Assembly: GCA_040954595.2 (NCBI GenBank)
Contig: CM082582.2
Coordinates: 11,399,483 to 11,463,482, forward strand
DNA: 64,000 nucleotides
Origin: Balanoglossus misakiensis
Taxonomy: Eukaryota > Animalia > Hemichordata
Reading direction: 5' to 3'
A program made the translations under genes and the position numbers. Positions 1-64,000 of this stretch are shown here, in pieces. The notes under the pieces were generated by a model. That model saw nothing but the letters and a program-made list of their open reading frames with translations, was not told the origin of the DNA and did not search any database. Every line of letters begins with the position of its first letter. Position 1 is the stretch's first letter.

Positions 1-137
1 TTACCTTTGGTGCTTTGAAAACACTAAGTTGGACCAAGTTTTTCCAAGGAAGCCTGCATATGTTTGGTCTGCTTATTTGAAATTTCTCACTTGAAAGTTT
101 AACTCATATTGAGATGATTCTGTTTGTTTTTTTCCAG

Positions 138-1326
138 ATTATTACAACAGTAAAGAAAATCCACAATACGAAACGTTACAGAATGCTATTGCACAGTTGA
201 GGGTGGATTCCGACAGAGACGTCAGGTTTTATGCAAACTGTTCCAATAATGCGTACATTAATTTCTCCGACATGGAACTTGATGTAAGTTTGTATAACAA
301 AGCACAAAATGTTTTGAGTGTCTGGAGCTAATGAGCATTATTTTTTGACAAAACAAGTATCCACAGTGAACAGTGTAAATGTAGTCTAGTAAGGGAAGAG
401 GTAACTTGGAGTTCAGTGGTCATCCAATAAACTCCAACCACCAATGAGAGACTTGCAGCCAGCTGAATCTATCTCTCTTGTCTCCACACCCTGATGTATT
501 TACACAAAATTTCTGGCATGAGTTTTATATATGTCTTTTTTTTCCATCTCTCCAACACTTTCTCTTTTGGCAAATATCTTCCTAGTTTTCTATTCACCCA
601 GGGTTCAATTCTGTTCTCTGTAGGGCAAATTAAAAAAGCATTTAGCCTGATGCGTTTTAAAAGCGGGTGTGTGCTCTCTCTCACACAAGACAAAGGTGGG
701 GGTCAGAAACTTTCGTTGCATCTTTTATCTTTTGGCTAACAACAGGCCTAGTGTCTGTGGGTTTGAATTTGTGTTCCGTGTGTGACCAAGCATGCCTTAC
801 AAAATGGAGTTGCTGCATGTTAAGTGTCTTCAGCATGGTTGTGTGACTGTCTTGGTGACATTTTATCAGTGGATGCAAGTATGATGATTAGCACTGGGCA
901 ATGACAATCCTATGATTTCAGTGCATTTCATGAGCCTCAGAAACTCATGTGTCTGACTTGCTGCAGAGGGACGTGACTGCTTAGCCTGTTTGTCTCGACA
1001 TCACATACATGTAGTAGGACTACTCATCTGTACACTTTTAGAGATATGCGCACTGATTTCTGAGCATGCTTTGAAATCTTCACCAGGGTAGCAAACAGTA
1101 CACACACCTTGCATTCTTCATTTAAGCATCTTTTACTTAGCAATGGGTAGTGCAAAATTATTTGATATACCGGTAACATAGTAGGGATTATGTGAGATAT
1201 TGAACACAGAGTAACTGTACATACTGGTAGTTCTAACCACATAGCTTGCGTCTTACACTTTCACTGGTGATAATTTTTGTTTCAAGTGGCTACTATTCTT
1301 TGTCTTCCCAGGAACCACCAGTGTAG
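138..1326 (+). CDS. PPP4R1: 3' end of serine/threonine-protein phosphatase 4 regulatory subunit 1-like gene (partial; exons 138-283 and probably 1312-1326)
   Basis: Acceptor tttttccag at 137, then (D)YYNSKENPQYETLQNAIAQLRVDSDRDVRFYANCSNNAYINFSDMELD and donor GTAAGT at 284. The LxxDxDxDVxxxA terminal HEAT motif resembles the PP4R1 C-terminus as recalled. A candidate last exon after tcttcccag gives EPPV-stop, and AATAAA occurs at 4355-4360. Confidence 0.65.
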
Positions 1327-4300
1327 TGTGACCTTTCTCCGTATAAATAGTTCTCCTTCCAACTCCGTACAACCAATACTGTCAAAGAAGAGGGGCCTGT
1401 TCATCAACATATACGCCACAAGTGTCTTCAAGGATCCATGGTCCCCATCCAAAAGTCTTCCCAGTAAAGTCAGCTACATCCATCACTCCCATTCCTGCAG
1501 ACGGGATTTCAAATGTGACCAACATACACCTGGACGGGTTCACACCGAGATTGCTAGGGATTGCGGTGTGAAAATAAAGGTCTTTTTCATGAAAAAAAAA
1601 ATGAAAGATGTGTTTCCAGTGAACATGAAGTGTGCATTGTTGAATCAACTGAGATGGTTGAGTTCTTATCCCTCCATGGTTACAACCAGTGGCTGGGTTT
1701 TGATAACATTTCTGCCTGATGAAAGCAAGAATCTTGCGCGCTGAGAAAATGAAAGTCATCAATTGGACTACATGTATCAGATATATGAGCCATCAAGTAT
1801 ACATGCCCTATCACTCCATGGCGTTTGTTCACATAATGCATTTACTGAGCCATGCTTTGTTTATGTGTACAAAATTCAAGATGAAGAGAATAAAATAATG
1901 CCAGGACTGTCAACACCATCAGGGGAGAACCATCCAGACCAAGTCTTCTCGAGTAAAAAATAAAAATTGTGTACCTGTTCAAGATAGCGGAACGAACAAC
2001 AAATAAGTGTCTTTTTACGAATACAGAATCATGGCATTACAATGTCCAATGGTGCTAATTTATTCCAAAATAAGTTTTTTTAGACAGTTGTATTTTTTAG
2101 ACTGTGAAAAGGACAAAATTGAACCTAGTTGAATACACTTTCATTTACCTTCGGTGTAGCTATCAAGAGACTGGAAACGGAAACACGCAAAGTTGTCTGT
2201 GGTAGATTTTTCCGAGAGAGAATTGTGGAAGAGACAATGCATTTATATCTTTATAGAGAACTTTAACTTGAATACCAAAGTTTTGAACTCTGCTTCAGTT
2301 AACTTTAATACTCTTGTAGCTCTTTCAAATGATTCTTAAATCTTAACCCAAGTGCCTTTCTTGATGAATTCGACAATACATAATCTGCTGTGTGCCTAAA
2401 AGGATTTCAATGGTCTGGTTTTTTTTTCTTTTTTCGACTGTAATTTTTTTCCCCACCGTTTCTTGGAATGAAGATTTGCTGGTACACTGTAGTAGCCTGA
2501 ATCAGCAATTCTGTGCTTGACTGATGTCCCTTTACCTATTGGCTGGCTCGCTTTAGTACACAATTTTGCATGTTTTGTTGTGTGTGCGTGTCTTTTACTT
2601 TTTTTCTGACTTTTCCTGGTTTTCGTTTTTGAATCAGACATAACCAACCACTTAGTATGCAATTTCCAGTCATTAGCCACTCAGGTATACGCGGTATTAA
2701 CCCATTATATTAAAAGTGTCCAACATTTGTTAGGAGAGACAGAGAAAAAAAACCCCACAAAATCTCTCCAAGAAATGTTGCTCCAAGTAGCGGTAATTAC
2801 TTCGGAAGTTTATTAGTCAAATAATGAAGACAGCAGAGATCAGGAAGACAATTCAAGACGTAGATGTTTTGAAGTGTGTTGTAACATAACAATGTTTTAT
2901 ATAATCTGGGTTTGAATGAATAAAACGAAATGAGCTGTATTTTAACACAGTCAGGTATGGGATAGTTCCGCTTAACTATTATTACTATGATGTCTTAAAC
3001 AAAAAGTAGGGTTATGATTTTTGTAAGGTATTTTTGTACATTTGCCAAAAGGAACAATACTATTTACTGAGGATTTTGTTTTCCTGTTTGCCAAAGTCAA
3101 GTCGACTATTAAACAGATGTGGTGTGAGGATTGGGGAGATTTTGGCAGACGAGTTTCTTTCATATGACAGGCATCACAAGTCTTTCATAGTGATTCAAAG
3201 GGTTTTATGACTACTTTATGGGTGGGTGTGGGGGTTTGAGGGGCACTGTGGTCATTTCTTTCCCACATTTGTGTATCTTCCACTTCAGTGTAAACCTGTA
3301 AATCCCATCATTGAAAGTCTTTCCCCCCTGTTCTTTGTGGAAGGGCCAATTGTTTAGCAGTGTTTTGACACATCCCACCCAGGGTTTTGAAATACACCTC
3401 ACTTTGTCATCGTTTAGAAAACAACACTGATGATAATTTTTATCCCATTTTGTCAAGAGTGAAAACAATGTGTTGATAAAATGGAACAGTTTTATAGAAT
3501 GCCACATAAGAATCCCAACATTTTTAATGGCGAAGTATTGTCCAAATAAAGGACTATGAATTTCTGCCTGCTGTGTTGTTGAAATTAACATTTTTCAGGC
3601 AAGGTTCTTGATCTGACAAAACTGCTAAACTATGCATTTTATTGTATAAATTTACATCATGTTGTCTTTTGAACACATACAAGTGGTACTGTCTTTAGTT
3701 ACTAGCCTTACTGCTGCATTGCTGAATTGTTTCTCAAATTCTGTTGCCTTGTAGAATTGCACAAGTCCTAAGTGCCTTTCTCTAGAACCCACCGCCCTGA
3801 ATATACCCATCTCAACTTCTGGAGTGAGCAGACCCTTTCTAGCTTGTCTCAGTCAAAAGAGCCTTATGTGAATAATGCAGTAATGACATGTCCTGCCAAG
3901 TAATCTAAACACCCCAGTAAAGAATGGTATATTCCATGTAACTACATGTACTATGGGGAAGACAAGTCATGCCATCTCAAAGGAAGGGGTAACTTGAAGC
4001 ATTCTAGTTTTGTGATCAACTTGAAACACATTCTTGTGTCCCCCCACACCCTATCCCAGGTTAGCCTATCAGTAATGTGTATCTCACCAAGCAAGGGCAA
4101 TTTTGCATTTCTACTAAATCATGGATTATATCTTAGTGCTGCATTCGATATCTAACCAATGGAGATCACTATGGAAACCAGTTGAATTCTCCTTCCACAG
4201 GTCACACAAAGATATGTCTTTCTTGTGTGCTTTATTATTATTTTTTTGTGTCTTTATTTTTCTTCATTCTATTCTTTTGATGAACTTTATCAGATTTGTG

Positions 4301-4459
4301 CATATGTATATGATTCTGTAGTGTAAGTCCAATTTACAGCGGATATTTCAAGAGAATAAAAGTAATGTCTGATTAGACTCGTGAGCTGTCTGTCCAATTC
4401 TGTAAGTGGGTGTACTTCTTATATAAGTGGGACTATGGATCCATGTAAGAGAGTACAAA

Positions 4460-4540
4460 AAGTACACAAGAAGAAAGAAGACAAACTCCAGCAATAACAG
4501 AAGGGGACCAAGCGCCCTCAGGAGCTTGGTCCCCTAAAAA
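4460..4540 (-). mobile_element. Truncated terminus of a Helentron/HINE (DINE-1-like) non-autonomous element
   Basis: Perfect 12-bp inverted repeat AGGGGACCAAGC-N10-GCTTGGTCCCCT (4502-4535). On the minus strand it is preceded by a T-run and followed by TCTGTTATTGCT and a TTC-rich tract, matching the subterminal-IR/IR/microsatellite layout of HINEs. The other end was not found. Confidence 0.45.
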
Positions 4541-5521
4541 TGAGTCCTTTTGGGGCGAGGTTTCCTGGCAGCGCCCTCGACGTCAAATGACCACATTCTT
4601 TTGTTTGAACAGACTGGAATTTTATCCGCACTGAACTGCAAAATGCTTACGATTATTTTTCGTTCTTGCTGCCATTTTCATATAAATGGTAAACGTAAAA
4701 TCCCGTTGACGAGCGCCTTTTTCGATGATTGGTTTGGAATTTACCGCAAACCTTTCGGCTTTTAATATTGAGAAGTCGTGCGATTTTCAAAGGTCCATTG
4801 ACGATCTGTACTCGTTGTTTTGAGAATCGAATTATCCAGCTTTTATCTTATACAATATCTGCAATTAAATTATTCTGATTTGATGAGATTTTGGGTAATT
4901 TTAAACCTGATGAAATTTATCTCACATTTTCTGGGTTGGATTGTCACAGTTGCAGTATACTTCCCAAATTTGCTTCGTGCGCCCTCCTCCGCCAAAGATT
5001 GCGGAATTCCCCCAAAATCATCCACTCACTGCATAGGCTGCCACCATCGCCACGATATAGTGAGGATCGGAAAGTATATTTGAGATTCAGTTAGACAACG
5101 ATGGAATGAAAAACAAATTGTTATAATATTTACATTTTCTTTCCCTCTACTTTACGAACGTAAGGTTCCACAATGAATCCATCATCTTATACTACAAGAT
5201 ACAATATGGGCCGGTATTGTTTAAGTATTGTTTCAAAGCCTAAATCGTGGGAGATCGGATAAGAACATTTCATGTAACAGGAATTATCTTTTATAACTTG
5301 AAAAATAAAATAAAATACGTGTATTTACTTCTCCGATAGTATTTGTACCAACAGCAGTTATTACAGACTTCTTGAAAAAAGAGTCGTGATCGTGTTACGT
5401 TCTTTTCAGCTTCAAGTTCGGGAGATTTTTTACTAAAAACTTTTTTTCTGGAAAATAGATTAGCCAGTAGCCACAAACTTTGCAGTACTACTATAACCAT
5501 AGTCACTGCGTCACTGCAACT

Positions 5522-5551
<30 letters not shown>
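5522..5551 (+). repeat. (GA)n microsatellite
   Basis: gagagagagagagaaagagagagagagag seen directly. Confidence 0.9.
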
Positions 5552-5552
<1 letters not shown>

Positions 5553-6379
5553 GATGTCCAACTTGAAGACACCGATCCTGACAGGTTTTTGTTCTGTCGG
5601 CTGCATCCTTGACAACCAGGTTATCTAGATGGATTTTTATAATTTACCGCGTGGTTGGCGCTTTTGGCCTAAATATCATGTCGGAATTTATGAGAATTAA
5701 TACAATTTTCATAGAATTCTCTAGGCCTGTCCCGTCCTCATTTTCTCCCAAAGTGACACCAGTCCCAGAGGGATAATCCCCTGAAACGATCGCGTAAAAC
5801 CTAGCTTAGGCCTAAAGCTTGATAATTTTTTACCACACAGGAGAAATTAATGGTTTACATAATATGCAGGCAAGAAAGTTTTAAATTACGATATTGTTAT
5901 ATACATGTACAGTGGCGGTTGCCATAGAATTTGTATATATGAAACAAGTTTCTCTTGTGAAAACACTACTTTATAAAATTATCGAACGCTAGCCAAAGTG
6001 AATCGAATCAATGGGTCTTAACAGATCTGCGAAATTGAATTATAATCTTTCCTTTTCAGGACCGATTCAGAATTAACCGGAGGCATAAAATTTCTGCCTT
6101 GGTGTAATTGTTTGTGTTGAGGTTTGCGTTCCCACTAAACCACAAATGTCCTTTTTCGTACGTAACGAATATCATGAGTTTTCGAAATTCTCTATAGACC
6201 GGTCGATGCCAAACAGAGTCTTGTCGCGAATGATGCGGCTCCTCCATCACTCGGTTGGTTGAGTTCTTCGGTAACAAGGGCGCATTCTTGAGCGAACGAT
6301 GGCATTACATTACGGTTATCATATAAATTAATAAATTATGAAAATAGCACTAAACATCGAGTGTGTGGTATTTTAATCA

Positions 6380-6480
6380 CACGCATGTTTGCGCAGTTGA
6401 GGGAAATCGGTCATGCGCGTTTCGTTGCGCAGTAAATTGTTTATAGGAAGCGCGTTTTGTGTCATGGCGGATGGCCAACG
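6380..6480 (+). promoter_or_regulatory. CpG-rich promoter-like region, probable distal promoter of the NWD-like gene
   Basis: CpG-rich island at about 6150-7800 with NRF1-like CATGCGC/TGCGCA motifs and a YY1-like CATGGCGG at 6463, just upstream of a candidate first coding exon at 6886. Confidence 0.5.
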
Positions 6481-6885
6481 TGCCTTCTGTATTCCCTCTT
6501 CATCAGGAAGACGTCAAAAGGGTTTTGTCCGACAGCTGTTTATTCCCGGTCGCGCCACTTTGGATGCTGAGTTGCTAGGTCACGGGGAAACGTGAGGGGT
6601 CAGTGACTGCGCCACTTAAAGCGGGCCAGCAGGAGTGTCAGTTGAATTATGCACAAGTTTATTTGGCGAAACTATGGTGACTGACTGTACAATAGGGGAG
6701 AGCATAAGTATTGAACCTCATCACTGTTCAGTTGCGCCTCCCAAATAAACCTACTTGTCGTGGTAGGACAGACGCTTGTTTGTGTGTCAACACCCTGAGA
6801 GACTCAGATCCTTCGAGAACAGCTCAAGTTGCGCTTTATCACCGCATCATTTTCTTTGGTGCAGAAGACGTGTATATACGGAGAG

Positions 6886-6944
6886 ATGGGAAGTAGTTGT
6901 TCGTCTGCTCAAGCTGTGAATGGAGGTCGTTCCAATACAAAGCC
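6886..6944 (+). CDS. Alternative first coding exon A of the NWD-like gene (MGSSCSSAQAVNGGRSNTKP)
   Basis: Strong Kozak gagATGG, myristoylation-type MGxxxS with Cys5, 59 nt ending in a phase-2 GTGAGT donor. In frame with the acceptors at 27686 and 32364. Confidence 0.6.
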
Positions 6945-8239
6945 GTGAGTACTACTACAGCTACTAAGTTGCAATGTTGTCAGGGGTGACGTTGAAATCG
7001 ACATTATTCGCGGAAAATGGGCTGAAATCAACATACAAGTTTCAGACTCGCGTGACAGAGTGAGCTAGCACGTTCACCGTATATTTTTTATGGACATTCC
7101 AGTCAATAAACCGCGCAAAATATTTACTTCGGTGAGCCCTCTCCGTCTCACAAGTATACTGTGAGTGTAGAGGAAAGTATATACATGTACCACACCTCAC
7201 GGTCGGTTTTCATCTTAACGTGTAGTTGTCTCTTTCAACAGCAAGCTGCAGTGTGGAACTGTCATCTTTTGATATTTTCTCCAAGTGCGCATGCAGTGCG
7301 AGGACACAGTCGCTTGGACACAGCTTCCAATCCAAGCGATTGTGTACGAGGACAGTATGCATGCAGCCGTTCGAGAACAGGCCAGCGCTGACCGCGGTTT
7401 TAAGTTTCCTTGCTCCGGTCGACTTCTCTCACTTGCGTTGCGGGCTTCAAAGTGATACGGTCTCCTGCCTTCCACTGTCGGGAAAACGGGGGAATTTCTA
7501 CCCCAAATTCCTTCCCAACATCCAAAGCTTTCAACTTTCACGGGCGGTGCAATGTCTTTGAAAAAAATGCAACCGTGTAGAATTTGGCGTAAACTATGCT
7601 AAGTTTACCGTGACAAAGAGCGTTCTCAAAGTTTTGTTTCCCCCACGTACACTTTGAAGCATTTGTAAATACCCGGTTGCGGAGAAGCTGTTTGCGTTGG
7701 TAGCCACGGGATTAAAAGTAAACCGTAGAAAACGTTGCCATGCTAAGAAACACGGTAGCCGGCGACTGAGGCGTGCAACAGACCAAAGACAACTTACGAT
7801 GATTAAAATTCGTATGACGAAAGCAATTGATTTCCGATCCGCTATGTCTTGTTGAGCGTCTCCACCCTTTTTTGCCGAGTCTTTTGTTGTCTTTGTGTAT
7901 CCATTAATACCATTGAAAGGTTACGTAAATCTTAAAACTTCCTTACAACAACTTTTCCGCTACACAATACTTCGAGTGTGCTAGTGTACCAAAGTTTACA
8001 GAAGGAATTCGAAACATATCTTGACACCGCACTGGGAAAAGTTACTTTGCGTTCGTTCTGCGAGAGTGTCCGGCGCGGCACTGCTTCCCTAGGGAGGCGG
8101 TGCGGCCAAAGCCGGACACTCTCGCTCGTAGTCGTACTCTTAGGAATTATTTGCATTTATGTCATACAGTGCAACATAAACATAAGTTTTTCCACCATAT
8201 TATAGCTCATCTTTCCATGAACTGCTTAAGGAAGGGATG

Positions 8240-8252
8240 AGGTCAAAGGTCA
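8240..8252 (+). promoter_or_regulatory. Perfect DR1 nuclear-receptor element AGGTCA-A-AGGTCA
   Basis: Exact consensus direct repeat (HNF4/COUP-TF/RXR type) seen in the sequence; function not shown. Confidence 0.4.
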
Positions 8253-11166
8253 GAACCACAGAGCATCATGGGTAACTTCATTGTGTGCCAGCTAAGGGTA
8301 ACTATGGTGACAGATAACCATCAACACATTCTTCAGATCATCACAAACTATCAAATAAGAATACAATATGCCATATTTCTCTTCACGAGACATTGTTTAC
8401 ATGCATAGATTGGGTTAATTCTTAATGATATATATTTGAGAGAGAGAATAAAAATATCCCGATATATGAATTGAACACAGTTATCACTATCAGACACATA
8501 GGTTTGTATTTCATATGCTAGACGAGATAGCAACTGGATACAGAGGATCTATCAAATACAGCAACAGGTGGGATGCTCCTTGAAGCAATCTACTAAAATT
8601 AGAATGCAAAACGCGTGGTCCTACTGTAAAATGACATTTACCAAAAAAACATCTGCATATGGCACTATAACATTGTTACTGTCATCAGATTGAATGGTTT
8701 GTTTTCAATGTGGCCAGATAAGTAGATTTTGTCGTGATGAATTTTGAGGAGCATGTTTGTTACATGTAAGTCTGTTTTACCATATGATCTTTCATGTGTT
8801 ACTGTAGGAAATGAAAACAAACACAAAAACCCAGCTTCAAGTGAAAAATGTCTCACATAGCTGCAATATTTCACATCTTCCAAGGTTATACCAGTAAGAT
8901 AGGGTTAGTGGGTGGACATTTGTTGTCTGTTCTGCAGAAATAATCTTCTCTTTGACAGTTTGAACGATATATTTTTGACGTCTGTCCTGAGGAAGTTGTC
9001 TTGATAATTACATGGGAATCTTCATTTTGAGTGACAAGGAGCTTTTAGTGAGCATTTTAAATCAATGTCGTACTTTGAATAAATGCAGTTTGTAGTGTTC
9101 ATAATTTGTCAACATGTCAGGGTACACACAATTACGTTATTGTTAGATTTGTATGCAATTCAACACCCACAAACAGTGTGTGTTACCTGTGTATAGAAAG
9201 TGCCTAGAACATGTGGGCATGCTGGCTAAAAAGCTGGTACCGGTAATTGGCAAAAAAGATAAACAACCTTTATGTGACTTTTCAGTGCCTACCAGCATGG
9301 GGGCAGAGTGTGCAGCTCACTGCCACGACTGTTGTTCATCCCTAATGCCTGTTTGAGCTGTTTGATAATATATTTTCAGTATTTTAGTTGTGTTTGTATC
9401 ATCTAATTTCTCTTCAAGTTTTGAAAACATGTTGAAACACTTTTGAGCCTGTCAGTACCGTCTTAAAGGTGTGACGTTATGCTGTTTACAACTGTATTTA
9501 CGTCAGACGCAATAACAATAGTGGGCGATTGAACAAACATGTTTTGCAGCATTGTCAAGACTTTCAAGAGTTTCAAAATGATTTGAATAATACTGTAGTG
9601 CCACATGTACCATGTGTGAAATGAAATGAACTTGAAAAATAAAATTATAATCAATGTCTTCTTTTGAAAGTGCATGTGAATTTTAAACTATTAATGAACA
9701 ATGCAGTCTTTTGAAACTTAAGTCTTAGTCGCCTGGACAAGTATGTGTCATTCAATTCAGAATACTGTCTTGTCTGAGACAATTGCCAAAGTTAACCAAT
9801 CATGATATTGATTTTCACCTTCACAATCGACCTGTAACCCCAAGATCATTGTTTCTTGCATCTGGTTGTAGGGAGTAAAAGATATTGCAGTTCACACACA
9901 CAGAACAAAATGTACAGAAAAAAGTTACAGCTAATGGAGGTCAATATGTACTGAATGATTCCTGTATAGTACTTTTATATCTATTTTCTGAGAATAATAT
10001 GGTGTCCCCATGGGAAATCAGCCTAAAATGATGAAAAATGCCAGTAAATTGTCAAACAAAGAAAGACAGTTGCTTTACAGTTAATAATCATGTTTTGCCA
10101 TAAAATTAACCCTTAATCGTAATTAATACAGATATAAATAGAGTATAAAATGATAATACAAGTACAATGATGGTTTTTGTATCTGGATATATTGTTAGTG
10201 GCTTGCTGTAGGTTTCTATTGCGTTGGCTTCAATACAGCTTTTTGCCAATCTGAGGTGTGAAGTGTTAACTAAAAGAAAAATATCTACTCTTTAAGTAGA
10301 CCTGGAATTTCCACTTCCCATACTGTAATAAGATGTGAGGAGTGTTTTGAAAGGCTGTATTTCTTTGCCGGTGTTCCGTGATCAATTGAACACGATTCGC
10401 CACAAGCCTTCCCCTCTGGCATGTTTTAAACCACAACATGTCCTTTGTACAAATAAGAAGATGCACGAAAGAATAGATCTGAAAGATATTGCGCAGAAAA
10501 ATAACGAGTTGGCATGTTTCCAGTAAAAATTTTCATCACTCAGAGTAATGTAGTGGTGTGAAGAAGTCCAGGTGTTTTGCTCTAATCACCCATTCATATC
10601 TGTCGACTGAAAGCAAATTCAGTTTTTTTATTGACAGCATGCCAGTACTGCTGCCAGTCAATATTTGTAATCTTTCCCGATAGCCTTGATTTTTACTGTT
10701 TTGAAGAAAACAGAAAGATTGTTTTCTCCTTCAAAGTGTAAATTGTTTATGTTTTGGAGGAAGAAACAGACCTTGGTGTGACCATCACAAGAGTGATTCT
10801 CGTGAGTGTATAGTTTAAAAGTTCATAGACAGAACAGAATTTCGTTGAAATATCAGCATTTCTGCAGCTTCTGTTGTGGTAGGTTATTCTGCTCTGCTTT
10901 TGCATTTAATAAGCTGCTGATATCACATTACAAAAGCATTAAACCACAGTTGGTGGAGTGATGATGAGCTAGGAAACCCCTCCAGACTTGTATAACGATA
11001 CCATTCACTTTATTACCATTAACATGTTTCATGATGAAATCTTCATGCTACTAAAATATTAATGAAACATTTTTAATATCAAGGAATATTACAAATCTAC
11101 AAGAAAATGAAATAACTGAACTAGGTATGATTCACCCTGTTTTTTCTTTCATTAAAGATTTTGCCT

Positions 11167-11470
11167 AAGCTGTATGACATAAGGGACAATATTAATATTG
11201 AAAAAATGATCAACTTTCCTTACTTGTACAGTAATATTCCGTCAGCTCCAGCGTATGGTGTATTCATTTCGCAACTCCTGAGATATTGTGACTCGTAGGA
11301 AGACTTTTTCAAGAGTGAGACACAGCTTATAAGCATGAAAGCCAGTGAGATAGGGATTTTCAGTAGATTAGTTAGATCATTTATTTTTGAAAATTCTATG
11401 GTGGATATGGAGATGTTGTGTTCAAATATTGATACATCTGTCACTCAAATGATGAGTGACAGCATTCCTG
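11167..11470 (+). mobile_element. Degraded Penelope-like retroelement fragment (C-terminal/thumb part of the reverse transcriptase)
   Basis: Translates as KLYDIRDNINIEKMINFPYLYSNIPSAPAYGVFISQLLRYCDS*EDFF..., then after a frameshift KFYGGYGDVVFKY. This matches the recalled KLYDKRDDF..NFP..SNIP..PAYGVYISQLIRY..KFYGR motif series of molluscan PLEs. It carries a stop and frameshifts. Confidence 0.8.
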
Positions 11471-13850
11471 GATTTGATACACAGTATTTTAGTTGCAAGG
11501 TGTAAATTTTTCCAGTATTGGGACTGTACTACACAGTACTGCAAACATGGCTACCGACAACTGCACTGTGTGCATTAGAATCCCAGAGTGGCTTTGCTTT
11601 CGAGGAGAGCAAACTCAAACCTGAGTGGCATAGTGTATCTTTAAAATAACTACTCCCCGACAAGTCAACATTGGCACTCCAAAAAGCCCTGCTCACATTT
11701 CAGATCCATGAATTACACAGGCCTTATCTTGATTGTGGCCTTAGGGTACACAATGATAAGATGGCTATCATTTATCAGTGGTGATTTAATTATAGATGAG
11801 ACAGGCGAATGTTTCTCCTGCTGCCATGGTAACGGCACAGATGGAATCAGTGCTGCCCCTCTGTTCTGCTGTGTTAATTGGCAACTCGGAGTACAACTTT
11901 TGGTACGTTAGACTTGTAGTTTGTTTCAGTGACAACTTCAAGACTTTTTTGTCACCCAATTGTTAAATCTGGATTCACACAACAGCCTCTTGTTATGCAA
12001 TTAATTTGAGCAATCAAACTGGTGCTGGCCAGGTGTTGAATTCTGTGGAGAATGGGTGGGGCGAACCAAACAAAACACTGTCCAGTCATTTATGGAGTGC
12101 ATCATTAAGCTGTTCTCCCCGTTTCCCTGCATATGGGTTCAACCGTGCCATTGAAAACAATAGGGATGGATCAAACAGTGTCAGTGAATAGGTTGTAAAG
12201 GTAGATAAAAACTTGTCTGTCTCTGTTCTCTGTAAAATACCAGTCACTCACTTCTGCAGTGAAACACTGCAAGCAGAGGTACATACAAAATCAGCTTACT
12301 CAACAAACAAGACAACTTTGAATGATGTTGATCTGCTGTCCAGACAGAGCAAATGAAGATTTACTGAGTGCATTCCTATACAAACCAAATTTAATATCAT
12401 GCAGGTGATAGAAAAAATGTTGAAAGCCAACTCATTTGGATTCACCATTGATTTGTTGTAGCATGGTTGTGTCATTTTGCTTATCTAATTGGTTGCCATA
12501 GTGACCATGAAAATATTTTGCTCGCTGAACAGCCCCCAATTGGCAATCAGTAAATTTGATTAATTGTAGACTAAGGATTTTGATAATCATACTCATAACT
12601 GTGTTTCTAGTGAGTGTTATGCAGACTGCATTAAATTGATTTAAAAATGCCTGAAATTTTGTTCACAATATGATCAAACCAAAGTGGTAGGTATCCTCCA
12701 GTTGGCTACCATTCAAGTATGTTTACGTGATTGTATAATTTCATGTACGCAAAACTAAAAAAAGGTTGGCATCTTTATGGTTTTATAAAATAAGAGATTT
12801 CTTTTTTGGTTAATGTCTTTTAAAAGGTCAGATATGGGAAAAGTTTTAACACTGTTGACAATATTTTTGAACTATAATTAAGTCGTTTATTTTTGTACAG
12901 CATACCATTGCTGTGTTTGTGTAATATGGTAGGACGCAGTTCATTTAACTTCAGTCATATTGCTTCTGTAGTTCAGAGATGTAAAATATGTCCATTACTT
13001 CCGAGTCACCATGGCAATTGACAGATTTTTCCTGGTGGTGATGACAAGAAAACATATGCTGTCATCTGATGTAGCTAGTTGTTTGTTGCTGTAGAAACTC
13101 CCGTTATTGGTGGAATATCATTCAGTGTTCTGTCATCACCAACATTCCCTTGTTCCCAACATCGCTACCACACCCATATTGTCATATGTGCTACGCTGTT
13201 TCATCTGACATATTGTAGCTTATAGCTATACTGCAGTCGTTTCACATGCAGTGATATGTTTGCCCGCTGGACAGTCTCAAACTAGAGTTCTTTAACTCCT
13301 TCTGATATTAACTACTGAAACCTTTTGCATATCCTTCGCTTAGATACTTTATCAACTTGGAGGATAAATAATTTCTCATGCGAAACCAAAGCGTTTAAAA
13401 CTGGTGCACCTAAAGTGGACAAACATCAAAGATTGACATATGTCACAACTCTAACCTTTTCACTTTTCTTCTCTTAATGGACTGAATTGAATTAGTGACC
13501 ATATATTATCCGAAGTTGTCAGACCAGTGACATGCTGAACTAATAAGTGTCCACTTTACCCTCATCAGAAGTCAGATTTAGACGATTAATAAAAGGTTGC
13601 ATATAGCGATGCAGTATTTCATGTGTGTTTATCACATGACCTGACCTAGATTTCACCTGTGTGATGTATGGTCAAATACTGTTAGGAGTTGCATCAAAGC
13701 TAGTATTGGAAAGGACTGTGATAAAACCATGGGAATACCGGTATACATGTGTGTATTCCAATGTATTTTGTTTGTACATGTACTACTATTCCTTGACTTT
13801 CTTTTTTGCATCTCCTTGGGTTTATACCATTAGATTGGTCCCCATCACTT

Positions 13851-13890
13851 TGTCTGTCTGTCTGTCTGTGCATCTGTCTATCTGTCTGTA
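13851..13890 (+). repeat. Imperfect (TGTC)n tetranucleotide tract, possibly a HINE/DINE-like relic
   Basis: tgtctgtctgtctgtctgtgcatctgtctatctgtctgta seen directly; GTCY tracts are typical of DINE-1-like elements. Confidence 0.6.
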
Positions 13891-16800
13891 CGTCTGGCTC
13901 ATGCATGTTACTGGTACGTGAAAGGGCTTGGCTATTTCAAAGTTTCAGGAAAATGACTGAAGTAGATTTTTCCAGCAACATTCTACCAGCTGACCCTGTG
14001 GCATAGTGAATGCCTTCCATGTTCAATTGTTATCATTCTACCATCAATACTGAACTCCACAAAAAAACCCAACATCTGTATGTGGCAGCCGTTGAAAACA
14101 TTTGACATGTTTTTTCAATTTAAATTCTTTTAATAAGAATAAAAATAGACTGATATCAATAAATATCACATGATTTTAACGTCAGTTGACGTCATCTCAT
14201 ATCTCCTCGAGGGAGTCATGTTTTCAATGTTGTATGACTTTCTTTGTGACCCATAAAGTGAAAAAAAAGATTATAAAGGCTTTTAAAGTGACCCACACAA
14301 AATCTCCACTTCCTATAAAATTCTGTGAAAATGTTTACCATTCTCATTCCAGGAAATAAAAATGTAATATTTAAGACGCTCATCGTGGATTACCCGGAAA
14401 GCACACTTGTTGTGCGAAACTGATACCGAATGAATAAAAAATACAGAAGGGATGCTCCAGAAAATGCACTTTTTTGTTATCTGTGCGGGAAACGTCGTCA
14501 CATCTAAAAGCTCTATTTCAGTTATCTGGATATATAGTCCAAATTTTGAAGACTGACACTGCTTGAGGTAGTTTTGGTTGTTCTGTGCAGCCCATGGGGA
14601 AGTTGAAACCCAGAGCTGTAGAAACCTAAAAAAATGCATCTTCATAATGTTCATCAACAGGATTTTGTTTTGTAAATCAGGGGTAAACATTTTGAAATTT
14701 CTTTGCCTCCTGAACTAATGGAGGACTGAGATATATTACTAGTATTAAGGTCACTCCTAGCAATTACAGTGAAGAAGCAACCTCATGGTAGAATCCCTTT
14801 GTCATTTTTTGAGCTGAATCAAACTAGCACTGTTCCTCCCTCAAGCATTTCTCTAGTTTATTGTTACTAAGCATGCTTCTGCTAGGGTATATACATTGTA
14901 CCAGAACCTTCAAAGCCAGAGTAGAATTGACGCTGTAGGGCTGTAGCAGAGCTTTTGGCCATGAATGCTAAGCTGTGACAAACCCATGAGTCTTCAAAAG
15001 TTTATGCACTCGTCAGTCAGGGTTTTTTTGATGCATGGCCTGACTTGCATTACCCGTTGCTTCAGTAGTTAACCAAATTTCGCGAGATCTCGCAACAAGC
15101 AGGAAAATCATCTTTTCTGGAACCAGGGGTTGAGGACGGTAGCTTTGAGAAGAAATCGTTCCAAGATTTGAGTGTTCATCCAAATGCGACTTTATCCGCA
15201 GATTACGAAGCTTCGCAGAATGATTCACTCGCAGCTATGTATTGCCTCTCAAAATCCTAGAAAAAAAGATTATGATCATAAATTGTGGAAATTGCTTTAT
15301 CATGCCACTTTCCTTCGCAGTTTAATTGATACATCGGTATCTATCCTTTCTACTATAATCTAAGCTTGGCAGCTGCTTATCGATTGTTTTTATGTGACTG
15401 AAAAAAAACATGAGGGGACATTACTGAGATTCTCTTGTGTGATGTCTTTGAATGTCAGTGAAATTGATATTGATTCGTGAATTCAGCTGAATTGAGTGTG
15501 AGACTTTGTCATGTCTCCAACAGAAAGGTTGCCAAATTTTGAAATAATGTTGATGAGTGATTCAAATAAGATTATTTGTTGTATTAATTGTTGGCTGATC
15601 CACTGAAATATTGATTTCCATATATTTTGTTGGGAATACTCTGACCTACATACTGGTCCATTCCATGAGAGAGCGCAATACATTACCTTATTGATGTGTT
15701 CCCAAACCACATTCATGTCAATCTCTCTCTATTCATGCGCCATTCAGAATTTTTTTAAAGATTTTTTCTTCTCCAGTAATGTATTTATTTTGTCCTTGCT
15801 GTGGAATCATTTATCGAAAGATGTACATGTATATTGTTAGTCACAATGAATGACATATGGTGATTACATGTATGGGTTTGTTACTGTTCATTCGCTTGAT
15901 TTTTAAAGGCCAGAGCCCTGATTGACAGCTTCGGTGGTGATCGAAAACCTTGGCAACACGTATCAACATCACCATTTGAAATTCCCAGTGTTTTTATAAC
16001 TATATGACATATATTTCCCATTTACTGACAGGAAAAATATTGTTTGCATGTACTCTGAAAATATGGTGTATTTGAAAATCCCCTACATAAATAAAATGTG
16101 ATTTATTATTATTCACCCTTTTTAAAACATTAATGTAAATTTGTGGATGGGAGAGGGGGGGGGGGGGTTCATGTTTATAGAATTCGAAATTTATTATTCA
16201 CTATTGTCAGTGTGAAATGGTATCAGAAAAATTAGTCATTTACCAAGATTGGTAAAAGGGTTGTAATTGCACTGTGATTCTCACTTCGGCATGTATGCCT
16301 CAGAGATAATAGTTGTATGACGTACTTAGCGTACATGAACTGTCTAGTGAAATCAAGGTCTGTCAACACAAGGGTACCCTACATACCTTTTGAATTTTTC
16401 ACCCTTGCTGCAGTGGTGGATGACGTCACATTCTCTTTTGAATATTCATATTTTTCATGCCGTCATCAGTTTGGTTTGAACATGTCTTGGAGTGATTTGG
16501 GTTGAGTTCACAAAAGGGTGAAATCAAGCTGACGTAGTGATCTCTCTCCCAGCTGTATTCTTTCAACTCAAATGCAGAAGATTTATTGCCTGCACTCATA
16601 CAACTGACAAAATATGTTATTGAAAAAAAAAACATAATCCAAATCTAGCCCAGCTGTTTTATGGAGGTCATCCTCTCAATATTTATTGCATTTCTAAACC
16701 AACTTTCCAGTGTTTACTTAAAAGAGATTAGCTGAAGCTTGTCAAAAAGAACTGTTTACCTTTGTTAAAAAATGATTGCCTGTGACCTTAGAGACTGTTT

Positions 16801-18275
16801 ATTGAAATATGATATGATGTCATAGCAACAGTAATTCTGATGGTAAACTGACCCAGTGGGTATATCAAGTACATATAAGCAGTAGCCATAACTGTCATTA
16901 TATACAATGGATTCTTACAGGATCAGTAATATTTGCATTTATTTCCCAAAGTACGTTTGGTATTGAGCTTGCCAATACAACCCTTGTTCATGAATTTGTA
17001 GCAAGCATTGATGATACAAATAACGGTATTAAAGTTGAGGAAATGGCAGCAAAAGTGCTGACTGTGTATGTAGTATGTGATTGCAAGCTACATATTGGAT
17101 GTTTCAAGCAAGTGTGTAACATGAAGCTGCTGTTAATACGCAGAACAAAAGTGCTGGAAAAAATATCAAAATTCACAGCTGTAGGTGCTGTGTAGACTGT
17201 AGTCAAAAGTCAAGAGGTTACTCATGTTCGAAGCCCTCACACGATCCACAAAAGTAAACAGAACTGCCTCAGTTGGACTTGTCCAGCGCATTGCTGCATG
17301 ACAAGAAACTTCTGACAGTTGCTCCGGGAGAACTCTGTCCAGGTGGACTCACTGTTGCCGAGGCTAGTCGCTGCTCGGATATTGTCGCCACGGCGCTCAT
17401 AATCCTGGTTCCCAGTATGTTGGAATGTGACGTGTTTGCTCAAGAGATAACAGGTGCTTGCTCATTTCACTGCTCTGCTACTGAAGTTATTGGCAAACGA
17501 GTGGGTGTTGAAACTGATAAGCAAAGTGCAATGCTGATACTATTGAAATCCAAAGGAGCAGAATTTTTCTACGAGAATAATCCAAATTCCCATGGCAAGG
17601 AGAATTTGCCATTTTCAGAAAAAAAAATTGTTTCCTCATTGATTGTGACCTTTTACGTCAATTCAGTATTGATCTATAGTAACACAGTTGAATAAGAAAG
17701 GACGATGAACTTCTCAATGAAAGTGCACAGCAGATTGGAGCGTCCATTAGCAGTGCAGGGCGTCCATATCATTTCATATCATATCTTATCATCGGTATGA
17801 TGCCAAATTTATTTTGTTCAATTTTCAACACAGAAATTGTCAAAATAAACTGTTTTGTTATTCAGAGTTCTGAATACCAGGATAATGAAACTTATTCTAT
17901 TATAATCCTCTTGTATATGAGAGAGCATATCTGCAGTGTTTGATGGCAAAGGTTAGCTTTCAGCTGTATGTTCACATGATGGATTTGTATGGTACACATA
18001 CACTGGTCAGCATATGATCGATGCATTTGTCCATGAACTGTGAATTTACCCCATGATGCACAGAGATCAGACAACAGTTGAAAAGACCCAGTGCCCTGAA
18101 ATAAAAATGAGATTTGGCTTTTTCGCTTTACTGTCTGTAAACCCGTCATTGTGAAGTATTGGCATATTTGTCAATACCTGTCTGTAGAGGGCAGCCTTAC
18201 AGACTTCAGACTTCTCTTATTTGACATTGAAGAACAAATTTGTGAAGTTGAAAAGTGTAGCTTTCTTCTGTGGTA

Positions 18276-18290
18276 GCGCCCTCTAGATGG
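18276..18290 (-). promoter_or_regulatory. CTCF-like motif (CCATCTAGAGGGCGC)
   Basis: Close match to the CTCF core consensus. A second weaker match (TCTGTAGAGGGCAGC) lies at 18181-18195 on the opposite strand. Confidence 0.35.
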
Positions 18291-19307
18291 ATCCTGTGGT
18301 ACGACAAAACTAAATGGGTTGCTAGCATATTGCGAGGGACATCTAAAATTGATTGATATTCTGTACCATAGTAATGATTGCCATTTTTGCAACATATAAG
18401 ACTGCATTTTGTCTTTATTATAAAATTGGCAGGTACTGAATTTCTTAATAAATGAAACTCGCTGCGAATTTGACACGGAGAAGGTACTTTCCTTCATTGT
18501 ACTTGTATGGCTAGATAAATGTTAAAATACCAAAACAAGATGACCTAGAGAGACTGGTTAGGAATGCTTTAGAAGGAGTAGCATATTCTTATGAAGCAAA
18601 TCTAACCAGCAGAATGTAAAAAGATAATGGCTAATACGTCTCCTTTACCGTTACACTTCAATATCAAATTTGTGTTGTGGTTTTGATGATGGAAAATTGT
18701 TTGAGTATGAATTTCTAATTTGTAAATTTCAAAACCTCATTCTGTACAGACTTGTTTCTCAATGAGCCATTCATTTATTTCCATAGCAACCAATTGTGTT
18801 CCATTTAACACTCTTCACAACAAGTCAAACAAAACAGAAATAGCTGTTAATTTGATAATCCTGCTATTAAAGTGTAAACGATTTATCAGATTAACATATA
18901 TTCGTATAGCGCTTTTGTCAGCGGTATTGCCATTTATGTATGGTGGTTACAGTGTAGTTTTTCTGGGCAAAAAATTAATATTTGAACAGTTGTCTTTGAA
19001 TAACACACACACTGTCCCTTGCAGTCTTGTACACATGACTGGCAGAGGCGAGCAGAATTTTCTGCAGTCGCTTGTGACATGCTACATGAAACTTGAATAC
19101 CATCGCCACGAGACATATTATGCAGGCCCCCACAATGCAGCGTACTTGGTTTAGCATAAATGTATAATTCATTTATGTAGATGAGAGCGTTCGGCGAGCT
19201 GTACATGTATGTCAATTGCTTTTCCTAGCTGTGTAGACTGCTTGATTCGAGGATCAGCACTGTGCGTCTCCCCCAGTACAGAGGTATAACGTCTCTCACT
19301 GTGCAGT

Positions 19308-19318
19308 ATGGGTGCCTG
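19308..19318 (+). CDS. Alternative first coding exon B of the NWD-like gene (MGA-C)
   Basis: agtATGGGTGCCTG followed by a perfect GTAAGT donor in phase 2, within a CpG/promoter-like patch. Spliced to 27686 it gives MGACCQKS; spliced to 32364 it gives MGACMGNRQS. Confidence 0.62.
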
Positions 19319-22300
19319 GTAAGTATCTGTTTCTACAGTTGCCAACGTTTTCTTTTGTCTCCCGCTCACACGGGTCAACAACATGGGAATATCAGAGTGG
19401 TTGGTTATGTAAGCGTGTATTTAGGCCTGACTTCACAGTTGATAGTACTGTACCAGTGGTTGCTCAATTCACGTCACAAAAAGCAGCAGTGTACATGTTT
19501 GTGGAGTGACTGAACGCTGCCTCTCAGCTCTGGCTGACAAGCTCGCACCTTTCGGCGGATTTCGTTCCCATTTTACGTTGTCACCACTTCCAGCTGCAGG
19601 TCTGGATCTTTGACCTCGCAGACACCAAACATTAAACAGTGGTAGTAGGTGTAGTGTATGGTCCAGTGATGAGTGACACAGGGCTCTGTGGGCTATTGTG
19701 TCTGTCAGTGTCTGTGTGAGTCAGTGGTATGTATTGTACTGTCTTGTGTGGGAAGATTCACACAGCCCGGTGTGTCTATGCGACATGTATGTCAGGTTGG
19801 TGTAATCGAGTTTCTGAAATGTTGGAAGGAGAGAGAGAAAAAAATGTGTCTAATCTGGGGTGGTTGAGGTAGTCGTAGCCATGGTTAGCTGGAGGGCTTC
19901 TTGTGGCTTGTAATTTAAACATGAGCAGATAGCTGCTTTTTGGTGTTCCCTTCCACACCTTGGCGTACAAGTGTGTCAATTCTGCAGTCTGAGACAGTTT
20001 GGTTGGTCTGGAGATTGGACACTCTCGTTTGTGAGTCGGCAATGGTTCTGGGCTTGCAGATTTTCCTTTTGGTGTACGTGAATGATGGGAAAGCCAGGAT
20101 ATGATGTGTGTGTGTGACTTGAGTTGTTCGGCATAGGGTGTGCTTTGAGTGTGTACCACTGTGGGGTCAGCAATGTTGATATGTTCACTGCTTTACTACA
20201 CACAGTGACCAGGTATGCAAATGACCCCATTATTGTGCTGTCTCTCTCTCTCACTCACTCAAAAAAAAAAAGAAGGGGACATATCTGCGACTAATAAAGA
20301 GGCTATTCTTTGTGCTGCTTGCCCCGTTAACTCTTTCTTTATGGTTTCTCGCCTATCTGCGTCGAGACTGCTGACGTCATTCAGAATGCCAACGCCAGTA
20401 ATTACCCTCTCATCTCCATGTATTCAATCGTTGTCAGGGTCTCCAAGATGCATATGAGCCTTGCCTGGATATTTGTAATCATCGTTTTATTTTCCTCTGA
20501 GATTTGCAGTGCAGCCGGGTTTCTTTTAATACATTGCGTTTGTATTTTGGTGTCTTAGCCGATCTATTTTTTTTAATGAAGTGTTGTGTTTTTTAAATCA
20601 AATTTGAAATAGTAACGGCGCTGTTTTTGGTAACTGCATTGCATTAAGTCATCTTGCATATTTTAATGAAGATGTTTAGGATTTCCATACAGAGCATTTC
20701 TTTTTCAAATTTATGAAACCATGACGGCATTTAGAAAGACCAACATTTATAATACTCAACTTGCTGGCATATTGAGGCATATTTTGTGTGTGGATATCAT
20801 TGAAACACATTAAGCATGTCTTCTGGAATATTCACGTCTATTTTATAAAGCCTATTATCCACAAGACATCATACGTAAGAAGGCACGTCACACACGCGAC
20901 GGTAACGTTCCTCCGTTTCACATAAAAATATGAGATGACGGAATACGAGATGGTCCATACATTTTAACTAGCAGGAGATCTCCATTGACAGTGGAGCGGG
21001 TGACGTCATTGGGCTTGCTAGAGACAGGGTCGCCCTGTCAGTAAAGAGCCGTGTTACATGCTTGTGAATTCGCCAACGGGTAATAAAACCCCAGTCATGG
21101 TGTTTGACATCATGATCGTGGAAAAGGACGTCATTATGAAGTCAGAGCCGATGCAAGCCATTGGTTGCCTCTGGTTTTTCATGCATATCCATATCAAACA
21201 CATTTCATCATTGCACGGCTGCAATGCCATGCAAGGGCCTTGGCCATTTGCTGGGCAGTGTTAGAGTCAAATAAAAGCATAAACGCCGGTGAGATTTTTT
21301 CCTGATGCAGATATGCGTACTGGACTTTTTCCCGAAGGATAAAGAAATACAAGGTGAATTTTCGATACAAATTGGTAAAAAATTCTCTTTTTTCTTCTTC
21401 AAATTATTGGTTAATTGTGAGTGGTTGCTCCAGCCGTCTCCATGGATGATTGGCCTTGAGTTGATGTCTTTCTGAACGTAAAATGAATGTTAAACTTGTG
21501 TGGATTTCCTTCCTTCACACACAGCATTCACACAACAACCTGTATTGTATTTGTTCCACGAAATAAAAGTTGAACAAACTCCCCCAATATAAAACTAATG
21601 AGTCTGGTCTGGATTAGAGCTACTAACAACACAATCCCATCTGCCAAGGTTATTTAACAAATGGAATTAAGACTGAAGAAAAGGCCACTCTGAAAACGGT
21701 TTCCAGGAATTCTTTTCAGCATGTATCCAGTCCACTTGCATATCTGAGAAATAAAAAAGCGAGAGAAAAGAAACGCAGTGAAAAACTCGAAATACGAGGC
21801 GGTTCCCACCTTCGCTAGGCCCCTCTGTCATATAGGTGAGTGCATATGGGAATAGCCGTGTAGAGCAGTTAATTTGAAGAAAATCAGTTGCTCATTACTC
21901 GCTCACCTGCCACAATGTCTAGTCCCTAATTACTTCATTCAAATGACGCAACTGGATGAATTTTCAGACGGGAAATTTTTTACACCTAATTGGTGAAAAT
22001 CGCATCGACTATTCTGGTCAAGGAATATGTGGATTCAAATGCAGTGGTCGTCCCTGCAATTTATATTGCGCCTTTTATTTCAATAGCGAGACTGTAGCCA
22101 AACTCGGCGCTGCCTTGACAACTGAGCTATATTACCATATGAGACAGTGGAATTTTACAAGTCATTTTTGGGTATATTGTAGCCTGTGCAAACTTGCTGT
22201 ACTTTTTCTTACGACATTATGTTTTGATTAAATGAGCTTCTTAAAGGTGGGTGGCTTTTCTTTTGCCATGTGTTATCTACACAAATTAATACAGTAGAAA

Positions 22301-22534
22301 ATAAGCGTTTTCACCAGAATTTATTCAAAACAGTTGCCATGAACTCTGACATTTTCAACATTGTTCCACACCAAAATAATAAAATGTACTTTTGTGAACT
22401 GAATATCCATAGTCAAATGTTTTAACAATATAGTGTTAATATTTTGTATGGGGGCAACATTAAAAGCAGACCGGATATGAAACAGTGCAGCTGGTCTTTC
22501 TGTAAAAGAACAATTTCAGCTGCAGATGCAGGAA

Positions 22535-22558
22535 GGGGGGGGGGGGGGGGGGGGGGGG
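22535..22558 (+). repeat. Poly-G homopolymer (G24); other runs at 16155-16167, 22785-22799, 54867-54879 and C17 at 62365-62381
   Basis: Counted directly from the sequence. Confidence 0.9.
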
Positions 22559-25500
22559 AGAAGACGTCTGCCTGGGTTGTGTGGTATCAGAGGTGATGGA
22601 TATGGGTTATTTGTTTTGCATGAACGTGTATGTTTGTCTTCATGGTGTTTAGCAAAGTGGCTGTGTCACTTCAGTGTATCCATTGCATGCCAGCCATCAC
22701 TTTAAGTTTTACCTCCCACTATGGCGCTTTTGGTGAAATCCAGTGGTGTTCTGTGGCATTGGTTGGACCCATTTACAGGCAAGTGGGGGGGGGGGGGGGT
22801 GAAGGGGTTAAGAGACCATTGACATGATTGTAGTCTGGTCTTCAACTGAGTGTCTCTCTACTGTGAGAGCTTGTATGTGTATAGGCTAGTGTTAATAGGG
22901 TTATTTACAAAATACCATAGGGTGCCATATGCATGGCACACATATTGTGTGGCCGTATTTTTATGGGTACCTGTCTTCATTAAATATTCATATAACATCA
23001 TTTGTGGTAAATTTTGTGAAGCGAAGATCCGTCCGCAATAAAAATCAAAGCAGATAAGAATGAAATAAAACGAAAAGAAATTTATTCCAATAATTTGGCA
23101 TCCAGCCAACCATAATATATCAGTCACGTCAGAATCGTATGGAGGTTTTTAGGCACGCACATACACACACGAACGCACATATGCATCAACCATAGGACTT
23201 TGCGTACTTACAAATACAGAACATATTGTATGACAATGCCATTGGTTACATCAGTTGATGTTTTGTAACCATATGTATGGGATGGGGCAGGGGCAGATAA
23301 TAAATAATCAAGTATTTCAAAATTAAGAATTCAAGATAACCAGTCATATTAATTAAGTAAATTTGAAGAACTGTAGTTTAAATCCTGCAGGCAGCATTCA
23401 GTGAAAGGTCTGCAACCAATAGTGTTCAGACTCTACTGGCAGGATGGAACATTTTTCTTCTTCAAATGTCTGGCAGTGTTCGTCATATTTGCAGCTGTTA
23501 GTCTGCAGAAGCTTGACATAGTGTCAGATTGGCACGTTGCAGTCACTGTAGAAACATTCGGGCAGCATTTATAACACTTGAATCCATGAATCTCGACAGT
23601 GATGGGGTGTACTACAACCTTTTAAGTCCATAGAAACCAAGAACAGTGTTTCGTACGTGTACGTGCACATGACAACTGGCACTCCACCCAATCAAGACTG
23701 TCATGGACTGTATACTGCATTGGCCGGTCTGTACGTTTGCAGAATAACTCATGAAGAATTTTAGTACTTTGCATTTTCTACAGTCTGAAACTCAACTACC
23801 GGTTGGGAAACAAGGTATATTTAACCAATTTGACCTTGGTAACATTGGCGAATACAGATGTTATCATATTTTTGTGCTGTTTTACACTTTGTGTACATCT
23901 GTATATGCTTATTGATAGCCGTATGACGCACGCAGCATTATCTGAATTGCACTTACTGATTTATCAATACATTTCTCATTCAAGTGTACTAACAAGCAAG
24001 TACACTTCTCCGAGAATTTGCCATGGAATAAAACCTAGTTTTAAACTAAAAACTCATCCAAACATGAGTGACATAAAAAACGACTCTGGTTTTAAGTCGG
24101 TTGTAAGATTGATTGAAGTCCCTGGGAAGTGGGAAATAATCCATCCCTAGCCTGATTCCGTGACGTTAGATTGTCAGCGTGATTAGCATGCCCATTGCTC
24201 ATTCCGGTGGAAGCGCCAGGATTAGTTCACTCCCCTCTGCCGCTCACCCTCGTTCCGATATGTGGCACTTTCTCCGACATTTAATCAAAAATCTTCGCAA
24301 AATGCAGGCTTGAAACGCATCAGTGATGCATGCTTGGTTTTCGTGTGTCCTTCAGGGGCTGTGGCTGTATTTGCTTCTGACGTGGTGGGTTTCGTGTTAC
24401 CTGACGAGACAGCTATGATGTCATGTTTTCTTTTTTCTTTTTTGGTGAGGGGAGACAGAGGCATTCTGTAGGTTGGCGTGGCATATGGCATCAACTTGTT
24501 TTAAAGAGGGCAGAGTCACACTTTAGGCACGGTTCGGCACCATTATCAAAGACTGAATTCACGAAATGCCTTCCCGTGCGACGTATTTACCCACTGACAT
24601 ATGGTTTATTGTCAGTCACCAGAGATCCGCTGTCATCCAACCTCCGGGCAACTTGCAAGATAAAAAATACAGAACAGCCCTACATGTATAGAAAAATACA
24701 CAATACTGATCATTGATATATTCCAAACTTCTTGACATTTGAGCAAAATTTAAAATAATTTGCATTGCATTGAACGATACCCGACTCATTGGTAAAGAGG
24801 GGGCGTACTTCACTACAGTAGGTAAAAATGATTATGTATATTTGATGTCTGGCATATTGCAGGTTTGTGCTTAATCCTTGACAACGCATGTAAACACAAC
24901 TATATATATTGAGAAAATTGACTGGTTTAACCAAGGCGTATTTAGAGAAGCCAGCACAATTACCCGATGGCGCAATGAAGATCCCATTAAAAGCGGAGCA
25001 CAGATTTCTTGTATCTAAGATACCAGTGTGTTTATACCTGTAGTTAGGGTAAATGCTACCTTTCTGAATTTCCGGTGACGTTTCCAAAATGCTGCAGTTC
25101 GTTTCTTCATTTCTATAAATACAAGGAGACTGCCATATCTTCTGCACATAGCACGTACTAGTCCCTATTGGCTGAAATGACATTTTCTTGCCACTTTGCA
25201 TGTATATAGATGTCAGACTTACAGTTTATTACCATATGTTTTGCTCCAGTTATTTGGTTTAGTATTTATTACGGTTAATATTGCAATGTACGTGTAGATG
25301 GACTCGTACACATAGAGCTTTCTAGCAGCAGATTAGAGTAATGTGGCTTAGACCGGAGCTACAGTTTACAGCAACTACGTGGTAAAAGTGTCTGTCTAGT
25401 GGTTGCCATGGTGTTTACGATTCTGGTAACCAAGGAGACATCAAGGCAGGAAAAGACAGAAAATGGGACTGATTTTCGAGTGATTTGATTGGGTTTATTT

Positions 25501-27685
25501 CACAGCGCGAGAAATATCGAAATGATTAATCTTAGGTCAAGTCTGTGCTGTGTTTCGTCCGGAAGCTTTCAATCATGTCTGAACAGAATCTGAATTTGAA
25601 ATTATTCAGAACAGAGCTGTCAGGTCAGAACACGACTGTGACGTCACACGTGGATAAATACATGTTGAATGAATTGAAAATGATTTTCGTTCATTGTATT
25701 TGTGAAGCAAAAAAATATAATGCTTCTCATTCTACCAATGAGATTAAAGACATGCATTTTTCTGTGTTTCAAGAAATCAAATTGTGACCCACATTCAATC
25801 AACTCGGATTGTAAGGTCGGGGAACATACTTATAGTTATACCATACATTGTATTGGTGTGGAAACAAGGGTGATGTGACTTCTAGTTAAGTCTGGCTATT
25901 TTTGAAGCAGTCTCAAACGCCGTGGAGATCTCAAATTGAGATGAAATCTAACAGGCCTTTAACAGAAGGACTTGGCTCTCCTGGGTCGTGGGATCATTTG
26001 CATGTGTAGCACATTCATTGGGAGGCCTGTGATCACCTGGCCTGGGGCGCAAACCTATACGGCTACTGATTTTCCCTGCATTCGGAGATTGCATGGCACT
26101 ATCGCCAGGCGTGGGGTCACTACAGAGAACTCCAACTTGGCGTCTGTATTAACCGAGTAAGGTCACGCAGATTATGGAAAGGGGTTTATACAAGCTGCAT
26201 TGATATTATACACTGTTCCCTGCAGATGCAAATTGCTTGGCTTTGGCACTAAGTGTACGTCACTCGATTTTTGATATGGGAACTTCTCGTCAAATTAGTG
26301 TCTGTATGTTTGTGCTTTTCAAATACAGAAGGCATGAATAAATTATGTGATGAAGAAGGTATTATATGGGCCTGGTGACTTTGTGGATTATGTAATTAAT
26401 ATCCCTTGAGAGTTCTTCCAGTACATTGTGAAATTTTTGTCAGAAATTCTATGTTGTAAAATCGGCATTTGCAATGATTTGACGGTAATGTCAGCAAAGT
26501 TTGGACATATAATACACAGAGCTAGAAGAGAGAGCCCAGAATGTTTGTAGCCGAGTTAAGTACATGGAGCCCTGATAGTATAGCTGGTAAAAGCATTTAT
26601 TGCAATAGAGATGACATTGTGGACTTAGTGTGTAGTCGATGTACTCACAGATGACGTCAATACAGGCCCCCTCATCTTATTATCCTTCTGTCCTACATGC
26701 AAATGAGGGCCATACCGATTTGATCGTGTGTTTCTCCTCGCAAAGTGGCAGCATAGTAAACATACTGCCCAGCCGACTAGTGCAGTGTTTTGAGGCATCT
26801 GAATGCTTTGCTCTGTTGCTCTTTGTGTGTCATTGTCTTCGTTTGTAAAACAGTGTGAACTGTGAAAGAATAGAAATTGTTCCGCTTTATTCATTTAATG
26901 GCACAGTAACCGGTAAATGTACTTTGCAGAAAAAGAGACTCAAGCAAACATGACATGAAGGTTTTATGAAGTTTTCAAATGCCATTTTCAATTGTGACAA
27001 CAGAGTCATAAAATAACTGCGCTAACACTACTGGCAGTGTTATCTTAAAGTATGTGTGGTGTCATTTGTCCAAATCCTGATAGATACCTACGCCATAGGT
27101 TATAATTGAAAATATGAGTATGTTTGTGTGTTCAACCTGGTGCGTAGGAGTGGGTGGTTTTTTAATGCATTGACTACGTGTACAGATCAAGGTAGCTACG
27201 GGTATGATTCACAACCTCTGTCACTGTTTGTTCAGGAACAATCCTGAAATAATGGATAAAAAAGCGAGAGTGAATCATTATCCCATCAGAGCATCTGGAA
27301 TTTCCATGGATTTTCTTTTGTTGTTCCCAGTTCTTGTATTAATGTCTTACTTGTGGTTTGGCTTGGAAAGGGAAAATAATGATTTGCTGAAGAGTCACAT
27401 ATTTGTCATGTCATATTGTGTATTGTTATTTTGTTTGTCTTCAGATTTTTATACTGTAATGCGTTGTTACATTAAAACTCAGTTGAAAATATCAGCGGAG
27501 TATGAATACTTCTTCTGTCAATGAAAATACAGACTAGAAACTGACATATCATGTGCATTTCAATATATAATTTTTACATTACAATACATCATTATATCAA
27601 GTTATGGCCTCTAAGAATCACCATATTTCCATGTCATGTTCTGAGTTAAAATTTCGTCCTTTTCTCTGACACTTTTTGTTCACAG

Positions 27686-27727
27686 TTGCCAAAAATCAGG
27701 AAAGGTAATCGGGCAGTCTTCACAAGA
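27686..27727 (+). CDS. 42-nt symmetric (phase 2-2) micro-exon of the NWD-like gene (CQKSGKVIGQSSQD)
   Basis: Strong acceptor tttctctgacactttttgttcacag, perfect donor GTAAGT at 27728, length divisible by 3, and open in exactly the phase needed to join the upstream first exons to the exon at 32364. Confidence 0.65.
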
Positions 27728-30234
27728 GTAAGTTCAACATTTTATCCCATTTTTCACATCCTCCCTGCACAGATATAGATGCCAGCTGTTTTTGGTTTCT
27801 GAAGCCGCAGCTTCTGTCCATTTCTGGTATTATTTTTGTTCACGACTGATCATCTGCTTTACTACACTTCCCCTCTCCATCCCCCGTAATTTGCGTCATC
27901 TAAACAATCGTGTTGACGTGTCTGTATCCTCCCCCTCATTCTCTCACACGCACATGCATCAGTTCGCTTACACCTTTAAGCAGCACTTTTGTGTTTCAAT
28001 GCTGTAATTACAAAATAGTTGTGTGAAAGCTACCATTATTTTTTTCACTACAGTGTTTCTTTCGCAGTGTTGATCATTTCATAATACTGCTTTTGCATTG
28101 CTTTCTATATCTGTTCAGTTTCAATCTGCACATCTGAACGCTGATACAGTGGATATATGTGTGGTTTACTCAAATACTTTATCCTTCTGAATAATAAAAG
28201 CCAGCCAAACCTAGCTCAGCTGGGCAACTTTTGGGACAACCAGTGATATTTTCACTACATGGTGCCAGGCTGACTCTGTCCCCTGTAGAGGGCATCAGAG
28301 TACACCAAAGTACCTGACCAGTGCAATGTGTACATGTATAAGCAAAGGGATTCATCAATGTCACAGATATGATTATTGTTTATAAAGATTTTTTGTAAAC
28401 ACCAAACACAAATAACAACAACACAACAACAGCCACATATAAGCTAGTTGTTTGAATGCCCCATTTTGTTGACCTGTCTCTGGTATGGTCTTTACGTTAC
28501 GAAGATATACCTCCCCTCAGTCTCAAGGTTTTGCATTATCACAATAGACCACTAAGCGTATTGCAGCCCCTTCAGTTATTTGACTACTGCCTACTTTGCA
28601 TTCAGACCTCAAATCTGTCTTAGGTCAGTGACTCCAGTTTGTATCAGTGTCCACCATTCATTGAATTAAGCCGAACTCTCTCTTTACGCCGGTTGAAAAA
28701 CTTCCCTGAAACCCTGGGTAATACCTGGGGCAAATGTCTCAATTCTTTCTCTGAATACTTTGTTTGGAGAGTTCTGTTTTCTTCAAATCGTGCCAGACGA
28801 GCAAGACATCTGTCTGTGATATCACGTAACCTCATTCAGACACACCATCTTGAAGGAGAATTGCACCTTGTAGAATTTTCTTTAATCAGTTGGACGTTCT
28901 GCAAGAGAACTTGGGTCAGTGAAAAAATCTAACAACAATTTGTTATCTGATAATCTGATGAAAGGCATGTTATACATTTTCTTCTTGTTCACCATTTAAC
29001 TACGAGCTTAGGTGAGATATATTGTTCAAAACAGACGATGATATTTTTAACACAGTGGACATGTTTAGATTTTTATAGGAAAAATTAGCTTACAATTTAT
29101 GGATGGGTCTTGTTCAGTAACACTAGCATCATATGATATAATATTGATTGCTTGAAGCTGATCTGAATCCCATGAACTAGGCCAGCCATGAAAGATTTAG
29201 AATCTTAACAATAGGAGAGAAAAAAATTGATTTCTGTAAATCCAAAGTGTAATTTCCTAGAATGACAGATACTAATGGTTACCAAGCAACGCACTTGATG
29301 TATATTTATCTCAAAATACTGCCTTATATGTATACCTCGACTTCTACGGAGATGTCACTATGATTTATTAATATTATTAGAAATTTGGAAATCTAAGTGA
29401 TGATTATACTATGGGAAGCAGTAGTTTTGAGACACGACTATTATTTGAAAATTATGCCAGCGCCATCAAGACATTGCTGTCAGGTCTTGATTTTGATATT
29501 GTAAATTCAAAAATCTGACTGAACACCCCGAGAAGATTTAGCTTGTTTTGATAAAGTAAAAAGATGATTGATAACTGTTTATTATTATCATTATAAAAAA
29601 GACAGGACTGGTGTAGTATCTACGATTTCTGGTTTTGTGATCCGCTCTCTAGCCATAGCCCTGCCGGGTCTCTCACATTTTCCTTTGACACTGAAGACAG
29701 ATTCCAATTCCTTGGTGCCTGCTCAGTCGTACAGAAAACCCAGGGATGGTTGTAAATCAAGGTTCGGTGATCATGGGTGACTATAAACCCCCATTGAGGG
29801 AAACAGGAGAGGACAAAAACTCGCGACAATGTGGTCATGGATGATAACGCGTTTTATGTCCACCACCCCATGCATTCACATATTGTCAAGACGCCTTCGA
29901 ATGCCACCCAAAAAAAAAAAAAAGTCGTCAGTCAACCTGTCCCATTCTGCAGACAAGCCATAACACGTTACCATGACAACATTGTCATCATCATCCCCCA
30001 CTTCCATTTAGAGTTTGCATAGTAATGAGCTTTCTATTCTGCATTTTTTTTTATTTTCCTCGGCGAGAGTTCTTCCAAAGGATGGGTTTGAGGTGTAAAA
30101 TAGGTGTCTCCTCAGTTGAAATATGTCGTAATATATATTGCATTAAATGAAAAAAATAATGAAGAGAAAATTACACGTCTTTTGTTTTGTCCCTCTGTTT
30201 GCCGTTGTAAAGAACAAGATAGCTTACTCTCGTT

Positions 30235-30270
30235 TGACGTCAGCAGTTGATTGGTTGCTTAGCAACCAAT
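30235..30270. promoter_or_regulatory. Compact promoter module: CRE + RFX X-box flanked by two opposed CCAAT boxes
   Basis: TGACGTCA at 30235-30242 and the palindrome ATTGGTTGCT-T-AGCAACCAAT at 30250-30270, which contains GTTGCTTAGCAAC. Confidence 0.55.
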
Positions 30271-32364
30271 AGCTGGGTTGTAAATAAATGAGTAACCTCC
30301 CCCAGACCTGAAGGTTGTTGAAGACACACAGCTTTTCAAAATGCACTCTGCATAGCTAGGAAATTAAATAGTTCCAAATTGATAGGGCCCTAGAAGTTGA
30401 CACAGTCGTCGCATCGAGGGAAAATATCAACCAGGGTATTTTTTTAGTTTGCATTGTCACTGCTGTTCCAAATTTTAAAATGTATTCCAACAAAAATATA
30501 ATTCTAAAACAAGAACCATACCATGCATGAAGATGCCTTTTTATAATTCAGTTAGCTTTGTGTATTAATATGTCAACTCATGCTGTGTTTTTGACAATAT
30601 TTTGATATGTACAATTTTTGCTTATTTAATATCAAGCAAAAAGATTCGGAATTATCAATTTCTTGGATTTTTCTCTCAGCTACTTAGTGACAAAAAATTA
30701 TGGCTCTTGACAATAAGCCCCACTGAAAGGTGTTTTTATTTTTTTTGACTGATCAAGAAACAGACATTTCCAGTATAAGAGAGCGCGGGACAGAATGCAA
30801 GACACTCCATTTCGAAATTGACAGAAAATGAGCCCGGCTTTCGTCTTGGCATGGGGTGAGACGGCATTCATATAACCGAAGCATAAATTTGAATTCAGCA
30901 AGTGTTGGGCGAACAAGAACAACCCTGGCTCAGCCATTGCCCCCAGAGAATTAATGACGTCAAACGTGACATCAGCCTAATTACCTCGGTTAATTCTGTC
31001 ATATTTCCATGTTTAACTCAGCTTCCCTTGAGCCGTCGCTGCCAGCATCATGGAAATTTCACAAGTTTCCATACATGTATTAAATTACACCAAAAGCATT
31101 CTCAGAAATTCTAAGAGCATTACAGTCAGCTATCTGAATTTCTCGTGGTCAGTTTATCATTTCCCCCTATTGAATTTTCTCTCTCTCAATTTAGATTTTT
31201 GCTGCTTGATCCTTCAAGAGTGCCCATATCATGTTATCTGATACTAAATACTTTATTAGGTTTTGATGTGTATTAATTTATGACAAGGTCGTGGCTGACG
31301 TAAAATGGACAAATATGATAATAAGGTGGATGATACTTGTAAACTTATTGACTGAACGTAGAACGTGCATTTAAATGCTCTGGATGCCAAGGCACGTATA
31401 TGTACTCATTTCAACATGCAAAACCGGTCTTCACGTAACAGATTTGCAATTTGAAGCTGTTTAGCATTATCATTCAAAAGCAGAAAGTAAAAAAAATATG
31501 CATTGGGTTATTTTCCTATTTCATTTATTGGTGAATTATTGAATCGGAGATATAGGCTAGGGTTCTGCGAAAAGATGGAGGAGGCTTTTTGGATTAAGTG
31601 ATTTTTGCTAAAGAGGGAATCAGAATGGTGTGGTGTCACACAGAGTGCAGAGAAATCTACTACTAACCATACAGGCTCAATAAAACATGCAGAATTGCAT
31701 TATGCTTTAATGACATGGGTGTAGTGCATATACAGTCTCCTGACTGACTGACAAGGGCAGACGTGAAACGTTGACGTGAAAAATAAAACGGTGCCTCAAG
31801 TAGTCAAGGCCCTTTGTGCCTTCTGGTATCCATTGGATACTGTTCAGAAATGCGTGTCTTTTCACAGCCGAGCCCGAACTACTAAACTCAGTCTGGGTAA
31901 CCCTTTTTTGTTTTATTCTGTACACAGTAATGCAGTCGTAAATCTTTCCTCTGTTATTATCCGCGCTGCTACATTATTACTGAACATCAATGCAGGGTTA
32001 TTGAAATCTGCTTCCAGAGTTATAAATCTGTTAAAATGAGACGCTGTGTCTCATTCAACCACTCTTATCATTCTCTGTCAGAGCTGTATAGATATCTCGG
32101 GATATCTCTGTTGTCGTTCATGTAATCTGTAATACAAGTGTTACCCAAATCCACACAGGTTACAATGCAGCAATAAAATATATTTATTTGCGAATGGAAA
32201 ACCTTAGAGGTTCCTTTTGTTGACAGTTACTGCTTCAGTAGAGTTATATCAGTTCATATCATTTCTTGTTTGATTTCTTGGCGTTTAGTTTTACATACGT
32301 GATGAAATTGTCATCAGAAAGAAAGACTGATTTTAATGTTTTTTATTTGATTCTTTTCTGCAGC

Positions 32365-35300
32365 ATGGGAAACCGTCAAAGCCAGACATCTGATGACAAA
32401 GAGACCAAAAAACCGCGGAGGGACAAGCCTGGTGGGCGGCCAAGTGCAACGTCGTCCAGCAGCGTAGCCGTTCATGTCGAGGATAAAATCCCTCCCTCCC
32501 AGAGCAGCAGCCCCTCGGAGGCCAACACAGCCGGACAGACCTCGGCGCAGTCATCGCCCCCACTTCAGCAATCCTCCCCACCCTCCTCAACAGTCACCTC
32601 GTCAAAGACCTCCTCCCCAGCCCCTCCTCCGGGACCGAGCAAGCCAGGTCCGGCCGAGCCACCTCTGCCGAAGCTGGACAGTCTAAGGGAAGATGTCGTC
32701 CAGTTATTGCTGGGGGATGTGGCCGCTGTGAGGTGCTCGCTAAAATCAAACACAATTAGGATATTTGTCAGTGCATGCCAAGCAGGTATGTATCAGCCCA
32801 CGTTCACCCTATCAGTGATTTTAGACTTCTGAAGTTAACCTGTATAACTGAAAGACCCCCTGCCTCATGGTGAAATTTTATTTACGAACATTTCATTGTG
32901 ATATTTCTTTTTACAAACCTCATCTGTAATTGAGTAGCGTCACTTGACGTTTTCATCAACAGTGACCTGATTTATTTCCGTTATCATTTTGCATAAATGT
33001 TGCGATCTTTGTTGATTAGCTTCATACAGCCTGCGTATTGTAAGGGAAAAAAAATAACTACCGGTTAATACCCATCTGTGCTTTGCTTGGCTCCTGTGCT
33101 CAAGGGCATGACATATACTCTCTTCCCTTTAATGATGTTGCCTATACAACGGTAGGCTTTTGACCTTGTGGAAAATGCATGGTGACACTGAAGCAATGGA
33201 CTGCAGGTCATCGGCACTGACTAGATCTGCCCTTTGTGTCGCGCCGTATATTGTGAAGTCTTATCACAATTTCCTTTTATTCTTTTATCAATTTCCAATT
33301 AACTGTAGCATACCAGTATATCAATATACAGAGGTGGCCACTAACACAGGTTTGACTGTATATCTCTTTGATTTATATTTTAGATTCCGAACTTGAGCGC
33401 AGTGTGTTGATGGAAAGGGTCTATCCGAAGCTTCAGAGACACTGCAGTGAAAATGGCTATGAACTTCAGTTCGTCGACCTGCACTGGGGTCTGAGGTCGG
33501 AAGACTTGGACGATCACAGTCTGATCGAATGTTGTCTGTTTGAGCTGAATGAATGCCTGAGGATATCTGTGGGACCAAATTTCATGGTGAGAGATTGTTC
33601 AGAGATTGGAAGCTAGTGTTGTAATGTTGTATCGATGCCGGGACTTCGTTTTTTTTCACTGATCGAAATTAAAGTAATTCAAGGTTGCGTTCAAAAGCAG
33701 ACTTGTCGCATTATCACTGTGGTTGTCCTTTGAGAAAAGCCGTTTCACCAGTAAGTTAACATTTCGTGTGGTTGTCTCGATATCTTTATCTAATTAAGTA
33801 TGCATATCATTTTCAGAGCTTCCTAAATCAGAAGTATAACTGCCAGTGTCCAAGGCACATACCTGCATCAGCATTTGAAAAACTACAGAAGTCCGTCACT
33901 GATGTCAGTGAAAAGCATCTTCTGGATGAGTGGTACAGGCGGGACGAAAATGCCATCCCGCCCGTGTATGTCCTGCAGCCGGTCAGCAGCCAAATCAAAA
34001 AGTACAAAGACACCAACAAGGACGTCAGGTTGAAAGCGGAACGGGAGTGGTCGGACGTGCAGCAGAACATCAAGAAAATCCTCCTCAACGCCTGGGGTCA
34101 GGAAGAGCAAGACAGATACTTGTGTTCAGGTGAGAACCCTGAAGTGATGGGGTATGCTTGTGGCGCTGAATTTGAGACATGCCGTCTAGCACGTTCCTCA
34201 CTGTTTCTCGGAATGTCGTTTCTCGGAAACCAGTATTTGTGCGCCACTTTGGTTCTTGCAGACACAAACAACCATCTTGAAGTTGAGTGTCTGTAGTGTG
34301 CGTACCGGAGTCTGAGAAGATTGAACTGTACTTTTTTTTATAAGAGAAAGAATATTGCATGCATATACCGCAAGTCAATCTAGATGATGTCTTCTTTGCT
34401 GCATGACATGAACTCCTTCAGACTTTCTTGAAAAATAATTTCAGTAGAGTAAAGTTCAGATATTTAGCTTTATGAAAACGTATGGTTTGTTAGGGCTCCC
34501 GTTTTGTCTTTGATTAGAAAAATTTGACTTGACACTTTGACTGTACAGCACACTCAGCAACTCTGCCTGCTTAGCATTAGCGATCGAGAAAACAATTAAC
34601 TTACATTTCGAACTGATAATTTAGATGTGTAAGAGTGCAAGGATTCTCTTAAATGTTGAAACTGACGTCATACAGTCATTGAAAACCACATCTGCCCACA
34701 CCCACTGGTGCCCACCTTTTGCCATGTGCGTCACTGTCGTCATTCGACTGCATCAGAGCAGTGAGTGGCCAGATCTTTTACTGGAACTATAGTGGTACTT
34801 GTCGGGAGGTCATTTACCCTCGTGTATTAAATGACGAATTTTATCATTCGTAATTTGTCTGGCATTTTTCGTGTCGTTGATGTGTCAAACATATCGTAAT
34901 ACTCAAAGCTGCCCCCGTTCTTTACAGTACTTTTCTACAATGACACGAACACCGTGTGTAAAAGATGAAATTAAGAGATGAGACCAATCAGATTCCTGTC
35001 TTGTGTTGTCTGTGAGGGTTGGAATCTGTAGCAATTTTCCACTTACTCAGAAAATTAGCAAGTCACTTCTGTCTTGAGCAGATGACTCATTTGTAGACAC
35101 AAAGCACTTAACTCTGTGCAGCCTTGCAGTTATACTCTATAAAAGTCTAATTGAACAAATCGATTCGGCCTATGTACAAGTTACGTGTACAGTTCAAAGT
35201 GAAGAGTTAAAACAGTGTGTGTGTGCATATGTATAATAAACATGTATGTAGTTGTATGTGTGTGTGTGCATGCATGTGTTGTGTGTGTGATAAAATGTAT

Positions 35301-38300
35301 CAAGAGTTTGGCAAAACGTTAGTGTGTTCATGTAAACTGAAACACTGTCACTTGAAATTCAACTCATGATGAAGAAGTAAGTTAATCTCCATTGCAATTT
35401 GGCTTGCATTTATGAGGTAGGATTTTTAGATAGACTCACACACACGGAGTGTGTGAGTGAGATCAGGCTACTGCACATCCTACAAAAATAGATATTTCCA
35501 TCAATTTATTTGATTGGATTAAAGTTTAACATTTGTGTTATAATTTGTATGATATTTTCTTCTTTTGTCAGACTGACATTTCCTTCCTGTAAGTATTGAC
35601 AGATTGACATTTTCAGTGGCCATACCAGATGTGTTGCCATAGCTACCAATGTGAAGGCTAACATACTTATAGTATACATTCAATTGCTTGCTATTCCAAT
35701 CGCAATTGTGCCACCCAAGTATCTTTTAAAGATCAAAGGTGGGAGATAGATATTGTGGATACAAGAGATCCAGTCATTCATGTGTTTTCACTTGGATTTT
35801 CCAGAAAGTCAGGAACTTGAACTAACATGTTGCACATTTCTGTCTAATTGTTTTGCAGTAATGGAAACAGAGCTGGAGTTCGGTCCTCTTTGGAACATGG
35901 GTACCATTTCCAGTGACAGCACGATCTGGATAAAACGCGTCTTTAGAGACATCGAGTCTCACACCAACGATGACAGCATTCGTTTCTACATCGACACCGT
36001 CGGGGAGAACAACGAAATTGACGAGAACATGCAGAAGAGACTGAAACAGATAAAGAGCCTACTGCACGGCAAGATCATCGAGGGAAACTTCCTGGAATTC
36101 ATAGTCTCCTGGAGTGAGAACGGAGTAGACCCGGAAGGAATCTCCGACCACGCCCAGTATATTGAGAACCTCTGCAGTCAGAGCGAGGCAATGATGAAGC
36201 CACTGATTGACAAAGCTATTAGTGATGTACAGACGCAACTGGATGAGACCCCTGTTAAAAGTAAGTCCCAAAAGCAGCAAAATTATTCTTTATTTCGGTT
36301 ACCGTACTCCTTGAATTTATTCTACGACGAGACTGATCAGTTGATGTAGAAAAAATGAAGGAAATGTCTGAAGTGCAGCATGATCAGACTTGATTGTGTG
36401 GCTGTGCTAGCTAATTCTCAAGAATGGAAACATGCATTGAACATCGTGGTCCTTAGACTAGACGCAGTCTGACCACAGAGGTTTTGTTTGACTGAGAATG
36501 TAGGTCAGTATTTTGAATAGAATGTTTTGTTAAAATTAATGGTCAGTTTACACAGTGAGAAACACATGAAAAGGCCACTCCATCAGGTGAGGGATTCATA
36601 GAATCAAATACTAAAGGCATGTTCTATGATGAGGAAAAGGAAAAGTGATTTAGCTGTCTTACAATCTTCACTTTTCCCCAAAGAAAGTCGGTGACTTGAT
36701 AATTCAAGAGCTTTGTTTACAGTGTCTCTGTGGTGATAGACTTTAGAGTCTGCACTGCCCTATTGATTTCTTAGCTGTAAAGAATCCACTTCCTGTCTCA
36801 AGTGCGATATCATCAACTTCAAATACAATCCATGGCTGCCCCAGCACTGTCAAGGGGCCAGCGCTACAACCACATACGGGTTCTCGCTAAAAACGTCTAC
36901 CGCTTCTCAGACACTTGATTTTTATTGAAGGCTGCAGAGTCAGTGATTGGTGGTGGTACTTGGCAAGTGTTCGATTGAAATCACCACAAACTTGGAGTGC
37001 TTTGCTTTTACTGAAAAAATCTGCTGCTAAACGTCTGAAGTTGAAACCAGCACAGTAGCATTCTACATATCTTGGTTGAGTGGATATTATCCCCCTCCCT
37101 GTACCAAAATTATGGTACGGGCCTTTAATTTCCCACAGGGGTCAGTGAGAAGGTTGAATAGGTAGGACTGAGCAATGAATGTCTTCAATCATAATTGAAG
37201 CAACCCTAGTTGAGAAAATTTTCACATAAATGATGTACATTGACTTATAAATTATTAAAAGTCATCTTGTTTTGGGTGGTGTACATGTTTATCATGTGTG
37301 AACAACCGCAGTGTAATAAAGGACACTGTTTGAAAAGCATCCATCATACTAGTTGATTGCCATTAATACGTGTTTCAATCTGTACATTGACATCCGTAAC
37401 ATGTCCAGGGATTGCTTCAAATGCACCGTGAATATCTGAGAGGTGTATCAGAGAGAAGTAGCGTAATCCCAACAGAGCCCGATCACTCAGACAAAATGTT
37501 CCACCCATGGCGCATAAAATCTTCTGGCCATTTGTCATGGAAGGGAGATCATCCCCAATGAGTCATGCCGAGATCTGTCTTGCATTGTTACTGCGTGTTT
37601 AACCTATCGCCGAGTGAGGGTGTGCAGTGGCGAGATGGCAGCCTGGAATGAGCAATAGCCATGGATGCACCCAGGAGATGTCTAAACCTTGAGATGAGGG
37701 TTAATCTGCCGTGGGTAAGGGAGTGATTGGCTCATTATGGCGATCGTGTGATGCGCGTGGGGTTCGCTTCTGCAGATCTATGAAAATGTGATGCATGCAG
37801 CTCATCGATCACTGAAAACTAGATGTCCCAGTTCGGATGTGTGTTTCCCATATCAATAGCTGATTTCAGTGTCTCGGAGAAAGGCGTTGTGATTATGTTT
37901 TGTACATGTGGTGGATTTTCACTGCTCTCTCGCAGATGTTTTATGGAGAATCCTACAAAGATTGTCACATGTTAAGGAAGATGAATGCTCTTGAAAATCA
38001 ACCACATTTCAGAGAAATGTAGTTCATGAGAATTATCATGAACACCAACCAGGTGCAGTTTTTTCCCGACTTATGAGAGAAAAAGGATAAATTTTAATGA
38101 CTATAAAACTCTGCCCTTTTGGAAATAAGGAAATGACGTGTAACTTGCAATTAGACGATAACAAGTTGAACGTCTCCATCAATTCCCTCCTGGCAATGTT
38201 CCTGTTTTCCCATAGAAAGGAACATCGGATAAAAGCTGTGTTTGCACTGTCCATAACGTTATTTTATTTTTATCATCAGGAATACACGATAAACTGTACA

Positions 38301-41300
38301 ACGAGCTGCAACAACACAGCAGACACTGCCAAGAACTCTGTCAGACATTCAAAGGTAGACAAGACCTTCTGTCCAAGATCGACAGTTACCTGAGCAGTGA
38401 ATCCCGACATCCCCTCATCATTCACGGCCACACAGGGTGCGGCAAGACAGCCCTGGTTGCCAAGGCGGCAGAGAGGTGTCGTCAGTTGCTGGGCAACAGT
38501 GCATGCATTCTACGCTTCGTGGGAGTCACTGCCGAAACCTACTCTCTAGGTCAGCTGCTTAGGAGCATATGTGAACAAATAGCTTATTTGTACGGCGAGC
38601 ACATCTCAGTGGGTTCCAAGGTATGTTTGTCTATTATTGTATGATTCCCCATGATCTCCATTGGCCACTGGACGCATCGAGTTACCTTTCCATGTGCTGT
38701 GAAACTCATCTGAACATACATACAAATATAGTAGTTTAATTCGACTTTATGAAATCTCACATTTTGTTTCCTTCGATGATTTCAGGGAGTTGAAAAAATG
38801 AGGAAACAGTTGCCTCAGCTCTTGAAGAAAGCGCAACAAAAGCGCCCTCTTGTGGTGATGATTGATGGCATTGATGAGTTTAAACTGACAGACCACACCG
38901 AGTTGGAATGGATTCCCAAATCTTTGCCAGCCCATGTGAAAATGATTCTTTCCACTTCCAACGATACTTTTCCTGGATTTGCTTCTTTGAAGGTAAGCGA
39001 TAAAACTTGAAAAGACGTCTAATTTTCAGTTTTTATAAGCATGTTGATATTACCAAATTTTTGTCTGATCAAATGGGAGCATAGTGTCATTGATGCTATT
39101 TTTTGTGATTTCTTTTAGTCTCATATAAAGGAGTCTTCAGCCTTCCTTGAGTTGCCGAAACTGAGTTCCAAAGAAATAGCAGCCATGTCTGACGGCATCT
39201 TGAAATCAAGGACACTATCACCGGGGCAGCAGAAAGTTCTACAGGATGCGACACACCACTGTCCACTTCCGTTGTTTGTGCAATTAGCCAGCCGTGTTGC
39301 ACTCAGGTGGCGCAGCTATAACATCAGCAACGAAACAGTCCTTCGCAAGAATATCAAAGAGCAGATTGCGGCGTATTTGACCAATTTGGAGAAGCGCTTT
39401 GGAGCCAAAACCGTCAAGAACGTGCTGTCGTATCTGACGGCGGCCAAGCACGGTCTCTCAGATGCTGAAATGCTAGATTTGTTATCATGTGACGATGCAC
39501 TTTTGGATGAGTATTTTGTGCATAGGAGGCCGTCAATACGGAGAGCCCCGACTACTCTCTGGACTCAAATCAAAATGGAGCTGGCTCCTTTCTTCACAGA
39601 GCATATTATCCATGGACGCTCTTTGAGAACTTGGTCACACAGGGCTTTCAGAGACGCAGTCTCAGAGAAATATCTCTCCTCCAAGAATTCCAGGGCCAAA
39701 GTTCACGAATTCCTTGCAAGCTACTTCCACGGTCACTGGGCGGGCGACAAGAAGAAACCTTGCATGTCCAACGAAGAAGGAATCGAGGTACTTATGGACC
39801 GGCACGTACAACTGCAACCGGTGAAATTCAATAACATTTATAACTCTAGGAAACTTGATGAACTTCCCTACCATGTCTTTCACAGTGGCGAGCAGCAGAC
39901 ATTCCTGGCTGACCACATTTGGAACGTGTCATGGCTCTGCCACAAGCTGGAGGGTTCTGACGTCTCCGAAGTCCTGGATGATGTCGCTCTGGCTCAGACT
40001 GCAGAGCCGCAGAACGCAGACCTTCAGATGCTGCAAACCGTGCTGCAACTGTCCGCTTACGCCCTCTTCTGCGACGGGAATCAGCTGTTCTTGCAGTTCC
40101 ACTCTCGGCTCAAGAACGTCCTCCAAGGCGCCGACGCAAACAAGTATCCCAAACTGGCGCAGATCTGCAAGATGATAGACAATCCTCCGCGTCCAAACTT
40201 CCTCCCGGCAGGGGAGTGTTCGCTCGAGAAAGTCGACGAGGATGTAGAAGCCCACGTGCAGAAAAACCCCAAAGCCATTCTCAACGGCTTGTATAGGATA
40301 AAGGGTGACAACTGCCACATGGTGTCCGTGTCCACCGTGGAAGGAGAGGTCACGGTGTGGAACATTGAAACACAGAAACCGGTAAGGACGTTGACGAAAA
40401 TCAACCAGCCGATGGATATCAGAATGATCGACGAGTACAGGGCGGTCGTGCTGTGCTACCGCGAACTCAAAATCTACAATCTGGACACGGGTACATTTGA
40501 GACCACGCTCAAGGGCATCATGAACCTGCAGATGCCGTACTACGGAATCCAGGACAGCGAGCACGTGGTCGCGCTGGCCAGAAATCGAATGTACGTCAAC
40601 ATCATCAACGTCAGCAGCGGCGAGGTGGAGTCCACCTTCAAAGTCGGGGAAGACAGGTTTCTGAACAGCCTGCTCGTCAGCGAGAATGGCGAACGGTGTG
40701 TGTGTGGGGACGCAACACAGAAGCCGAGCCCTCTCCTGGTGTGGGACCTGAATGCCAGGAAGCTGATCAACGACTTCCGTATCATGCAGCACGAGTTCCA
40801 GACGAACATGTCGGCAATCAGCAAGGACGGCAACTATGTGGTGTCAGTTATCAAGGTACTGTATACAAACATTTCCAGAAAATGTTTCGGGACTGTTATT
40901 GGCCACACGGCTGCCAATCACTGGGAGAAGTAAAGTTGAAAAAACATCACACCAATGTTGCCCTCCACTGATATCCGTCAAATTCAAACAATCTCATCTC
41001 TTTTTTTTCACATCCAGGAATTAAATGATCCAGCCCCCAACTTCGTGATAGTGTATGACCTGCAGAGTGGTCAGCTGTTCAAGAAATGGAAACCAGTGTC
41101 CAGTACGTGCTGTGTTGCTGTCTCTTCAGAAGGAGAGTGTGTTGTCAACGGTTGTGAAGATAAGACTATTCTGGTGTGGAATCTTACATCTGGTGCTCTC
41201 AAGTAAGTTCTCTAATTCTTCAAGTTCAGAAGAGAACCGAGGATTGGGAATAGTAATACCCCGTCAAAGATGAAATACCTTTAAGCTAAATGATTTACAC

Positions 41301-41972
41301 ACAGATCAGGTTGTTATGGCAGAAACACTAAGATGCTTCTATGTCTTCTTTTTTTTCACAGACACACATTGCGTGGACATACTCATCCTGTTGATACGAT
41401 ATACATGAGTGAAAATGGACACCAGTGTTTGACCTACGACAAAACACAGACTGATAGAACTGTCAGGTTATGGGATCTTCAGCAAGGTAACATATACTCC
41501 ATCTAAAAACTTTACATTTTATCAGAGTCCCCACAGTCGTAGACTGAAGGGATCGGGCGTAGTTTGGACCTGTCTGGAATCTTAGTGGAATAGGTGAAAG
41601 CTTGAATTTAAATGCACCATGCATCGTGACATTATCTAGGAAACTTGATGAACTTCCCTACCATGTCTTTCATAGTGGCGAGCTGAATGAAGTTAGAACT
41701 CTAACTCAGCTTACTTTTCACCATTAATTTTGTCTTTACGTTTCTTTCATTGCAATACAGGTGAGTGCCTAGCTTCCTTCACCCCGGATGTTCCAATTAC
41801 ATGTTGCCAAATCAACGCCGATGGTACCATTGTTGTCATCGGACTTGAAGGCCAAAATAACATCGTTACACTGCGACTACGCAAATCTGACTCAGGACCA
41901 GTCATTGTCAATGACTCAGTCTACGGTGATCCCTCAAGATGTGGAGAGGTCTTCGACCTATTAAAGAAGTAA
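32365..41972 (+). CDS. NWD2: NACHT and WD40 repeat domain protein (NWD2/NWD1/QUI-1-like STAND NTPase), 1381 aa core
   Basis: Exons 32365-32785, 33384-33586, 33817-34129, 35859-36260, 38280-38620, 38786-38992, 39119-40855, 41018-41202, 41362-41486 and 41761-41972 all have GT-AG introns with consistent phases (4146 nt). Domains: Ser/Pro-rich N-terminus, DUF4062-like domain (IRIFVS...ERSVLMERVYPKL...LQFVDLHWG), Walker A GHTGCGKT, Walker B LVVMIDGIDE, GLSDAEMLDLLSCDD, RKLDELPYH, and C-terminal WD40 repeats (GHTHPV...VRLWD). Exact paralogue uncertain. Confidence 0.92.
41635..41683 (+). repeat. 49-bp intronic copy of NWD exon sequence 39845-39893
   Basis: tctaggaaacttgatgaacttccctaccatgtctttca(t/c)agtggcgagc, 48/49 identical, same orientation, offset 1790 bp. 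Confidence 0.95.
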
Positions 41973-42875
41973 AAAGAAAACTAAAACAAAGTATTACATG
42001 GAACAGAAAATGAGAAAATTCCACTGTGATACTTTTTTTTACTACTGTGCTTTGGAAATGTGTGAATTTTGTGTCAGTCTGCCAAATATGCTGATGTAGA
42101 GGAATGTGATATGACTTTTTAAATATTGAAAATGTGTTACTGAAATATATATATATCTATATATAATGAAATAAACAACCACGAAATAAACCACAAACAA
42201 AATATTCCTATTTATGTATGTGTACTGAACTATTTTGCTGCATTTTATCCAAATGCTTTTTCTTGTTAATATTATTTTATGTACGTCCAAGACCTTAGAG
42301 CCATGACATAGTCAAACTGAACTGAAGCACTATCTGCTTTTCCTTGCACAACTGTCAATTGTTTTATAATTTAGTTCATTTTTACTCTGTTTATTTCTTT
42401 TTTGAAAATGCATACAGGGTCTTTCAAGTATTCCTTTGATTTTATTCATAGGAAATACATTTTATTGTATATAAATATAGCTTTTTACTACTGACTTGCT
42501 GTGTCTTTGATTAATTTTTATATAGTACATAAGTTTGTTATTTAGATGAAATATTCCCCTTTTTACATCTAATAGCAAAAGTAAACACTTTTTAAAAAAT
42601 ATAAAGAATGAAATGTTTGCTGTTCCATTTTATAGACATTTCCAAAATTCTGTGAAACTTCATTTCAACAGGGTCTTACTTCAAAATCATATATGTTGTG
42701 TAAATTTTCATTCACTCTCCAAATCTTTTCAGGAAATTGTTTGTAAACTGCAATCAAAAAAGTAAATCAAGGATTATGAAATTCAGAATTATCAATATTG
42801 TTGAAAAGAACAAAAAAAATTACTCAAAGGCTACTAATTTCGATGTGTGTGTAATGTTTTTGCAACTACCATTTG

Positions 42876-42992
42876 GACATCTGCATATTAAATTAGGGAC
42901 TAGTCTGTTTCTACTGGCTGAGCATGGTCATGTGACATCTGCATAATTAGGGGCATGGGTGTTCCTATTGGCTGAGCATTATCAAGTGACAC
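42876..42992 (+). repeat. Diverged ~58-bp tandem duplication (2 copies) in the NWD 3' flank/UTR
   Basis: gacatctgcata..aattaggg...tgtt.cta.tggctgagcat..tca.gtgaca repeats at 42876 and 42934. Confidence 0.7.
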
Positions 42993-44514
42993 CCTTTTTC
43001 TTGTAAGAGTCAGTTTTTTTTACATCCCACCATTTTGCACCTCATATTTCGAGAAAATACTGGTACATGTATTCCTATTTTCAACTAAGAAATTGTCGAG
43101 ATAGTAAAAATCCAGTGAATAAAAAAAATAGTACTGTAGATGCACATGATATGAGTGATCCACATCTGAACATTTCTAATGCAAAGCAGAGATTGTGATT
43201 TAGGCGAATATATTATGTATGGAAGTATTGTATGGATTTATTGAACATTCCATTTTATGTAACTTCCACTTTGTCAAATCACTTCAAAGTACACCGGTTG
43301 TTGTTTTTTTTCTACTGACTTTTTTCCAAGTTTTCTTGATACCGTGTTACAATGCAAATGCTGCAGTCTTTTCATTACACGACATATACCACATGTCTCT
43401 AATTCTCCAATACATCAGAGAGGGAAAAAAAGTGTTTTCCTATTTCACACAGTTGCCACTTTCAGATGAATTACGATGTAGAGTTTGACTTTTTTTCTTG
43501 TCAACCATTATTTACATGACTCTTTCATGTCAACAATGTATGACGCAGCTGGTCACACATTGCTGCATCGGGGTTGGGGGAGGGAGGGAGGGAGGGGTAA
43601 TGGAGTCATTTTTAGACAGTTGCATGCACAGTGAAATGACACTATACTTTTCCCCAGTGTTTCTTGTAGTATTTATTGTGATAAATCAAGTGTATCATAA
43701 AACAAGTAAAAAAAGACAAAAACAGTTAAATGTGAAACGGCTGTATTTATAAAAACCATAAAGGATCAATCAGTTACAAAAATTATGGCCAGTACACGAT
43801 TGTACAGACCTCTTTCATGTGTCTCAGTAGTGAATATAGCGTCCTCTATAGAGGAATAAATCAAGCCAATGTAAATACCTGAAAATGTTGATTTGTTTGT
43901 TGTTTACTTATTTTGTCTAACCCTAGGATGGGAGTGCAATCGTTGTATGCAAGCTGTGTGTCTCAGTTTTTTCCCAGGTGCCAGACAAAGAAAATAATAC
44001 ATATGCCTGTTAATGGTCAAAAGTGTGTGTGTATAAGTCTTCAAGTGACCATGGGGTGGCACACTTTTTGTGCTGGTGCCACCCAATGAAAATCTGTGAT
44101 TGGCATATTTGTTTAATCAGTGCAAAGAATCTGGAGTGCTTTCAACTGCGCATCGGTGGTAAGAATGAGGTAAGAATGTGAAATTGAGGAGAATGGCTCC
44201 TGTTAATGTGGTGCAAGTAGTTTTAGGGACTGTGCATGCATGAAGAAAGCGCTTTTTCACCAGTGAGGGCGCTTTCTCGTACTGTGCCAATCTTCACGAA
44301 ACCGTGCCCTTGAGACAAGAAATCATTTCGTTGCCGGTTATTGAAGTATAAATCGGATTTGTATGAAGCAACCTTAACTACAAAATGCCTGTTTTCTAGC
44401 AGATAATGAAGCGAAGAGAGCAAAGAAACAGATAACACGCAGGGTATGTGTTTTCACGCAGCGCTAGGGGCTCTGGTTGCGTGAAAGTTGAGCCAGCTAG
44501 GGGCTTTCAAAAAC

Positions 44515-45993
44515 ATGGCGGACAACGGGGAGGCTGAAAAACAGACGGATTCCGAGCAAAATAGTACGGATGGTCCCACAACAGATGACATTCTTGCACA
44601 GACAGCAGACGATTATGCGACCTATTTCAAACTCAACGTCAAAAAGGAGGTGAATATTGCCATTCACTTGTCACCAATGGTAGAATCATGAATGAAAGAT
44701 TTCTCTGCACATCCCAAGTTGTCTGATGATACATCATTCATACATAGACTGTTTATTTCAATTTGTATAGAGTCTAACTTTATTTTAAAACGTACTGGAC
44801 TTGAACGCAGGAAAAACCATACATGTAGGTCAAAATATTCTCAAGCTATTCGCATACCATTCATTTTCTTGGAAAAGGGAACTTGTGTGAGCTTCAACAA
44901 GCAAATTGAGGAAGTGAACCATTCAATGCCAACCATGGTGTCTTCATAACATTACAGTATAAAATGCAAATTTTGCAGCATATTACAGTCATTTCCGTCA
45001 TGGACTCAATTTGTTTGTACCATCTAGAAAGTTGCTCTGGAAGAGAGCATTGAAGATATGTTGATGAGGCTGGAAGAATTCATCAGCTTGGTTGATATGG
45101 TAAGTGACAGAGCTTTATCAATACTATGGTTAGAGGATAATACCCCTACCACTGAATAGCTTATTCTGGAGGTTACTATATTTAATGTATTCCTCACCAA
45201 TGATAGCCCTGCATGCATAAGTGATTTGGGTTATTTTTGTTTTCTTTGCAAATAATATATAATTATTGTATTATTCAGATCCGCACAGAGTCTTCACTGT
45301 CGCTGAATCGCACGATCCCAGAAATCTACACCAAGAGTCTCGAGATGAAGAGGGTATATGAAAAAATCGATCAATTAGAGGTAAATTTCTACCAAGCATT
45401 TTTTTCTTTTTGGGCATACCTGTGGATAAGACAGGGCAAGGGGATAGGCCATATAGTGTTGAGCCTATAAGCATATGAAGCATTTAGAATGATTACTTTC
45501 TCCCTATAGTATTATGTTTGGATAATTTCTGATCCTATGATTGATTTACTACTTGCGCATTGCTAGGTGTTTGTGGCCAGAGTTCGTCAAGATGTCAGTA
45601 TACTGGAAGACCAGGTTAACACGGCAGAGAACGAACTTGAACTTGGGTCACTCAGCTCTATCAAGAAAGCCTTCAGTTCACTGCCAATACCATTCAAGCA
45701 AACGGTAAGTTATTGTCAGTATTACGGTAGCTAAAGTTCAGTGTACACTAGAGGGTGATTGAGAGAGAGAGAGAAATAAGAGAATATGATAACCTGTGAT
45801 TGCATTGTTGAACAAACTGTAGGAAAGTTTCATTTAAATCTTGCTTGCTCTTGTTGCTTTACAGAAGAAAATACCGAGCAAAACTCAGACAGAGGTGAAA
45901 AAATACACACCACCGGATATATTTCGAAGTGATGATTTCTTGAAAAAAGAAGAGAAAATTGAAGAGGAACAGAGTCCCAGTGAGGAGAGGTGA
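44515..45993 (+). CDS. BLOC1S4: Biogenesis of lysosome-related organelles complex 1 subunit 4 (cappuccino)/BCAS4-like, 191 aa
   Basis: Exons 44515-44649, 45028-45099, 45279-45380, 45567-45704 and 45865-45993, all phase-0 GT-AG. Family motifs TADDYATY, LEESIEDMLMRLEEFISLVDMIR and VYEKIDQLEVFVARV. Start context AAACATGGCG; AATAAA at 46186. Confidence 0.88.
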
Positions 45994-46666
45994 TCCTGAT
46001 GGCCTTGAAGACATGAAACAAATCCAGTTAGTGTTTTATTCAAGTGTGATTCAACTTTCAGCCACTGTACAGCTCACTTCTTTTTTTTAAACAGACTCCC
46101 TTGCATTTATTATTTGTAAAACATTTCAGTTTTAATAGTTTTTCTTTACTCACAATCATTTTCTTAAAAGTGTTATTGATTCACAAATAAAAATATAGGA
46201 ATTGTGGTGACATTGGCCTGCTTTGTAGGTCAAGTAGAAATCAAAAGAAACGTGGATACTCTCTGGTCAAGCTGTTATTGTTCTCCCTGTGAAACAGGGA
46301 TTTACAATTACTGATTTTCCAGCTGTGTGTATTAGAGAATTATGTGAAGAAGAAGAAATCACAATGGTTGGGATAATAATCTTGTAAAAATAATCAAGTA
46401 TTAGCTTCTGATGTTTTCTGTGTAAATAAAATTTCCGTCTAAATATCTCATATAGCGTCTCATTGGAGAGTTTATTACCCATTGTCAGCCATACATCAAG
46501 TTGTACTTGATTACTGGCATGCAAATGGCTGTTGACCAGCGCCCCCAGTGTTCAAACAGCTGATACTTTCGTTTGAGCATACACTAAAGCTGGTGTACGG
46601 CTTCAAGTTGTATATTTTGTTATCACCACAAGGGCCACTATGATAGAAGGGAACACATCCATGAGG

Positions 46667-48084
46667 TCAAAGTCCTCTCTTGGTCTTGCTTCTCGTCTCT
46701 GCAAACTTCTGCAGTCCCTCTTCAAATACAGCTTTTGTCATTCCAATGTCTTCATCAACATGTATACACGTCACACCTGGACAATTCAAAAACATACATT
46801 AGTGACATCAAGCAATTTATCTCTACGCACTGTTGTTCCTGTCTTCTTTTGTCAGGGAGGTGTTCTAAAAATCATTTGTAAAAATGTCATTGTCACGATT
46901 TCCAATCACATCCATACCCCCACAAGGTCTCTGCCAATGCCATTGTTACTGTCATATCAAGACACTTACCTATTTTACCAATGTCGTGAATATTTCTTCC
47001 CTCATCGTCAAAGAACAACATGTCTTCATAAGGAACTTTTGACATATCCTGAAACCTGCAATAATTAGAAACAACACAATTCATTTATGTATGTACGCTG
47101 TATAGTGATTACTATATGTTTGATTGTGACTTTTTTTCCCTAGTGGGAAAATACTGAGGAAAAAATGCACAAACCTCCGAAAATGAGTTGTCTTTTGGCC
47201 AGGGTAGATTTCTTTGTAGTCAAAGTATTTATCGATGTCGTAGAGTTTCAGCAATGTCTTAGCCTCTGGCGGTGTGACTGTTCTGTAAACAAAACAAATT
47301 GCACATTTATATGAATTAAAGTGTCATTATATAGTTATAACTGTATCATGTGACTAAATTTCAACATGCTCTAAAATATGGAACAATGTGTCTTTTCCAT
47401 CTTTACCGTGACGCAGCTGCAATTTTGATTCCCTGAGCTTTGGTCTGTTGCAGGATTGGCACAACATCTTTGTGAAGCTTCATCTCATCGTTCCTTCTGT
47501 CCACGACCTTACCAGTGCTGAGAGAAATCAACAGGCAACAGGTAAGTGTCAGTCAGATTTCTGATGTTATCATGCTATTTTTTGACCGAGGTGACAACAA
47601 AGTGTTTAATGGCAGAGTGAGTTGGCACTCGCACACTCAGCCATACATCACTAGCATGTGGTAAAATATGACGGCTATAAATGTACTTGTTATTAATCGA
47701 AGATCTCAGTGGTATACTACGTACCTCAGTTTCTTAAACGGTGGTTTATGAGTATCACACCAAAAAGACCACAAAGTGTAATCTGAATCAGACAAAAGAT
47801 GAAAACGTACATCATTGTCAATTTCATAATTGTTACATTCATAAACAGTAAAAGTTGTGTCTCTTCCCCCAAAGAATTCTACTGAGGGGAAGGGTATGTA
47901 CATTCATTTCCTTGTCCGTAAAAGACTCGCTGAAAAAGAGCTCCGCCAAAATTATAAAAAGGAAGTAACTGGGTATTATAAACGAAATAGACACTAGTAT
48001 GTACTCCTACTCCCAAATGTACGTACCTAAATCAAACGCAATAAGTGCGGGGACTGCGGCCGCTGGAAAAACAACAGAAGCCAT
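46667..48084 (-). CDS. MDP1: Magnesium-dependent phosphatase 1 (HAD family), 176 aa
   Basis: Exons (top to bottom) 48084-48027, 47782-47725, 47517-47407, 47282-47175, 47055-46970 and 46776-46667. HAD motifs AFDLDYTLW, AAASRT, EIYPGQKTTHF and MLFFDDEGRNI. Confidence 0.93.
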
Positions 48085-51000
48085 CAAGACAGATATTCTT
48101 GGTCAGTTACCACACCGAGAGACCGTGGTTTAATAATAGCACTGAGTCTTAGATCCGGGACGAAAACAATGACCGGCCGGCGACTGCTATGTTGACAAAA
48201 CGTGAACTCTGAACTTTCATACAAGTATGTGTGAGGGTTGTAATTTTTCGTTTCGCGATGGTTTTAAATTTTGGCCCAGTTATGTACAATACCCAGTATT
48301 TAAGGAAGCGAACAGAGAAGAATTACCACGGAACTGATATATTGGAGATCAACTTTAAGTTTTAAAATTAAAAGAAAGTAGTGCAACTAAAGTAAAGTGC
48401 AAATCTTGACTCTGGATCATGACTGTACTTGCAGAAGTGTAGAAAAATAGAGGCAAATGAATTTCATTGCTGTGTCCGTTTTCTTCCATGAGTTTGCGTA
48501 AATTTGTGCTTGTTTCTTTTTTTTCAAATAACAAAGACGAAATTCTACAATAGTACATGTATGTAGAATTCACCCTTGCCACACAGTATTGCGTATGACA
48601 GGCTGTAGCCAGGGCTGTAGCAATACATTCAGGTGTATCCCCAACTTGGCATCATCACCACTGATGCAACTCCCCAGCCTCAATGCGCATAAACTTATCA
48701 AGTTCAATTTCAAGTACAACACCCGCCTCAAGGCCACCATCATTTCGGGGTTACTTTGAGTCAGCGTTGGGTGCGTTGCCATAACAGTGAAGTCCAAGGC
48801 CAATGCGCAGTAAAAGACAAAAACATGGCGATCATGTTTCGGGTCACCAGGGGTTTCCCGATCCCGACACTGCTAAAAAAATATTTTGACCGAATCTGGA
48901 TAACAGCCATCTGATTTTCATACAGGTGTCGCGAAGCAGTGACTTTGACCTTTTCACAATTTTATGTCATTGAACCAAATTATACTAGGAAAAAATCGCG
49001 CAACAATATTTTGAGGGAATTGTTTTTGTTTCAAATATATATAGTTGTTGAATGAATTTTTGAATTAACTTGTTTGAGTTTCTCCATGTGAACGTTTTTC
49101 CGGCACCATTCTTGCTTTGTTTATTGGAATAAAATTGTAATATAATAAGTAAATCATGTATCGAAAAGGCTGTCCGACTTTACACGTTTACCAATGATTA
49201 ATAATCATATACAGTTCAGTAGGGTCATCAATACCAGTACTATTGTATCTCAGTGCATCTTATTGCACAGCAATAGAAACGTCAAAGTTTTATGAGGTTC
49301 TGTTCGCGTTTCTTTGCTTACACACACATTCCCATCGTTGCAAAGGGAAGTTGTAGAGTAGTAAAGCGAGTAAAATTAGATTTCTAGCAAACACTTGTCG
49401 CGTAGCAAATCATTAACGCGAACGTTGAATCTGATATACAACGATCGAGGACGAATCTTGCATTGTATCAATCGATAAACGGTTTGATTTCCGAGAAGAG
49501 CACTGAAGCTATGGGGTGCGTTGCTAGGATAACCGCCATGCGGAAAAGTCTCGATAGTAAAGTCGGACACAGGTGGACGATAAGAGAGGTCACGGGAAGG
49601 TAATGCTTCAAGCGCAGGGTGCCCTAAAACAGTGGTACATGCATGATGAGCGTGTGATCGTGGCTCCATTCACGGTTCCATGCGACAGAGTTATTTGTAA
49701 CCGTGGGCGGTGGAGTTTTACCGTTTCTACGAACCTTTGAAACATAATTAATCGATTCAAAGCAACTGGAGGAGAATTCTTCAAGTACCGAGTCTGTATT
49801 GTGTCCCACTTTTAGCGATTCTAGGGTCATAAAGTGAATTTTTGGTCGGATTCATTTAATATGTCAATTTGTGCAAACATTTCCGATCGAGTAGGCCTAA
49901 TGGCCCTATTTAAACGGACAATTTGCTATTTTAATTTTAATGGGGATCCGATTTGGTCAAATGTAGCTTTGCACTGATGTACTATGTGTAAGTTCATCAT
50001 AAATTATTGGCTACATCAAAATTGCAAACTTTAATTATTGAAGGACTGGGCGTTTTAAGTCATTTGAAATGCACACGCCTTGACAGAACGGGAGTGCCCT
50101 TGTTCATTGCGCTGATAATCTGATGTAATTTACATTCTCTGGTCCACGTGGTGTTGTTAATGGGGGTGGCGGAGATCTTATAAATAAAACAAGATACGTC
50201 GGCCTTCTTGTATGGTTGTGGTAGTCTCTCTTCTGGAAAGGTTGACTGTCATTGTATTTTGCAGTCACAAATCACACCCAGTCTCAGACAGTATTTGTTG
50301 AATTGCAGATTTTAATTCGTGAAAAAAATGACTTGGTATAGAACGTTAGTACCCTTAATTGGCACAGTTCTTCAATAACCATGTAACTAAAAGTGAAAAA
50401 AGAAAATACCCAAAATTGATTGCTGTCCTTAATTGATAAGTAAAGTTGTTTTTGCACATCTGAGCACCTTTCAGTTGTGTAAACAAAAATGTTACAAAAC
50501 ATTTCCAGGAAATAGAAAAAAAGTGGAAAAAGAAAGTTACACGCAAAAACAAAACTCGTACAAACGTATTTACAGTTGCTTTACTACTCTGTACAAAAAG
50601 GGGGTACAGATCCACTTTCAGTAAACTATGTACCCCTAAAACTCTTTTTTGGAAGTGTTTTTATAAGTTTTTTTCTTTCTCTTGAATGTTTTACAGTGGT
50701 CATGTCAAAGCTTGAGTGAGTTTGGATGGGTGCCAGCGACATTTCCCGGACAAAAGCGAGAGGAGTTCAGACGAAATAATTGCACTCAAATGAGGTGTAG
50801 CCTATGCTGGCATTTGTCCAGCTTGCTGATGAGTTTGAAAAATAATTCGTGTTTTCGCACAAATATTTCTTTCCAATCCTCCTTTTTTTCACTGAAGGCA
50901 GATTATGAATTCCTCGACAGCAGCCATCAAAACCAAAGCTATGCCATAACTGTCACCGAACACAAAATCTCATACAACTGAGATTACAGTTTACAAAAAC

Positions 51001-51976
51001 AGAAAATAAGTGCACCTTGCACTTTGATGAACTACAATATGCACTAACCCACCGGATTCCATAAATTATGGTAAAATACCGAATAGTTTGGAGCATTTTT
51101 TATAATAGTATATCTACTGTCATTGTGCGCAGCAGAGCTGAAGGTGGGCACCGTTTAACACACATGCACGCATTAACAAAAATCGTATTCACAATCAGGT
51201 CTTAGAATTTAGTAGAGAATTATTCATGACTACCACAAAATAGAAAACAACAACATGCATTTACTTTGTTGGCACATTACAACATAAACAATGGCGATCA
51301 ATCGGATGAAACATTTGTTTTTACAAATTACAAATTGTGATTTGGAATGTAAACATCAAATGGGGGTAATTCAAGTTACCAACTTTTTTTTATAAAAGGC
51401 CTTTTAAAATTAAAATGTTCATAAACGCGGGCAAATTGTTACTGACATCGAATATCAGGCTGGAGGGCACGAAAAAGTCTGTATTTACTGTGAACGCCTC
51501 CGTCCAGACATGGATCTCTGATAGGACCACGGTCCAAGGTTGAAGAGGGTTTCAATGACTTGGCGCATTCCTCGAGCTCGGAGAGCAAAAACAACACGGT
51601 GTGTACAGCAAACTGACAATCCATCAGTGTTACTGTAAAGTCACCACTGGTGTCCCATGTTCCTTTTATGTTTTTAGACATTGCACATATAAATGTGTGA
51701 AAATGAAAGAACATTTTTTTCCCACGAACATGTTATGTTGTTGGTTGGATTCCCATCTTGTTTACATTGCTGGAGTGGCCTTGTAAACGCCCAGACACAA
51801 CAGGCTCGGATAATTTCAAAATGGCGATGATAATGAATAACATAGACATGGCTTCCACGCGTTCGTCTGTCCGTAGAATCCAGGGAAATTGTCCTGAGTG
51901 TCTGTAGAAAGTTCACTTTCAATGTGCCTTTCTTTTTTTAAGCATCAACGTGACTGCCAGGCCGTTTTGAGTTTTA

Positions 51977-52405
51977 TCATAACGACACTGGCGACGAAGG
52001 CTCGCTGTAAACATGGTCGCCCAACTCAGGATACGAATAACATTTTCGTTGAAGTGGCTCTCGTGTTTGTTGCAGCCTAGTCACAGCCTCGGTGATCAAG
52101 TTTCCCTGCCGTAAGAGTTCTTCTAGAAGTCGATGTGGATCTGACGAATGAGTCCTTTTCTTTACGCGTCCTGAGTGTGTGTGTCTGAGGTACGAGCAAT
52201 CGTCGCCGTTGCACTCAAATCCGGTTCGACATTGTTTACACGCCACGCCGTAAGGAGATGTTCGGTGAGCACGCTGTTTTTGTCGGGCCTTCAACTTCAG
52301 CGTTTCGCTCACTCTTTTCACCAATTCGTCGATTTCTTCGGCGGGAATGGCAGTCGGTGATACTTTGGTGCCCTTGACGGCTAATTGGCTGTCTACAGAC
52401 GGCAT
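51977..52405 (-). CDS. FRAT: FRAT/GBP-like GSK3-binding protein, intronless, 142 aa
   Basis: Single ORF with three FRAT motifs in order: EIDELVKRVSETLKL (cf. EVDRLVAQIGETLQL), RTSPY, and the GSK3-binding helix DPHRLLEELLRQGNLITEAVTRL (cf. DPHRLLQQLVLSGNLIKEAVRRL). Confidence 0.9.
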   Translation of the reverse strand: MPSVDSQLAVKGTKVSPTAIPAEEIDELVKRVSETLKLKARQKQRAHRTSPYGVACKQCRTGFECNGDDCSYLRHTHSGRVKKRTHSSDPHRLLEELLRQGNLITEAVTRLQQTREPLQRKCYSYPELGDHVYSEPSSPVSL

Positions 52406-53085
52406 TTTCGTTCCCCTTCAAATGCGAAAATGAATGACAGAATGAGTTGTATCGCTGCCTTTCCTAGCCTAAGCTGAGGATCGGATGAATGGCAACAACA
52501 TCGAATGTTTTTGTTCATTTCATAACACTGGCCTCACCACAAATTATAGATCCATCCGCCAAGCCCGCGAAACCATGCGCATGTTTTAGTCTTAAGTACT
52601 GTTGGAATTATAAAACTGTAAAACAATAGAAATTAACTTAAGCATTCAAGTAATATCCCCGTAACTTTTCTTTCCGCAAGAAGCGACGGTGAATTTAAAG
52701 TTTTTAATAGGTCTATCTAGTAACCCGCGGAGGTATCTACACATTCCCGGGTAGTGATCACATTGTTTGTTTACATCGTGTGCGGCATCACACACGATGT
52801 GCGAACGTGACCGACTGAGTGAATCATTGGCCGAGAGAGACTTGGTGAGCTCTGATTGGCTGTGAAATGGACATGCTATTTTCGAACGCAGACATGTTTT
52901 CCTAAACACGTACGTCCGTGAATAGAAATTGACATGAGTTGTTGTTGTCAAGTTTTACACTATAGACAAGTCACACCTTCAAAAAGTACGGCGTGGCGCG
53001 CAGGGTAGTGGATTTCATACGACATTTGGTCATTAAAATATGAAAATTACATAAAAGCATATAAAATACTGTCCGAGCCACTCCC

Positions 53086-53205
<120 letters not shown>

Positions 53206-55876
53206 TAACTAACTAAAATCAGCGAGGAACACTTAGTTAAATTTATTTAAAATGAAAATTGTGACAAAAAAGTGTAATTCAGTGCATTGCAGGTGCGTGA
53301 GAATGAAGGCACTTTATCATGCTGCGCGTATTATAATTTCTATGCCGCATGTGTTTGTTTACGAAGGTCGAGTTCTTCGCTCTATTTTCTCGCAGACTAT
53401 TTACACGAATTGAAATGACTCGTTTTGGAAAGTGTGTGGGTCATTGATATGTTTGAGTTGTTTGCGCACCCAGTTTTGTTTTGCTGTAATTATAATAACA
53501 AAGCACCAATTCGCAATTGACAGTGTTGTTGTTTTCCATGTAACTTTCAATGCTAATCGATCATCCCTGCCCACATCCCCAGGATTAGACCATTTCGGAT
53601 GACGGATGACGCATGTTTTTGCTTTTTTGGCTCGTCACTGCACACGTAGTCATGGAGACGCAGGGCACACATATTTATACTCATGCATCATCATGTGCAT
53701 GCAAACAGACCTGCACGCGTACGCGCTTGCGCGTGTGTCAACACACGCGAGCTGGGAAAGGTTTTGCTACAAGTGCACGTGTGTGTTTCATAAACCCCGC
53801 ACGTGTTAAAAAACCTCTCACGTCTATTTTTAAGAACGGAAAAAGGCTTGAAGTTTAAAAACATGTTGTTTTGTGCAGCATTCGCCGCAATTCCAATATT
53901 GAACATTGCTGAAAGTGATGTTAACGTGCAGACCTAGTGACCGCGTTTTCCTTTTTGATGCATGCTCAAAACAGTCGTACGTGTGACAGCCCACGAACGG
54001 CCCAGATAGCTGACCTGAAGGAAACCGCAACCTCCAACAAACAAAATCTGGCAACGACGAGCCAATCAACATTCACATCGCTCGCTGTTTTGAGTGAAAG
54101 TTATTTGGCGTTTCCTGTTCTGATAGGCCCTTAGCGCCCATATTGATAACTTGTTATTGTAATTCACGATGATTACTCAAATTAATTATTCTGACACAAG
54201 TGTTAAGCGGCGAATTAAAAAAAATAGACCAATTTATACCCCCCTAGGTGATTTTAATAATAGTACCAGTAGGTATGCGACGCCAATGAATTCACTTATT
54301 TCAGGCTAGTTGCCATAATTACGTCAATAATAAAAATTATTAGACCAATCACTTTTATGCTGATGTAACGTGATGATATCATATGTGACTCATCGTTATT
54401 TTCTTACCGCTGAGTAAACACAAACATTGGTGGCCCAGCACATTATAGGCCTATATATAATATTTTGTATGAAGTCAACTTGCTGTAAATGTAACCTCTG
54501 AGGCAATAGGAAGACGATAATAACATTGTTTTGACGGAGTCTTGTTTACTGTGATGTCGTAAACGAGGAATAACCTTGGCCCAGTAGACGCAATGCGACC
54601 TTGCTTTAATTCTCATTCATGTTTTTTCTAAGTTTCTCTGTCAAGCGCCACTCGCGGTCAACGTTTGCTATGTTTGGAAGACTTGAATTTTCTCAGCACT
54701 TTTTGTATTCAATGAGTTGCCTTTTATTAAAATTTATACTCTGTACTCGTACTGAATAAAAGTGTTGGAAGCCTTGGCGGACATCCCGTCTTCCGGTTGC
54801 ATATAAAAGAGAGTGTCCTCCAGCATTGAACATCCTCTAGCCTTGAAGGAGATTGGGGAGGGGAGTGGGGGGGGGGGGGTGTTTTTCTGAGCGGAAACGT
54901 AACGGAAACTAGAGACATACATTGCTAGACAAATCTTACAACATAAAAGGGGATATCACTGTTCATTTATGTGGGGTGTGCTTGTTTGTATGTTGCCACA
55001 TGCATTTCTTCACGTGTATTCTACGCGCAGTGTCAAGAGAATTTTCGTTCACGAGTCGCGGATTTAGAGGTCGGTGTCCTCAACTGAAGGACAGTCTGGA
55101 GGGTCGACGACTCGCCTTGTAATGGAAACGGATACGCAAAATACTGTAATACGTGAAATGAATACAAATGATGGCCCTTTCATGCATTTAGACGATTGCT
55201 TTATACTGCACATGGGAATTGCGACTTTGCGTGCGACAAAATCACTGTGAAATGTACATGTATGAACTGATTCGCGTGATAAAGTAACACGTGACGTGTG
55301 TATCCATGGAGAATGTTTCCCGTGATGATTTATTCCGTTGTCGTTGTTGTTGTTTTGTTTCACACCGAGTTTTATGTCAGCATCGGACATTAAAAGTTGA
55401 GTTTTCTCTGTCAGTCTTGAAATTTTAAACCTTACTTTTTAGAATTAGTTTCGGAAAACCCTGGGAAAATAAAATGTAGTCATGTGAACTGATGAAATAT
55501 GATTCAAGGATATGGTTACATGTTATATCAGTGACAGTGTTAATGATCCATTGAACCAATGCCTGTAGAGTTAAACGTTTTCAGTCCGTGTCTGTATATT
55601 AGTCCATAGATGCTCGAGAAAACATTCTTTCAGGAGAATCCATTGCGTAATACCAGTAGTCAGTCAGTTTTTTTTTCTTGTCTGTCTGTGTGAATTGTTT
55701 GTTTATTATTCAGTCTGAGGCAATTGTATTCACTCTTGGCTCACGGTCCTCGACTCAGTGACACCGATGAATAAAGCAGAAAGGATGGAGATGTTCGTGT
55801 CGATCAGCAATGTGTCCATCCGCAGAGAGACCGTGCGTCTTTGCTTGTTTCCCGGCGATGACAAATTTCAGATATT

Positions 55877-55891
55877 CCCTCTAGGTGGCGC
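55877..55891 (+). promoter_or_regulatory. CTCF-like motif (CCCTCTAGGTGGCGC)
   Basis: Near-consensus CTCF core lying between the FRAT upstream region and the 3' end of CFAP90. Confidence 0.4.
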
Positions 55892-56659
55892 TGTTGAACA
55901 TAGCAGCAACGTAAGTTATAAAGTAGGCAAAGACAGTTCCACGGACGTGTCATGACGATCTAAAGATAAAGCACAAGACACAACCTCCTGTACGTTTGTT
56001 TCAAGTTTCTTTATTGTGTACGTGTGTTATCATTGTAGCATTATCAGTCTACAAAGCTACAAAACAAAATCTCACGTGCCATATACACCCTTGTAAATAA
56101 AGACAAAACAGACATTTCCTCAGGACATTTTTGTCAGACCTTTGACAGTTTTCAGTGGCACATGCTTTGTATTCTGTGATTTTCATTTCATATCGAGAGA
56201 ATTGACAGTTTGATTTTGGCTGAAGAGTATTATGCTGAAGACATTTTTCTCTGTAATTATTGTTTACTGACTTAAGAAAATACACAACTCAAAAAGTCCT
56301 TTGGCAAAGTAATACAGACCTGTACAAGACATTGTACAAAAAGTTTGACAGCACTGAGAATTCACTATTTTTCATGTGATACACTACATGTTTGTGAACA
56401 GTTCTACTATTTTGGCACTTCACATGTTTTTAAAAGATGAAGTGTAACATGGTGTGTGTAATACTGAATTTTTAAACTAAACATTATTCAGCAAGCTCTA
56501 TCTAAAACACCATGAGGATAAGTGTTCTAGCAACACCCTATCCAGTGTCAACTGTCAAGCTTTACAATCTGGCCAGCAGGAACTAGTGAGCAAGGAATTC
56601 TACAACAGAATTCATGGGAGAGGGTAGAATTTTACAGTTTGGTTTGTTTCACGTTCTGT

Positions 56660-57587
56660 TTAGATTCCTTCTTTGTTTCCGTCAATGTTTATGCCATTTT
56701 TTCTGAAAAACTCTGTTTTCACATGCTGTATCCTGACGTGGAGTCTGTCTGGGTGGTCCTTAAACTGTTCCAGTCTGTGCCCGTATTCTGACGATGCAAG
56801 TGTTGGTACAATTTTGATAGTCTCCTGTTGAAGTAAGAGAAACTGGTCAGTCTGGTTGCTAGAGTGATTCATGACCATGGTAAGCACTTAGGTCATCAGG
56901 GGACTACTGTCAGTAGAGACAGTGTTTTTGTCAAGACAACTTTACTATTTTTGCTGAAAAAAGTTAAACTTGTATATTTCTGTAACGTGTATATTTTCAT
57001 CAATTTTCATACCTCATCATTGACCTTCAGCCCCCTTGATTTGGCATGTTCTCTGTCACATCTGTGCAACTTATTGTTATATCCTTCAGGTTTGTTGAAC
57101 AATCTGTCATAGGTGGAATGGGGATTTGGCTGAAAGCGAAAAAAGTATTATAATGTTACAGTGCACCCAAACTGTTGATATCTGTGTCTTGCCTTTATTT
57201 ATTTATGAGAACATTGGTAAACACAGCTCTCTGCAAGCAATCTAATCGAGTCACCTGCGGTAGACATCGACACAGCACCTTGTAATGTGATTAATTTGGA
57301 AGGCGTGATTGTGTAAACATGTATTTTTGAGACGTCTGATCATCGTTACGAATGGGGTAATCGATCCATACAACAAGAAGGTCAAGCTTGCATATGTATG
57401 TACTGTATCATACCAGTAGAGGTATACCTACGTCTGATTTGGTACTATTGAATACGGTCCTTTCTGCTGGATCACTCCTCACTGTTGGCACGTAGCTGAA
57501 GGCACTCTTGGCAGCTAGCGGATCTTTCCCGTGCATCAAGCCTGGGTAGTCATACAGGCTAGGCCTCTCCTCAAATTCTGTCGTCAT
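56660..57587 (-). CDS. CFAP90: Cilia- and flagella-associated protein 90 (C5orf49 homologue), 151 aa
   Basis: Exons 57587-57414, 57129-57013 and 56824-56660, phase-0 GT-AG. Family motifs STYDRLF...EGYNNKLHRCDREHAKSRGLKVNDEE, LASSEYG and EFFRKNGI. Confidence 0.88.
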
Positions 57588-58119
57588 CTTGTAAGTTTTG
57601 TTCGCAGTATTCGGGACAAACGCAACCCCTCGTTGGCAGGTCAACACCTAACGCTAGCGTTGAAACTGCTGTGCGTGTAAATATCAAAGGTATCCAAGCA
57701 GCTCCGACACTTAGCAACTGATTAAATATTCATGAGGCATAATTAGTTACCTGTAACCTGAGAGAAAACGTCATATTCATGTGAACTTAAACAAGAACTG
57801 TTGTGTTTTTCAACGCCGTTTGTGATAAAAATGTTTGATGGTGTTATTTGGCAATATATACAGTCGTTGAAGTTGTTAAATTGACCAATTAGTCCCTCTG
57901 ACAGCTTTGATACAGTCCAATATAGACCCCCTAAGCACCTACAGATTTACTCATCATTCTACAGGGATGTTTAACCCAAATTGGCAAATTTTATTTGAAA
58001 TACTTCAGTTTATTTTAGCCATTTTTTGTATGCAGCACACGGGGAGTGAAATTTCCAACACTTTCACCACTAGGGGTGAATCTTACAAGCGTTCGTCGTA
58101 ACATATCCCAAGATACTTT

Positions 58120-58150
58120 GCGTTAGTAATTCCAAGATGGCCGCATCCAT
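58120..58150 (+). promoter_or_regulatory. Probable first (5' UTR) exon of RSPRY1 with YY1/TISU-like motif
   Basis: CCAAGATGGCCGC at about 58132-58144, followed by a perfect GTAAGT donor at 58151. Candidate acceptor tttttttccag at 58603. The start coordinate is approximate. Confidence 0.55.
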
Positions 58151-58933
58151 GTAAGTTGTGAAATATAAGTGAAGTTGTTGCCAACACGATTTTCAGCTTA
58201 TCATAGGAAAACTGGCGCTACCAAAAGATCGTAATTATAGCCAAATTATTGGGGACATCTTTTTGTTTATGTTATGGTAATTTTCGAAGTTCTGTGGTAT
58301 TTCTTGTCTTAAATATCTGGACATTGAGCTGTCAGGTTGGGTGTGTCATCGGTTCTGTTATCAACACGGAAGATGACGAATACGCAGTTAATAATGCACT
58401 TCCAAGTATATGTGATGTACAACGCTCACGCATTAGTCAAATGAGCGTATAATGTGATATCGAATGTCGACATCAAAGACGATGTTTTCACATGATTAAG
58501 TTTTTCAGCAGCAAAGCATCGGTTATTTTTCCGTCGGTGTACAGGTTACCAAGTACACGACCAAGGATGTGTTTGTTGATCTTTCGTTCTTATTTTTTTC
58601 CAGGAACAGCTGTTGAAATTTCCGTACAAAATGTGAGCACGTAACTCATGATGGCTGACTAAAGAAACGAGACTCTTAAACCGACGATCGCAGAAACTGT
58701 TGAATTACCACATTCATTACCTGTAAAAAAGCAAAGGTGGGTGTGTACTGCCAGGAAGATGTGATTGTCAAATACTGGGATTTCTGTGGACAGTATGACA
58801 TTTGATTGAGTGTCTGTGGTCACACGATCAAACTAAAACATGGAGTTTTGATAACGCTGTTTCAGACAATATTTACCTTCTCTGGAACAACAGTGCCTGA
58901 ATTGACCTGAATGGTACTGAACACAGGCAGTGT

Positions 58934-62255
<3,322 letters not shown>

Positions 62256-64000
62256 CAGGAGATATCCCCTTCAGTCACTGAGCCACAGTTTCTACAGAGA
62301 GGAACTTGGTCAATTTACATGGATGTGAGCGTGTTTGAGCGTTTTGTACAAACTGTGCCCATAACCCCCCCCCCCCCCCCCTCCCGTTTACGATTGATAC
62401 AGTACATCTGCACTAGTTTGAATCTGGGCACTTTTTTGGCTGAGATGCAGCTGCAGTGCCAACCCTCTTTTTGACCAGTTGAACCTGTGAATATTTTATG
62501 AACGTGTGCCAGTAGACCAGTGCTGCTCCCGGTCACGTAAAATTTACTTCTTTGTGAAGAGCCATTTTCTGATCTATCAACTTTCTCCTGCCTTGTCGAA
62601 TGCATGCACTCTCCTTCCCAAGAGACACAAAAATTATCTTCCTAATAGTGAAGAGCATTTTAGGGGAGGCATCCATTATCTTATTCAATTATGGTCTCAG
62701 TTCCACATAAATAAGAAAATAGGTGTTTTCTTTGTGGGTCATTTTTCATTTGTACAATGGTTTGATAGTTTCCTAAACAAAAAAACAACAACAAAGTAAC
62801 TGAGCTACAGTTATACTTAAATATTATTTCATGTACAGCACGTGTTAAAATGAATCAATTTGAATTTTTTGGCATGTGTTGTAAAAAACTTTGGTGTTTG
62901 ACTGTTCTGTGGACTGCTGCTCATTTTGCTGAGTTTACTGTGTGTGATCTCCCAGTAAAATTCCTACCACCAGAGACAACCTGTCATCTCACCTGGAAAA
63001 CAAAAAATCGTGTATGTTCATGTCATTATTTACAAGTTTGTTGTGAAAAAAAAAAAATGGTTGGTGCCAAAATGTATATGTACTTGATATACTTGCTTAT
63101 ATTTCCTGTACTGTTCTGTGTCATGTTCAACTTCCCAGTAGAAATTTACTGGAACCTTACTCTGAAATATGTCCATTATGATATCGCCTTCACCATTATC
63201 TCTTTTGATTCATTTTCACTTGTAGACAATAGTGAAGTCAGGAATTTACTACAAAGGGAAAAACTTTATCCGTTTATCAAACTTGTTTTCATGTGCTTTA
63301 AACATGTATTTTCTCCAGGCTAATAATTCCACAGATATCCTACATTGAAACAGGCAACAGATTTTATAAACTGTACTATGTCCATTTTTGTAATAATCAG
63401 AGATAATATAGAGATTTTATTTAGTTGTCAAGAGAGAGAGAGACGAGGAGGTAACTTTCAGTGTCAGCAAACCGACCCTGCTGGGTAATACAGATATGAC
63501 TATTCAATATGATAACAGATCATTAATTCTAGTAAACATTTGCAAAGAGTGCTAATATCAATATCGCATTGTTTATTCCTTACAGTCAAATAGTAAAAAA
63601 AGATAACATTAATTTATGTATCCAGACCTGTCTTTGAAGAATTTTGTTTTCCTAATGGAAGTCTGGCATTTTTACATGCCTGACCCACTCTGTGTCATTT
63701 TCAACCCCTCACAAAAAAAATGAATTACCATGATTGACAGATTTACATTTGATATCATATTTTATCGGGACACTTGGTCATTTCTTGTATATTTGAATTT
63801 TATTGTATAGCTCCTATGCCTAATCAATAAAAACATTTTTTCCTTAAGAAACTGTGATGGCTTTGGATGAGTTCTTTCCGTGCGTTAGTTCAGTCTTAAC
63901 GTCATCTTCCCGGAAACAGAGCAAGGCCCACAGCAAAAGTAGACGTGAGGATTATTTTTTTTCAGACTACCAACTGAGGGCGCAATTTTTTTAGACCACT

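What the first reader, a model, noticed from the sequence alone, without database searches (positions are those of the whole stretch)
6886..32785. Promoter/micro-exon switch giving an NWD-type STAND NTPase several different lipidation-type N-termini
Seen in sequence: the first core NWD exon starts cag|C-ATG-GGA-AAC (32364), so any upstream phase-2 donor joins in frame ahead of MGNRQSQ. Exon A (6886-6944, MGSSCSSAQAVNGGRSNTKP, GTGAGT donor), exon B (19308-19318, MGA-TG, GTAAGT donor) and a 42-nt phase 2-2 micro-exon (27686-27727) all fit that phase. B plus the micro-exon reads MGACCQKSGKVIGQSSQD-MGNRQ, with the Cys-Cys pair created only across an 8.4-kb intron. Established: MG starts (especially MGxxxS) are N-myristoylation signals, and nearby Cys residues are palmitoylated. 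Inference: promoter choice tunes membrane anchoring of an NLR-like NACHT-WD40 protein: myristate only (MGNRQS), myristate plus one Cys (MGSSCSS) or plus two Cys (MGACC). I know of no description of this for NWD1/NWD2/QUI-1.
Basis: partly seen in the sequence, partly recalled or inferred. Interest (0 to 1): 0.8.

Follow-up and report, generated by a model that had tools for sequence, protein, structure and literature searches.

The report
Swappable lipid-anchor starts on invertebrate NWD
An acorn-worm gene for an unstudied NACHT-WD40 signalling protein carries two tiny alternative start exons and an optional micro-exon, matched by annotated isoforms in acorn worms and echinoderms, which likely move the predicted lipid-anchor cysteine between positions 4 and 5 and so would send the protein to different cell membranes.

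Summary
Largely confirmed. Exons A (6886-6944), B (19308-19318) and micro-exon M (27686-27727) lie as stated and join in frame to an intact 10-exon NACHT-WD40 core. The four joins (A, A+M, B, B+M) match the four NCBI isoforms of the Ptychodera flava orthologue (85% identity). Among 13 named hemichordate and echinoderm species, A-type starts occur in 9, B-type in 11 and both in 7. The gene is not NWD1 or NWD2 but a separate invertebrate clade: 82 of 109 non-ambulacrarian members start MGxxC, none MGxC, so exon B (Cys4) looks ambulacrarian-specific. Published G-alpha heptapeptide work found that Cys4 gives plasma membrane and Cys5 Golgi or cytosol, which supplies a testable mechanism. Corrections: B joined to the core already has one Cys; B+M fails the quoted myristoylation motif at residue 6; the 'myristate-only' start is not among 6 hemichordate isoforms and is lost in sea urchins; exon A may be an internal exon. 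No RNA from this species and no lipidation or localisation test was possible. Switching lipid anchors by first exons is a known kind (KChIPs); this is a new, conserved variant on an unstudied STAND protein.

The parts
4501..8500 (.). CpG-rich island over exon A, likely main promoter region
   Evidence: CpG observed/expected 0.90-1.14 in 1-kb windows starting 4501-7501, against 0.24-0.67 for windows starting 8001-19501
6845..6864 (+). Acceptor-like site 21 nt upstream of the exon A ATG; A may be an internal exon 6865-6944 behind non-coding 5' exon(s)
   Evidence: score 8.5, rank 18 of 1835 AG sites, within the 5.7-14.1 range of 9 core acceptors; use not shown
6886..6944 (+). Exon A coding part (starts MGSSCSS, Cys5), clade-wide type of N-terminus, phase-2 donor
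   Evidence: matches P. flava X1/X2; best six-frame match for distant orthologue peptides; MGxxC in 82 of 109 non-ambulacrarian orthologues
19308..19318 (+). Exon B coding part (M-G-A-TG|); Cys4 is completed by the first base of the next exon
   Evidence: matches P. flava X3/X4 and Glandiceps X1/X2; MGxC starts in 11 of 13 named ambulacrarian species
27686..27727 (+). Optional 42-nt phase 2-2 micro-exon M (starts with a Cys)
   Evidence: present or absent in P. flava X1-X4 and Glandiceps X1/X2, as 15 and 16 residues against 14 here
32364..32785 (+). Core exon 1: MG start, Ser/Pro-rich linker, start of the N-terminal NWD domain
33384..33586 (+). Core exon 2
33817..34129 (+). Core exon 3
35859..36260 (+). 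Core exon 4
38280..38620 (+). Core exon 5: NACHT, Walker A
38786..38992 (+). Core exon 6: NACHT, Walker B
39119..40855 (+). Core exon 7: NWD1-like winged helix and WD40 repeats
   Evidence: PF25469 E 7.9e-18
41018..41202 (+). Core exon 8 (WD40)
41362..41486 (+). Core exon 9 (WD40)
41761..41972 (+). Core exon 10, coding part to the stop codon

Best explanation
The window holds an intact gene of an invertebrate NACHT-WD40 (NWD-type STAND) clade with two alternative start exons and an optional micro-exon, all in frame with the core, and the choice among them likely changes a predicted myristoyl-plus-palmitoyl anchor so that isoforms would sit on different membranes. Shown in sequence: the exons, their phases, the open frames and their match to relatives' annotated isoforms. 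Inferred steps: (1) exon A gives Gly2/Cys5/Ser6, predicted myristoylated and singly palmitoylated, the form seen across bilaterian invertebrates. (2) Exon B, likely with its own weaker promoter and seen only in hemichordates and echinoderms, supplies just M-G-x and two bases of a Cys4 codon, so residues 5-7 of the myristoylation signal come from whichever exon follows; the core supplies the small Gly6. (3) Including M after B gives Cys4+Cys5 with Gln6/Lys7, likely a changed lipid state (two palmitates, myristoylation uncertain); after A it only adds a distant Cys21. (4) By analogy with G-alpha heptapeptide reporters, Cys5 forms would favour Golgi/endomembranes or cytosol and Cys4 forms the plasma membrane. 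The anchor would hold the N-terminal domain and NACHT on a roughly 120-residue flexible linker at that membrane.
For: Four of four joins equal P. flava NCBI isoforms X1-X4, at 84.6-84.7% identity over the full length. A-type starts occur in 9, B-type in 11 and both in 7 of 13 named ambulacrarian species. Unnamed Logan contigs of 5.5-7.9 kb carry whole B-type proteins (P0060, P0073, P0293), which points to transcripts and is independent of NCBI gene models. Among the 120 best clade hits, 86 start MGxxC, 85 of those 86 have Ser6, and all 86 pass residues 1-6 of the NMT motif; MGxC occurs in 6 of 11 ambulacrarian and 0 of 109 other rows. B needs C or T next to make Cys (A gives a stop, G gives Trp), and both acceptors here supply one. 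Sea urchins have Leu for the core Met but keep the Gly that is residue 6 of the B form. Sea cucumbers have an unrelated optional six-residue Cys insert at the same junction. PMC9018777 (sections 7-9 and passages): Cys4 reporter at the plasma membrane, Cys5 reporters at Golgi or cytosol, in N2a, HeLa and Drosophila S2 cells; Gly at residue 6 tolerated; MGSSCSR, one residue from exon A's first seven, was recruited by zDHHC11.
Against: No RNA, promoter, lipidation or localisation data for this organism. The NCBI isoforms are computational models whose read support I could not see. B+M fails the quoted NMT motif at residue 6 in both named hemichordates; Gln6 was not among the substitutions tested in PMC9018777, where Asn, Arg, Phe and Val at 6 abolished membrane binding. 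In that paper one Cys5 reporter (MGNTC) was barely palmitoylated, and the enzyme that took MGSSCSR, zDHHC11, is a plasma-membrane one, so exon A need not go to the Golgi. Downstream basic residues or partners can override a heptapeptide. B has no CpG island. M is limited to hemichordates in my sample. The protein's pathway is unknown.
Confidence: 0.55

Rival explanations
1. Equivalent anchors, different expression. Exon B exists to give a second promoter (tissue or stage); it needs a working dual-acylation signal like A's, and the Cys4/Cys5 difference and micro-exon M do not change where the protein goes.
For: A+core and B+core both pass the NMT motif and carry one proximal Cys. M after A only adds linker and Cys21. 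M length drifts, 14/15/16 residues, and M is not shared with echinoderms.
Against: Cys4 is fixed in all B forms from 11 species and Cys5 in 86 of 86 MGxxC rows. Reporter data show one-residue Cys shifts change compartment. Optional Cys-adding inserts recur in unrelated form in sea cucumbers and a cockroach.
Confidence: 0.27
2. One promoter, cassette splicing (concerns the architecture and is compatible with the anchor model). Transcription starts in the CpG island in non-coding exon(s); A (6865-6944) and possibly a 12-nt B (19307-19318) are internal exons each bringing its own ATG, and skipping both gives the core-only start.
For: Single CpG island. Strong acceptor at 6864, and a CAG one base before B's ATG, like the core's cag|C-ATG. 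Several relatives list 2-4 accessions for one A-type protein, which suggests variable UTR exons. Core-only isoforms exist in 3 sea stars.
Against: B's acceptor scores 3.6, rank 192 of 1835, below all 9 core acceptors. A 12-nt internal B would keep frame, yet no A+B isoform appears in any ambulacrarian protein seen. About 10 AG sites lie upstream of A's ATG, so one high scorer is not rare.
Confidence: 0.25
3. Micro-exon M is an off-switch for myristoylation in B transcripts: Gln6 blocks NMT, leaving a palmitoyl-only, cytosolic or unstable (free N-terminal Gly) isoform instead of a stronger anchor.
For: B+M fails the motif at residue 6 in this window, P. flava and Glandiceps. Large residues at 6 abolished membrane binding in reporters. 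Unmyristoylated Gly N-termini are degraded by the Gly/N-degron pathway (PMC13082882 passage).
Against: B+M gains Lys7, a positive position of the same motif, and I recall substrates with Lys7 and a non-small residue 6 (memory, not checked). The sea cucumber insert keeps Ser6 and passes.
Confidence: 0.15
4. The upstream exons are chance matches or unexpressed relics in this species, and the protein starts at the core ATG.
For: No RNA evidence for this species could be examined. A's donor scores poorly (-0.5) on a 9-site matrix.
Against: Peptides, order (A, B, M, core), phases and splice signals are all kept and match P. flava's four isoforms.
Confidence: 0.03

Closest known systems
KChIP N-terminal variants (PMC3973911, passages); similarly PSD-95 alpha/beta, c-Abl 1a/1b and PDE2A/PDE10A (recalled, not checked)
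   Same: [quoted passage not shown]
   Different: Those switches mostly turn a lipid on or off or swap it for another anchor. Here both first exons give Gly2 plus Cys and differ in Cys position, and exon B's signal is split across an intron and finished by a selectable exon.
G-alpha N-terminal heptapeptide code (PMC9018777; abstract, sections 7-9, passages)
   Same: Gly2 myristoylation plus a Cys at residues 3-5, whose position sets zDHHC choice and Golgi versus plasma membrane.
   Different: Shown there with engineered mutants; here Cys4 and Cys5 versions are natural alternative isoforms of one gene, untested.
Plant group II (CCG10) CNLs such as SUMM2 and RPS5 (PMC13043302, passages)
   Same: STAND/NLR-type proteins with MGxxxS/T and often MGxCxS/T anchors; SUMM2 needs myristoylation for membrane targeting and signalling.
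   Different: NB-ARC/LRR plant receptors, not NACHT-WD40; no alternative start exons were mentioned in the passages I read.
NWD1, NWD2 and C. elegans QUI-1 (PMC7186558 and PMC8871372, passages; section 6 of the latter)
   Same: N-terminal DUF4062-like region, NACHT, NWD1-like winged helix and WD40 repeats.
   Different: The window's protein falls in a separate clade (SH-aLRT 100). The vertebrate NWD1 and NWD2-like rows I held do not start with MG. QUI-1 is reported as largely cytosolic, but with an N-terminal tag that would block myristoylation; I did not have its sequence.

Membership tests
NWD-type STAND NTPase | NACHT P-loop domain with Walker A and B | tested here: met
   PF05729 above cut-off in orthologue P0033; Walker A and B found in the window model at residues 500 and 587
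NWD-type STAND NTPase | NWD1-like winged helix followed by WD40 repeats | tested here: met
   PF25469 65 bits, cut-off 27, and WD40-type hits in exon 7
NWD-type STAND NTPase | N-terminal DUF4062-like domain | tested here: inconclusive
   DUF4062 is not among the best 25 of 37 Pfam hits shown for P0033, but the region aligns without a break to the DUF4062-positive region of paralogue P0074
NWD-type STAND NTPase | Nucleotide-driven oligomerisation | not testable with these tools
   needs biochemistry; the 60 best solved-structure hits shown were WD40 proteins only
NWD1 orthologue | Groups with vertebrate NWD1 | tested here: not met
   17-row clade, SH-aLRT 100, excludes both vertebrate NWD1 rows (same split); no AU test run
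NWD2 orthologue | Groups with NWD2 | tested here: not met
   Shark and mollusc rows labelled NWD2(-like) fall outside the clade; no mammalian NWD2 was in the set, and labels are automatic
QUI-1 orthologue | Groups with C. elegans QUI-1 | not tested
   no named nematode protein was retrieved
Dual N-acylated (SH4-type) N-terminus | NMT motif M-G-[^DEFRWY]-x-[^DEKR]-[ACGST], as quoted in PMC9018777 | tested here: inconclusive
   met by A, A+M, B+core and this species' core start; not met by B+M (Gln6) or by sea star and sea cucumber core starts
Dual N-acylated (SH4-type) N-terminus | Cys within residues 3-5 | tested here: met
   Cys5 (A), Cys4 (B+core), Cys4 and Cys5 (B+M)
Dual N-acylated (SH4-type) N-terminus | Lipid attachment and membrane binding | not testable with these tools
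   no predictor or experiment available
Alternative-promoter first exons | Separate transcription start sites for A and B | not testable with these tools
   no RNA run listed; indirect signs are mixed
Alternative-promoter first exons | A and B mutually exclusive | tested here: met
   no A+B protein among the ambulacrarian isoforms seen; limited to annotated forms

The most novel reading that the evidence does not exclude
Hemichordates and echinoderms added to an ancient Cys5-anchored STAND protein an 11-nt start exon that is half a lipidation signal. Exon choice writes Cys5, Cys4 or Cys4+Cys5 and routes one NLR-like sensor to Golgi or plasma membrane through different zDHHC enzymes: a natural, conserved use of the cysteine-position code so far shown with engineered peptides, with Cys-adding micro-exons gained independently in acorn worms and sea cucumbers.
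Probability: 0.35. Interest if true: 0.7.

Novelty: new variant of a known kind. Interest (0 to 1): 0.5.

Why it matters
It gives a natural gene in which isoforms differ by the position of one palmitoylatable cysteine, kept since the hemichordate-echinoderm split, so the cysteine-position sorting code can be tested on an endogenous protein in sea urchin or sea star embryos. It also marks an apparently unstudied NWD clade, found in arthropods, annelid, nemerteans, lancelets and ambulacrarians, as a predicted membrane-anchored animal STAND protein, parallel to myristoylated plant NLRs. Practical point: N-terminal tags would mislocalise these proteins.

Tried and rejected
Sequencing runs: one search for RNA runs holding 32300-41000 listed none; this is no evidence either way and left no reads to lay. 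No genome is held for the window, and no genomic DNA of relatives was reachable, so intron positions in relatives are inferred from protein junctions only. My first exon models failed through coordinate slips; one search is the valid one. A candidate exon near 37936-38052 gave 0 open models among 1152 combinations and was rejected. Two other ATG-GG candidates (19383-19408, 30851-30855) have no Cys and match no relative's isoform; treated as chance. Nested genes: 0 of 45 ORF stretches hit Pfam (I chose 43 from the 86 intron-region ORFs, mostly 80 aa or longer, plus 2 upstream of A). The sea cucumber insert has no convincing match here (best score on the minus strand). Trees: one search dropped 20 of 103 rows with short matches (10 of them MGxxC starts); one search used 36 chosen rows, quick search, no mixture model. 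The Atlas search only returned NWD-type clusters. Earlier scan findings: three look-ups, nothing shown. Literature searches for a prior description: 'NWD1 + myristoylation' 0 papers; 'NACHT and WD + myristoyl' 1 listing, on mouse thalamus; 'NWD2 + NWD1 + invertebrate' 6 listings, none on this by title; 'microexon + palmitoylation + alternative splicing + cysteine' 5 listings, none on this by title; a five-term alternative-promoter search 0. The library lacks most subscription journals, and supplements were not searched. A BTK-C paper seen only as a reference title was not held.
Full report
Observation. The core starts cag|C-ATG at 32364. A ten-exon core runs to a stop at 41972, and the joins A+M, A, B+M and B give open frames of 1415, 1401, 1399 and 1385 aa. 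In 32 kb upstream only 4 ATG-GGN starts reach a phase-2 GTRAG donor (simulated mean 0.72), and M is the only frame-keeping micro-exon passing my splice filters. These filters were set after seeing the sites, so I rely on homology.

Homology. The closest protein is from the acorn worm Ptychodera flava (86% over exon 7). Its cluster holds four NCBI isoforms, X1-X4, whose starts are exactly A+M, A, B+M and B, each about 85% identical to the matching window model. Glandiceps has B+M and B. M's peptide is 14, 15 and 16 residues in the three species, so it changes by whole codons. Over 13 named ambulacrarian species, A-type starts occur in 9, B-type (MG[ATN]C) in 11 and both in 7, covering sea stars, urchins, crinoids and hemichordates; the sea cucumber has B with and without its own six-residue Cys insert. 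These are computational isoforms; that such models usually rest on RNA alignments is my own knowledge, and I could not see their support. Whole B-type proteins on unnamed Logan contigs of 5.5-7.9 kb (P0060, P0073, P0293) point to real transcripts in echinoderms. Peptides from distant orthologues pick out exon A and exon M as the best of about 64,600 six-frame positions. Against a simple picture: Acanthaster has two and Lytechinus pictus one annotated start that is not MG, and three sea stars have a core-only start.

What the gene is. It has an N-terminal region that aligns with a DUF4062-positive paralogue, a NACHT with Walker A and B, an NWD1-like winged helix and WD40 repeats. In trees it sits in an invertebrate clade with lancelet, annelid, nemertean and arthropod members (17 rows, SH-aLRT 100), apart from vertebrate NWD1 and from shark and mollusc NWD2-like rows (which dropped 20 of 103 rows). 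No vertebrate or nematode name appears among the 120 best of 265 hits to its WD region. QUI-1 was not tested. Of those 120, 86 start MGxxC, 85 of them with Ser6. Among the 109 non-ambulacrarian rows, 82 are MGxxC and 0 are MGxC; the other 27 start otherwise, 5 of them with an MGxxCS a little further in, and many are short or look truncated. So exon A's Cys5 signal is clade-wide and exon B's Cys4 signal appears limited to ambulacrarians in this sample.

How it likely works. The NMT motif quoted in PMC9018777 (section 7) is met by A and by B+core. B supplies only M-G-x and TG; the next exon completes Cys4 (C or T needed) and gives residues 5-7. The core's Gly becomes residue 6, where a small residue is needed, and sea urchins keep that Gly although they have Leu for the core Met. 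This can explain the conserved 'MG' of the core without a myristate-only isoform. The same paper found that a Cys4 heptapeptide reporter goes to the plasma membrane and Cys5 reporters to Golgi or cytosol, in mammalian and fly cells (sections 8-9), and that MGSSCSR, one residue from exon A's start, is taken by zDHHC11. I therefore infer that A versus B shifts the anchor between compartments. The caveats are real: one Cys5 reporter was hardly palmitoylated, zDHHC11 is a plasma-membrane enzyme, and B+M has Gln6 and fails the motif while gaining Lys7 and a second Cys, so it may be a stronger anchor or an off-switch. After A, M adds only Cys21.

Promoters. One CpG island (o/e 0.90-1.14) covers exon A; B and the core start have none. 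A has a strong acceptor 21 nt before its ATG (rank 18 of 1835), and several relatives list 2-4 accessions for one A-type protein, so A may follow non-coding exons. B's CAG is weak (rank 192) and no A+B protein was seen, so B is more likely a true first exon. This is unresolved without RNA; none was listed.

Comparison and novelty. Swapping lipid anchors by N-terminal exons is known (KChIPs, PMC3973911 passages; other cases recalled). N-acylated STAND proteins are known in plants (SUMM2, RPS5; PMC13043302 passages). Mammalian Nwd1 is described in purinosomes (PMC7186558 passages) and QUI-1 as largely cytosolic under an N-terminal tag (PMC8871372 section 6). The isoforms themselves already stand in automatic annotations. 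Five searches found no paper describing N-acylation or start-exon switching for an NWD protein (listings only, limited library, supplements unseen).

Verdict. The feature is real and conserved; the lipid and sorting steps are inference. Rough odds: exons used 0.95, dual acylation of the A and B+core forms 0.8, isoforms differing in localisation 0.55. New variant of a known kind; interest 0.5.

Noticed in passing
window 39845-39893 and 41635-41683: A 49-nt piece of coding exon 7 is repeated (98% identical) inside the last intron.
   Followed up: no
window 51977-52417 (-): GSK-3-binding (FRAT/GBP-like) ORF, PF05350 E 6e-14, in a CpG-rich stretch at about 51.5-56 kb.
   Followed up: partly
window 59030 onward (+): A SPRY-domain gene (weak PF00622 hit; resemblance to RSPRY1 is recalled) whose reading frame from ATG 59030 begins MGACVC, another Gly2-plus-Cys start.
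   Followed up: no
window about 139-283 (+): Apparent last coding exon of an upstream gene; its C-terminal peptide recalls PP2A/PP4 HEAT scaffold subunits (memory, untested).
   Followed up: no
window 47500-50500: CpG-rich stretch (o/e up to 1.21) with no gene assigned.
   Followed up: no
window 19383-19408 and 32302: A second ATG-GG with a phase-2 donor lies 64 nt after exon B's donor (no Cys), and an in-frame ATG lies in the intron 63 nt before the core ATG; neither matches a relative's isoform.
   Followed up: partly
orthologues P0111, P0114, P0119, P0128, P0132, P0133 (crustaceans): Decapods and a mantis shrimp share a different alternative start that lacks Gly2 and is rich in Leu and Arg, beside the MGxxC start: a second, independent N-terminal switch in this clade.
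   Followed up: partly
orthologues P0147, P0025 versus P0146 (Periplaneta): An optional six-residue insert with a Cys-Cys pair sits just after the first-exon peptide in cockroach isoforms.
   Followed up: no
paralogues such as P0074, P0216, P0218, P0227, P0235, P0278, P0289: Another invertebrate NWD group often starts MGC (Cys3) or MGSG, so predicted N-acylation may be common among invertebrate NWD proteins.
   Followed up: no
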